Positions 1-64,000 of a DNA stretch of 64,000 bases are shown one piece after another. The notes beneath the pieces were generated by a model that searched no databases, was not told the origin of the DNA, and worked only from the letters and a program-made list of their open reading frames with translations. Origin of the DNA: Nemertoderma westbladi (Eukaryota; Animalia; Xenacoelomorpha); assembly GCA_032718475.1 (NCBI GenBank), contig JAUCBJ010000602.1, positions 11,707 through 75,706 of the forward strand, given 5' to 3'. A program made the position numbers and the translations under genes. Each line of letters starts with the position of its first letter. Positions within the stretch are counted from its first letter, which is position 1.

Positions 1-1255
1 AACGGGTACATAAAGAACTCGTTTTGATTAAGTTTAGCAGCGCCACCGAACGGGTACATAAAGAAGTCGTTTTGATTAAGTTTAGCAGCGCCACCGAACG
101 GGTACATAACGAACTCGTGTTGTTTAGGTTTAGCAGCGCCACCAAGCGGGTACATAACGAACTCGTTTTGTTTAAGTTTAGCAGCGCCACCGAACGGGTA
201 CATAAAGAACTCGTTTTGTTTAAGTTTAGCAGCGCCACCGAGCGGGTACATAAAGAACTCGTTTTGTTTAAGTTTAGCAGCGCCACCGAACGGGTACATA
301 AAGAACTCATTTTGTTTAAGTTTAGCAGCGCCACCGAAGGGGTACATAACGAACTCGTGTTGTTTAGGTTTAGCAGCGCCACCGAACGGGTACATAACGA
401 ACTCGTTTTGTTTAAGTTTAGCAGCGCCACCGAACGGGTACATAAAAAACTCGTTTTGTTTAGGTTTAGCAGCGCCACCGAACGGGTACATAACAAACTC
501 GTTTTGTTTAGGTTTAGCAGCGCCACCGAACGGGTACATAAAGAACTCGTTTTGTTTAGGTTTAGCAGCGCCACCGAACGGGTATATAAAGAACTCGTTT
601 TGTTTAAGTTTAGCAGCGCCACCGAACGGGTACATAAAGAACTCGTTTTGATTAAGTTTAGCAGCGCCACCGAACGGGTACATAAAGAACTCGTTTTGAT
701 TAAGTTTAGCAGCGCCACCGAACGGGTACATAACGAACTCGTGTTGTTTAGGTTTAGCAGCGCCACCGAACGGGTACATAACGAACTCGTTTTGTTTAGG
801 TTTAGCAGCGCCACCGAACGGGTACATAACAAACTCGTTTTGTTTAGGTTTAGCAGCGCCACCGAACGGGTACATAACGAACTCGTTTTGTTTAGGTTTA
901 GCAGCGCCACCGAACGGGTACATAACAAACTCGTTTTGTTTAGGTTTAGCAGCGCCACCGAACGGGTACATAACGAACTCGTGTTGTTTAGGTTTAGCAG
1001 CGCCACCGAACGAGTACATAACGAACTCGTTTTGTTTAGGTTTAGCAGCGCCACCGAACGGGTACATAACAAACTCGTTTTGTTTAGGTTTAGCAGCGCC
1101 ACCGAACGGGTACATAACAAACTCGTTTTGTTTAGGTTTAGCAGCGCCACCGAACGGGTACATAACGAACTCGTTTTGTTTAGGTTTAGCAGCGCAACCG
1201 AGCGGGTACATAACGAACTCGTTTTGTTTAGGTTTAGCAGCGCAACCGAGCGGGT
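1..1255 (+). repeat. 48-bp minisatellite (~26 units in window, continues past the left edge); unit = Dvl 3' splice site plus the first ~24 nt of the exon
   Basis: Unit GTACATAACGAACTCGTTTTGTTTAG|GTTTAGCAGCGCCACCGAACGG; the last unit runs directly into the Dvl exon at 1232. Confidence 0.95.
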
Positions 1256-1380
1256 GCAGCAGTCGCGGTTTCGCAGTAAGATGAGGAAGAGACGCCGTCG
1301 TCCACCTCCCAGACTCCCAACCCGCCAGCTGGTAGGTCCCAGTGGGGCTATGAGTGTCAACTCATACTCATCTATAACCG
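1232..1380 (+). CDS. dvl: Dishevelled exon: Ser-rich/basic region upstream of PDZ (FSSATERVQQSRFRSKMRKRRRRPPP...YSSIT)
   Basis: Acceptor ttttgtttAG (1230-1231) and donor GTAAGC at 1381. Resembles the Dvl 'SSSTEQ...HKRRRRK...SFSSITD' segment. The phase-1 join G|AT gives the Asp of the next exon. Confidence 0.85.
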
Positions 1381-1977
1381 GTAAGCCCTAAATAATCTCG
1401 TCTAACACGTTTTTTTTATTCAATTTCATTTATAATATTAATAGTTCAAATGTATGTATAAAAATATAACAAGTTAGCGCGAAATTCAAATTTCTTATTC
1501 GGAATAATAATATTATACATTTAAAGGGTTAGTATGGTAATGCAGTATAGTATAATTCGATGCACCCCGTTCGACCTGTATTCTAGAACTGGTTTGCCAG
1601 CCCCTCGCCACGCAGACCAGCCCAGCAGGATTATTATGTAACACATTAACCATATCAACCGACCTTGAGGCTCGAACCCGGTACCTAGGTTCAAACTTTT
1701 GGTCATCTTCAGATGGTTTTGTCTCTAAGACCACTGAGCGACGAGGACGGATGAATAATTTATTTGCTATGGAGCGGAGAGTGGTCTATTAGTTGGTGGC
1801 CGTTTGTTAATCAATAAACATGAACGTACAGCTTTTTGGCGTTTAGCGTTTATTTTTCGCCAGGGAGAGTGTTATCATTATATTATATTATATTATACAT
1901 TATTATTCCCCCCCCCCCCCCCCCCTCCCCCCAAACCACAACTATTAATGTATTATTATTATTGTTTTACATTTCAG

Positions 1978-2995
1978 TGTTATCTGTTATATGTTCCAGG
2001 ATGTCATTAAACATTTTTATATCCGTCATAGATTCAAGTATGTCATTGATGGTTATCTGTTATAGATTCCAGTATATCATTGATCATGGTTCTCTGTTAT
2101 AGATTCCAGTATGTCATTGATGGTTATCTGATATAGATTCCAGTATGTCATTGAACATGGTTATCTGTAATAGATTCCAGTATGTCATTGAATATGGTTA
2201 TCTGTAATAGATTCCAGTATGTCATTGAACATGGTTATCTGTTATAGATTCCAGTATGTCATTGAACATGGTTCTTTGTTATAGATTCCAGTATATCATT
2301 GAACATGGTTATCTGTTATAGATTCCAGTATGTCATTGAACATGGTTCTCTGTTATAGATTCCAGTATGTCATTGATTGTTCTCTGTTATAGATTCTAGT
2401 ATGTCATTGAACATGGTTATCTGTTATAGATTCTAGTATATCATTGAACATGGTTATCTGTTATCGATTCCAGTATGTTATTGAACATGGTTCTCTGTTA
2501 TAGATTCCAGTATATAATTGAACATGGTTATCTGTTATAGATTCCAGTATGTCATTGAACATGGTTATCTGTTATAGATTCCAGTATGTCATTGAACATG
2601 GTTATCTGTTATAGATTCCAGTATATTATTGAACATGGTTCTCTGTTATAGATTCCAGTATATCATTGAACATGGTTATCTGTTATAGATTCCAGTATGT
2701 CATTGAACATGGTTATCTGTTATAGATTCCAGTATGTCATTGAACATGGTTATCTGTTATAGATTCCAGTATGTCATTGAACATGGTTATCTGTTATAGA
2801 TTCCAGTATGTCATTGAACATGGTTCTCTGTTATAGATTCCAGTATGTCATTGATTGTTCTCTGTTATAGATTCTAGTATGTCATTGTACATGGTTATCT
2901 GTTATAGATTCTAGTATATCATTGAACATGGTTATCTGTTATAGATTCCAGTATATTATTGAACATGGTTCTCTGTTATAGATTCCAGTATGTCG
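1978..2995 (+). repeat. 37-bp minisatellite (~26 units); unit = Dvl 3' splice site plus the start of PDZ exon 1
   Basis: Unit GTTATCTGTTATAG|ATTCCAGTATGTCATTGAACATG; real exon start ATTCCAGTATGTCGCTTAACATC at 2982; degenerate copies at the 5' edge. Confidence 0.95.
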
Positions 2996-3114
2996 CTTAA
3001 CATCGTCAATGTGACACTGAATATGGAGAACGTGAATTTTCTCGGTATCAGCATTGTCGGCCAGACAAATATTGGTGGAGACGGCGGAATTTATGTTGGA
3101 TCTATTATGAAAGG
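2982..3114 (+). CDS. dvl: Dishevelled exon: PDZ N-terminal half ([45 protein letters not shown])
   Basis: Hand translation matches the Dvl PDZ 'MSLNI.TVTLNME...FLGISIVGQ...DGGIY.GSIMKG'. AG at 2980-2981, donor GTAAGT at 3115, phase 2. Confidence 0.95.
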
Positions 3115-3345
3115 GTAAGTCTATCGGGTAGATCGTTATAAAACTAGTTAATTCAATTCGGACTATGTAAGTTCAATAAAATCAAGCAATATCGTATGAT
3201 TTGAGGTATGAGGATGTTGATTTGATTAGAATTATAATATTTGGCGTCTATTAAAGGTTTTTATTGCACTAGTTTTTCTATTCATTATGTCATTATTGTA
3301 TTTGAATTGTTATATTTTTTGTTAAAATGCGTTAAATCGCTTAAT

Positions 3346-4088
3346 TAGTAACTCATTACGTCACTTTGAGTCACTCATTACGTCACTTTAGTAATTCATT
3401 ACGTCACTTTAGTAACTCATTACGTCACTTTAGTAACTCATTACGTCACTTTAGTAACTCATTACGTCACTTTAGTAACTCATTACGTCACTTTAGTAAC
3501 TCATTATGTCACTTTAGTAACTCATTACGTCACTTTAGTAACTCATTACGTCACTTTAGTAACTCATTACGTCACTTTAGTAACTCATTACGTCACTTTA
3601 GTAACTCATTACGTCACTTTAGTAACTCATTACGTCACTTTAGTAACTCATTACGTCACTTTAGTAACTCATTATGTCACTTTAGTAACTCATTACGTCA
3701 CTTTAGTAACTCATTACGTCACTTTAGTAACTCATTACGTCACTTTAGTAACTCATTACGTCACTTTAGTAACTCATTACGTCACTTTAGTAACTCATTA
3801 CGTCACTTTAGTAACTCATTACGTCACTTCGAGTCACTCATTACGTCACTTTAGTGACTCATTACGTCACTTCGAGTCACTCATTACGTCACTTTAGTAA
3901 CTCATTACGTCACTTTAGTAACTCATTACGTCACTTTAGTAACTCATTACGTCACTTTAGTAACTCATTACGTCACTTTAGTAACTCATTACGTCACTTT
4001 AGTAACTCATTACGTCACTTTAGTAACTCATTACGTCACTTTAGTAACTCATTACGTCACTTTAGTAACTCGTTACGACACTTTAGTA
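3346..4088 (+). repeat. 21-bp intronic minisatellite (TAGTAACTCATTACGTCACTT, ~35 units)
   Basis: Near-perfect tandem units ending ~20 nt before the acceptor of PDZ exon 2a. Confidence 0.95.
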
Positions 4089-4108
4089 AATGATTGCACA
4101 ATGTTTAG

Positions 4109-4317
4109 CGGCGCCGTTGCTAACGACGGTCGTATCGACCCTGGTGACGTCATACTCCAAGTGAACGACGTCACCTTCGACAATCTGACCAATGACGAGG
4201 CGGTCCATGTACTCAGAGAAGTCGCGTCTAAACCCGGCCCCGTGCGCCTCCTAGTGGCCAAGTGTTGGAACTCTACACCAGGAACTAATTCTAGTCGCTA
4301 CCTAAATATTGCTAAGT
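4109..4317 (+). CDS. dvl: Dishevelled PDZ C-terminal half, alternative exon a ([20 protein letters not shown]...[10 protein letters not shown]...IAK)
   Basis: tttAG at 4107-4108 and donor GTGAGT at 4318; 209 nt, phase 2 in and phase 1 out; clear Dvl '[20 protein letters not shown]...VAKCW' motif. Confidence 0.9.
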
Positions 4318-4871
4318 GTGAGTGGTGTTGCTATGGTTACCAAGTCGGTTGCCATGGTACACAAGTCGACGCAGGCATGGGAAGTCGCTGCTTTATACTA
4401 ACAACAATTTTGTTTTTTAGCTTTAATGAATGGTTTTAATAAAATTTATTAACATTAAACTAGCATTTTTTAACTAGCAACATTTAACAGTACTAAATTA
4501 CTTATATTTTTTAATATTTGCTTTATTAATTTTATTAATTTATAATGAAAATATTTTTTCTTATCTCTTTGCTTCCGCTCGACCTTCTGATGTTGGTTTG
4601 TATAATTTATTATATTTATCGCATTTTATCTCATCCAAAAACACCTGTTTCATACGTGTTTCCTTTTCATTGGCTGATTCCTACGTGCCGCATGGTTCAT
4701 ACATTACATACTGTATAATATATTAATTGATGTTTATTGTGGCAATTACATTATCATACTGCTGTTTGCGTTCGCTTCGTTATTCTGGTGGTGTATGTTC
4801 CCCCCCCCCCCCCCATCCCCTACCACACACTGTATTACCTCAACCCTCCCAATCTATATATCAACCCACAG

Positions 4872-5083
4872 TGGTGCCGTGGCTGCTGATGGACGTATAG
4901 AACCCGGCGATATGATCCTACAAGTCAATGACGTCAGCTTAGAGAATCTATCCAATGACGAAGCAGTTCGTGTTCTAAGGGACGTTGTGAATAAACCTAC
5001 CCCGGGCCCTGTGCGCCTCCTAGTGGTTAAATGCTGGAACCCCAACCCTCGATTAGGTTACCTATCACTGGATAGAAATCATT
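4872..5083 (+). CDS. dvl: Dishevelled PDZ C-terminal half, alternative exon b ([20 protein letters not shown]...[20 protein letters not shown])
   Basis: cacAG at 4870-4871 and donor GTTAGT at 5084; 212 nt, same phases as exon a; paralogous to 4109-4317. Confidence 0.9.
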
Positions 5084-5392
5084 GTTAGTCCTCTAGGTTG
5101 CTCGTTTTTGTTGTTGCTCAGATTATAGTGTGTGACCGTTTGCCATAATTATCTGACCAGCTACCCAGCAACTCTGCGCCCGAATGGAAAATAGCAAATT
5201 GTTTTTAAATAGCAAAAGTTTTTGATTGTCTCATTTCCTTCTGTTGTAAAAATTTCAATATGGCTTGATGTGGTTTGCATGCTGCTATGTTAAGTTACAT
5301 TATGTTTTAGCAGGGTAATGATAATTAATACATTGGATGGCCATAACGTTACGCATGCTAGTAGGGCATAATAGATGTAAATTGCTAATTTA

Positions 5393-5657
5393 CAGCAGCA
5401 GCGTGGTCTAGTGGTGACATCACTGTGCTTCCGATTAGGGAGCCCGGGTTCGATCCCTAGATGGGGCAGCACTGTTTGGGCACAGTGCTTTAAATGCTGC
5501 AGCATAGCCCAACCCTGGCTTTCATCCTTCAGTGGTCGATAAATGGGAACCAAGGCAACTTGGGAAACAGAGTGGAAGGGTTTACTGTGGAAGATCACCC
5601 ATGATAGTGGTGAACAGGCATTCCTTGGCTTAACGAGCCTAAAAGATTCTCCCATTC
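5393..5657 (+). mobile_element. tRNA-derived SINE (~265 bp) with 14-bp target-site duplication
   Basis: Pol III A-box TGGTCTAGTGG and B-box GGTTCGATCCC; flanked by the direct repeat AAATTGCTAATTTA (5379-5392, 5658-5671). The central GCTTTCATCCTTCAGTGGTCGATAAATG resembles, from memory, a conserved SINE central domain. Confidence 0.85.
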
Positions 5658-5749
5658 AAATTGCTAATTTATACATCCACTTTATTTCCATTTTTTTGAA
5701 CTGCGAACTACTGTAAAATTAAATAGACTAATTATTTTACCATTATAAT

Positions 5750-8700
5750 TATACCAGACTATTTATTTGTCACGTTACCATATTATCTCTGTATCTGGTT
5801 GATTTATTTGTTACGTTACCAGATTGATGTATTTGTCACGTTACCATATTTTCTCTGTATCCGGTTGATGTATATGTCATGTTACCATACTGTCTCTTTA
5901 TCTGATTGATTGATTTATTTGTCACGTTACCAGATTGATGTATTTGTCACGTTACCATATTGTCTCTGTATCTGGTTGATTTATTTATCACGTTACCAAA
6001 TTGATGTATTTGTCACGTTACCATATTTTCTCTGTATCTGGTTGATTTATTTGTCACGTTTCCAGATTTATTTATTTGTCACGTTACCATATTTTCTCTG
6101 TATCTGGTTGATTTATTTGTCACGTTTCAGATTGATGTATTTGTCACGTTACCATATTGTCTTCGTATCTGGTTGATTTATTTGTCACGTTTCAGATTGA
6201 TGTATTTGTCACGTTACCATATTGTCTTTGTATCTGGTTGATTTATTTGTCACGTTACCAGATGGATGTATTTGTCACGTTACCATATTGTCTCTGTATC
6301 TGGTTAATGTATTTGTCATGTTACCATATTGTCTCTGTATCTGGTTGATGTATTTGTCACGTTACCAGATTGATGTATTTGTCACGTTACCATATTGTCT
6401 CTGTATCTGGTTGATTTATTTGTTACGTTACCAGTTGGATGTATTTGTCACGTTACCATATTGTCTCTGTATATGGTTGATGTATTTGTCATGTTACCAT
6501 ATTGTCTCTGTATCTGGTTGATGTATTTGTCACGTTACCAGATTGATGTATTTGTCACGTTACCATATTGTCTCTGTATCTGGTTGATTTATTTGTTACG
6601 TTACCAGTTGGATGTATTTGTCACGTTACCATATTGTCTCTGTATATGGTTGATTTATTTGTCATGTTACCATATTGTCTCTGTATCTGGTTGATGTATT
6701 TGTCACGTTACCAGATTGATGTATTTGTCACGTTACCATATTGTCTCTGTATCTGGTTGATTTATTTGTTACGTTACCAGTTGGATGTATTTGTCACGTT
6801 ACCATATTGTCTCTGTATATGGTTGATTTATTTGTCACGTTTCAGATTGATGTATTTGTCATGTCACCATAATGTCTCTTTATCTGATTTATTTATTTAT
6901 CACGTTACCAGATTGATGTATTTGTCACGTTACCATATTTTCTCTGTATCCGGTTGATGTATATGTCATGTTACCATACTGTCTCTTTATATGATTTATT
7001 TATTTGTCACGTTACCAGATTGTTGTATTTTGTCGCGTTACCATATTTTCTCTGTATCTGGTTGATTTATTTGTCATGTTACCAGATTGATGTATTTGTC
7101 ACGTTACCAGATTGATGTATTTGTCACTTTACCAGATTGATGTATTTGTCACGTTACCATATTTTCTCTGTATCTGGTTGATTTATTTGTCACGTTTCCA
7201 GATTGATTTATTTGTCACGTTACCATATTGATGTATTTGTAACGTTACAATATTGTCTTCCTATCTGGTTGATTTATTTGTTACGTTACCAGTTTGATGT
7301 ATTTGTCACGTTACCATATTTTCTCTGTATCTGGTTGATTTATTTATCACGTTACCAGATGGATGTATTTGTCACGTTACCATATTGTCTTTGTATCTGG
7401 TTGATTTATTTGTTACGTTACCAGTTTGATGTATTTGTCACGTTACCATATTTTCTCTGTATCTGGTTGATTTATTTGTAACGTTACCAGATGGATGTAT
7501 TTGTCACGTTACCAGATTGTCTTTGTATCTGGTTGATTTATTTGTTACGTTACCAGTTTGATGTATTTGTCACGTTACCATATTTTCTCTGTATCTGGTT
7601 GATTTATTTGTAACGTTACCAGATGGATGTATTTGTCACGTTACCAGATTGATGTATTTGTCACGTTACCATATTGTCTTTGTATCTGGTTGATTTATTT
7701 GTTACGTTACCAGTTTGATCTATTTGTCACGTTACCATATTTTCTCTGTATCTGGTTGATTTATTTGTCACGTTACCAGATGGGTGTATTTGTCACGTTA
7801 CCATATTGTCTCTGTATATGGTTGATTTATTTGTCACGTTACCATATTGATGTATTGTTCTCGTTATCACATTGTCTCTGTATCTGGTTGATGTATTTGT
7901 CACGTTACCATATTGTCTCTGTATCTGGTTGATGTATTTGTCACGTTACCTGATTGATGTATTTGTCATGTTGTCATATTTTATCTGTATCCGGTTGATG
8001 TATTTGTCACGTTACCATATTGTCTTTGTATCTGGTTGATTTATTTGTCACGTTACCATATTATCTCTGTATCTGGTTCATTTATTTGTCACGTTACCAA
8101 ATTGATGTATTTGTCACGTTACCAAATTGATGTATTTGTCACGTTACCAAATTGATGTATTTGTCATGTTGTCATATTTTATCTGTATCCGGTTGATGTA
8201 TTTGTCACGTTACCATATTGTCTTTGTATCTGGTTGATTTATTTGTCACGTTACCAGATTGATGTATTTTGTCACGTTACCATATTGTCTCTGTATCTGG
8301 TTGATTTATTTATTACGTTACCAGATGGATGTATTTGTCACGTTACCATATTGTCTCTGTATCTGGTTGATTTATTTGTCACGTTACCAGATTGATGTAT
8401 TTTGTCACGTTACCATATTGTCTCTGTATCTGGTTGATTTATTTGTCACGTTACCATATTGTCTCTGTATCAGGTTGATTTATTTATTACGTTACCAGAT
8501 GGATGTATTTGTCACGTTACCATATTGTCTCTGTATCTGGTTGATTTATTTGTCACGTTACCAGATTGATGTATTTTGTCACGTTACCATATTGTCCCTG
8601 TATCTGGTTGATTTATTTGTCACGTTACCAGATTGATGTATTTGTCATATTATCATATTTTATCTGTATCTGGTTGATGTATTTGTCACGTTACCAGATT

Positions 8701-10500
8701 GATGTATTTGTCATGTTGTCATATTTTATCTGTATCCGGTTGATGTATTTGTCCCGTTACCATATTGTCTTTGTATCTGGTTGATTTATTTGTCACGTTA
8801 CCATATTGTCTCTGTATCTGGTTGATTTATTTGTTACGTTACCAGATGGATGTATTTGTCACGTTACCATATTGTCTCCGTATCTGGTTGATTTATTTGT
8901 CACGTTACCAGATTGATGTATTTTGTCACGTTACCATATTGTCTCTGTATCTGGTTGATTTATTTGTCACGTTACCAGATTGATGTATTTGTCATATTAT
9001 CATATTTTCTCTGTATCTGGTTGATGTATTTGTCACGTTACCAGATTTATGTATTTGTCATGTTGTCATATTTTATCTGTATCCGGTTGATGTATTTGTC
9101 ACGTTACCATATTGTCTTTGTATCTGGTTGATTTATTTGTCACGTTACCATATTGTCTCTGTATCTGGTTGATTTATTTGTTACGTTACCAGATGGATGT
9201 ATTTGTCACGTTACCATATTGTCTCTGTATCTGGTTGATGTATTTGTCACGTTACCATATTGTCTTTGTATCTGGTTGATTTATTTGTCACGTTACCATA
9301 TTGTCTCTGTATCTGGTTGATTTATTTGTTACGTTACCAGATGGATGTATTTGTCACGTTACCATATTGTCTCTGTATCTGGTTGATGTATTTGTCACGT
9401 TACCAGATTGATGTATTTTTCACGTTACCATATTGTCTCTGTATCTGGTTGATGTATTTGTCATGTCACGTTACCAGATTGATGTATTTTTCACGTTATC
9501 ACATTGTCTCTGTATCTGGTTGATGTATTTGTCACGTTACCATATTGTCTTTGTATCTGGTTGATATATTTGTCACGTTACCATATTGTCTCTGTATCTG
9601 GTTGATGTATTTGTCACGTTAGCAGATTAATGTATTTGTCACGTTACCATATTGTCTCTGTATCTGGTTGATGTATTTGTCACGTTACCAGATTGATGTA
9701 TTTTTCACGTTACCATATTGTCTCTGTATCTGGTTGATGTATTTGTCATGTCACGTTACCAGATTGATGTATTTTTCACGTTATCACATTGTCTCTGTAT
9801 CTGGTTGATGTATTTGTCACGTTACCATATTGTCTCTGTATCTGGTTGATGTATTTGTCACGTTACCAGATAGATGTATTTGTCATGTTATCATATTTTC
9901 TCTGTATCTGGTTGATGTATTTGTCACGTTACCATATTGTCTTTGTATCTGGTTGATTTATTTGTCACGTTACCATATTGTCTCTGTATCTGGTTGATGT
10001 ATTTGTCACGTTACCAGATTAATGTATTTGTCACGTTACCATATTGTCTCTGTATCTGGTTGATGTATTTGTCACGTTACCAGATTGATGTATTTTTCAC
10101 GTTACCATATTGTCTCTGTATCTGGTTGATGTATTTGTCACGTTACCAGATTGATGTATTTTTCACGTTACCATATTGTCTCTGTATCTGGTTGATGTAT
10201 TTGTCACGTTACCAGATTGATGTATTTGTCATGTTATCATATTTTCTCTGTATCTGGTTGATTTATTTGTCACGTTACCAGATTGATGTATTTTGTCAAG
10301 TTACCATATTATCTCTATATCTGGTTGATTTATTTGTTACGTTACCAGATTGATGTATGTGTCACGTTACAATATTGTCTCTATTTCTGGTTGATTTATC
10401 GTCAACGTTACCAAATTTTCTCTGAACCCGGACCAGATCTCGTTACCAGAGTGTTTATGTAACCTGATTGAATTATTTGCCATATTACCAGATTATTCCT
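5750..10500 (+). repeat. Compound intronic minisatellite of interleaved ~25-bp and ~41-bp related modules
   Basis: Modules GTATTTGTCACGTTACCAGATTGAT and TTATTTGTCACGTTACCATATTGTCTCTGTATCTGGTTGAT in variable order; degenerate at both edges. Confidence 0.9.
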
Positions 10501-10615
10501 GAATCTGTTTTAATTATTTGGACTGTTACTAGATTGTTTCTATAAAGTCCCGAATTAGCTGCCTGCAACTGATTCGTAACTGGACCTTCTTAACTATTAA
10601 CTAATGATTCCACAG

Positions 10616-10768
10616 GTGAGCCCATCCGACCAATTGACCCATCCACTTGGATTGACCAATCACGAAGCAGCAACGACTACCGGGATTACAGGAATTCTGC
10701 CATCAGCCCATCAAGAAGTTCCGTTTCCCATAGCAGCAGTGTAAATAGTAGCGTTCCAGAATCCGAGC
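10616..10768 (+). CDS. dvl: Dishevelled exon after PDZ (CEPIRPIDPSTWIDQSR...SSVPESE)
   Basis: cacAG at 10614-10615 and donor GTTAGT at 10769; Dvl 'EP.RPIDP..W' and 'SS.PESER' motifs; 153 nt, phase 1/1. Confidence 0.92.
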
Positions 10769-10903
10769 GTTAGTACTTCTGTAAACAGTTCTAGCGTTCT
10801 AGAATACTCGAGTTGGTACCTCAGTAAAAAGTTAGCGTTCCAGAATCCTAGAGATATAGTAATAAGTTTATTTAAATGTTATTATTGTAATTAATTATTT
10901 TAG

Positions 10904-11035
10904 GTTACGAACAAGATCGGCTAACTATTAACACTGACATTGCAACTGTTGTGAAACACTTACAACGAGATGATATCGGTTTGGACATCAGAGACCGTCA
11001 GTGGCTCAAGATTACTATCCACGACGCCTTTATAG
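10904..11035 (+). CDS. dvl: Dishevelled exon: DEP domain start (RYEQDRLTINTDIATVVKHLQRDDIGLDIRDRQWLKITIHDAFI)
   Basis: ttttAG at 10902-10903 and donor GTTCGT at 11036; matches DEP 'GLEIRDRMWLKITI.NAFIG' including the conserved Lys. Confidence 0.93.
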
Positions 11036-12638
11036 GTTCGTGTCAGCTGATTGTCACCCAACATTGTTATTAGGCCTGTTACCGGTACTCGCGTTATAGG
11101 TAGATCAGTAGATAGCCTGTTCCTGTTACCGGTACTCGCGTTATAGGTAGATCAGTAGATAACCTGCTACCGGTACTCGCGTTATAGGTAGATCAGTAGA
11201 TAACCTGTTCCTGTTACCGGTACTCGCGTTATAGGTAGATCAGTAGATAACCTGTTCCTGTTACCGGTACTCGCGTTATAGGTAGATCAGTAGATAACCT
11301 GTTCCTGTTACCGGTACTCGCGTTATAGGTAGATCAGTAGATAACCTGTTCCTGTTACCGGTACTCGCGTTATAGGTATATCAGTATATAACCTGTTCCT
11401 GTTACGGGTACTCGCGTTATAGGTAGATCAGTAAATAACCTGTTCCTGTTACCGGTACTCGCGTTATACAGTTATAGGTAGATCAGTAGATAAACTGTTC
11501 CTGTTACCGGTACTCGCGTTATAGGTAGATCAGTAGATAATCTGTTACCGGTACTCGCGTTATACAGTTATAGGTAGATCAGTAGATAAACTGTTCCTGT
11601 TACCGGTACTCGCGTTATAGGTAGATCAGTAAACAACCTGTTCCTGTTACCGGTACTCGCGTTATACAGTTATAGGTAGATCAGTAGATAACCTGTTCCT
11701 GTTACCGGTACTCGCGTTATAGGTAGATCAGTAGATAACCTGTTCCTGTTACCGGTACTCGCGTTATAGGTAGATCAGTAGATAATCTGTTCCTGTTACC
11801 GGTACTCGCGTTATATGTAGATCAGTATATAACCTGTTCCTGTTACCGGTACTCGCGTTATATGTAGATCATTATATAACCTGTTCCTGTTACCGGTACT
11901 CGCGTTATATGTAGATCAGTATATAACCTGTTCCTGTTACCGGTACTCGCGTTATATGTAGATCAGTAGATAACCTGTTCCTGTTACCGGTACTCGCGTT
12001 ATAGGTATATCAGTATATAACCTGTTCCTGTTACGGGTACTCGCGTTATAGGTAGATCAGTATATAACCTGTTCCTGTTACCGGTACTCGCGTTATATGT
12101 AGATCAGTAGATAACCTGTTCCTGTTACCGGTACTCGCGTTATAGGTATATCAGTAGATAACCTGTTCCTGTTACCGGTACTCGCGTTATAGGTATATCA
12201 GTATATAACCTGTTCCTGTTACCGGTACTCGCGTTATATGTAGATCAGTAGATAACCTGTTCCTGTTACCGGTACTCGCGTTATAGGTAGATCAGTAGAT
12301 AACCTGTTCCTGTTACCGGTACTCGCGTTATAGGTAGATCAGTAGATAAACTGTTCCTGCTACCGGTACTCGCGTTATAGGTAGATCAGTAGATAACCTG
12401 TTCCTGTTACCGGTACTCGCGTTATATGTAGATCAGTAGATAAACTGTTCCTGTTACCGGTACTCGCGTTATACAGTTATAGGTAGATCAGTAGATAAAC
12501 TGTTCCTGCTACCGGTACTCGCGTTATAGGTAGATCAGTAGATAACCTGTTCCTGTTACCGGTACTCGCGTTATAGGTAGATCAGTAGATAACCTGTTCC
12601 TGTTACCGGTACTCGCGTTATAGGTAGATCAGTAGATA

Positions 12639-14471
12639 CTACTACTACTAGGATCTGCATTGCAGCTGCATTTTTAAGAATGCTGTGCCGGCTTGTCAAC
12701 AAAATTGCACCGCCACAACTCCCTATCACCCATGACATTTGCTAGATCATCCGCATCTTTAAGGGCAGTGTCCTTTAAGATGCGTCTCAAGAAAGTCATG
12801 GGCTGTCCACCATGCTTATTCACTCCATGAGGCTGCCAAAGTACAAGATTATGCACTGGCTGGTCCTCACGGCGAAAGCAATGTCCTGCAAAGCGGAGGC
12901 GATTTTGTTCTAGTGTCAAGCTTGGGGGAACCAAAGAGACACCTCCAATGTTATATAGTGTCTGGTTGGAGATGTGTGCATTGTACTTGACACAATGTAC
13001 CCGGCGTAGCATTCTTGTGAATGTGCCATCCAGAGATTTGGTGTCCTCAGCAGTTAGAGCCCAGCATGGACTCCCGTAGAGGAGTACTGGAACTACTGCT
13101 GCTCTAAATAATCGGACCTTAAGTTTCCGATTAATTCTAGGTGACTTCCAAATCCTGGAAAGCCTATTCAAGGCTGCCCATGCCTTTCCCTTACGTATTC
13201 GAAGGTCCTCACCTGACTTCCGGATCCATGATCCCAGGTAACAGAAGTCGTCCACATGCTCAAGCATACCATCCTTTGAGCTTATGCTCATCCGATCAGA
13301 GACTTGCTGAGGACTTTCAAAGTTAACTGTCAGAATTTTGGTCTTTCTGGAGTTAATAAAAAGACCAACACTAGAAGCAGCATGTTCTAATGAGCTGAGG
13401 AGCCGCTGGGCTCCCTCTAATGATTCTGAGAGTACTCCTAAGTCATCAGCAAAGTCTAGATCAGTTAGGTACTTGGCAGGATTTCCTCGACTTCTGGAGC
13501 CAGTAGGTGGAGTTATCATCACCCCATCATCATTATAATGATCTAAGGACATGCGTAGAACATAGTCAACCACAATAATGAACAAGAATGGTGCAAGTGT
13601 GTCTCCTTGGAGGACGCCCCATAACACTTCAAATGGTTCTGTGTCACCGTCAACAGTAGACACAAATGTTGTCGAACCATCGTATACTGATCTGATTGCT
13701 GCAACAATTTCATCAGGAATCCCATATAATGAAAGTATGCTGAACATACGTGAGCGAGAGACTGAATCAAAGGCCTTGAAGAAGTCAACAAAGATAACAG
13801 CCAGATGCCTGTCTTTCTTTTTTGATAACTCTTCAATTATCCTTCTAAGTGCCAAAATGGGCTCCATAGTCCCACGACCTTTACGGAACCCATTCTGATT
13901 TCCACGTAGCAGTCTCTCAATGGGATCCCTGATGCGATTTAATAGAATTCTATTGTATAGTTTTGCAGCAATCGAGATCAATGAGATTCCCCGAAAAGAA
14001 CCATAGAGTGTTAGGTTGCCCTTCTTGGGAACTGGCACCAACTTATTTGTTTTCATTTCTTGTGGGACTCTTGTTGTACGGTACATGTCTACTATGATGG
14101 GATAGATGAGCTTTAAACACTCAGGTATTTTAAAGACCTCAGGGGGAACACCATCTACTCCACTGGCACGATTGGTCTTAATGCTCTTTGCAGCAGCCTT
14201 CACTTCTGCAAAGGAGATATCGCCAATGGGAATATCTGGGAGTACAGACTCAGACACTTTTACTTCTATAAAGTTATCAGGCAATACCCTGTCATTATTG
14301 AGGAGCTTTTCAAAGTGGGCTTTCCAACCATTGAGGCGATCGGCTGGTGATTCAGCCTTAACCTTGGTGGTTGGTTGGCTTTTCCGCCCAGTCAGCAGAT
14401 TGATCGATTTCCATGCCTGGGATGATTGCCTGCTGTCGTCAGCATCATTGATGGCATCAACCTGTTGGTTT
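12639..14471 (-). mobile_element. 5'-truncated non-LTR retrotransposon (RTE-like LINE)
   Basis: RT ORF; (TAG)n 3' tail (ctactactacta at 12639-12650); short 3' UTR; TSD AGTAGATA at 12631-12638 and 14472-14479. Confidence 0.9.
12674..14284 (-). CDS. Reverse transcriptase of RTE-like LINE (endonuclease domain missing by 5' truncation)
   Basis: Motifs PKKG..FRGISLIS, QNGFRKGR, DFFKAFDSV, GVLQGDTLAPFLF, DLDFADD, FCYLGS, RLRFAGH; 536 codons without a stop. Confidence 0.92.
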   Translation of the reverse strand: MPDNFIEVKVSESVLPDIPIGDISFAEVKAAAKSIKTNRASGVDGVPPEVFKIPECLKLIYPIIVDMYRTTRVPQEMKTNKLVPVPKKGNLTLYGSFRGISLISIAAKLYNRILLNRIRDPIERLLRGNQNGFRKGRGTMEPILALRRIIEELSKKKDRHLAVIFVDFFKAFDSVSRSRMFSILSLYGIPDEIVAAIRSVYDGSTTFVSTVDGDTEPFEVLWGVLQGDTLAPFLFIIVVDYVLRMSLDHYNDDGVMITPPTGSRSRGNPAKYLTDLDFADDLGVLSESLEGAQRLLSSLEHAASSVGLFINSRKTKILTVNFESPQQVSDRMSISSKDGMLEHVDDFCYLGSWIRKSGEDLRIRKGKAWAALNRLSRIWKSPRINRKLKVRLFRAAVVPVLLYGSPCWALTAEDTKSLDGTFTRMLRRVHCVKYNAHISNQTLYNIGGVSLVPPSLTLEQNRLRFAGHCFRREDQPVHNLVLWQPHGVNKHGGQPMTFLRRILKDTALKDADDLANVMGDRELWRCNFVDKPAQHS

Positions 14472-17400
14472 AGTAGATAACCTGTTCCTGTTACCGGTAC
14501 TCGCGTTATAGGTATATCAGTATATAACCTGTTCCTGTTACCGGTACTCGCGTTATATGTAGATCAGTAGATAACCTGTTCCTGTTACCGGTACTCGCGT
14601 TATAGGTAGATCAGTAGATAACCTGTTCCTGTTACCGGTACTCGCGTTATAGGTAGATCAGTAGATAAACTGTTCCTGCTACCGGTACTCGCGTTATAGG
14701 TAGATCAGTAGATAACCTGTTCCTGTTACCGGTACTCGCGTTATAGGTAGATCAGTAGATAAACTGTTCCTGTTACCGGTACTCGCGTTATAGGTAGATC
14801 AGTAGATAACCTGTTCCTGTTACCGGTACTCGCGTTATAGGTAGATCAGTAGATAAACTGTTCCTGTTACCGGTACTCGCGTTATATGTAGATCAGTAGA
14901 TAACCTGTTCCTGTTACCGGTACTCGCGTTATAGGTAGATCAGTAGATAACCTGTTCCTGTTACCGGTACTCGCGTTATATGTAGATCAGTAGATAACCT
15001 GTTCCTGTTACCGGTACTCGCGTTATAGGTATATCAGTATATAACCTGTTCCTGTTACGGGTACTCGCGTTATAGGTAGATCAGTAGATAACCTGTTCCT
15101 GTTACCGGTACTCGCGTTATATGTAGATCAGTAGATAACCTGTTCCTGTTACCGGTACTCGCGTTATAGGTATATCAGTAGATAACCTGTTCCTGTTGTT
15201 CCTGTTACCGGTACTCGCGTTATAGGTAGATCAGTAGATAAACTGTTCCTGCTACCGGTACTCGCGTTATAGGTAGATCAGTAGATAACCTGTTCCTGTT
15301 ACCGGTACTCGCGTTATAGGTAGATCAGTAGATAACCTGTTCCTGTTACCGGTACTCGCGTTATACAGTTATAGGTAGATCAGTAGATAAACTGTTCCTG
15401 CTACCGGTACTCGCGTTATATGTAGATCAGTAGATAACCTGTTCCTGTTACCGGTACTCGCGTTATAGGTATATCAGTATATAACCTGTTCCTGTTACGG
15501 GTACTCGCGTTATAGGTAGATCAGTAGATAACCTGTTCCTGTTACCGGTACTCGCGTTATAGGTAGATCAGTAGATAACCTGTTCCTGTTACCGGTACTC
15601 GCGTTATAGGTAGATCAGTAGATAACCTGTTCCTGTTACCGGTACTCGCGTTATAGGTATATCAGTATATAACCTGTTCCTGTTACCGGTACTCGCGTTA
15701 TATGTAGATCAGTAGATAACCTGTTCCTGTTACCGGTACTCGCGTTATAGGTAGATCAGTAGATAACCTGTTCCTGTTACCGGTACTCGCGTTATAGGTA
15801 GATCAGTAGATAAACTGTTCCTGCTACCGGTACTCGCGTTATAGGTAGATCAGTAGATAACCTGTTCCTGTTACCGGTACTCGCGTTATAGGTAGATCAG
15901 TAGATAAACTGTTCCTGTTACCGGTACTCGCGTTATAGGTAGATCAGTAGATAACCTGTTCCTGTTACCGGTACTCGCGTTATAGGTAGATCAGTAGATA
16001 AACTGTTCCTGTTACCGGTACTCGCGTTATATGTAGATCAGTAGATAACCTGTTCCTGTTACCGGTACTCGCGTTATAGGTAGATCAGTAGATAACCTGT
16101 TCCTGTTACCGGTACTCGCGTTATATGTAGATCAGTAGATAACCTGTTCCTGTTACCGGTACTCGCGTTATAGGTATATCAGTATATAACCTGTTCCTGT
16201 TACGGGTACTCGCGTTATAGGTAGATCAGTAGATAACCTGTTCCTGTTACCGGTACTCGCGTTATATGTAGATCAGTAGATAACCTGTTCCTGTTACCGG
16301 TACTCGCGTTATAGGTATATCAGTAGATAACCTGTTCCTGTTGTTCCTGTTACCGGTACTCGCGTTATAGGTAGATCAGTAGATAAACTGTTCCTGCTAC
16401 CGGTACTCGCGTTATAGGTAGATCAGTAGATAACCTGTTCCTGTTACCGGTACTCGCGTTATAGGTAGATCAGTAGATAACCTGTTCCTGTTACCGGTAC
16501 TCGCGTTATACAGTTATAGGTAGATCAGTAGATAAACTGTTCCTGCTACCGGTACTCGCGTTATAGGTAGATCAGTAGATAACCTGTTCCTTTTACCGGT
16601 ACTCGCGTTATAGGTAGATTAGTAGATAACCTGTTCCTGTTACCGGTACTCGCGTTATAGGTAGATCAGTAGATAACCTGTTCCTGTTACCGGTACTCGC
16701 GTTATAGGTAGATCAGTAGATAAACTGTTCCTGTTACCGGTACTCGCGTTCTACAGTTATAGGTAGATCAGTAGATAAACTGTTCCTGCTACCGGTACTC
16801 GCGTTATAGGTAGATCAGTAGATAACCTGTTCCTTTTACCGGTACTCGCGTTATAGGTAGATCAGTATATAACCTGTTCCTGCTACCGGTACTCGCGTTA
16901 TAGGTAGATCAGTAGATAAACTGTTCCTGTTACCTGTGCTCGCGTTATAGGTAGATCAGTAGATAAACTGTTCCTGTTACCGGTACTCGCGTTATAGGTA
17001 GATCAGTAGATAACCTGTTACCGGTACTCGCGTTATAGGTAGATCAGTATATAACCTGTTCCTGCTACCGGTACTCGCGTTATAGGTAGATCAGTAGATA
17101 AACTGTTCCTGTTACCTGTGCTCGCGTTATAGGTAGATCAGTAGATAAACTGTTCCTGTTACCGGTACTCGCGTTATAGGTAGATCAGTAGATAACCTGT
17201 TACCGGTACTCGCGTTATAGGTAGATCAGTAGATAAACTGTTCCTGTTACCGGTACTCGCGTTATAGGTAGATCCGTAGATAAACTGTTCCTGTTACCGG
17301 TACTCGCGTTATAGGTAGATCAGTAGATAAACTGTTCCTGTTACCTGTACTCGCGTTATAGGTAGATCAGTAGATAGACTGTTCCTGTTACCGGTACTCG

Positions 17401-18014
17401 CGTTATAGGTAGATCCGTAGATAAACTGTTCCTGTTACCGGTACTCGCGTTATAGGTAGATCAGTAGATAGACTGTTCCTGTTACCGGTACTCGCGTTAT
17501 AGGTAGATCCGTAGATAAACTGTTCCTGTTACCGGTACTCGCGTTATAGGTAGATCAGTAGATAGACTGTTCCTGTTACCGGTACTCGCGTTATAGGTAG
17601 ATCCGTAGATAAACTGTTCCTGTTACCGGTACTCGCGTTATAGGTAGATCCGTAGATAAACTGTTCCTGTTACCGGTACTCGCGTTATAGGTAGATCAGT
17701 AGATAGACTGTTCCTGTTACCGGTACTCGCGTTATAGGTAGATCAGTAGATAGACTGTTCCTGTTACCGGTACTCGCGTTATAGGTAGATCAGTAGATAA
17801 ACTGTTCCTGTTACCGGTACTCGCGTTATAGGTAGATCCGTAGATAAACTGTTCCTGTTACCGGTACTCGCGTTATAGGTAGATCAGTAGATAGACTGTT
17901 CCTGTTACCGGCACTCTGAATTTAAAACGCCTCACAATAAATATTACATTATCAATCTCCATTGATACTATCAGAGTGACATAAGTGAAACAAATATTAT
18001 TTATTTATTATCAG

Positions 18015-18179
18015 GGCACGACCTTGTCGATTGGTTGTACGAGCATGTGGATGGGTTCAACGATCGCAGAGACGCAAGGAAATACGCGGCCAACTTATTG
18101 AAATCCGGCCATATTCGGCACACAGTAAACAAACACACATTCAGTGAACAGTGCTATTACGTACTGTCCGACGTTGCAG
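18015..18179 (+). CDS. dvl: Dishevelled exon: DEP domain remainder ([55 protein letters not shown])
   Basis: atcAG at 18013-18014 and donor GTACGT at 18180; matches Dvl '[43 protein letters not shown]'. Confidence 0.95.
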
Positions 18180-21152
18180 GTACGTTGCGGTGCTATTACG
18201 TACTGTCCGACGTTGCAGGTACGTTGCGGTGCTATTACGTACTGTCCGACGTTGCAGGTACGTTACAGTGCTATTACGTACTGTCCGACGTTGCAGGCAG
18301 GTTCAGTCTACAGTGCTATTACGTACTGTCCGACGTTGCAGGTACGTTACAGTGCTATTACGTACTGTCCGACGTTGCAGGTACGTTACAGTGCTATTAC
18401 GTACTGTCCGACGTTGCAGGTACGTTACAGTGCTATTGCGTACTGTCCGACGTTGCAGGTACGTTACAGTGCTATTACGTACTGTCCGACGTTACAGGTA
18501 CGTTACAGTGCTATTACGTACTGTCCGACGTTACAGGTACGTTACAGTGCTATTACGTAATACGTACTGTCCGACGTTACAGGTACGTTACTGTGCTATT
18601 ACGTACTGTCCGACGTTATAGGTACGTTACAGTGCTATTACGTACTGTCCGACGTTACAGGTACGTTACAGTGCTATTACGTACTGTCCGACGTTACAGG
18701 TACGTTACAGTGCTATTACGTACTGTCCGACGTTACAGGTACGTTACAGTGCTATTACGTACTGTCCGACGTTACAGATACGTTACAGTGCTATTACGTA
18801 CTGTCCGACGTTACAGGTACGTTACAGTGCTATTACGTACTGTCCGACGTTACAGGTACGTTACAGTGCTATTACGTACTGTCCGACGTTACAGGTACGT
18901 TACAGTGCTATTACGTACTGTCCGACGTTACAGGTATGTTACAGTGCTATTACGTACTGTCCGACGTTACAGGTACGTTACAGTGCTATTACGTACTGTC
19001 CGACGTTACAGGTACGTTACAGTGCTATTACGTACTGTCCGACGTTACAGGTACGTTACAGTGCTATTACGTACTGTCCGACGTTACAGGTACGTTACAG
19101 TGCTATTACGTACTGTCCGACGTTACAGGTACGTTACAGTGCTATTACGTACTGTCCGACGTTACAGGTACGTTACAGTGCTATTACGTACTGTCCGACG
19201 TTACAGGTACGTTACAGTGCTATTACGTACTGTCCGACGTTGCAGGTACGTTACGTCTACAGTGCTATTACGTACTGTCCGACGTTACAGGTACGTTACA
19301 GTGCTATTACGTACTGTCCGACGTTACAGGTACGTTACAGTGCTACTACGTACTGTCCGACGTTACAGGTACGTTACAGTGCTATTACGTACTGTCCGAC
19401 GTTACAGGTACGTTACAGTGCTATTACGTACTGTCCGACGTTGCAGGTACGTTACGTCTACAGTGCTATTACGTACTGTCCGACGTTACAGGTACGTGAC
19501 AGTGCTATTACGTACTGTCCGACGTTACAGGTACGTTACAGTGCTATTACGTACTGTCCGACGTTGCAGGTACGTTACGTCTACAGTGCTATTACGTACT
19601 GTCCGACGTTACAGGTACGTTACAGTGCTATTACGTACTGTCCGACGTTGCAGGTACGTTACAGTGCTATTACGTACTGTCCGACGTTACAGGTACGTTA
19701 CAGTGCTATTACGTACTGTCCGACATTACAGGTACGTTACAGTGCTAGTACGTACTGTCGGACGTTGCAGGTACGTTACGTCTACAGTGCTATTACGTAC
19801 TGTCCGACGTTACAGGTACGTTACAGTGCTATTACGTACTGTCCGACGTTACAGGTACGTTACAGTGCTATTACGTACTGTCCGACGTTGCAGGTACGTT
19901 ACAGTGCTATTACGTACTGTCCGACGTTACAGGTACGTTACAGTGCTATTACGTACTGTCCGACGTTGCAGGTACGTTACGTCTACAGTGCTATTACGTA
20001 CTGTCCGACGTTACAGGTACGTTACAGTGCTATTACGTACTGTCCGACGTTACAGGTACGTTACAGTGCTATTACGTACTGTCCGACGTTGCAGGTACGT
20101 TACGTCTACAGTGCTATTACGTACTGTCCGACGTTACAGGTACGTTGCAGTGCTATTACGTGCTGTCCGACGTTATAGGTACGTTACAGTGCTATTACGT
20201 ACTGTCCGACGTTACAGGTACGTTACAGTGCTATTACGTACTGTCCGACGTTACAGGTACGTTACAGTGCTATTACGTACTGTCCGACGTTACAGGTACG
20301 TTACAGTGCTATTACGTACTGTCCGACGTTGCAGGTACGTTACGTCTACAGTGCTATTACGTACTGTTCGACGTTACAGGTACGTTACAGTGCTATTACG
20401 TACTGTCCGACGTTACAGGTACGTTACAGTGCTATTACGTACTGTCCGACGTTACAGGTACGTTACAGTGCTATTACGTACTGTCCGACGTTACAGGTAC
20501 GTTACAGTGCTATTACGTACTGTCCGACGTTACAGGTACGTTACAGTGCTATTACGTACTGTCCGACGTTGCAGGTACGTTACGTCTACAGTGCTATTAC
20601 GTACTGTCCGACGATACAGGTACGTTACAGTGCTATTACGTACTGTCCGACGTTGCAGGCAGGTTACGTCTACAGTGCTATCACGTACTGTCCGACGTAC
20701 TGTCCGACGTTACAGGTACGTTACAGTGCTATTACGTACTGTCCGACGTTACAGGTACGTTACAGTGCTATTACGTACTGTCCTACGTTACAGGTACGTT
20801 ACAGTGCTATTACGTACTGTCCGACGTTGCAGGTACGTTACGTCTACAGTGCTATTACGTACTGTCCGACGTTGCAGGTACGTTACGTACTGTCCGACGT
20901 TGCAGGCAGGTTACGTCTACAGTGCTATTACGTACTGTCCGACGTTACAGGTACGTTACAGTGCTATTACGTTCTGTCCGACGTTACAGGTACGTTACAG
21001 TGCTATTACGTATTCTCCGACGTTGCAGGTACGTTACAGTGCTATTACGTACCGTCTGACGTTACAGGTACGTTACAGTGCTATTACGTACTGTCCGACG
21101 TTACAGGTACGTTACAGTGCTATTACGTACTGTCCGACGTTACAGGTACGTT
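18149..21152 (+). repeat. 39-bp minisatellite (~75 units); unit = last 31 nt of the DEP exon plus the 5' splice site
   Basis: Unit CAGTGCTATTACGTACTGTCCGACGTT(G/A)CAG|GTACGTTA; the first unit is the exon end itself; some 44-bp variants. Confidence 0.95.
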
Positions 21153-21347
21153 ATGTCTTAGGTGGAACTAGTTTGATTGTTTATGGATTGGATCAGTGGG
21201 TTTACTGTTTTGGTCGGTTGGATTACTCTTTGAGTCGTGGGGTTACTGCTTGGCTCTGTGTGGGTTTACTATTTTGGAAGGCTATAACGTTTTAATTACA
21301 AAATATCTATCAAAATAATCTCAATCATTCTCAATAAACTCGTTTAG

Positions 21348-21455
21348 GTCATATGGGGGATCTCTCATTGGCCGGTGGTATGGAGCAATCGGGCGATCAT
21401 ATGGACAACCTGCCTCAACTTCCTCCACAGTACGGCTGGGCACCAAATTATGCAA
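21348..21455 (+). CDS. dvl: Dishevelled exon after DEP (GHMGDLSLAGGMEQSGDHMDNLPQLPPQYGWAPNYA)
   Basis: tttAG at 21346-21347 and donor GTAAGT at 21456; 108 nt, phase 1/1; loosely like Dvl 'DQDTLAPLP...PW'. Confidence 0.8.
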
Positions 21456-21553
21456 GTAAGTGAAAAGCGGTTTCTGATTTTTGGTAAATACATCCAACAA
21501 AATGACGGTATATTTATATAGCGTTATAATTAATTACAACATTATAATTACAG

Positions 21554-21730
21554 CGGCCCATTACTACCAACCCCATTCTGCCGGATACTCCAGCTACGCA
21601 GTTGACTATGGCGATATCGACAGCTGTTCCACCAATACTTACAACTCTGTACCACAAGAGCAGTATGGTGGTACACGGGAAAGGGACACAAAGGGCACAG
21701 GCAGAAGTCACCACTCTGTAGATAGTGCTG
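21554..21730 (+). CDS. dvl: Dishevelled C-terminal region exon (TAHYYQPHSAGY...GRSHHSVDSA)
   Basis: tacAG at 21552-21553 and donor GTTAGT at 21731; 177 nt, open in the continuing frame. Confidence 0.78.
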
Positions 21731-24700
21731 GTTAGTAATCAACTCTAGTAGACAGAAGTCACCGCTCTGTAGATAGTGCTGGTTAGTAATCAACTCTAGT
21801 AGACAGAAGTCACCACTCTGTAGATAGTGCTGGTTAGTAATCAACTCTAGTAGACAGAAGTCACCACTCTGTAGATAGTGCTGGTTAGTAATCAACTCTA
21901 GTAGACAGAAGTCACCACTCTGTAGATAGTGCTGGTTAGTAATCAACTCTAGTAGACAGAAGTCACCACTCTGTAGATAGTGCTGGTTAGTAATCAACTC
22001 TAGTAAACAGAAGTCACCACTCTGTAGATAGTGCTGGTTAGTAATCAACTCTAGTAGACAGAAGTCACCACTCTGTAGATAGTGCTGGTTAGTAATCAAC
22101 TCTAGTAGACAGAAGTCACCACTCTGTAGATAGTGCTGGTTAGTAATCAACTCTAGTAGACAGAAGTCACCACTCTGTAGATAGTGCTGGTTAGTAATCA
22201 ACTCTAGTAGACAGAAGTCACCACTCTGTAGATAGTGCTGGTTAGTAATCAACTCTAGTAGACATAAGTCACCACTCTGTAGATAGTGCTGGTTAGTAAT
22301 CAACTCTAGTAGACAGAAGTCACCACTCTGTAGATAGTGCTGGTTAGTAATCAACTCTAGTAGACAGAAGTCACCGCTCTGTAGATAGTGCTGGTTAGTA
22401 ATCAACTCTAGTAGACAGAAGTCACCACTCTGTAGATAGTGCTGGTTAGTAATCAACTCTAGTAGACAGAAGTCACCGCTCTGTAGATAGTGCTGGTTAG
22501 TAATCAACTCTAGTAGACAGAAGTCACCACTCTGTAGATAGTTCTGGTTAGTAATCAACTCTAGTAGACAGAAGTCACCACTCTGTAGATAGTGCTGGTT
22601 AGTAATCAACTCTAGTAGACAGAAGTCACCACTCTGTAGATAGTTCTGGTTAGTAATCAACTCTAGTAGACAGAAGTCACCACTCTGTAGATAGTGCTGG
22701 TTAGTAATCAACTCTAGTAGACAGAAGTCACCACTCTGTAGATAGTGCTGGTTAGTAATCAACTCTAGTAGACAGAAGTCACCACTCTGTAGATAGTTCT
22801 GGTTAGTAATCAACTCTAGTAGACAGAAGTCACCACTCTGTAGATAGTGCTGGTTAGTAATCAACTCTAGTAGACAGAAGTCACCACTCTGTAGATAGTG
22901 CTGGTTAGTAATCAACTCTAGTAGACAGAAGTCACCACTCTGTAGATAGTGCTGGTTAGTAATCAACTCTAGTAGACAGAAGTCACCACTCTGTAGATAG
23001 TGCTGGTTAGTAATCCACTCTAGTAGACAGAAGTCACCACTCTGTAGATAGTGCTGGTTAGTAATCAACTCTAGTAGACAGAAGTCACCACTCTGTAGAT
23101 AGTGCTGGTTAGTAATCAACTCTAGTAGACAGAAGTCACCACTCTGTAGATAGTGCTGGTTAGTAATCAACTCTAGTAGACAGAAGTCACCACTCTGTAG
23201 ATAGTGCTGGTTAGTAATCAACTCTAGTAGACAGAAGTCACCGCTCTGTAGATAGTGCTGGTTAGTAATCAACTCTAGTAGACAGAAGTCACCGCTCTGT
23301 AGATAGTGCTGGTTAGTAATCAACTCTAGTAGACAGAAGTCACCGCTCTGTAGATAGTGCTGGTTAGTAATCAACTCTATTAGACAGAAGTCACCACTCT
23401 GTAGATAGTGCTGGTTAGTAATCAACTCTAGTAGACAGAAGTCACCACTCTGTAGATAGTGCTGGTTAGTAATCAACTCTAGTAGACAGAAGTCACCACT
23501 CTGTAGATAGTGCTGGTTAGTAATCAACTCTAGTAGACAGAAGTCACCACTCTGTAGATAGTGCTGGTTAGTAATCAACTCTAGTAGACAGAAGTCACCG
23601 CTCTGTAGATAGTGCTGGTTAGTAATCAACTCTAGTAGACAGAAGTCACCGCTCTGTAGATAGTGCTGGTTAGTAATCAACTCTATTAGACAGAAGTCAC
23701 CACTCTGTAGATAGTGCTGGTTAGTAATCAACTCTAGTAGACAGAAGTCACCACTCTGTAGATAGTGCTGGTTAGTAATCAACTCTAGTAGACAGAAGTC
23801 ACCACTCTGTAGATAGTGCTGGTTAGTAATCAACTCTAGTAGACAGAAGTCACCACTCTGTAGATAGTGCTGGTTAGTAATCAACTCTAGTAGACAGAAG
23901 TCACCACTCTGTAGATAGTGCTGGTTAGTAATCAACTCTAGTAGACAGAAGTCACCACTCTGTAGATAGTGCTGGTTAGTAATCAACTCTAGTAGACAGA
24001 AGTCACCACTCTGTAGATAGTGCTGGTTAGTAATCAACTCTAGTAGACAGAAGTCACCACTCTGTAGATAGTGCTGGTTAGTAATCAACTCTAGTAGACA
24101 GAAGTCACCACTCTGTAGATAGTGCTGGTTAGTAATCAACTCTAGTAGACAGAAGTCACCACTCTGTAGATAGTGCTGGTTAGTAATCAACTCTAGTAGA
24201 CAGAAGTCACCACTCTGTAGATAGTGCTGGTTAGTAATCAACTCTAGTAGACAGAAGTCACCACTCTGTAGATAGTGCTGGTTAGTAATCAACTCTAGTA
24301 GACAGAAGTCACCACTCTGTAGATAGTGCTGGTTAGTAATCAACTCTAGTAGACAGAAGTCACCACTCTGTAGATAGTGCTGGTTAGTAATCAACTCTAG
24401 TAGACAGAAGTCACCGCTCTGTAGATAGTGCTGGTTAGTAATCAACTCTAGTAGACAGAAGTCACCGCTCTGTAGATAGTGCTGGTTAGTAATCAACTCT
24501 AGTAGACAGAAGTCACCACTCTGTAGATAGTGCTGGTTAGTAATCAACTCTAGTAGACAGAAGTCACCGCTCTGTAGATAGTGCTGGTTAGTAATCAACT
24601 CTAGTAGACAGAAGTCACCGCTCTGTAGATAGTGCTGGTTAGTAATCAACTCTAGTAGACAGAAGTCACCACTCTGTAGATAGTGCTGGTTAGTAATCAA

Positions 24701-27700
24701 CTCTAGTAGACAGAAGTCACCACTCTGTAGATAGTGCTGGTTAGTAATCAACTCTAGTAGACAGAAGTCACCGCTCTGTAGATAGTGCTGGTTAGTAATC
24801 AACTCTAGTAGACAGAAGTCACCACTCTGTAGATAGTGCTGGTTAGTAATCAACTCTAGTAGACAGAAGTCACCGCTCTGTAGATAGTGCTGGTTAGTAA
24901 TCAACTCTAGTAGACAGAAGTCACCACTCTGTAGATAGTGCTGGTTAGTAATCAACTCTAGTAGACAGAAGTCACCACTCTGTAGATAGTGCTGGTTAGT
25001 AATCAACTCTAGTAGACAGAAGTCACCACTCTGTAGATAGTGCTGGTTAGTAATCAACTCTAGTAGACAGAAGTCACCACTCTGTAGATAGTGCTGGTTA
25101 GTAATCAACTCTAGTAGACAGAAGTCACCACTCTGTAGATAGTGCTGGTTAGTAATCAACTCTAGTAGACAGAAGTCACCACTCTGTAGATAGTGCTGGT
25201 TAGTAATCAACTCTAGTAGACAGAAGTCACCACTCTGTAGATAGTGCTGGTTAGTAATCAACTCTAGTAGACAGAAGTCACCACTCTGTAGATAGTGCTG
25301 GTTAGTAATCAACTCTAGTAGACAGAAGTCACCACTCTGTAGATAGTGCTGGTTAGTAATCAACTCTAGTAGACAGAAGTCACCACTCTGTAGATAGTGC
25401 TGGTTAGTAATCAACTCTAGTAGACAGAAGTCACCACTCTGTAGATAGTGCTGGTTAGTAATCAACTCTAGTAGACAGAAGTCACCACTCTGTAGATAGT
25501 GCTGGTTAGTAATCAACTCTAGTAGACAGAAGTCACCACTCTGTAGATAGTGCTGGTTAGTAATCAACTCTAGTAGACAGAAGTCACCACTCTGTAGATA
25601 GTGCTGGTTAGTAATCAACTCTAGTAGACAGAAGTCACCACTCTGTAGATAGTGCTGGTTAGTAATCAACTCTAGTAGACAGAAGTCACCAGCTCTGTAG
25701 ATAGTGCTGGTTAGTAATCAACTCTAGTAGACAGAAGTCACCACTCTGTAGATAGTGCTGGTTAGTAATCAACTCTAGTAGACAGAAGTCACCACTCTGT
25801 AGATAGTGCTGGTTAGTAATCAACTCTAGTAGACAGAAGTCACCACTCTGTAGATAGTGCTGGTTAGTAATCAACTCTAGTAGACAGAAGTCACCACTCT
25901 GTAGATAGTGCTGGTTAGTAATCAACTCTAGTAGACAGAAGTCACCACTCTGTAGATAGTGCTGGTTAGTAATCAACTCTAGTAGACAGAAGTCACCACT
26001 CTGTAGATAGTGCTGGTTAGTAATCAACTCTAGTAGACAGAAGTCACCACTCTGTAGATAGTGCTGGTTAGTAATCAACTCTAGTAGACAGAAGTCACCA
26101 CTCTGTAGATAGTGCTGGTTAGTAATCAACTCTAGTAGACAGAAGTCACCACTCTGTAGATAGTGCTGGTTAGTAATCAACTCTAGTAGACAGAAGTCAC
26201 CACTCTGTAGATAGTGCTGGTTAGTAATCAACTCTAGTAGACAGAAGTCACCACTCTGTAGATAGTGCTGGTTAGTAATCAACTCTAGTAGACAGAAGTC
26301 ACCACTCTGTAGATAGTGCTGGTTAGTAATCAACTCTAGTAGACAGAAGTCACCACTCTGTAGATAGTGCTGGTTAGTAATCAACTCTAGTAGACAGAAG
26401 TCACCACTCTGTAGATAGTGCTGGTTAGTAATCAACTCTAGTAGACAGAAGTCACCACTCTGTAGATAGTGCTGGTTAGTAATCAACTCTAGTAGACAGA
26501 AGTCACCACTCTGTAGATAGTGCTGGTTAGTAATCAACTCTAGTAGACAGAAGTCACCACTCTGTAGATAGTGCTGGTTAGTAATCAACTCTAGTAGACA
26601 GAAGTCACCACTCTGTAGATAGTGCTGGTTAGTAATCAACTCTAGTAGACAGAAGTCACCACTCTGTAGATAGTGCTGGTTAGTAATCAACTCTAGTAGA
26701 CAGAAGTCACCACTCTGTAGATAGTGCTGGTTAGTAATCAACTCTAGTAGACAGAAGTCACCACTCTGTAGATAGTGCTGGTTAGTAATCAACTCTAGTA
26801 GACAGAAGTCACCACTCTGTAGATAGTGCTGGTTAGTAATCAACTCTAGTAGACAGAAGTCACCACTCTGTAGATAGTGCTGGTTAGTAATCAACTCTAG
26901 TAGACAGAAGTCACCACTCTGTAGATAGTGCTGGTTAGTAATCAACTCTAGTAGACAGAAGTCACCACTCTGTAGATAGTGCTGGTTAGTAATCAACTCT
27001 AGTAGACAGAAGTCACCACTCTGTAGATAGTGCTGGTTAGTAATCAACTCTAGTAGACAGAAGTCACCACTCTGTAGATAGTGCTGGTTAGTAATCAACT
27101 CTAGTAGACAGAAGTCACCACTCTGTAGATAGTGCTGGTTAGTAATCAACTCTAGTAGACAGAAGTCACCACTCTGTAGATAGTGCTGGTTAGTAATCAA
27201 CTCTAGTAGACAGAAGTCACCACTCTGTAGATAGTGCTGGTTAGTAATCAACTCTAGTAGACAGAAGTCACCACTCTGTAGATAGTGCTGGTTAGTAATC
27301 AACTCTAGTAGACAGAAGTCACCACTCTGTAGATAGTGCTGGTTAGTAATCAACTCTAGTAGACAGAAGTCACCACTCTGTAGATAGTGCTGGTTAGTAA
27401 TCAACTCTAGTAGACAGAAGTCACCACTCTGTAGATAGTGCTGGTTAGTAATCAACTCTAGTAGACAGAAGTCACCACTCTGTAGATAGTGCTGGTTAGT
27501 AATCAACTCTAGTAGACAGAAGTCACCACTCTGTAGATAGTGCTGGTTAGTAATCAACTCTAGTAGACAGAAGTCACCACTCTGTAGATAGTGCTGGTTA
27601 GTAATCAACTCTAGTAGACAGAAGTCACCACTCTGTAGATAGTGCTGGTTAGTAATCAACTCTAGTAGACAGAAGTCACCACTCTGTAGATAGTGCTGGT

Positions 27701-30700
27701 TAGTAATCAACTCTAGTAGACAGAAGTCACCACTCTGTAGATAGTGCTGGTTAGTAATCAACTCTAGTAGACAGAAGTCACCACTCTGTAGATAGTGCTG
27801 GTTAGTAATCAACTCTAGTAGACAGAAGTCACCACTCTGTAGATAGTGCTGGTTAGTAATCAACTCTAGTAGACAGAAGTCACCACTCTGTAGATAGTGC
27901 TGGTTAGTAATCAACTCTAGTAGACAGAAGTCACCACTCTGTAGATAGTGCTGGTTAGTAATCAACTCTATTAGACATAAGTCACCACTCTGTAGATAGT
28001 GCTGGTTAGTAATCAACTCTAGTAGACAGAAGTCACCACTCTGTAGATAGTGCTGGTTAGTAATCAACTCTAGTAGACAGAAGTCACCACTCTGTAGATA
28101 GTGCTGGTTAGTAATCAACTCTAGTAGACAGAAGTCACCACTCTGTAGATAGTGCTGGTTAGTAATCAACTCTAGTAGACAGAAGTCACCACTCTGTAGA
28201 TAGTGCTGGTTAGTAATCAACTCTAGTAGACAGAAGTCACCGCTCTGTAGATAGTGCTGGTTAGTAATCAACTCTAGTAGACAGAAGTCACCACTCTGTA
28301 GATAGTGCTGGTTAGTAATCAACTCTAGTAGACAGAAGTCACCACTCTGTAGATAGTGCTGGTTAGTAATCAACTCTAGTAGACAGAAGTCACCGCTCTG
28401 TAGATAGTGCTGGTTAGTAATCAACTCTAGTAGACAGAAGTCACCACTCTGTAGATAGTGCTGGTTAGTAATCAACTCTAGTAGACAGAAGTCACCGCTC
28501 TGTAGATAGTGCTGGTTAGTAATCAACTCTAGTAGACAGAAGTCACCACTCTGTAGATAGTGCTGGTTAGTAATCAACTCTAGTAGACAGAAGTCACCAC
28601 TCTGTAGATAGTGCTGGTTAGTAATCAACTCTAGTAGACAGAAGTCACCACTCTGTAGATAGTGCTGGTTAGTAATCAACTCTATTAGACATAAGTCACC
28701 ACTCTGTAGATAGTGCTGGTTAGTAATCAACTCTAGTAGACAGAAGTCACCACTCTGTAGATAGTGCTGGTTAGTAATCAACTCTAGTAGACAGAAGTCA
28801 CCACTCTGTAGATAGTGCTGGTTAGTAATCAACTCTAGTAGACATAAGTCACCACTCTGTAGATAGTGCTGGTTAGTAATCAACTCTAGTAGACAGAAGT
28901 CACCACTCTGTAGATAGTGCTGGTTAGTAATCAACTCTAGTAGACATAAGTCACCACTCTGTAGATAGTGCTGGTTAGTAATCAACTCTAGTAGACAGAA
29001 GTCACCACTCTCTAGATAGTGCTGGTTAGTAATCAACTCTAGTAGACATAAGTCACCACTCTGTAGATAGTGCTGGTTAGTAATCAACTCTAGTAGACAG
29101 AAGTCACCACTCTGTAGATAGTGCTGGTTAGTAATCAACTCTAGTAGACAGAAGTCACCACTCTGTAGATAGTGCTGGTTAGTAATCAACTCTAGTAGAC
29201 AGAAGTCACCACTCTGTAGATAGTGCTGGTTAGTAATCAACTCTAGTAGACAGAAGTCACCGCTCTGTAGATAGTGCTGGTTAGTAATCAACTCTAGTAG
29301 ACAGAAGTCACCACTCTGTAGATAGTTCTGGTTAGTAATCAACTCTAGTAGACAGAAGTCACCACTCTGTAGATAGTGCTGGTTAGTAATCAACTCTAGT
29401 AGACAGAAGTCACCACTCTGTAGATAGTGCTGGTTAGTAATCAACTCTATTAGACAGAAGTCACCACTCTGTAGATAGTTCTGGTTAGTAATCAACTCTA
29501 GTAGACAGAAGTCACCACTCTGTAGATAGTGCTGGTTAGTAATCAACTCTAGTAGACAGAAGTCACCACTCTGTAGATAGTGCTGGTTAGTAATCAACTC
29601 TAGTAGACAGAAGTCACCACTCTGTAGATAGTGCTGGTTAGTAATCAACTCTAGTAGACAGAAGTCACCACTCTGTAGATAGTGCTGGTTAGTAATCAAC
29701 TCTAGTAGACAGAAGTCACCACTCTGTAGATAGTGCTGGTTAGTAATCAACTCTATTAGACAGAAGTCACCACTCTGTAGATAGTTCTGGTTAGTAATCA
29801 ACTCTAGTAGACAGAAGTCACCACTCTGTAGATAGTGCTGGTTAGTAATCAACTCTAGTAGACAGAAGTCACCACTCTGTAGATAGTGCTGGTTAGTAAT
29901 CAACTCTATTAGACAGAAGTCACCACTCTGTAGATAGTTCTGGTTAGTAATCAACTCTAGTAGACAGAAGTCACCACTCTGTAGATAGTGCTGGTTAGTA
30001 ATCAACTCTAGTAGACAGAAGTCACCACTCTGTAGATAGTGCTGGTTAGTAATCAACTCTAGTAGACAGAAGTCACCACTCTGTAGATAGTGCTGGTTAG
30101 TAATCAACTCTAGTAGACAGAAGTCACCACTCTGTAGATAGTGCTGGTTAGTAATCAACTCTATTAGACAGAAGTCACCACTCTGTAGATAGTTCTGGTT
30201 AGTAATCAACTCTAGTAGACAGAAGTCACCACTCTGTAGATAGTGCTGGTTAGTAATCAACTCTAGTAGACAGAAGTCACCACTCTGTAGATAGTGCTGG
30301 TTAGTAATCAACTCTAGTAGACAGAAGTCACCACTCTGTAGATAGTGCTGGTTAGTAATCAACTCTATTAGACAGAAGTCCCCACTCTGTAGATAGTTCT
30401 GGTTAGTAATCAACTCTAGTAGACAGAAGTCACCACTCTGTAGATAGTGCTGGTTAGTAATCAACTCTACTAGACAGAAGTCACCACTCTGTAGATAGTG
30501 CTGGTTAGTAATCAACTCTAGTAGACAGAAGTCACCACTCTGTAGATAGTGCTGGTTAGTAATCAACTCTAGTAGACAGAAGTCACCACTCTGTAGATAG
30601 TGCTGGTTAGTAATCAACTCTAGTAGACAGAAGTCACCACTCTGTAGATAGTGCTGGTTAGTAATCAACTCTAGTAGACAGAAGTCACCACTCTGTAGAT

Positions 30701-31688
30701 AGTGCTGGTTAGTAATCAACTCTAGTAGACAGAAGTCACCACTCTGTAGATAGTGCTGGTTAGTAATCAACTCTAGTAGACAGAAGTCACCACTCTGTAG
30801 ATAGTGCTGGTTAGTAATCAACTCTAGTAGACAGAAGTCACCACTCTGTAGATAGTGCTGGTTAGTAATCAACTCTAGTAGACAGAAGTCACCACTCTGT
30901 AGATAGTGCTGGTTAGTAATCAACTCTAGTAGACAGAAGTCACCACTCTGTAGATAGTGCTGGTTAGTAATCAACTCTATTAGACAGAAGTCCCCACTCT
31001 GTAGATAGTTCTGGTTAGTAATCAACTCTAGTAGACAGAAGTCACCACTCTGTAGATAGTGCTGGTTAGTAATCAACTCTAGTAGACAGAAGTCACCACT
31101 CTGTAGATAGTGCTGGTTAGTAATCAACTCTAGTAGACAGAAGTCACCACTCTGTAGATAGTGCTGGTTAGTAATCAACTCTAGTAGACAGAAGTCACCA
31201 CTCTGTAGATAGTGCTGGTTAGTAATCAACTCTAGTAGACAGAAGTCACCACTCTGTAGATAGTGCTGGTTAGTAATCAACTCTATTAGACAGAAGTCCC
31301 CACTCTGTAGATAGTTCTGGTTAGTAATCAACTCTAGTAGACAGAAGTCACCACTCTGTAGATAGTGCTGGTTAGTAATCAACTCTAGTAGACAGAAGTC
31401 ACCACTCTGTAGATAGTGCTGGTTAGTAATCAACTCTAGTAGACAGAAGTCACCACTCTGTAGATAGTGCTGGTTAGTAATCAACTCTATTAGACAGAAG
31501 TCACCACTCTGTAGATAGTTCTGGTTAGTAATCAACTCTAGTAGACAGAAGTCACCACTCTGTAGATAGTGCTGGTTAGTAATCAACTCTAGTAGACAGA
31601 AGTCACCACTCTGTAGATAGTGCTGGTTAGTAATCAACTCTAGTAGACAGAAGTCACCGCTCTGTAGATAGTGCTGGTTAGTAATCAA
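21700..31688 (+). repeat. 51-bp minisatellite (~195 units, ~10 kb); unit = last 31 nt of the exon plus the 5' splice site and 20 nt of intron
   Basis: Unit GACAGAAGTCACCACTCTGTAGATAGTGCTG|GTTAGTAATCAACTCTAGTA; very homogeneous; fills nearly the whole intron. Confidence 0.97.
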
Positions 31689-31780
31689 TCAATATCAAGG
31701 TTCTAACTTTGCGGCTTTCGGCTCACAATTATCGGTGTTACTCTTCCATTTATTATTATTTATTATCTTTACTACTACAG

Positions 31781-32029
31781 GGAGTAGCGGCGGTTCCAAC
31801 CACTCTGGGAGAGGTCCATCCTCCTCCCGACGCACTCACTCCCTTCCGAGGGGAGCAACCGCAGCTCCTGGTCCAGCAGTAGGGTGCCCGTCGTCCGTGA
31901 GCAGCAGTGGAATCGAGTCGCTAAGGGGGGCCTCTAGTCAGGGGATGGTGACCGGGTGCCCTCCTGGGAGTCCAGTAGTGGCGGGAAGTTTGAATCGGAG
32001 CGGCGCTGGCGGGTTGACACAGCCATCAT
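31781..32029 (+). CDS. dvl: Dishevelled C-terminal exon (GSSGGSNHSGRGPSSSRR...GGLTQPS)
   Basis: tacAG at 31779-31780; phase-1 join gives 'GSSGGSNHS', like Dvl 'EGSRSSGSNRS'. It ends either at donor GTTAGT (32030) or reads on to TAG at 32032-32034. Confidence 0.75.
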
Positions 32030-32110
32030 GTTAGTGTGTTATATTATGTAATTCCGGTAAGTAGCTGAGTATAATATATTTTTTATATCTATTTATTTAT
32101 TTTATTTCAG

Positions 32111-32124
32111 CGGAAATCTTCTGA
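32111..32124 (+). CDS. dvl: Putative terminal Dvl coding exon (S-E-I-F-stop)
   Basis: Strong acceptor ttttatttcAG at 32109-32110; joined to 32029 it gives ...QPSSEIF*, weakly like the Dvl terminus NP.EFFVD.M. Alternatively this is the acceptor of a 3'-UTR intron from GTAAGT at 32057. Confidence 0.4.
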
Positions 32125-32979
32125 GCTCCTAATTGGCTGGCATCGATTGAGTCCGATGGGATGGTTTTGGTTGGCCAAACTGCCATTGATTTGGTTTTAA
32201 TGATTAACAACAGTAAATAGCTGAGGCTCCGCTGCAGTAGTAGTTTGTGAATAGCCTATATAGACCTAATAGACTATAGAGTAGATAAATTAGTTACAAA
32301 CAAGCAGCTTTTACAATTTATTTGTGCGGTCACATTAGGAATTATATTTACAGCAATAATCGCGTGCGCCATCTAGTGTCTGCGTTAGCAATATTTGGCT
32401 TTGTGTGTCTCTGTCCACTTAACTATAAGCACTTATGTTTTCTTAACTGAGCAAAATGTTGTTTGTCTCGTCTTAACTCATTTATATTTATTTGGCTTAA
32501 AATTAAATTTTTGATACACGTGTACTTATTTTTCCCAGAGTCTTATTCATACAAAGCATCACAAAGAATAATTACCGTTATTATTATTGCGTTAATATCA
32601 CAGACGAATTACGTTTAAGTATAAATTACATTAACTTTGTTTATTTGAACACGATATGAAAATATTTACCTGTTTTTCTTAGTTGTTTTTAAATCAAGAT
32701 AAATCCATCAAGATAAAGTCTATTAATTATTTCATATCTTTTCTTTTAATTCTATTGTTTACTTAAATATTAAATTTAGGTTTAAAGTTAATTTTGTTTG
32801 TTAAATGTTGTTCATCAACTTGTCAAGTACAACTATATATAGTCGTGAAAGGTGTTACTAATCATATTATTATTAGTGCCGCTTATCTGATTTTATATAT
32901 TTTTATTTTGCTTTTTTATTAACTCATTTGAATTCGCGTACATTAGTTTGTGATCATTGTATGTTGCGGTTGTAAGCTA

Positions 32980-35900
32980 TTCAACAGAATACTTCCGGGT
33001 TGAACTTAGTGTAACGTTTTATTTAACAGAATACTTCTGGGTTGAACTTAGTGTAACGTTTTATTTAACAGAATACTTCCGGGTTGAACTTAGTGTAACG
33101 TTTTATTTAACAGAATACTTCTGGGTTGAACTTAGTGTAACGTTTTATTTAACAGAATACTTCTGGGTTGAACTTAGTGTAACGTTTTATTTAACAGAAT
33201 ACTTCCGGGTTGAACTTAGTGTAACGTTTTATTTAACAGAATACTTCCGGGTTGAACTTAGTGTAACGTTTTATTTAACAGAATACTTCCGGGTTGAACT
33301 TAGTGTAACGTTTTATTCAACAGAATACTTACGGGTTGAACTTGTGTAACGTTTTATTTAACAGAATACTTCCGGGTTGAACTTGTGTAACGTTTTATTT
33401 AACAGAATACTTCCGGGTTGAACTTAGTGTAACGTTTTATTTAACAGAATACTTCTGGGTTGAACTTAGTGTAACGTTTTATTTAACAGAATACTTCCGG
33501 GTTGAACTTAGTGAAACGTTTTATTTAACAGAATACTTCCGGGTTGAACTTAGTGTAACGTTTTATTTAACAGAATACTTCTGGGTTGAACTTAGTGTAA
33601 CGTTTTATTTAACAGAATACTTCTGGGTTGAACTTAGTGTAACGTTTTATTTAACAGAATACTTCCGGTTTGAACTTAGTGTAACGTTTTATTCAACAGA
33701 ATACTTCCGGGTTGAACTTAGTGTAACGTTTTATTTAACAGAATACTTCCGGGTTGAACTTGTGTAATGTTTTATTTAACAGAATACTTCTGGGTTGAAC
33801 TTAGTGTAACGTTTTATTTAACAGAATACTTCCGGGTTGAACTTAGTGTAACGTTTTATTCAACAGAATACTTCCGGGTTGAACTTGTGTAACGTTTTAT
33901 TTAACAGAATACTTCCGGGTTGAACTTGTGTAACGTTTTATTTAACAGAATACTTCCGGGTTGAACTTGTGTAACGTTTTATTTAACAGAATACTTCCGG
34001 GTTGAACTTGTGTAACGTTTTATTTAACAGAATACTTCTGGGTTGAACTTAGTGTAACGTTTTATTTAACAGAATACTTCTGGGTTGAACTTAGTGTAAC
34101 GTTTTATTTAACAGAATACTTCCGGGTTGAACTTGTGTAACGTTTTATTTAACAGAATACTTCTGGGTTGAACTTAGTGTAACGTTTTATTTAACAGAAT
34201 ACTTCTGGGTTGAACTTAGTGTAACGTTTTATTCAACAGAATACTTCCGGGTTGAACTTGTGTAACGTTTTATTTAACAGAATACTTCCGGGTTGAACTT
34301 GTGTAACGTTTTATTTAACAGAATACTTCTGGGTTGAACTTAGTGTAACGTTTTATTTAACAGAATACTTCTGGGTTGAACTTAGTGTAACGTTTTATTT
34401 AACAGAATACTTCCGGGTTGAACTTAGTGTAACGTTTTATTCAACAGAATACTTCCGGGTTGAACTTAGTGTAACGTTTTATTTAACAGAATACTTCCGG
34501 GTTGAACTTGTGTAACGTTTTATTTAACAGAATACTTCTGGGTTGAACTTAGTGTAACGTTTTATTTAACAGAATACTTCCGGGTTGAACTTAGTGTAAC
34601 GTTTTATTCAACAGAATACTTCCGGGTTGAACTTGTGTAACGTTTTATTTAACAGAATACTTCCGGGTTGAACTTAGTGTAACGTTTTATTCAACAGAAT
34701 ACTTCCGGGTTGAACTTGTGTAACGTTTTATTTAACAGAATACTTCCGGGTTGAACTTAGTGTAACGTTTTATTCAACAGAATACTTCCGGGTTGAACTT
34801 GTGTAACGTTTTATTTAACAGAATACTTCTGGGTTGAACTTAGTGTAACGTTTTATTTAACAGAATACTTCTGGGTTGAACTTAGTGTAACGTTTTATTT
34901 AACAGAATACTTCTGGGTTGAACTTAGTGTAACGTCTTATTTAACAGAATACTTCTGGGTTGAACTTAGTGTAACGTTTTATTTAACAGAATACTTCTGG
35001 CTTGAACTTAGTGTAACGTTTTATTTAACAGAATACTTCCGGGTTGAACTTGTGTAACGTTTTATTTAACAGAATACTTCCGGGTTGAACTTGTGTAACG
35101 TTTTATTTAACAGAATACTTCTGGGTTGAACTTAGTGTAACGTTTTATTTAACAGAATACTTCCGGGTTGAACTTGTGTAACGTTTTATTTAACAGAATA
35201 CTTTCGGGTTGAACTTGTGTAACGTTTTATTTAACAGAATACTTCTGGGTTGAACTTAGTGTAACGTTTTATTTAACAGAATACTTCCGGGATGAACTTG
35301 TGTAACGTCTTATTTAACAGAATACTTCTGGGTTGAACTTAGTGTAACGTTTTATTTAACAGAATACTTCTGGGTTGAACTTAGTGTAACGTTTTATTTA
35401 ACAGAATACTTCTGGGTTGAACTTGTGTAACGTTTTATTTAACAGAATACTTCCGGGTTGAACTTAGTGTAACGTTTTATTTAACAGAATACTTCCGGGT
35501 TGAACTTGTGTAACGTTTTATTTAACAGAATACTTCTGGGTTGAACTTGTGTAACGTTTTATTTAACAGAATACTTCTGGGTTGAACTTGTGTAACGTTT
35601 TATTTAACAGAATACTTCTGGGTTGAACTTAGTGTAACGTTTTATTTAACAGAATACTTCTGGGTTGAACTTAGTGTAACGTTTTATTTAACAGAATACT
35701 TCTGGGTTGAACTTAGTGTAACGTTTTATTTAACAGAATACTTCCGGGTTGAACTTAGTGTAACGTTTTATTTAACAGAATACTTCCGGGTTGAACTTAG
35801 TGTAACGTTTTATTTAACAGAATACTTCTGGGTTGAACTTAGTGTAACGTTTTATTTAACAGAATACTTCCGGGTTGAACTTAGTGTAACGTTTTATTTA

Positions 35901-38656
35901 ACAGAATACTTCCTGTTGGAACTTAGTGTAACGTTTTATTTAACAGAATACTTCCGAGTTGAACTTAGTGTAACGTTTTATTTAACAGAATACTTCCGGG
36001 TTGAACTTAGTGTAACGTTTTATTTAACAGAATACTTCCGAGTTGAACTTAGTGTAACGTTTTATTTAACAGAATACTTCCGGGTTGAACTTAGTGTAAC
36101 GTTTTATTTAACAGAATACTTCCTGTTGGAACTTAGTGTAACGTTTTATTTAACAGAATACTTCCGAGTTGAACTTAGTGTAACGTTTTATTTAACAGAA
36201 TACTTCTGGGTTGGACTTAGTGTAACGTTTTATTTAACAGAATACTTCCTGTTGGAACTTAGTGTAACGTTTTATTTAACAGAATACTTCTGGGTTGAAC
36301 TTAGTGTAACGTTTTATTTAACAGAATACTTCCTGTTGGAACTTAGTGTAACGTTTTATTTAACAGAATACTTCCGAGTTGAACTTGTGTAACGTTTTAT
36401 TTAACAGAATACTTCTGGGTTGAACTTAGTGTAACGTTTTATTTAACAGAATACTTCCGGGTTGAACTTGTGTAACGTTTTATTTAACAGAATACTTCCG
36501 GGTTGAACTTAGTGTAACGTTTTATTTAACAGAATACTTCTGGGTTGAACTTAGTGTAACGTTTTATTTAACAGAATACTTCCGGGTTGAACTTGTGTAA
36601 CGTTTTATTCAACATAATACTTCCGAGTTGAACTTAGTGTAACGTTTTATTTAACAGAATACTTCTGGGTTGAACTTAGTGTAACGTTTTATTTAACAGA
36701 ATACTTCCGGGTTGAACTTAGTGAAACGTTTTATTTAACAGAATACTTCCTGTTGGAACTTAGTGTAACGTTTTATTTAACAGAATACTTCTGGGTTGAA
36801 CTTAGTGTAACGTTTTATTTAACAGAATACTTCCTGTTGGAACTTAGTGTAACGTTTTATTTAACAGAATACTTCCGAGTTGAACTTGTGTAACGTTTTA
36901 TTTAACAGAATACTTCTGGGTTGAACTTAGTGTAACGTTTTATTTAACAGAATACTTCCGGGTTGAACTTAGTGTAACGTTTTATTTAACAGAATACTTC
37001 TGGGTTGAACTTAGTGTAACGTTTTATTTAACAGAATACTTCCGGGTTGAACTTGTGTAACGTTTTATTCAACATAATACTTCCGAGTTGAACTTAGTGT
37101 AACGTTTTATTTAACAGAATACTTCTGGGTTGAACTTAGTGTAACGTTTTATTTAACAGAATACTTCCGGGTTGAACTTGTGTAACGTTTTATTTAACAG
37201 AATACTTCCGGGTTGAACTTGTGTAACGTTTTATTTAACAGAATACTTCTGGGTTGAACTTAGTGTAACGTTTTATTTAACAGAATACTTCCGGGTTGAA
37301 CTTGTGTAACGTTTTATTTAACAGAATACTTCCGGGTTGAACTTAGTGTAACGTTTTATTTAACAGAATACTTCTGGGTTGAACTTAGTGTAACGTTTTA
37401 TTTAACAGAATACTTCCGGGTTGAACTTGTGTAACGTTTTATTTAACAGAATACTTCCGGGTTGAACTTAGTGTAACGTTTTATTTAACAGAATACTTCT
37501 GGGTTGAACTTAGTGTAACGTTTTATTTAACAGAATACTTCCGGGTTGAACTTGTGTAACGTTTTATTCAACATAATACTTCCGAGTTGAACTTAGTGTA
37601 ACGTTTTATTTAACAGAATACTTCTGGGTTGAACTTAGTGTAACGTTTTATTTAACAGAATACTTCCGGGTTGAACTTAGTGAAACGTTTTATTTAACAG
37701 AATACTTCTGGGTTGAACTTAGTGTAACGTTTTATTTAACAGAATACTTCTGTGTTGAACTTAGTGTAACGTTTTATTTAACAGAATACTTCCGGGTTGA
37801 ACTTAGTGTAACGTTTTATTTAACAGAATACTTCTGGGTTGAACTTAGTGTAACGTTTTATTTAACAGAATACTTCTGGGTTGAACTTAGTGTAACGTTT
37901 TATTTAACAGAATACTTCTGGGTTGAACTTAGTGTAACGTTTTATTTAACAGAATACTTCTGGGTTGAACTTAGTGTAACGTTTTATTTAACAGAATACT
38001 TCTGGGTTGAACTTAGTGTAACGTTTTATTTAACAGAATACTTCTGGGTTGAACTTAGTGTAACGTTTTATTCAACAGAATACCTCCGGGTTGAACTTAG
38101 TGAAACGTTTTATTTAACAGAATACTTCTGGGTTGAACTTGTGTAACGTTTTATTTAACAGAATACTTCTGGGTTGAACTTAGTGTAACGTTTTATTTAA
38201 CAGAATACTTCCGAGTTGAACTTAGTGTAACGTTTTATTTAACAGAATACTTCCGGGTTGAACTTAGTGTAACGTTTTATTTAATAGAATACTTCCGGGT
38301 TGAACTTAGTGTAACGTTTTATTCAACAGAATACCTCCGGGTTGAACTTAGTGAAACGTTTTATTTAACAGAATACTTCTGGGTTGAACTTGTGTAACGT
38401 TTTATTTAACAGAATACTTCTGGGTTGAACTTAGTGTAACGTTTTATTTAACAGAATACTTCCGGGTTGAACTTGTGTAACGTTTTATTTAACAGAATAC
38501 TTCCGGGTTGAACTTGTGTAACGTTTTATTTAACAGAATACTTCTGGGTTGAACTTAGTGTAACGTTTTATTTAACAGAATACTTCCGGGTTGAACTTGT
38601 GTAACGTTTTATTTAACAGAATACTTCCGGGTTGAACTTAGTGTAACGTTTTATTT
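32980..38656 (+). repeat. 42/41-bp minisatellite (~135 units) downstream of the Dvl stop
   Basis: Unit ATTTAACAGAATACTTC(C/T)GGGTTGAACTT(A)GTGTAACGTTTT; AATAAA at 38713-38718 shortly after the array. Confidence 0.95.
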
Positions 38657-39562
38657 TTTGCTTATTTTTTTGTACATTGTTACATTGATGTTATTTCTAT
38701 GAATTTGAAATTAATAAATTAAACTATTATTTATTTCTACGATATTATTAATTTATTTAGTGTTCGAGTTGTATGACGAATTTAAACTTTTAAAATAGAA
38801 TGAGTTTACTATAAGATCAGCATTATTATAAGATATTATGATTTTGAGTATTATCGATTATAATGGTCCAATAGTTGATACTATTTGATTCACCATGATG
38901 GTGTTGGTACCGGTAATGTGTAGTGGATGCGAGCCACATGCCATGCGATACTTCAGCGGTCAGCGCAATAATTACAGGGACCATTTCGCTATTTGTCCAC
39001 TTATTTTCACAAAACTTTAATCATAAACTTTCTTGAATGTTTGTGTAGGTGTGCGTGCATACTTTGGTGTTTCTCTCGGTGCATACTTTGGTGTTCGTTA
39101 GGTGCATACCGGTACTTTTGGAAATAATACGTGCTAACAATTTTCCGACATTTATCACACTTATTTTCAATAATTAACAATTCACTTAACGTCTTATTCA
39201 ACATATCACATTCTAAAACTATTATATTTTTTGTGAGCAAAATAATGGTTTAATAAGATTTGCCACAAATTTCGTATCGTGCCCCAAGGAGATTTTGTTT
39301 CTCTATATGTAGTGCATGTGTTTTACTTAATTGGTGTTACTCACCGTGTCTGCGTCTATGGGTATGGAGTCATGGTTTTGGTGCGGTTTATTCTGTGTTT
39401 TTGGTTAAAAATATCAATAAAATAATTATTGCAGAAGTAGTGCCACTTGATAATAATGAATTTTCCGTATTGAAAAAATAGAAACTTGTTCCTCCGGACA
39501 TCCATTCCGTTCACGTCCATTGAATCTTCTGGTGTATCAGCAACTAATACTACCTCAAAAGT

Positions 39563-40875
39563 ATACTACCATAGTACCTGGTGCCTCGGCACTCAGTACT
39601 ACCATAGTACGTGGTGCCTCGGCACTGTACTACCATAGTACCTGGTGCCTCGGCATTCAGTACTACCATAGTACCTGGTGCCTCGGCACTCAGTACTACC
39701 ATAGTACGTGGTGCCTCGGCACTGTACTACCATAGTACCTGGTGCCTCGGCACTCAGTACTACCATAGTACGTGGTGCATCGGCACTGTACTACCATAGT
39801 ACCTGGTGCCTCGGCACTCAGTACTACCATAGTACGTGGTGCATCGGCACTGTACTACCATAGTACCTGGTGCCTCGGCACTCAGTACTACCATAGTACC
39901 TGGTGCCTCGGCACTCAGTACTGCCATAGTACCTGGTGCCTCGGCACTCAGTACTACCATAGTACCTGGTGCCTCGGCACTCAGTACTACCATAGTACCT
40001 GGTGCCTCGGCATTCAGTACTACCATAGTACCTGGTGCCTCGGCACTCAGTGCTGCCATAGTACCTGGTGCATCGACACTCAGTACTACCATAGTACCTG
40101 GTGCCTCGGCACTCAGCACTACCGTAGTACCTGGTGCATCGGCACTCAGTACTACCATGGTACCTGGTGCCTCGTCACTCAGTACTACCATAGTACCTGG
40201 TGTGGTGCCTCGACACTCAGTACTACCATAGTACCCGGTGCCTCGGCACTCAGTACTGCCATAGTACCTGGTGCATCGACACTGTACTACCATAGTACCT
40301 GGTGCCTCGGCACTCAGTACTACCATAGTACCTGGTGCCTCGGCACTCAGTACTGCCATAGTACCTGGTGCCTCGGCACTCAGTACTACCATAGTACCTG
40401 GTGCCTCGGCACTCAGTACTACCATAGTACCTGGTGCCTCGGCATTCAGTACTACCATAGTACCTGGTGCCTCGGCACTCAGTGCTGCCATAGTACCTGG
40501 TGCATCGACACTCAGTACTACCATAGTACCTGGTGCCTCGGCACTCAGCACTACCGTAGTACCTGGTGCATCGGCACTCAGTACTACCATGGTACCTGGT
40601 GCCTCGGCACTCAGTACTACCATAGTACCTGGTGTGGTGCCTCGGCACTCAGTACTACCATAGTATCTGGTGTGGTGCCTCGGCACTCAGTACTACTATA
40701 GTACCTGGTGCCTCGGCACTCAGTACTACCATAGTACCTGGTGCCTCGGCACTCAGTACTACCATAGTACCTGGTGCCTCGGCACTCAGTACTGCCATAG
40801 TACCTGGTGCCTCGGCACTCAGTACTACCATAGTACCTGGTGCCTCGGCACTCAGTACTACCATAGTACCTGGTG
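39563..40875. repeat. 33-bp minisatellite (~40 units)
   Basis: Unit CAGTACTACCATAGTACCTGGTGCCTCGGCACT with an internal hairpin GTGCC-TC-GGCAC. Confidence 0.93.
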
Positions 40876-41483
40876 CTGGGTAGTACCTGGTGCTGGGTAG
40901 TACCTGGTGCTGGGTAGTACCTGAGGCCAGGTAGTACCTGAGGCCAGGTTGCACCTGAGGCCAGGTATTACCTGAGGCCAGGTAGTACCTGAGGCCAGGT
41001 AGTACCTGAGGCCATGTAGTACCTGATGCCAGGTAGTACCTGTGGCCAGGTAGTACCTGGTGCTGGGTAGTACCTGGTACGAGGTAGTACCTGGTGCCAG
41101 GTAGTACCTGGTGCCAGGTAGTACCTGAGGCCAGGTAGTACCTGAGGCCAGGTAGTACCTGAGGCCAGGTAGCACCTGAGGCCAGGTATTACCTGAGGCC
41201 AGGTAGTACCTGAGGCCAGGTAGTACCTGAGGCCAGGTAGTACCTGGTGCCGGGTAGTACCTGGTGCCGGGTAGTACCTGGCGCCAGGTAGTACCTGAGG
41301 CCAGGTAGTACCTGGTGCCGTCTAGTACCTGGTGCCAGGTAGTACCTGGTGCCAGGTAGTACCTGGTGCTGCGTAGTACCTGGTACGGGGTAGTACCTGG
41401 TGCCGGGTAGTACCTGGTGCCTGGTAGTACCTGGTGCCGGTAGTACTAGTACCTTGTACGGTACATGTAGTACCTGGTGCCGG
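40862..41483. repeat. 18-bp minisatellite (~34 units) related to the adjacent 33-bp unit
   Basis: Units GTAGTACCTGGTGCCAGG / GTAGTACCTGAGGCCAGG share TAGTACCTGGTGC with the 33-mer. Confidence 0.9.
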
Positions 41484-41802
41484 GTAAATGAAGCCAAATA
41501 CAGTAGTAACTGCAACAGTCAACAGTTTATATGTAAATAAATCTGGTATGGAATTTTTTTTGGAGGGGGGGGGGGGGGGGGGTCGACTTTATAGTTTTGT
41601 GCGGTTTTAAACGAATAAAAGAGAAGACTAAATGACAGAACGTCATCTCATGGTACTAAGATATAGTTGATATATTATTTCAATAATTGTGATCGCAATT
41701 GTGTTAATTGTGTTAATGTTGATAATAAATATGGACCTAATACCGATGAAATATAAAGTGGAAGTTTAGCAAAACGTTTGGCAGAAAATAAATCTCATCC
41801 AT

Positions 41803-42238
41803 CTAACATGCGTCGTCGTCGGAAGATGAGCCTTTGGAGAACATGTAAAATGGCGGACCCAAACCGTAAAACTGACGGAAGTCTGACGGAAGGCCGCTTC
41901 CGGTGGATAGACTGCTCAGTGACTCGTTCAGTCTATTAGTTCCTTCGTCTCTAAACATCCGGACCTGATCGGGATCAGTATCAGCTAGGTTTACATCATC
42001 CACGTACTTATGAATCACCTCGGAGTCCAATGAGGTAACGTCATTAGTGGGTTCAGTAGATACGCTCTCTATATCAATTGAGTCAGTGGGTATAGGTATA
42101 ACTCTTGTCTTTAGTTTGTTTACCGGGTATGATTGTCCTGGGGATGTGATTGGTTTCTCGTATGGTCGCATTAACGCGGTCTCACGTGTCGGAACTAACG
42201 CCAACTGAAGGGGCGTCTCGTCACTTAACTTTTCTAGC
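41803..42238 (-). CDS. Terminal exon of an uncharacterised minus-strand gene
   Basis: Acceptor atattttAG at 42240-42239; the phase-2 join AG|G with the upstream exon gives RLEKLSDETPLQLALVP..., in frame with ORF 41803..42204. Confidence 0.7.
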
Positions 42239-42571
42239 CTAAAATATAATATATCAGTATTTATTTCGTGTAAAATAAAATATTATGTTCATTACTAAAG
42301 GTAGGGAAAGATAATTCCGGACGTAATTTGTTAAGGACAAAATATTTATGTTCTTGAGAGCGATGATGCAGAAATCAACATACGATTAAAATTATCAGAT
42401 ATTGAGAGAATGCTACAAGCAATTGCATAACTTGATGACTTTAAAATAATGATAATATTACAACAAGTAAATAAAATAATTAGTTAATGAATTATATTAT
42501 ATTGAAAAATTATCGGTATTAAATTTAATAAAAAAAATAAAATTTAAGTATTATAATGTGGCATCATCTAC

Positions 42572-44340
42572 CTGAGAATCGTAGTGTCACTGTCCGAATC
42601 AGCAGCCAAGTTGTCTATTGCATTGTGTCTAAGATCCGCAATAAATCCGTCGGAGGTACGCCGTGAGTCTCCAACATATCTGAGGTCTGTACAGAGATCT
42701 ATTTCAGGGTGACTTGGCGAGCGAGATTGGGATCCAGTGTGGGGGGTAGTTGCTACTCTCAACAAAGGCAAGGCTCGTTGCATCGGCGTGCTGATGTCGA
42801 TGGTTTCTTGACGAAGGTCTGGGGCTACCACGGTGTTAGACACTAACATACCTCTAGGCGCCACCATACCTCCAGGCACTCTCGTATCATCATCTTTAAG
42901 TGTCTCTTCAGACAATATAGACCCTTCGGAGATATCCGAAACGCTCTCTTCGTCACCCCAAATAATGTCCGCTTTACAAGAACTGCTGCCACTGTCCGGG
43001 TTATCAAACGCTCGTCTGTTTCGATCCAAAGCGGATTGGTTTCCCGGAATACCGAATGAACGTCCCCCGTATCGAATGTCGTCTTCATTATTTGACACTT
43101 CCATCATCCGAGGTCCCGTCACATGTATGTTCCTCACGTACCGAGTAGGTATGTCATAAGGTGACGGACCTTCGGGGTCGTAGTATCGATTCAATGCTTC
43201 ATTTGGGTAGCGGTACGATGTTTCAATAGGGTACGCTGTTTCATTAGGGTACGATGTTTCATTAGGGTACGATGTTTCATTAGGGTACGCTGTTTCATTA
43301 GGGTACGATGTTTCATTAGGGTACGCTGTTTCATTAGGGTACGCTGTTTCATTAGGGTACGATGTTTCATTGGGGTACGATGTTTCATTAGGGTACGCTG
43401 TCTCAATAGGGTACGCAGTTTCATTAGGGTACGATGTTTCATTAGGGTACGATGTTTCATTAGGGTACGCTGTTTCATTAGGGTACGATGTTTCATTAGG
43501 GTACGATGTTTCATTGGGGTACGATGTTTCATTAGGGTACGCGGTCTCAATAGGGTACGCAGTTTCATTAGGGTACGATGTTTCATTGGGGTACGATGTT
43601 TCATTAGGGTACGCTGTCTCAATAGGGTACGCAGTTTCATTAGGGTACGATGTTTCATTAGGGTACGCTGTTTCAATAGGGTACTCTGTTTCATTAGGGT
43701 ACGCTGTTTCATTAGGGTACGCTGTTTCATTAGGGTACGCTGTTTCATTATGGTACGATGTTTCATTAGGGTACGCTGTTTCATTAGGGTACGATGTTTC
43801 TTTAGGGTACGCTGTTTCATTAGGGTACGATGTTTCGTTTGCGTTATACTCTGACCAATGCGAGTGAGTTTGCGATCTATACCCACCGTTGACCCGAAAT
43901 GGTTTACGTTCTGGAATTGGAGGCGGCCTATCTTCCCCCACGGTTTCTATATCCACGTTACAATAGTGATTGTCGGTGTTGGATACATTGAACCCGCGGT
44001 TGACCATCCCGTTGAGCAGTCTGTCGTGATTTAACGATACATCTTCCTCGCTGGTGAAAGATGATGTCCCGAGGTTGTTATGGAAACCTACGTTACCAAA
44101 CTTGGCGGGGTTGTTATATTTATAGTCCAAGCTAACCATTGGATGAATTAGACCGACATTGAGGGTCATAGGGAATGAGTTTCCTTGAGGATCAGTAGAT
44201 TTAGATCGTAAATCTTCTTGTAATATTGTCATTGGATGGGCATCGGGTCTCTTATTCGTTAATGTTCTTTCACAGTTTCCTTTTTCGCTTCGCATTGCGG
44301 AATAAATAAATTCGCGATCTCCAGAATCCAACCCCGGACC
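42572..44340 (-). CDS. Large internal exon of an uncharacterised, probably disordered protein with a (YPNET[S/A])n repeat
   Basis: Acceptor tgttttttAG at 44342-44341 and donor GTAGAT at 42571; ~590 open codons, about two thirds non-repetitive; no domain recognised. Confidence 0.72.
43210..43840 (-). repeat. 18-bp coding tandem repeat (~35 units) encoding YPNET[S/A]
   Basis: Plus-strand unit GGGTACG(A/C)TGTTTCATTA; frame maintained throughout. Confidence 0.9.
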
Positions 44341-45251
44341 CTAAAAAACAATTCCTCGTGCTAATCTATATCTATAGAGGTTTGTTAAATAATTATATCA
44401 GTCAGTTTCAATTATTGTATGCCCAACGTGAATTGAGTCAGAAAACATATTACCTTTACCAATAGACCTACAGTACAGTAACTGTTCGTAACGTGTCACA
44501 CAGCAGACGTACCATATCCGACTGTTAAACCATTAAAAAACAGTTGAAACTATTTTACATTCATTGATTCAAGTCCCCCGGGCTAGTTATAAACCCTCGG
44601 CTCCTCGAGTAACAATGTTTAAGTCTAACAGTTTATGTCATGTGTACCGCTTTATGTCATGTGTACCACTTTATGTCATGTGTACCACTTTATGTCATGT
44701 GTACCACTTTATGATATCTATAACTCTATGAAACGGGTGATGAGTGCGGGACACCCCCCCCCCCCCCCCCCCCCCACCCGACACTCTTATGATCTGAACC
44801 AAACCATCCGATCCCAATAATACAAATTATATTTTATGCTCTCCGTAGCAACAAGAACTCATTATACGAAGATCATTTAAGAAAATATTTGTTATAAGTT
44901 GTGTTATAATAATAACAAAGTAAATTTTTACATGACGCACATTATGTTAAAATTATATTGTTGACTAAAATGACAATTTCTTAAAGTTTATCTTTCTATT
45001 GGCAACTTCGACTCCAATAATTCGCTACGTATAAACGACAGTTTGAATTGCTCAAGACATTTCCGCGTAACCTCATTATTACATAGTAACAGTATAATCC
45101 AATTGTAATTCCTCCCGTTCCGAAATCCAATACAATAATATAGTAGATTGTAAGGAATGTTGGACTTTTCAGTTTCTTATAATAGGCAAATATTGTACAA
45201 TGTATAGGTTGTTAATTAATAACGTTTTAGTTATTATAGCCGCACTAATTA

Positions 45252-45460
45252 CACGATACTGTAACACATTCGTGTTGGCTGCTTCCCTCCAGTGGCAACC
45301 TCTATCTCCACACTGTCGTTAGAGACCCGATTTTTATAAACAACTGCTCCTAGCGAGATAGACGGTCTCCGCTCGTTTTCTGTATCATGGACACCAATAT
45401 CTCGAGATAATTCCATATTACTACCTCTTTCGTCGCGAGATACCGGACGCACCAACGGTA
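45252..45460 (-). CDS. Possible upstream exon of the same minus-strand gene
   Basis: GC-richer open stretch (VRPVSRDERGSNMELSRD...) preceded by a tttttattAG-type acceptor; the donor and phase connection were not resolved. Confidence 0.4.
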
Positions 45461-46166
45461 ACTAATAAAAACAGATACTGTGTGAGAAAATATAAACTAA
45501 ATTAATAATTAAAAGGTTAAGTTTTTAATGGAAATAGATAATTATGTATAATACAGAGAGACACACAGACAGACTTCTATATATAGTTCCTCTGTCAGCT
45601 GCTATAGGGTCGAATAACTACAGTAGGTCGTCTAACTTACGCCTACGGCTACGGCTACGCAAAGGCTTATCTGGTGAAATAATATAATCTATATAAAATT
45701 ATTATTATCATTACATTATTATTATATTCAGTATAACATTATTTATGGGTAAAAACTCAAAGTACAAACGTACTCCAAAAAACCATTGACACCATTCGAA
45801 AAAGCCGGGCTATTTAATTCCACACACCCTTTGAATTCTACATGAATGTTCATTGAGAATAATATGAAAATAATTAAGTAAGATTTTAATTGCAATATAA
45901 AAACGTCCCCACAGTCTAGCAGAATCAAGCTAATTAGGTCTAGCGGTACTTCAAAGGGCTGTTAAAACCTCGGAAATAGTTAGCAAAATTAATTAATATA
46001 AATTATCTATATGGTAATAATTTCGTTATTGCTTTTCTTCATTTCATTGATAATTCGATTTATTGACTCGGTATTCACGGCCTGTGCTCTATAATATTAC
46101 AATAATATATATTTTAGAAGCGAATAAATAACTACAATATTTGATGATTTGACACGGACTCACACG

Positions 46167-47982
46167 ACCCCCACTCCCTGGTCAGCCACAGAAATATAGC
46201 CCCCACTCCCTGGTCAGCCACATAATCATAGCCCCCACTCCCTGGTCAGCCACATAAATATAGCCCCCACTCCCTGGTCAGCCACATAAATATAGCCCCC
46301 ACTCCCTGGTCAGCCACATAAATATAGCCCCCACTCCCTGGTCAGCCACAGAAATATAGCCCCCACTCCCTGGTCAGCCACAGAAATATAGCCCCCACAC
46401 TCTGGTCAGCCACAGTAATATATATAGCCTCCACTCCCTGGTCAGCCACATAAATATAGCCCCCACTCCCTGGTCAGCCACAGAAATATAGCCCCCACTC
46501 CCTGGTCAGCCACAGAAATATAGCCCCCACTCCCTGGTCAGCCACAGAAATATAGCCCCCACTCCCAAATCAGCCACAGAAATATAGCCCCCACTCCCTA
46601 GTCAGCGACAAAAATATAGCCCCCACTCCCTGGTCAGCCCATAAATATAGCCCCCACTCCCTGGTCAGCCACAGTAATATAGCCCCCACTCCCTGGTCAG
46701 TCACAGAAATATAGCCCCCACTCCCTAGTCAGCCACAGAAATATAGCACCCACTCCCTAGTCAGCCACAAATATATAGCCTCCACTCCCTGGTCAGCCAC
46801 ATGAATATAGCCCCCACTCCCTGGTCAGCCACAGAAATATAGCCCCCACTCCCTGGTCAGCCACATAATCATAGCCCCCACTCCCTGGTCAGCCACATAA
46901 ATATAGCCCCCACTCCCTGGTCAGCCACATAAATATAGCCCCCACTCCCTGGTCAGCCACATAAATATAGCCCCCACTCCCTGGTCAGCCACAGAAATAT
47001 AGCCCCCACTCCCTGGTCAGCCACAGAAATATAGCCCCCACACTCTGGTCAGCCACAGTAATATATATAGCCTCCACTCCCTGGTCAGCCACATAAATAT
47101 AGCCCCCACTCCCTGGTCAGCCACAGAAATATAGCCCCCACTCCCTGGTCAGCCACAGAAATATAGCCCCCACTCCCTGGTCAGCCACAGAAATATAGCC
47201 CCCACTCCCAAATCAGCCACAGAAATATAGCCCCCACTCCCTAGTCAGCGACAAAAATATAGCCCCCACTCCCTGGTCAGCCCATAAATATAGCCCCCAC
47301 TCCCTGGTCAGCCACAGTAATATAGCCCCCACTCCCTGGTCAGTCACAGAAATATAGCCCCCACTCCCTAGTCAGCCACAGAAATATAGCACCCACTCCC
47401 TAGTCAGCCACAAATATATAGCCTCCACTCCCTGGTCAGCCACATGAATATAGCCCCCACTCCCTGGTCAGCCACAGAAATATAGCCCCCACTCCCTGGT
47501 CAGCCACAGAAATATAGCCCCCACTCCCTGGTCAGCCACAGAAATATAGCCCCCACTCCCTAGTCAGCCACAGAAATATAGCCCCCACTCCCTGGTCAGC
47601 CAATAAATATAGCCCCCACTCCCTGGTCAGCCACAGAAATATAGCCCCCACTCTCTGGTCAGCCACAGTAATATAGCCTCCACTCCCTGGTCAGCCACAG
47701 AAATATAGCCCCCACTCCCTGGTCAGCCACAGAAATATATCCCTCACTCCCTGGTCAGCCACAGAAATATAGCCCCCACTCCATGGTAAGCCACAGAAAT
47801 ATAGCCCCCACTCCCTGGTCAGCCACAGAAATATATCCCTCACTCCCTGGTCAGCCACAGAAATATAGCCCCCACTCCCTGGTCAGCCACAGAAATATAT
47901 CCCCCACTCCATGGTCAGCCACAGAAATAGCCCCTACTCCCTAGTCAGCCACATAAATATAGCCCCCACTCCCTCAGGTCAG
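46167..47982. repeat. 32-bp minisatellite (~56 units) with an internal ~643-bp higher-order duplication
   Basis: Unit CCCCCACTCCCTGGTCAGCCACAGAAATATAG; the variant 'cataatcata' recurs at 46221 and 46864, followed by the same series of variants. Confidence 0.92.
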
Positions 47983-48039
47983 CAAAAATGATCATTAATT
48001 AATACTGTATTTTGCATATTAATAACATATGGGTGTAAT

Positions 48040-48780
48040 AACTATTTACATCATTGTGTGCAAAGTAGCACTTTGCAGCGTTATGACCCGAGTTTATTTA
48101 TGTACCGAGCGAGCGCAGCGAGGGAGGTTCACATAAATAAACAAGGGTCTTTAACGCTGAAAAGTGACCTTCGCACACAATGATGTATGTAATTTTGTTA
48201 CATTATGTCAACTTATCAGCGTTCGGTATGTGAAGAAAGGATTTTATGGAAACTCATTTATACATTTTAATAATGTACTATATCGATCGAATAGGCCTAT
48301 AAGTGAAATTTATTAACAGGTACACAGTGCAGTATTAATTATATATTTAAATCTAATTAAAGTTATTGGAAGTTTTCTCCTGCATGGATGTGATAAATCA
48401 TTAATCCAGCTTGACTATAATTGACTGAAGCAAACTTATTCACCGTCTGTGTCCGTTCAGTTTTACTGAACACTGTCGGCATTTCCTTAGGTCATTTTCT
48501 CTAAAGTGTTTATATTGGGTGTTTCGGCATAATGGAATAGGTACAGTATACACGTTAAACAATTATTTACATACAGAAGCTAGTCCCGTCACTGCAAACT
48601 GGATAATAAAGCAGCACTGATTAATATAAATGGAAATAATACATTCTGGAATACGGTAATTTAAGTTGTTTCCTTGCAGCGTTCCGTCCTATAGGCCGCA
48701 ACGCTGCAAAGTAGTACTTTGCAGCGTTACGAGTTTAGTTCACCAGAACGCTGTTAAGTTGACATAATGTAACAAAAAAT
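48040..48780. mobile_element. Putative non-autonomous fold-back element with multiple inverted repeats
   Basis: 30-bp IR at 48195-48224 / 48746-48775 (1 mismatch); 15-bp IR at 48047-48061 / 48173-48187; hairpin TGCAAAGTAG(C/T)ACTTTGCA present twice. Confidence 0.55.
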
Positions 48781-51700
48781 TATTAGTATTTTAGAATTGT
48801 AATAAATGTGATCAATCAGGGTTTTGGACATTAATTAATTATTGTTCGAAGGAGTTGATTATAGAATTTGTAAGTATTGAAAAGGGTTTGTTTGATATTT
48901 GATATGTAGGTCTACATTGAACAGAAAATTATAAAGATTTTATATGATTATATAATGAATATTATTATATAGAAAACTCGATTTTCTAGAAATTATTTAG
49001 TTTCCAGGAATCCGGACCATAGTATGTCATTTCGGGACGTATGTCGCCAATTAATATGGGTTTTATATTTTTCGATTTTTTTAGTTGAGAGATAGATTAA
49101 CTTAGCATAAATATCGTCCATCGAAGCTTCTTCCATAGTGAAATACGGGCATTACTATACCTTGGGTACCCATAGTTTGACCAATTTTTTTAATATGGAA
49201 AATGCGGTTATCACGACGTATCTTTTTCTAGAACAAGTATTTGACCTTCTGACAGTTCTAGAACAAAAATATTTATCAAAATTGATAACTAAAAAAAATA
49301 ACACGTATTCTATAACATTTATAAAAAAAATTAGCAAAAACTAGCTAGTATATAAAATCAATATCATGGGATGGAATTTGAAATTTAATTCATCATTACT
49401 TATTTTATTGACAAAAAAGTGTTATTTTTTTGTCAAACCTGTAAACGACTTTGACAAAAAAGTGACTTACTATACAACAAATAAAGCTAGCTAAACGACT
49501 TTGACAAAAAAGTGACTTACTATACAACAAATAAAGCTAGCTACCATGGTTACAATTCACAACCAATTTGTTTAGAACTTATTGCAGAGTTGTTGTCAGC
49601 AGATGATCCCGTAAGACAGCGACAGTAATGTAGAGAGGCCTTGCATACGTGGATGGTAGTTAGGTATAGTAAATCTGGAACCGATTTTAAAAATTGAGAC
49701 TGATAATATGAGGAGAGTTCTAGAAATTCACATTTGTTGCAATTCCTTCAATGATCAAATGTCCCTTTCATATTCAAGCAACTGAAATTTATGGTAGCTA
49801 TATTTTAGATAAACATAGCTATTATTTTCGGCACTACTGGTTCCGTTCTCCTACTTTACCCTATAAATTTTTTATCGTAGCATTTGTTAATTTTTATATA
49901 TAATTTCATTTTTTTATACTGTAGTTCCTTTTGAAAAAATATTATTCTAGAAAGAATACCGTTTTGACTAGAGTTCCTTATAGCACTACATTTTTAAAAC
50001 ATATATCATTGTTACTATGGCAACGTTAAAGAGTTGTAGAACAAATGAAACGTATTATATACTATTCTAGAACATAAATAAAAAAAATATATTACGTTCT
50101 ATAACATATTGCTAGTTTTTATTAATTTAAAAATTGCTAGTAAATTAAATATAATTGTATTTAAATGAATTTCTGAATACATGTAAATGAATATTGAAAA
50201 TTGGTATATTTGTAACATATACCAGTAGCTAGTTTTTTTTTAATTAAAATACAGTAGCTACCGGTAGTAGATTAAAAAAATTTATTTTTAAGTAAATTTC
50301 AAAATACATTTAAATTAATATTGAAAATTTCCAAACTACAGTACCAAACATTAATAAAAAAAGTTTTTTATATTTTTTTAAAATTTCTAGCTATTTTAAA
50401 ATTGAAAAATAACTAGCTACTGTATATGTTCTAGAACGCTATATTTTTAATTTTATTTATGTTCTAGAATAGTGTATAATATTTATATTGTGTTCTAGAA
50501 CTCTACAATGTTGCCATGGTATCCATGATTTATGGAATAAAAATGTAGTGCTACACGGATACGGAACTGTTACCTTAGTTTTAATATTGTCTGCGTCAAA
50601 AGAGTCAGTCCCCCAATCTTCGACCCATCTCGGCGAATTCATATTTCGTCTTAATGTTAAATTAAAAATTAAGGGAAATGAGCGGGTTACAATTGCACAT
50701 ACTGTAATTCTAACCAAAACAATAAATTAAAGACAATAGAAAAGGTTACAGTTGTATTTTTAGGAGTTATCAGCGGAGCGGCATAAAACTAAAAAAAAGT
50801 AAAATTGTTATTCGGCCGTTAGGCCAGGGATTACGAGCAAAGTTTGACAACTTATTTCCAGTGCGGTACCTCTCGAACTATACTCCCCAATGGAAAAGCC
50901 AGTACTCATTTAGCTATCATTTAAGGATGCAAACAAAAATGCTAATTGTTACACCCGCTTTTTATTCCGTCGAAAGTCCCCTTATCTGTAGCTGGGAAAT
51001 AAATATGAGAAATAGAGCTATAACATTTACGCTGTTACCTACTATATAAATACATAATTTCATAAATTTATTGCTTTACTGTAGAAAGGCCATATATGAA
51101 AGCATTTAAAATGACTGAAATAGTAGACATAAAATAAGATTACTGAAATAATGTCTACCATAAGTCATATTCGTTGTATAGGAACAAAATAGAAGTGATA
51201 AAAATATATATGCATAGTTATTTCCCCCTCAAAATACCACGCCCCATTTTTAATCAACTCCCCCCAAACAAAACCCTTTTAGAAATGTTTGAAGCTTCAG
51301 CAATAAATTACTCGTTGGTGAATGAAGGTAATGGGGAATAACACACTTATTACACTATTATTGAGTTATTTTCCCGGTTATTTAACCCGCGGGTAGGAAA
51401 CAACCCGAGGGCGAAGCCCGAGGGTGTTCTTGCCCAAGGGTAGTAAGTAAGTAAGTAAGTAGGCCCAAGTAATAAATATAGATAGTTTAATAATTAGTTT
51501 TCAATCTTTAGCTACACGAGCGTTTAAAAAACGTTGTTCAAAATTGCACCTACAACACCGAAAGTTATTCTTCAACCTTAGTCGCTTGTTTGCACTGCTG
51601 TACATGCAAGGATTTCAAAAATATAAAAACTTTCAATTGGGTTGAGAAATAGCTGTGCACTGTCGACCACACCAAAAACCGCTATAAACGTTTTATTAAG

Positions 51701-53933
51701 CGAAAGGAGCAGGTTATGTTGGCAAGTTATTATAATCAAATCAACAAACGACAGCGAACAGCGCAGGACCCAGTTACATTGTTGTTCGAAATACGGGTTG
51801 TCGGCAGTCGCCGTAGCGTTTGCACCCTTCGAACGCCCCCATCTCAGCTATTTCGGATCGAAATTCAGATTTTGGAACCTTAAAATCGCCACAACGTAAA
51901 ATTTGAGGCACATAAATATCCGAGGTACAAAAAACCGTAGGTGGCAGCCTAGAAATACCAACTGTCGGTATCGGTAGGCCTTCATACCCACGTGTTGCTA
52001 TTATTACTAGACTTTATTACGTGAAGACACTTGCAGCACGTCACCACAATAATGAAGACGCAAGGTGTCACCTTTACAGGCACTTACTTACAGCACTGCG
52101 CTCTGCGCTCATCCTGTTGAGTAGATTTTCAACGGATGTTTAATTAAAATATATCTATGGATTTACTTTAGTTGTTCATTGTTAAAAACTTCCCACACCT
52201 AGGTAGCAGCAAGCCTGTGTCATATCCGTTGTGATAAGCGCAGTGCGTTGGCGGATTCACTTATTCTAGGAGGTTGTTGTTTCCTGCTTATTTTTTCCAT
52301 TAGTTCGTTGAATAACACAGTTGACATTTTAAATTATAAATATTTTATTCCATAAAATAAAACTTTAGCCTGTTATATTGTCTTTCGTATATTGTTTTGG
52401 TTAGAATAACGTGCAATAACGTATAACCTGCTTCTTTCCCTTAATTTATATTTTAACATATGAGACAGCAGACAGGCAAGATATAAATTCGCCGTGAAGG
52501 TATTCGCGTCAACCCCCACTACTCCCTTATTGGCCTAGCATACATACCGTAGAGAAGTATGGTACTTTGACGTCCCCTCCAGCTTGGTAGTCTGTTCGAC
52601 CCAATGTTTGTATAGACGTATCCCTGATCATCCTTGTATCCGGTTGCCTAGTGACAGGGTCAGCTGCTGCCTCAACTTTAATCATATTCATACGCCTCTT
52701 GCGGGCTAAATCACGTTGTTTATAGGACCACTTATACTTCAGGGCAATCACTGTAAGTAATATGATTTATTGTCAACATTGACATAATTTACCGATTGCC
52801 GCACGACCTATGGGTCCGCGGTAAATTAAATAGACTTAGTTTACGTTACAATATTTAAATTTTCAATGTGTGGCGAGCCACTTTAGCGTAGCGTCGTCGT
52901 TGGAAATGTTTGAACGCTATGATGAAATTGAACCAAACTTGGTACACATGTAGTCTATAAAAAGGTTTATAAATTCTACACACAGACAGACTTCTATAGT
53001 TCCTATGTTGGCCACTAGGGGGTGAATGACTACGTCCACTAATTGCATACTTGTAATAATAAGCCAATACCGCATATACCCGGAAAGAATAAGGGCCGAA
53101 TATACGCTATATCGGATATAGCGTATATCACGCTATATCGATATAGCGTACCGGTACCCCGCAGCTGGAGTTTACCCCTATGGAGAAAACCAGATGCTTG
53201 TTCAATTAGCCAGTAAGAAACAGTAAGTATCTGTACAGGCTAGAAGAACGAGTTAAGAACTATATAATACGCCAAATTAAAAAAAATACAAAATATAAAA
53301 TTCCCAACCAAAAAATTTCAACGGACAAGTGAATACCGTGTATTCCTTAATGAAGAAGAAAGTTTGAATGAAGATGTGCAGTTGTAATAAGAGAGTTTAG
53401 AAATATTAGTTGGAATACAAAATTATAAACTCACTAATAACTATAAAGACTAAAATAGACGACACAGAGATAGGAATGGCAGCTGCGGAGCTTAGATGGG
53501 CAGCGAAGCCTCTGAGTGACAGTAACTCACATCTGACTCCCATGTAGCCAGGTAGACAGGCACACCTAAAAAAACAATAACAATAAGTACCACTTAACGC
53601 TCATGTAGCCGGCACGATTAGAAAACAAAAATTAATTAGTACCGGGAACTCTTACAATAAACACACTGACACACTTATATACTGTAGAAGCTAGAAATCG
53701 AAAGAATTTTCTATACCTTCTTAACATCAGTTAACATTTAATAAACCTGCGTTACTGCAATGGACTGGACGCATTACATAAAGATATAGGAAGGAGTCAT
53801 CTGTGTACAACTCGCCGACTTAGCGTAAACTACTCACAGCTCTGCCTGCATCCCCCTACACGGGCTAGCTAACCCACCAGAAGAAAGCAAAGATATTACC
53901 ATTGTTTATAAATAAATACTAAACTGGTTAACA

Positions 53934-54050
53934 TTACTACTACGATACAAAATTGCAAAAACTACAAAATTGCGCCGCCACAACTCCATATCACCCATGA
54001 CATGACATTGGGTAGATCATCCGCATCTTCAAGGCCAGTGTCCTTTAAGA
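53934..54050 (-). mobile_element. Short diverged 3' fragment of the same RTE-like LINE
   Basis: AAAATTGCGCCGCCACAACTCC...GATCATCCGCATCTTCAAGGCCAGTGTCCTTTAAGAT matches ~12701-12781 and is preceded by a tactactac tail remnant. Confidence 0.75.
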
Positions 54051-56815
54051 TTCCCCCACCCCCCCACATTAACGTAATTGTGGGTTAACATTATGGTGTT
54101 TTGGAAAGGAGAGGAATATTTCTAAGTACAAAGAAATATAAATTCGTTAAAAATAAACGACGGCCCACCCATCCAGATTCGTAATGGACATACAGACATA
54201 GCGGAGCTGTTTGTTCATAATGCCAACTCACGAGTATGTTCCAGGTTCGTTGTGGCATATACCGTCGTTGTAACACGGTATAGCAGGTGGAAGCTGTTTA
54301 CATTCGTCGATGTCAACACACTGATCCCAACCGGCATTCTCAAAGCCATCTGGACAACTGCAAATAATAAATGAAATAAAATCTACCGACAATGCATTGT
54401 AAACAATAATTAGTATTGGTGCAATTACTTTGGAATGTTTAACAGCTGGCGCCAGTTGGTAAGTTAGCCAATATTATTGTACTTGTCGAGCAGCACCACT
54501 TTATGGTTGTTTTAATTAAGTTAGAATTACTGTTTGATTCCATCTCTCGCCGTAGGAGAAAGAATAAACAACGGGACGTTGAAGGAAGAATATCAGGGAC
54601 AGGGTATTTCAGTAATAATTTCAAATATATTGTCAATGATAATAATATATATATATTTTTCAATTTATGCATTCCATATAGAACTTTAGTTGAAGTGCCA
54701 CTTCTGGTAGCCTAGAAATCGATACCATTTTAGTATGGAACTCACCTCATGGCGTAGCTGCAACTGTTTGACTGGATGATTACAACCCCTCAGTCGCCTC
54801 TCACTGCTACTCCTAACGTAGGTATGGCAATGTTCTGTGGTCACGTGATCTGTATATTCGGTAATCAATCAATAACCTTGGAGATACTACAAAGGAGTAT
54901 TAACTAAAGACTTTTATAGATTGGATATGTAAGGCTGTCGAATCGGAGACGCCCCCCAGGGCGAACAGCTCCAGCACGCCACTTATATGATCCCATAAAT
55001 ATCCGTATAAAAGTAGGTGTAAAAATAATTATTTGTACTTGAGAAGAAGTATAATATATTTCACTATTCTCGAGGTATTTTATTTACCGAGAGCCAGCGA
55101 GGTTAATAAAGGGTCGAGATAATATTGAAAAAATGTTCTACTTTTTTCCCACGAAATGCGTAATTTATTCGTAAATTGTGATTTTTTTGTTGCTTAATTC
55201 TTTAATAAAAGATACAAAGAAATAGTGTTTCAAAATAAATTGAACTGTAATATATCGTTTTCATAGTTACAGCGATTCCAATTATTGTACTTTTCAACTC
55301 GTGATGCTGCCTTACTCAATGTTATATGATTTAAAGTTCTCGCATTTTTATTGATTTCAGCAGAGAGCAGCTGGTTCACTACGTTAAGCCAAGTTATGTT
55401 CGGAGTACCTACGCTTTGCAAATAATAAAGAGTATTATTATTAGAGGAGTTTTCCTCAAATTGACTGCGCAGAAATTTTCCACTTGGATGTTTTTTCAAC
55501 ACATGTAATAAAATTTAATAAATTCCAGCAAAAACATTTACACATGTTATATTACTTTTTTCTACCAATGTTGGGTTATATTCGGATGTAAAATGAACAA
55601 TTTGAGATAAATATTTTTAGGGTTGAGCTAAGGAAAGTTACATTTTAAAAGTTAGTTGGTAAGTTAGAAATACTTACTTTAGCACTTAATAAGAATGCAG
55701 TTATCGTCTCTACTAAAATGCTAATTAGTAATATATAATAGCTACTGTATATAATAAATTATCTACCGAATACAGACTATAACTTAAAATGAAAAAGCAG
55801 GCATACCTTATGTCATAGCTGTGCCACAGGTACACTACTGAATTCTAAGCAGCCGTATAAAACATTGTCAACCGCCGTTAAAGTACGTACATTATATGAC
55901 TCATACTACTAAGTATTTACATAATATTTAAATTCTTTAATAAAATAATATAATAGAAGATATTCTATGTGATTCAAATTTTATATATAATTAATTATAT
56001 AATTAATTCTAATTTTATCATGAATTCCCACCTATTTAACAGTTCACTAGAGCATTATTAATATACAATATGTTCAAAGTTCACTTTGAATTGTTTTGTG
56101 TGAGTAAACTAGAGGCTTATATTTTTCAATGAGTGAATGACGTATATTTGTTTGACTGTTGCAAATAATCTGTGGGCTGGGATCAATTAACCAACGTTGT
56201 ATGTTTGGGGTGGGGTTGTAATCAATATACAATAGTATCGTACATTTACAGTGACAGACACCACCCCTTCCAAAGAAATTACATATTGACCCAATTTACC
56301 CCGGAATATAGAGTGCCAACCCCAGATTGCATGGAATTTGAAACAGAGTTGAAAGTTGAAAACATTCCTTTATAAAAGGTGTCTTCGTCGATATTGCACC
56401 TTTCCTACTGCAGTTATTATGGTTAGAAACCGTCTAAAGTATATCTAAAAATATCTAAACAATATGGTTAGGTTATTCCCTTCTTCTAAGATTTATTGGC
56501 GGGTTTGTTAAATTTCTTAAATAACAATTTTATCTGAATAATCCACTTTTTTCACTACATTTTTTAGAAAACAGTACATGATAGTAGTGCGTTCGCGCAC
56601 TATTATTACTTATTTCCACCACAATTTTAGTGGCAGTGACCAGCCTGCGAGAGGCTATTTTATTTCATTTTATAAATACACCATATTCTGGAACAAATCA
56701 CTATGTTGAATAATAACTGCAGTAGTACTGGCACAATATCGGTGGGGAGATAATTTCTTTCAAACGCTTGTAGCTAAAGAATGAAAGCGGAAATAAAAAT
56801 TCTGGCTCACCCACG

Positions 56816-57128
56816 GAGGAGGAGGGAGGTGAAACTATCCTCTAGGAGGAGGGAGGTGGAACTATCTCTAGGAGGAGGGAGGTGGAACTATCTCTAGGAG
56901 GAGGGAGGTGGAACTATCTCTAGGAGGAGGGAGGTGGAACTATCTCTAGGAGGAGGGAGGTGGAACTATCTCTAGGAGGAGGGAGGTGGAACTATCTCTA
57001 GGAGGAGGGAGGTGGAACTATCTCTAGGAGGAGGGAGGTGGAACTATCTCTAGGAGGAGGGAGGTGGAACTATCTCTAGGAGGAGGGAGGTGGAACTATC
57101 TCTAGGAGGAGGGAGGTGAAACTATCTC
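56816..57128. repeat. 26-bp minisatellite (~12 units)
   Basis: Unit GGAGGAGGGAGGTGGAACTATCTCTA. Confidence 0.92.
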
Positions 57129-57851
57129 TGTTTCAAATTTCATGCAATCTCCTGAAGATTTTAACAAAACTTGAGGGGAGGTGTGGGGGAAGGTACCTGA
57201 ATAAAGAAAAGACACTATATTTCACGACATGGTTTAATTTAATTTGTGCTCTTTTTTTACCAAAAACCAAAATGAAAGACGTGTTTTTTATATTATTGAG
57301 TTTTGAATATTTACCCTTAGGGGTTGACTACGTTGTAAAGCACTAGGGTCATAAATCGGAAATAAAGTGCCACCCAAATTACCTGACACGTCGTATCTGA
57401 ACTCTCTCAGCCCGGTACAATACCCATAGGCTCTCGGCTACACTGAATTACGGTTAAATCCATCACTGCTGGCTGGCAATATTTATTGCTTGCAGTCCAT
57501 TTGTAATGCGCTGAGCCGCGTGAGTAAGGCGGTGTGTGTAGGAGGTGGGTTACGGGAATAGCTAATCAATTGCTACTCTCTCAATCGCCACCACGTTTGC
57601 CTAAGATAATTACTACGGTTGGGGTAGTGGCGGTTGTATTTCATACAGGATTTCCACTTTAGTCGCTTTTCCTTCCATAAAGTTGCGATATAGCGAAAAT
57701 CAGTGTGATTAACTGAGTACGCTGACTAATAACCAATAATTATACAGCATTGTCACTAAATGAGCCAAAAATCAAAACATCATGTTCAGGCCATAATAAA
57801 AAAAAATTATGGCAACGGCAATGAACTTTAGGATTGTGCAAATAGAGTATA

Positions 57852-58040
57852 CCCCCCCCCCCCCCCCCCCCCCCAGCTCCACTCCCCACCCCCCCCCGCT
57901 CCACTCCCCACCCCACCCCACCCCCCAGCTCCACTCCCCACCCCCCCCCGCTCCACTCCCCACCCCACCCCACCCCCCAGCTCCACTCCCCCACCCCCCC
58001 CGCTCCACTCCCCACCCCACCCCCCCAGCTCCACTCCCAG
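57852..58040. repeat. C-rich low-complexity repeat (G-runs on the minus strand)
   Basis: Poly-C followed by repeated GCTCCACTCCCCACCCC units. Confidence 0.85.
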
Positions 58041-58308
58041 CTAAAACAATGGAATGAAATTAATACGACATGGTCATTATAAATTACATAAATATTAAAT
58101 AGAACACAAACAGTTAAATTGAATTCAATTCTTGGAATTAGTTAATTCGCTCTGAACTCCTTACAATCAGGGCAAAATCTGGCATATTGAAGAAGAATCA
58201 TGAAACCGCAAGCAAACGCTGTAAATCAACACAAATTATCTGGAAACAAATACACCGGTGCACCAATGGAAGAATGTAAGCATCTACAGTATAAGGAAAA
58301 AAATCTAA

Positions 58309-58518
58309 AGGCCACGATACACCACAGGAGCGGCGAGCGGCCGCGGCGAGCGGCCACTTTTTAAAAATAGAACACATTATTTTCTATGTGTGATGATACA
58401 CCACAAATGGCCGCTGCCGCTCGCCGCTCCTATAGTGTATCATACCAAAAGTCGCCCTTCACAGCGGCCGCTCGCCGCGGCCGCCCGCCGCTGCCGCTCC
58501 TGTGGTGTATCATGGCCT
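58309..58518. mobile_element. PIF/Harbinger (Tourist-like) MITE, 210 bp
   Basis: TIRs AGGCCACGATACACCACAGGAGCGGC / GCCGCTCCTGTGGTGTATCATGGCCT; TAA TSD at 58306-58308 and 58519-58521. Confidence 0.85.
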
Positions 58519-59112
58519 TAATACAGCAATAATTAATACATAACATACAGTTTGTACATCTTATCCAATATGATAATTAATATATAAATAAATTACTATA
58601 TTATAATTAATAACTTCAATAATGTATAAAAACACCACGAAATATTAGAAAACAGAGAAAAGAGGGAATTATAAGTACAATAAACCGTATGAATTGCATA
58701 TCTACCAAAGAAATAGGTCAGTATACAGAAACATCAATGCCAGGAAACTGGTTCCTACAGGCACATATTCATTCTAGATATTATTTCAAATTAAATTCAG
58801 TTGATGTTAAGTACACCCAGTTAGTTGATTATAGTGTTCTATATCTATACTTAATTGCTATACTTAAAGGTCCAGTTTAATTGCAGCGGTAGCTAAAGTT
58901 CATGAGTAGAGTACCGGTCGGCGGTATCGTTAACATATTGTATTGTCGACATACCGGTTCTGTATATAGACTTACGGTTTACTATGTATGGCTCTACCTT
59001 GACTTGGGGTACCGGTAGCGCTACTCGATTCTCACCTGGCATATAAACTTCTACATTACATTACATACGTATGTATATTGCTTTTTACATGTTTTGTACA
59101 GGAATTAAAACG

Positions 59113-59840
<728 letters not shown>

Positions 59841-61778
59841 ATACATCCCGCTCTACTGAACACAAAATTGTTTCAACTTTCGAATGAAAGTCGCCTTAAA
59901 TGTAAAGTGATAAATATATCGACTACGTTATACCAGCTAAGTAAAATAAACTATTCCAGTTTCTAATGAATATAATATTAACTGAACGAGAACACACAAT
60001 TAAATTCTTCGATATATCAAATAAATTTAGATTTAATTCCTAGTTGTCTACAACTGTTCAATCCTGGCTGACATAAAATAGCCTATATTTATATACACAT
60101 TGCCATAACGCCTACAATGTACACGGCATATTATAAAACTCTGCTTTAAACCTGCTAAAGTTATTCCAAATAATTGTGGTTAAAAACTTTCCAATCAAAG
60201 CATTGATTATTACATAGACCACAAGGTGTATATATCTAATATTGGCAATATTTATTGTTAATCGGTATTTAAAAGAACTGCATGCCGGTGGGAATAAATA
60301 AAGAAACTCAACAAAATGGCACCACACAAATATCTACAACACAATCTAATAGCCAGTCCTTCTACACATAGATGGCCGCATCTAAAATCTTCTATAATTC
60401 TATAATTTCGTTGAATTTACTGAATGTTAATTCTAGTAGGTCCTATAGCACAATAAACAAGAGAATACAAATAAATAATAAACTATTTCCGTTTTTAACT
60501 TTACTACCTAATCCGTGTTGGTGCTAAATCTTCTCTTGAACGCAGAGTGCATTTATATACAGTTACCTAAGAACATCGTTATTGCACAACCAGTATTGGA
60601 AACAGAGAAGATATCCGGAATAAATATGAATCTAAGACAACAAATCTACATAACAAAAATATCAATGGAACAATGTGAGTACCGGTACGACGAATGCGCT
60701 CGAAGTATGTTCTGAGGGGTTCACACTGAGAAGCGCAACATTAATGTTTGTTTAATGTTTGTTCTGTTCGAATTAAACTGATATTTCCTGATACTCAACC
60801 AAATAAAATAAAATGTTTAAAAATTCATATATTTCACTATTAAACATAAAAAAAATGTAAATCACCACGCTGAAACGCGAAAATACAACGTTATTAAATA
60901 TATAATTTCAACCACATCAATTAGCCAATTGTATTAAAATAAAGAGAATCCCTGGATAAACCTGTTGCGAGGGAATTGCCGTAACCAAGCGGAATGTTTC
61001 TTAGTTACAGATAATCGAATGTAACACATAGTTTATAAGGGTTACAATGGTAGACCCAGTGCGAATAAACATGGGCAATAGAACGGTGTCTTACATAACC
61101 CTGGTACCTTATTGGGTAACAAGGTTGCCAAGTCAGCTAACTATGGATGCCATAGTTACTGATATTTTTATAACTATTAATTATTGGTGTTTTGGGTAGC
61201 AATATAGTTACTGTTGAATAACATGGGGCAAACACCTATAGTTACTAGGATACAACTGGGTAGTAACCAATGATACCCTAGTTACTAGGTCGCTTTGTGT
61301 GTTCGTTTATATGTACGCTAACTTATTTATTTATAAATAACAGCAACATATCAAATTATCCTATAGAAACAACGCATCGCACAATAGCTGATGCTAATAA
61401 CTAGCTTTACTGCGTAAAATATTAGTTAAAAACAATTCCACTTCTCTATTTTCTATCATGCGAGAATTCGTCAAGTGAACAATTATTCGAGAATCCAATA
61501 AAATATTTTTATTTATCAAAACGCTAAAAACGTTTTTATTAAACGACCATGAAAACCTAAATTTATTTAGGTTGGATTTAAATTTCTGCCTCATCTCATA
61601 TGGTAGAAGATATAAAGTGGAGAGTTAATAAGATATCTTACATATTAAATTGTAATATATCGCATAAAACGTTATGCAATAATAGGCCGTATAGTTAGTG
61701 ACTTGCAAAAAAATACCAATATAATTTTCACGGGTTACGGTGTATGGTTAAAGGAGTGGGCCACTAACTGTGTGGTTA

Positions 61779-64000
61779 TCATAAAGCGACGTCCTTGTCA
61801 CCCGTAGTACCAGCAGCTACGTAGGAGAACACGCAGAGAACCGCGTAACATATCTCCGTAGCCATACTCGAGTGGTACTTCCGCAAAACAACCTCGTCCG
61901 TTCCATCAACCGTTTCTATTTTCTCCTGCAGGATAAACAAGCCGCCCTTCTTGCTGTTACATTTTAGGATATTAGTTAAAGTGATGAAGTAGCGGTTATC
62001 CGCGAACTTGAACCACAAGCCGTCGAGAGTTACCTGTACGAGACCCCCCTCTCCCGTCTTTACGTCCTGTATCGGGAATTCGTCACCCAGAACGGCGCCT
62101 GCGTCAGTACTTTTACTCCGAGTCGCGGCCCGCTCCATGGAGTGTCGGATACAGTTGTACAAGTCTTTACATTTCGTTGTGTAAAATTGGTTAAAGTCTG
62201 TGGTGCGAGCGCGTTTACACCAGATACACAGGACCTTGGTTTTCGGGCAGAATGATATGTTGATAAGCTTCTCGTACCAGAAGCGCTGCGCGATGTGGCC
62301 CTTCCCGTTGCGGACGACGATACAATCGTCGCAGACCTCGATGAAGACGAGCTCCCCGTAGTAATCGGTCCCGGCGTGGGCGACGAAGCTGTGCTTCCGC
62401 ATCTGCCGCGATCCGACTATCTTCAGATCGATATCGTTTCCGGCCACTTTGCCGATGCCGTCCAGTAGTTGGTTTATATCGTAGGAATGGGACAGCGCGA
62501 TATGGGATCGACCCAGGAGGCGTCGAACCTTCTTCTTTAATTCCTTCCGGGAAACTTTCATCATGACCATGAAGCCGACCATGTTGTAGAGCATGTGGAC
62601 TAGAAGGGTATCCTCGTCGTTTTCAATGCGATGTCGTTCATTCGGGGCGAGCGACGCGTAACGGCCGAGATCCTGCTCCATGCCGACGGCTTCCCGTTCA
62701 GCCGACACCGCGTCCAGGAAGGCGTCCTCCCAAAAGCCGACGTTGTCCCACAACGAGGAGCGCTCCTTATCAGAGAGCAGCTCGAACAGGTACTTCTTGA
62801 GGTCGTTCTCGGGGTTGGGGACGCGACTCAGCGGGACCAGCGCGCCCCGGTGATACCGGTAGCCAGCGGTCGAGCAGCTCTTGGGCTCCAACGCGCTGGG
62901 CGGAGTCGGCTTACTCCGACGGCTGAGGTGCGACGGCGCCCCGGTGTGGTTGGCCCCGAGGCCGACTCCGTCCAGCTCCGAGTCCGACAGCGTCGTCCGC
63001 ACGATGTGCTGATGGCTGAGCCGACGGTGGTGTCGGTGATCCCCGCCCGATCCTCCACTCGCATCGGAGTTGATCGTCTCGCTGGACTCACGACTGATTA
63101 TCGTCGCGGCTTCACTCACCTCGCTGTCCAGAGACGGGAGTTTACGCATCGGCTGCGACGGCTGGTCCGAGTCTCCGACGGATATCGTGGGCGGGTTACC
63201 CATAACAATCCCCTGACTACCATCCGCCAACCCTGGGGACACAGCCCTCGCTATCTCCTGGTCCGATATCACCTCGAACTCACCGGAACCAACCCGATTC
63301 ACCCTGCGGTTCTCCCTCGGACTCTCAGGCGCGCTGGACCCCGCCGACTCCCCCCCAGCGGGGACCTCCGCCTCCCCGGACAGGAAGCTGTTGATGCTCT
63401 TCTGGGCGCTGCCGAAGACGCCCTCGACGCGGTTGAGCCGCAGCGTGGAGGCCCCGCTGTCCCGACGGGGGTCCCGAATGTAGTAGTGGGTGTGGAGGAT
63501 CTCGAGAAGGCCGAACACCGAGGCCAACCCGCCGAGGCCGAAGTTCTCCGTCCAGGAGATCTCCAGACTGACCACCATCCCGCGGAGCAGCGCAACGAGG
63601 CCCTTAAAGACACCGCGGGGGACCTCGACATCCTCGATGTGAACGTCGGACTGGGAGACGGTCCGGTTGATGTTGTGGTTGAGTTTGGCGATGGTGAAGG
63701 CGCGAAGGTTCTCGTTGGTTAGCAACGAGCGGACGCGCTTCATGTTAAACCAGCCAATGGAGTTCCCGTTGTATATGTTAGTGATTACATCGGCGAGGAA
63801 CTGTTGGTTCTCGTTGGTGGAGGCGTGTCGGGCGATCTGGCCCTTCGTGGGGTTTACGTTCATCTGGTTGGGGTGTTTCAGCACGCTGGGCACGTTGGAC
63901 CAATCCAACGAGGTCTTGGATCGAACCGCGGGGAAGGGGTTGAGTCGGTCCCGCGCCGGGGCGAGTTTCTTGCTCGCGAACTTGACGAGATCGGCGGTGC
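61779..64000 (-). CDS. madd: MAP kinase-activating death domain protein / Rab3-Rab27 GEF (MADD, AEX-3), C-terminal part; 5' end outside the window
   Basis: Motifs ENQQFL..GWFNMKRVRSLL, LWDNVGFWEDAFLDAV..ERE, KKKVRRLLGRSHI, EVCDDC, WYEKLINISFCPKTKVLCIW, EICYAVLCVFSYVAA; the frame stays open to the window edge. Confidence 0.93.
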   Translation of the reverse strand, partial: TADLVKFASKKLAPARDRLNPFPAVRSKTSLDWSNVPSVLKHPNQMNVNPTKGQIARHASTNENQQFLADVITNIYNGNSIGWFNMKRVRSLLTNENLRAFTIAKLNHNINRTVSQSDVHIEDVEVPRGVFKGLVALLRGMVVSLEISWTENFGLGGLASVFGLLEILHTHYYIRDPRRDSGASTLRLNRVEGVFGSAQKSINSFLSGEAEVPAGGESAGSSAPESPRENRRVNRVGSGEFEVISDQEIARAVSPGLADGSQGIVMGNPPTISVGDSDQPSQPMRKLPSLDSEVSEAATIISRESSETINSDASGGSGGDHRHHRRLSHQHIVRTTLSDSELDGVGLGANHTGAPSHLSRRSKPTPPSALEPKSCSTAGYRYHRGALVPLSRVPNPENDLKKYLFELLSDKERSSLWDNVGFWEDAFLDAVSAEREAVGMEQDLGRYASLAPNERHRIENDEDTLLVHMLYNMVGFMVMMKVSRKELKKKVRRLLGRSHIALSHSYDINQLLDGIGKVAGNDIDLKIVGSRQMRKHSFVAHAGTDYYGELVFIEVCDDCIVVRNGKGHIAQRFWYEKLINISFCPKTKVLCIWCKRARTTDFNQFYTTKCKDLYNCIRHSMERAATRSKSTDAGAVLGDEFPIQDVKTGEGGLVQVTLDGLWFKFADNRYFITLTNILKCNSKKGGLFILQEKIETVDGTDEVVLRKYHSSMATEICYAVLCVFSYVAAGTTGDKDVAL

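Follow-up and report, generated by a model that had tools for sequence, protein, structure and literature searches.

Exon-intron borders of a Nemertoderma westbladi Dishevelled gene copied in tandem into the adjoining introns

How do introns come to be occupied by tandem copies of their own borders, and how is one splice site then chosen among many that look alike? The 64,000-nucleotide stretch of DNA analysed here (the window) raises both questions: five exon-intron borders of a single gene are copied head to tail into the adjoining intron, in up to ~196 copies. The gene is Dishevelled (Dvl), according to Pfam matches to PDZ and DEP and top PDB matches to DVL1-3; the domain order in the window is PDZ then DEP, with DIX upstream of the window. 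One open frame runs across the exons from 1232-1380 to 31781 onward in a nine-exon model which, with both alternatives for the C-terminal half of PDZ, reads as follows (spliced contig, see below):

1232..1380, + strand: Dvl exon A, basic region before PDZ (exon/frame model; acceptor 1232 putative)
2982..3114, + strand: Dvl exon B, N-terminal half of PDZ (frame model, Pfam)
4109..4317, + strand: Dvl exon C1, alternative C-terminal half of PDZ (frame model, Pfam)
4872..5083, + strand: Dvl exon C2, C-terminal half of PDZ (frame model, Pfam, PDB match)
10616..10768, + strand: Dvl exon D (frame model)
10904..11035, + strand: Dvl exon E, start of DEP (frame model)
18015..18179, + strand: Dvl exon F, DEP (frame model, Pfam; donor 18179 used in spliced contig)
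21348..21455, + strand: Dvl exon G (frame model, spliced contig)
21554..21730, + strand: Dvl exon H (frame model; donor 21730 used in spliced contig)
31781..32056, + strand: Dvl exon I, stop codon near 32030 (frame model; start joined to exon H in spliced contig)

When exon A was used as a protein query for the Dvl of this organism, none of the 14 candidates proved to be it. The share of words from 4095-5750 that is present in sequencing run X4 is 0.29 (0.11 would be expected with one PDZ exon and 0.22 with both), a hint, from a run that is not aligned to this region, that both C1 and C2 might be expressed.

The arrays that straddle a Dvl junction are listed here with the lengths and copy counts of the assembly:

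1..1255, + strand: 48-bp array straddling an acceptor, at least 26 copies (x26.1), running off the window start (repeat detection, unit-versus-exon match)
1979..2994, + strand: 37-bp array straddling an acceptor, 28 copies (x27.7) (repeat detection, unit-versus-exon match)
10741..10860, + strand: 43-bp degenerate array straddling a donor, ~3 copies (x2.7 over 10741-10853) (repeat detection, alignment by eye)
18148..21153, + strand: 39-bp array straddling a donor, 75 copies (repeat detection, unit-versus-exon match)
21702..31688, + strand: 51-bp array straddling a donor, 196 copies (x195.8), 98% matches (repeat detection, unit-versus-exon match)

A preliminary description of this DNA had reported four large arrays across Dvl junctions and a fifth, degenerate case near 10741-10860, and both observations are confirmed. 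The 48-mer unit consists of ~24 nt of intron and 24 nt of exon (the exon frame meets no stop codon through all 26 copies), the 37-mer of 14 nt of intron and ~23 nt of exon-like sequence, the 39-mer of 31 nt of exon and 8 nt of intron, and the 51-mer of 29 nt of exon, 12 nt of intron and 10 nt of filler that resembles the adjacent exon. Compared with the exonic end of their own junctions, the 48-, 37-, 39- and 51-mers score 39, 30, 55 and 58, respectively, values reached by none of 300 shuffled units; the 43-bp copies align with the end of exon D as judged by eye. Each unit matches its own junction alone, in agreement with the earlier view that the units are unrelated and arose independently.

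The introns had also been described as filled by the arrays and as built from junction copies. The former is true in part: the 37-, 39- and 51-bp arrays occupy 63%, 94% and 99% of their introns (from coordinates), but in each a unique stretch of 92-598 nt remains, with the splice site of the opposite end. The latter is not supported: the arrays enlarged introns already present and did not create them; with the arrays collapsed, the Dvl introns measure 55-930 nt. Creation of introns by the duplications themselves (Rogers-type intron gain) has been shown experimentally (PMC3265369) and was proposed for the lancelet repeats called mirages (PMC3087553), according to the parts of these papers available. 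For Dvl it is very improbable, each unit already holding intron sequence and each of these introns keeping its unique remainder. At least three of the Dvl intron positions here appear to match those of vertebrate DVL, which likewise counts against it.

Other features of the Dvl introns bear no such relation to a junction:

3345..4089, + strand: 21-bp purely intronic array, 35 copies, a counter-example (exon-end match P=0.37)
5752..10417, + strand: 25/41/66-bp purely intronic array, a counter-example (exon-end match P=0.98)
11075..17916, + strand: 47-bp intronic array, 33 + 73 copies, split by a retroelement (not exon-derived)
12640..14470, - strand: reverse-transcriptase element inside the 47-bp array (RVT_1, E=9e-29; 598-codon open frame), likely a 5'-truncated LINE

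The first two of these, both large, had been omitted from the preliminary description, and the third had been counted as a looser sixth case. That assignment fails: no part of the 47-mer derives from an exon (P=0.56 in the comparison with exon ends), and for its 8-nt match over the donor P is 0.075 at that site alone and 0.76 when any of 20 sites is allowed. When the 47-, 21-, 66- and 42-bp units were compared with all 20 exon ends no match was found (P 0.37-0.98). Three of the eight Dvl arrays, then, do not straddle a junction, and many further arrays are present in the remaining window.

These counts bear on the earlier claim that some process preferentially amplifies junctions. With the arrays collapsed, 4/7 straddle a junction (5/8 if the 48-mer is counted) against 1.1-2.6 expected, with P=0.013-0.19 in a post hoc count over one gene that was picked for its pattern; the collapsed-intron nulls give P=0.013-0.046 when pooled and P=0.085-0.19 per intron, and P=0.05-0.13 results if the degenerate 43-bp case is dropped. 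A null on the present intron lengths (P about 1e-5) was discarded, because the arrays inflate those very lengths. Preferential amplification is thus unproven. It is conceivable, if doubtful, that a mutational bias towards exon-intron junctions, as places where arrays are seeded or expanded, is at work (through breaks or crossovers at GC-rich exon edges, for example, or transcription-coupled damage at splice sites), in which case junction arrays would be truly over-represented and splice sites would be chosen by position, as in the mirage reading set out below. The straddling counts and the pooled null favour such a bias, as do the GC content of Dvl exons (52%, versus 35% in unique intron), the exon-like filler of the 51-mer, which templated repair might leave, and a candidate acceptor array in the next gene, at 46164-46177; the per-intron null, the values without the degenerate case, the choice of this one gene for its pattern and the low GC content of the 37-mer (just 31%) argue the other way. 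We regard as unlikely a lineage-wide version, in which a junction-biased process would seed and expand splice-site minisatellites throughout the genome, so that an intron could hold hundreds of identical decoys, be it at donors or at acceptors, with a spliceosome accurate by position alone that leaks only slightly at stop-free arrays. If it were true, no natural assay of scanning versus exon definition would be larger than this genome, and mirages would be a main driver of its intron growth.

The preliminary description had called for transcripts that show which copy is used, and at both large donor arrays it is the first. A 1686-nt contig of run X4 (depth 215) joins exons F, G, H and I at GT..AG joints; with one loose end at 18118 in exon F and the other at 31782 in exon I, it has no room for extra units. 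The first donor is thus used at 18179 and at 21730 in one contig of one run; X4 is a run of contigs, which drop rare isoforms, and it is listed as "DNA?" and taken as RNA only on account of the GT..AG joints at which this contig passes over introns. A second X4 contig, of 69 nt, consists of the 39-mer unit and has a depth of 19 (versus 215 for the mRNA contig); it may stem from unspliced RNA or from leaky use of decoys. Its unit is of the distal 39-mer type, present in 31 exact copies, which puts the depth below one per copy. The absence of X4 cover over the 51-mer, set beside the presence of this contig, could be taken as leakage at the stop-free array plus decay at the stop-carrying one, an argument we did not use since missing cover proves nothing.

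In DNA runs X1 (study P1) and X2/X3 (study P2), array words and joints that go back 39 reach 32-208 times unique depth (51-mer 36-208, 39-mer 32-92 across runs; depth does not translate into copy number). The source sample may be X1, and X2/X3 represent another one; a 96-nt deletion beside the end of the 39-mer array occurs in X1 and X2 and is absent from X3. It is hardly credible that the arrays are assembly artefacts: although no listed contig spans an array and the depth ratio of the 51-mer differs so widely between runs, the DNA of two studies, another sample included, contains words of both donor arrays at high depth, and the array copies show structured variants and gradients.

Many sites equivalent to the chosen ones are available. 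Decoys with the exact 9-mer of the real donor number 67 in the 39-mer array and 195 in the 51-mer array; of the acceptor-array copies, terminal ones counted, 16 of 26 in the 48-mer and 26 of 28 in the 37-mer retain an intact AG. Eight decoy donors of the 39-mer and 15 decoy acceptors of the 48-mer can be read in frame without a stop and hence cannot be hidden by mRNA decay; each decoy donor of the 51-mer runs into a stop. Acceptor 2982 is the sole in-frame, stop-free choice among the 26 candidates of the 37-mer array, and at acceptor 1232 the frame test does not discriminate, as all 16 AG-bearing copies, the terminal one included, are in frame and open. The earlier statement that the functional site is always the terminal copy holds for the first donor at the two large donor arrays and is a prediction for the last acceptor; it is also partly true by construction, because no other copy touches the rest of the exon.

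Use of decoys at a meaningful rate would let the 39- and 48-bp arrays add in-frame repeats of 13 and 16 residues (after DEP and before the basic region, respectively) and the stop-carrying arrays tune the level of Dvl through decay. We judge this improbable. The stop-free decoys and the 69-nt contig are compatible with it, and human 6-16 and CBS employ two extra pseudo-sites (PMC1557585, available in part), but the main contig takes the first donors, the 69-nt contig has a depth below one per copy, the variation among 48-mers looks neutral (below), and 39, 48 and 51 can be multiples of three by chance, which 37 and 43 are not. Nor do the arrays seem to be stepping stones for recursive splicing of the enlarged introns at AG/GT ratchet sites, an idea with very little likelihood: the 39-mer does read CAG/GTACGT in 68 of 72 anchored copies and the 48- and 47-mers TAG/GT, but the motif is a direct result of copying an exon with CAG at its end, exon sequence and no pyrimidine tract stands before the AG of the 39-mer, and the 51-mer (CTG/GT) and 37-mer (TAG/AT) are without it. 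If AG/GT behind a pyrimidine tract is demanded, the 39-, 51- and 37-mers fail and the 48-mer fits loosely. To our knowledge, introns of 1.6-10 kb need no ratchet.

Sequence comparison sets the edge copies of the 39- and 48-mers apart, as under concerted evolution: the exon's G is present in the initial 8 copies of the 39-mer, and in the 48-mer array the final 2 copies agree with the exon, whereas the remaining 24 depart from it at 2-6 sites. The exon sequence also differs from the 37-mer consensus. Variants of the 48-mer (3 synonymous and 9 non-synonymous, with 22% synonymous expected) look neutral by this comparison, and a coding role for this unit was disfavoured on finding variation like that of neutral DNA. 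The last 11 copies of the 48-mer all keep the AG, which 10 of the 15 distal ones have lost, a gradient that could reflect selection rather than turnover.

Our preferred explanation, which we consider probably correct, is that the arrays are mirage-type minisatellites: short tandem duplications that take in a splice site, which ordinary minisatellite turnover has likely enlarged to 3-196 copies. Their presence is likely tolerated because the site chosen in splicing is the one that adjoins the full exon, a choice observed at two donors and predicted at two acceptors. The genome would often seed 20-70-bp tandem duplications, and we propose that such seeds often overlap a junction because the collapsed Dvl introns are short. 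Out-of-frame seeds wholly within an exon would be purged, and straddling ones would spare one intact exon. Unequal exchange or slippage would then expand and homogenise the array with the edge copies lagging, as the variation among copies suggests. The first donor would be used, as in the one run, and experiments on human F7 suggest that the choice is positional, via 5'-to-3' scanning or exon definition; positional choice, not mRNA decay, is indicated since many decoys are in frame and stop-free. The mirage explanation needs no function for the arrays.

How the spliceosome chooses among identical sites is a long-standing question, to which F7 brought 4-8 decoys; in Dvl one donor is chosen ahead of 67 and another ahead of 195 identical 9-mers. 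Because 8 donors and 15 acceptors are stop-free in frame, long cDNA reads would measure raw splice-site error unmasked by mRNA decay. The acceptor arrays matter most: use of an upstream copy is expected under first-AG scanning, and use of the last under exon definition. Introns at this locus have, in addition, grown up to ~100-fold through duplication of their own borders, and such introns are a trap for gene prediction and short-read assembly.

The preliminary description knew of no account of multi-kb junction arrays recurring across one gene; junction-spanning minisatellites as a class are in print, under the name "mirage", from lancelet (PMC3087553, PMC3902484) and, in human, from F7 intron 7 and related arrays (PMC1557585), as the available parts of these papers describe. 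The lancelet examples are Adh3, globins BflGb6/BflGb9, troponin C and PGBD5; their units of 10-160 bp, a range that includes the 37-51 bp of Dvl, span the intron-exon boundary on either side, many copies keep AG or GT, splicing is reported to be normal, and somatic instability is reported for the Adh3 mirage. They resemble the Dvl arrays in these boundary-spanning units with retained AG or GT, in concerted evolution from which edge copies are excluded and in occupying several loci per genome, but the globin mirages have 3-6 copies, whereas those of Dvl have 26-196, extend up to 10 kb and number five in one gene. The host here is not a lancelet, its neighbouring MADD being 53-56% identical to that of Branchiostoma among the matches listed. 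A search with MADD gave no close relative, identities running from 43% to 56% among the 120 listed of 7831 matches. A literature search that covered mainly open-access papers in their main text found no genome-wide survey of mirages and no array this large, and the portions of the Xenacoelomorpha literature available held nothing on the junction-array pattern.

In the available text of PMC1557585, F7 intron 7 carries a 37-bp VNTR of which the most upstream donor is used, as tested experimentally, and related arrays are present in 6-16 (IFI6), CBS intron 13, lamin B2 and PDGF. As in Dvl, the F7 donor lies within the first unit, with identical pseudo-donors after it, and splicing takes the first; F7 splicing also passes over pseudo-sites that are in frame. 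Unlike Dvl, F7 and the related human genes have 5-25 copies and one array per gene, the F7 units include 4 exon bases (29-31 in the Dvl donor arrays), and the human cases are on the donor side only, to which Dvl adds two acceptor arrays. Tandem repeats of exon-intron boundaries in human segmental duplications (PMC2812944) and Rogers-type gain (PMC3265369), both available in part, are likewise duplications that carry splice signals, but they make new introns or alternative exons from exonic repeats, while in Dvl introns are enlarged and the protein is unchanged. In the mouse pseudoautosomal region most introns are occupied by minisatellites, which the accessible part of the report attributes to frequent recombination (bioRxiv 10.1101/2022.03.26.485930); those repeats belong to a shared family, mo-2, and are not copies of each gene's own junctions as in Dvl. 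Dvl stands out by its scale, with an array of 10 kb that holds 195 identical decoy donors, and by its stop-free, in-frame decoys.

The forward-strand segment 1-32056 is the 3' part of a Dishevelled (Dvl) gene. Its exons A, B, C2 and D-I have AG/GT borders and, when joined, form a single open reading frame:

1232-1380, +, exon A
2982-3114, +, exon B, PDZ match
4872-5083, +, exon C2, PDZ match, closest solved structures DVL1-3
10616-10768, +, exon D
10904-11035, +, exon E
18015-18179, +, exon F, DEP match
21348-21455, +, exon G
21554-21730, +, exon H
from 31781, +, exon I

An exon duplication is seen in the PDZ domain, whose C-terminal half is encoded both at 4109-4317 (209 nt) and at 4872-5083 (212 nt). 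Both copies match PDZ, and with these lengths and equal phases a message containing both would be shifted in frame; judged from the sequence, they are likely mutually exclusive exons that yield two PDZ variants. Our literature search found no report of a duplicated PDZ exon in Dishevelled.

Tandem Repeats Finder called the following arrays in and beside this gene:

1-1255, +, 48 bp x26, straddles exon A acceptor
1979-2994, +, 37 bp x28, straddles exon B acceptor
3345-4089, +, 21 bp x35
5752-10417, +, 25/41/66 bp
10741-10853, +, 43 bp x2.7, degenerate junction case at exon D donor
11075-17916, +, 47 bp x33 and x73
18148-21153, +, 39 bp x75, straddles exon F donor
21702-31688, +, 51 bp x196, straddles exon H donor
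32978-38656, 42 bp x136

The common unit of each array was aligned to the 30 exonic nucleotides at each of the 20 exon ends and compared with 300 shuffles. The 48-, 37-, 39- and 51-mers each match their own junction and no other, with scores reached by none of the 300 shuffles, and the 21-, 66-, 47- and 42-mers match none of the 20 exon ends (P 0.37-0.98). The four junction arrays of the preliminary description are thus upheld and its degenerate fifth case stands, but its sixth, the 47-bp array, is not of this kind. By sequence the units comprise about 24 nt of intron and 24 nt of exon (48-mer), 14 nt of intron and 23 nt of exon (37-mer), 31 nt of exon and 8 nt of intron (39-mer), and 29 nt of exon, 12 nt of intron and 10 nt of filler (51-mer); the 39-mer array holds 67 further copies of the authentic donor 9-mer, and the 51-mer array 195. 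The arrays occupy 63% (37-mer), 94% (39-mer) and 99% (51-mer) of their introns. A unique remainder of 92-598 nt, which includes the opposite splice site, persists in each of these three introns, so they were enlarged by junction copies and not, as had been proposed, built from them.

The preliminary description also proposed that splice junctions are preferentially amplified. With present intron lengths, four straddling arrays among seven (the 48-mer, whose intron is incomplete in the window, being omitted for that reason; five of eight with it) give P about 1e-5, but this null is misleading, since arrays and the inserted retroelement make up 26,280 of the 29,111 intron bases. Collapsing each array leaves about 3.0 kb of intron across all nine, with individual lengths of approximately 55-932 nt. 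If array seeds may then fall anywhere in the gene, 1.1-1.6 straddlers are expected (P=0.013-0.046), whereas one array per intron gives 2.2-2.6 (P=0.085-0.19); removal of the degenerate 43-mer case gives P=0.05-0.13. In a gene chosen for its pattern these values do not sustain the proposal, although a modest junction bias is possible. We consider a junction-biased process unlikely, though it is compatible with the reading that we think probable, namely neutral minisatellite growth tolerated through positional splice-site choice.

Sequencing run X4, catalogued "DNA?", behaves as RNA: one 1686-nt contig (depth 215) spans exons G and H and omits the G-H intron at GT..AG, while its unjoined ends fall in exon F (18118) and exon I (31782). 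Exactly one unit's length separates exon-F-specific letters from G, and H joins I directly, so both donor arrays are spliced from their first donor (18179 and 21730), as seen in one contig of one run, where contigs drop rare forms. The claim that the terminal copy is always the functional one thus holds at these donors; at the acceptors it is a prediction. In the 39-mer array 9 of 69 donor-like sites (the authentic one and eight decoy copies) give an in-frame, stop-free message, and in the 51-mer array only the authentic one of 196 does. Since the main contig uses the first donor in spite of the eight permissible 39-mer decoys, mRNA decay cannot be the whole filter. The distal type of 39-mer unit is also represented in X4, by a single contig of 69 nt. 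Its depth is 19 (versus 215 for the spliced mRNA), or less than 1 per copy over 31 exact copies; it may derive from unspliced RNA, from leaky use of decoys or from a related array at another locus.

At the acceptors, the frame test leaves 2982 as the sole stop-free in-frame option among 26 candidates. At 1232 all 16 AG-bearing 48-mer copies are open in frame, and the entire array lacks a stop in the exon frame. Its 12 distinct variants (3 synonymous, 9 non-synonymous) are near the neutral 22% synonymous, which argues against a coding role, with little power. Exon definition would choose the last acceptor copy, the only one adjoining a full exon and donor.

Only the last two 48-mer copies equal the exon, the remaining 24 departing from it at 2-6 sites; the acceptor AG is lost in 10 of 15 distal copies and nowhere else. 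The first eight 39-mer copies share the exon's G, and most distal copies have A. Differences between the exon and the 37-mer consensus fall at Ser and Leu codons and leave the amino acid unchanged, which suggests that this array may preserve an older exon state. A reverse-transcriptase element with a 598-codon open frame (12640-14470, -), likely a 5'-truncated LINE, splits the 47-mer array; by eye, there seems to be a short related fragment near 53970-54050. The edge gradients, the possible older exon state and the retroelement insertion fit ordinary concerted evolution.

A probe stretch was present in four of six sequencing runs, from three studies, and the region 21110-21790 was compared across runs. 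Donor-array words occur in DNA runs X1 (one study) and X2/X3 (one sample of a second) at 32-208 times unique depth, with the caveats that X1 is possibly the source sample, that depth does not equal copy number and that the arrays are not spanned by any contig. Joints that go back 39 nt are present in the same DNA. These words and joints in two studies argue against an assembly artefact at the donor arrays. A 96-nt stretch adjoining the 39-mer array end (21145-21240) is absent from X1 and X2 contigs and present in X3, so this flank is polymorphic.

Further features lie in the rest of the window:

39564-41483, 33 bp x40 array that passes gradually into a 17 bp x34 derivative
43212-43836, -, 18-bp coding minisatellite, about 35 PNET(A/S)Y repeats
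46164-47983, -, 32 bp x57 array, candidate acceptor mirage (junction-straddling minisatellite) in the gene next to Dvl
56806-57129, -, 26 bp x12 array that stops a few bases short of a donor-like GTGAG
59113-59841, (AATC) x182 array
61779-64000, -, 3' part of MADD

The 32-mer consists of 22 nt ending CTGACCAG and 10 nt from a 14-nt candidate micro-exon (46164-46177), which preserves frame between the neighbouring exons, and the array may be an acceptor mirage; that at 56806-57129 is possibly a further junction array. The PNET(A/S)Y repeats sit within a 590-codon open frame of a neighbouring gene, whose upstream exons are EGF-like by eye; Pfam gave no match for two of its short exons. The MADD part has no intron, unlike intron-rich Dvl: a single open frame extends over at least 739 codons (about 60% GC), and may represent a large exon, intron loss or a retrocopy. 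Among the best 120 of 7831 matches identity is 43-56%, with a nemertean and hemichordates at the top and lancelets at 53-56%.

The Dvl arrays are a real, extreme case of a known repeat class: a single gene carries five junction arrays, the largest with 196 copies over 10 kb, and first-donor use is shown at two. Our literature search found no genome-wide mirage survey and no array of comparable size. Human junction arrays in F7, 6-16, CBS, lamin B2 and PDGF have 5-25 copies, according to PMC1557585, as against up to 196 in Dvl. That paper also states that F7 splicing takes the most upstream donor that is functional and disregards in-frame pseudo-sites, and the Dvl 39-mer array is like F7 in using its most upstream donor despite in-frame decoys.

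Follow-up and report, generated by a model that had tools for sequence, protein, structure and literature searches.

Two neighbouring exons, designated here A and B, encode the C-terminal half of the PDZ domain in the Dishevelled (Dvl) gene of Nemertoderma westbladi. Dvl is a hub of Wnt signalling, and the pair raises the question of whether the gene makes two Dvl proteins by splicing in one exon at a time or whether one of the copies is a relic, the source of a truncated product, a functionally equivalent duplicate or an error of assembly. The locus was analysed within a stretch of 64,000 nt of contig JAUCBJ010000602.1 (assembly GCA_032718475.1), referred to below as the window. The best explanation overall, to which we assign a probability of approximately 0.72, is an old tandem duplication followed by one-at-a-time splicing, with two full-length proteins for which small differences in PDZ binding are predicted.

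Two exons for the second half of the PDZ domain

The Dvl gene lies on the + strand and encodes a PDZ and then a DEP domain, together with Dvl linker motifs. A 10-exon model with either A or B alone is open to the stop codon at 32123-32125, every junction being GT-AG, and the predicted protein, counted from the first exon inside the window, comprises 495 or 496 amino acids; the DIX-encoding part of the gene lies upstream of the window, outside the model (Table 1). Both exons exceed the curated Pfam cut-off for PDZ, their best PDB matches are Dvl PDZ chains, and the ESM Atlas returned generic PDZ clusters only.

Table 1. Dvl exons and candidate splicing elements in the window (positions counted from its first nucleotide)
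Feature	Coordinates	Strand	Basis
Dvl exon, basic region and Ser-rich stretch N-terminal to PDZ	1232..1380	+	
Shared exon, N-terminal PDZ half: carboxylate loop and betaB strand	2982..3114	+	
Exon A, C-terminal PDZ half and linker	4109..4317	+	
Predicted hairpin over the 5' splice site of A	4316..4372	+	prediction
Possible cryptic acceptor / short terminal exon	4396..4460	+	post hoc lead
AG exclusion zone, 379 nt	4491..4869	+	
Exon B, C-terminal PDZ half and linker	4872..5083	+	
Shared downstream exon, E-P-I-R-P-I-D-P linker	10616..10768	+	
Dvl exon running into DEP domain	10904..11035	+	
DEP domain exon	18015..18179	+	Pfam, gene model
Predicted Dvl exon, 3' of DEP	21348..21455	+	gene model
Predicted Dvl exon	21554..21730	+	gene model
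Predicted penultimate coding exon	31781..32029	+	gene model
Predicted last coding exon, ends S-E-I-F-stop	32111..32125	+	gene model

Exon A is 209 nt long (borders tttag/C ... T/gtgagt, the slash marking the splice site) and exon B 212 nt (cacag/T ... T/gttagt). Both lengths are 2 mod 3, and both exons are entered in phase 2, left in phase 1 and open in the same frame. The preceding exon ends at 3114 with G/gtaagt and the following one starts at 10616 with cag/GT GAG CCC, so that A and B both yield the junction T/GT GAG CCC. Joint inclusion leads to a stop after 8 further codons, inside B, and the skipping of both to an immediate stop. A preliminary description of this DNA had claimed paralogous exons with these borders, lengths and phases, a common downstream junction and a loss of frame with both or neither; all of this was re-derived independently at the same positions. 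Splicing of one exon at a time fits the frame, and the gene therefore likely makes two slightly different proteins. A and B are very probably a functional mutually exclusive pair, for which we infer both the exclusivity and the expression, and the sequence makes it quite likely that both isoforms are produced. In the mechanism that we propose, the tandem duplication gave two intact, frame-incompatible exons for the second PDZ half, and transcripts carrying both or neither would probably be removed by nonsense-mediated decay.

Exactly two copies of the PDZ exon occur in the window; no full duplicate of the exons flanking A and B was found there, these being single apart from border repeats, and a comparison across the window revealed no similarity between the introns around A and those around B. 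An assembly artefact or an uncollapsed haplotype might be suspected in a region that is 58.5% tandem repeat, the more so as Dvl models with doubled blocks exist in public databases (P0284, P0286, P0013 and P0287). Those blocks, however, are identical or nearly identical and span several exons, whereas here one exon is doubled. The nearly saturated synonymous sites (see below), the doubling of one exon only and the unrelated introns show that A and B are an old tandem duplication of a single exon; an assembly duplicate is unlikely, and we rate the chance of an artefact or uncollapsed haplotype as negligible.

A and B are identical at 45 of 66 aligned residues (68%) and at 138 of 198 nt. Within the first 55 codons 42 residues are identical, with pS 0.67, pN 0.125 and pN/pS 0.19 (bootstrap 0.09-0.33); synonymous sites are near saturation, and the protein is conserved. 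Neutral evolution was simulated 5,000 times for each of four divergences; the best protein identity reached was 61% at d=0.5 and 36% at d=1.0, and the observed value was never matched. The earlier view, for which a comparison of dN/dS had been proposed, was that the copies are diverged in DNA, conserved in protein and both under selection; for the pair this is borne out, and for A alone the support is modest, as described below. A 16-nt block is identical in A (4242-4257) and B (5011-5026) despite the near-saturated synonymous sites and is possibly a shared splicing element or a trace of old gene conversion; in a search for a docking site for it, the best duplexes were no better than those of control 20-mers. 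The exon-only tree was uninformative, a clade of A and B not being rejected (p-AU 0.78).

Compared with the common state of 54 distinct Dvl segments, the 55 codons contain 13 core differences, nine in A, V325A and M300V among them, and four in B, which in addition has two 2-residue insertions and keeps every pocket residue. Judged by these changes, B is the copy closer to the Dvl consensus and A the more diverged one. At position 300, 91 of 92 distinct Dvl segments carry Met. Against a profile of the 54 segments, a set picked by likeness to B, A scores 148.8, below their minimum of 160.1. It could accordingly be supposed that A was functional for a long time, was recently silenced and is starting to decay, B alone now being spliced. 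The excess of changes in A, two of them at the nearly invariant M300 and V325, would fit this, as would the lowest profile score of 56 segments, a donor predicted to be buried and an acceptor adjoining a 745-bp satellite. However, A has neither a stop nor a frameshift, its donor GTGAGT is strong, several of its residues, including Ala325, are present in other Dvls (P0001, L014 and L035), and the maintenance of an AG-free zone before B fits continuing regulation. Moreover, the nine changes are milder than neutral ones: 108 of 3,062 stop-free simulations score as well (P ~0.035), the other 938 of 4,000 having met a stop, and a test of the same nine changes confined to invariant columns was not significant (P 0.097). 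An earlier selection test on A (P 0.005) had started from B, which biased it in favour of A, and was replaced. We regard silencing of A as improbable; the values above indicate that A and B were constrained through most of their history and that A has been relaxed or redirected.

Splicing signals around the exon pair

The 379 nt that precede the acceptor of B are devoid of AG; the corresponding zones at the ten other acceptors of the gene measure 20-79 nt. Outside repeats, neither strand has a longer run without AG, the next measuring 189 nt, and 20,000 shuffles of the intron gave at most 285 nt; from the letters of the zone, which is 65% pyrimidine, approximately 9.7 AGs would be expected. 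The motif TACTAA at 4491 sits exactly at its 5' edge and is followed by a T-rich tract interrupted by A, the hexamer occurring 8 times in 26,540 unmasked nt of the window. According to the available portions of two papers, a long AG exclusion zone is the hallmark of a branch point far from its acceptor, placed close to the zone's 5' end; such branch points accompany alternative splicing (Gooding 2006, PMC1431707) and are tied particularly to mutually exclusive exons (Corvelo 2010, PMC2991248). The same portions describe for PTB exon 11 a zone of 380-381 nt, close to the 379 nt found here, and exon 3 of alpha-tropomyosin and the mutually exclusive exons of alpha-actinin likewise have a pyrimidine-rich zone with a branch-like motif at its 5' end. 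It is likely, by rules established in mammals, that the zone and motif before B mark a distant branch point near A4496, with B as the regulated exon; if so, this would be a distant branch point of vertebrate style in an invertebrate.

The predicted branch point at A4496 lies approximately 376 nt upstream of B and 178 nt from the donor of A. Steric exclusion between a donor and a branch point has its limit near 50 nt, and in exon pairs governed by it the branch point lies a few tens of nt from the upstream donor. At 178 nt the Dvl pair differs from these cases and is probably beyond steric exclusion, which makes the frame together with nonsense-mediated decay the likely backstop.

Between the donor of A and the AG-free zone there is a further candidate signal, a cryptic acceptor at 4421, through which A might mainly give a truncated DIX-PDZ protein lacking DEP, with B providing the full-length Dvl. 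A TACTAAC at 4396, the only one on the + strand of the window, precedes a T-rich tract, behind which an AG stands at 4419-4420; the resulting acceptor is textbook-like and lies 103 nt past the donor of A. Joining A to it would leave 11 codons before a stop, and hexamers resembling poly(A) signals follow (AATAAA at 4438 and ATTAAA at 4454). It should be noted, however, that the signal was recognised post hoc, in AT-rich sequence of a kind that often contains such hexamers, and that A retains the ancestral spacing into E-P-I-R-P of the downstream exon, which suggests that A is still joined to that exon. Truncation as the main fate of A is therefore very unlikely in our view, and in what follows A and B are treated as alternative parts of a full-length protein.

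The choice between them may involve RNA structure. The 61 nt around the donor of A are predicted to form a hairpin in which the donor GU is paired (-24.2 kcal/mol, z -3.26, 1 of 200 shuffles); when seven further Dvl donors were folded alike, z-values ranged from -1.70 to +1.66, two satellite donors being left out. The 3' arm of the hairpin (4340-4362) is complementary to the acceptor G and first 21 nt of B (4871-4892), with a duplex energy of -28.5 kcal/mol, and in none of 150 dinucleotide shuffles did the intron pair with B as well. This helix was the best among 11 segment comparisons, the other ten falling within their shuffles. It lies 8 kcal/mol above the minimum-energy fold, its mean pair probability, 0.15 at 37 °C, drops to 0.03 at 15 °C, and the pairing depends on a 21-bp tandem repeat that is nearly palindromic, in a genome rich in border repeats. 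The entire intron between A and B folds no better than its shuffles (z -0.17), and the inverted-repeat list for the window contained nothing convincing. As a tentative proposal, in one state the hairpin would hide the donor of A, and B would be used; in the alternative state the 3' arm would pair with the acceptor of B, and A would be used. That such competing pairing helps to select the exon is, on these predictions, possible but rather unlikely. In control of the Dscam1 type, a docking site pairs with competing selector sequences. The candidate in Dvl likewise consists of one sequence with two alternative partners, each state favouring one exon; unlike docking and selector sequences, the partners would be the splice sites themselves, namely the donor of A and the acceptor of B, and pairing searches found no shared docking site for the exon pair.

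The PDZ pocket, the linker and the tail

For mouse Dvl1, the available portion of Lee et al. 2015 (PMC4577825) gives L262, I264, I266, V318, L321 and V325 as the pocket for the last residue of the Dvl tail and R322 as the residue binding its -2 Asp. Mapped by spacing and by alignment to 1mc7, L262, I264 and I266 are encoded by the shared exon 2982..3114, and V318, L321 and R322 do not differ between A and B, so among the seven published pocket and contact residues only V325 differs, being Ala in A. Of 92 distinct Dvl segments, 87 have Val and three have Ala at this position, and the change is thus rare but tolerated. The preliminary description had inferred different PDZ specificities from two alphaB strings, which it quoted correctly. 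The H/R, E/D and S/N differences within them fall at positions that are variable among Dvls and outside the published pocket list, and the six of seven residues common to A and B argue against a large switch in specificity; what remains of the claim is V325A, which does lie in the pocket. The linkers differ more: in A a basic residue still stands at the customary spacing from E-P-I-R-P, a motif that we take to be an SH3 ligand, and B has two extra residues there. In the proposed mechanism B would be close to the canonical Dvl, and A would be a tuned variant, its site-0 pocket made roomier by V325A and its linker unlike that of B.

The same comparison could be read in another way, namely that both exons are spliced and the two proteins are equivalent, the pair being kept by split expression or by a tuning of Dvl levels through nonsense-mediated decay. 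Most of the differences are conservative, the pocket is shared but for one residue, and the products with both exons or neither stop early, as such tuning would have it; the substitution in the site-0 pocket and the linkers, unequal in length and in the basic residue before E-P, speak against equivalence. This explanation, which we consider a real possibility although clearly short of an even chance, overlaps with the preferred one on the isoforms, the branch point and the RNA pairing and departs from it on binding and Wnt output. On the side of the preferred one, a measurable difference between A and B in ligand binding is a prediction to which we give slightly less than even odds.

With S-E-I-F as its predicted tail, the protein conforms to the class III pattern of PDZ ligands (E/D-X-hydrophobic), which the available part of Lee et al. 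(PMC4577825) states for Dvl tails. According to the same part, the tail of Dvl occupies the PDZ pocket and sets JNK versus canonical output, and the sorting of signals between Wnt branches by Dishevelled is an open question. The fit to class III makes self-binding possible, and a Val or Ala pocket could shift it. In the final step of our mechanism, a difference in binding would shift the open or closed state, which the tail of Dvl itself sets, and through it the Wnt branch, along the lines of the switch suggested earlier; this step is speculative and improbable on present evidence. The complete chain, in which the hairpin picks the PDZ exon, the Val/Ala pocket sets the grip on the tail and splicing pre-sorts Dvl between beta-catenin and JNK/planar-polarity signalling, is a long shot. 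If it were true, splicing, not gene duplication, would pre-sort Dvl between these branches. Whatever the case, two natural Dvl proteins, identical save for half of the PDZ domain and the linker, would offer a ready test of sorting by the pocket. The splicing class is well known, the pair comes from one genome window, and the difference in the pocket is one residue.

Lineage, known systems and the surrounding DNA

Based on a tree of the PDZ-DEP region, the Dvl of the window is sister to Dvl-1 and Dvl-2 of Hofstenia miamia together with one acoel-like protein (support 97/95), in a data set of 42 rows of hand-picked proteins and 12 loci, with short rows dropped, long branches, and no named Xenoturbella, nemertodermatid, ctenophore or sponge rows. 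This placement points to a xenacoelomorph, as N. westbladi is. The C-terminus is shortened to S-E-I-F here, to T-E-F-L in Hofstenia and to A-E-F-L in P0124, the usual ending being F-F-V-D-V-M; possibly the shortened tail is a trait shared by the lineage. Hofstenia Dvl-1 (P0296) and Dvl-2 (P0301) share with the present protein the order of PDZ and DEP, the pocket residues and a class III-type tail, and the pocket residues and the class III-type tail are also the likeness to the mouse Dvl1 PDZ bound to its own tail, as far as the available portion of PMC4577825 describes it. In Hofstenia and in vertebrates Dvl was diversified by whole-gene duplication, whereas here one exon was duplicated; the pair would thus be a case of a core developmental gene diversified at the level of a single exon, in a lineage close to the acoels.

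As regards related species, in which a check for the pair had been proposed, a scan of metagenome Dvl loci found a second copy of the PDZ exon in 0 of 80. These were the 80 best of 226 confirmed loci; they include no close relative, and many are short, redundant or cDNA-like. The sole locus flagged (L056:1-150) has a short, out-of-frame tandem repeat that takes in the corresponding acceptor and the first 15 codons. Among the 80, 50 loci have an acceptor at the corresponding 5' border, and in every one of them a K-P-G/P intron splits the region. Both A and B lack this intron; the duplicated unit is thus probably particular to this lineage. Protein searches gave one match for exon A among 89 candidates, from a nematode, and for exon B a best identity of 75% among the best 120 of 1,993 matches, none from a close relative; the exact protein of A or of B was not among the matches listed. 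Isoform pairs with identical flanks and a different segment numbered 0 in 18 groups, in a database collapsed at 90% identity.

Public Dvls scoring twice (P0013, P0103, P0123 and P0284-P0287) were rejected as parallels, being identical multi-exon repeats, retained-intron models or two fused genes. Identical doubled multi-exon blocks are present in P0284, P0286, P0013 and P0287 (Penaeus, Pangasianodon, Panagrolaimus and Plutella, respectively), and P0285 (Trichuris) consists of two fused genes; these doubled and fused models are probably errors of assembly or annotation.

Homologous mutually exclusive exons such as those of PKM, MAPK8 and LDB3 (Martinez Gomez et al. 2021, PMC8373072, available portion) are likewise adjacent, nearly equal in length and identical in phase, lead to a frameshift when both are included, and are old and conserved in protein; unlike the exons of that catalogue, the Dvl pair is known from the genomic sequence of one species alone. 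A search of the main text and the supplementary table of this human catalogue gave no match for DVL1, DVL2 or DVL3, the controls PKM, MAPK8 and LDB3 being found there. No case of duplicated Dvl exons appeared among the literature matches listed, which comprise titles and the openings of abstracts with most subscription journals outside their scope, and the available portions of PMC7810883, PMC13170675, PMC6451197 and PMC11521371 contain nothing on Dvl exon choice. Within these sources the Dvl pair is apparently unreported, and its kind is well described (PMC8373072).

The introns of the gene carry satellites at 1-1255, 1979-2994, 11075-17916, 18148-21153 and 21702-31688 that are tandem-amplified exon-intron borders. 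A 48-bp unit (16 copies with TAG among 26 similar ones) and a 37-bp unit (25 copies) carry an acceptor and the start of the next exon, the former lying upstream of exon 1232..1380 and repeating its acceptor; 39-bp and 51-bp units (68 and 196 copies) carry an exon end and donor, and the 47-bp satellite unit accounts for 89 donor-like sites. The true Dvl splice sites consequently stand among hundreds of satellite decoys, and satellites that amplify borders are a plausible source of local duplications. Within the 47-bp satellite, a probable 5'-truncated LINE-like element occupies 12639-14471 on the minus strand, with an uninterrupted frame of 598 amino acids (12677-14470), a [YF]ADD motif of reverse-transcriptase type and a short (CTA)n tail.

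Three further regions on the minus strand were noted. At 41806-44340 there are open frames of 590 and 159 amino acids, without a match in a Pfam search, and an internal 18-bp coding repeat of 34.7 copies with units like E-T-S-Y-P-N. The exons at 52530-54473 encode a protein in which a calcium-binding EGF domain precedes a probable transmembrane segment. Finally, a segment of MADD (MAP kinase-activating death domain protein) at 61782-63998 forms one frame of 739 codons that runs off the end of the window; no near relative was matched, and its identity to vertebrate and octopus proteins is 39-42%.
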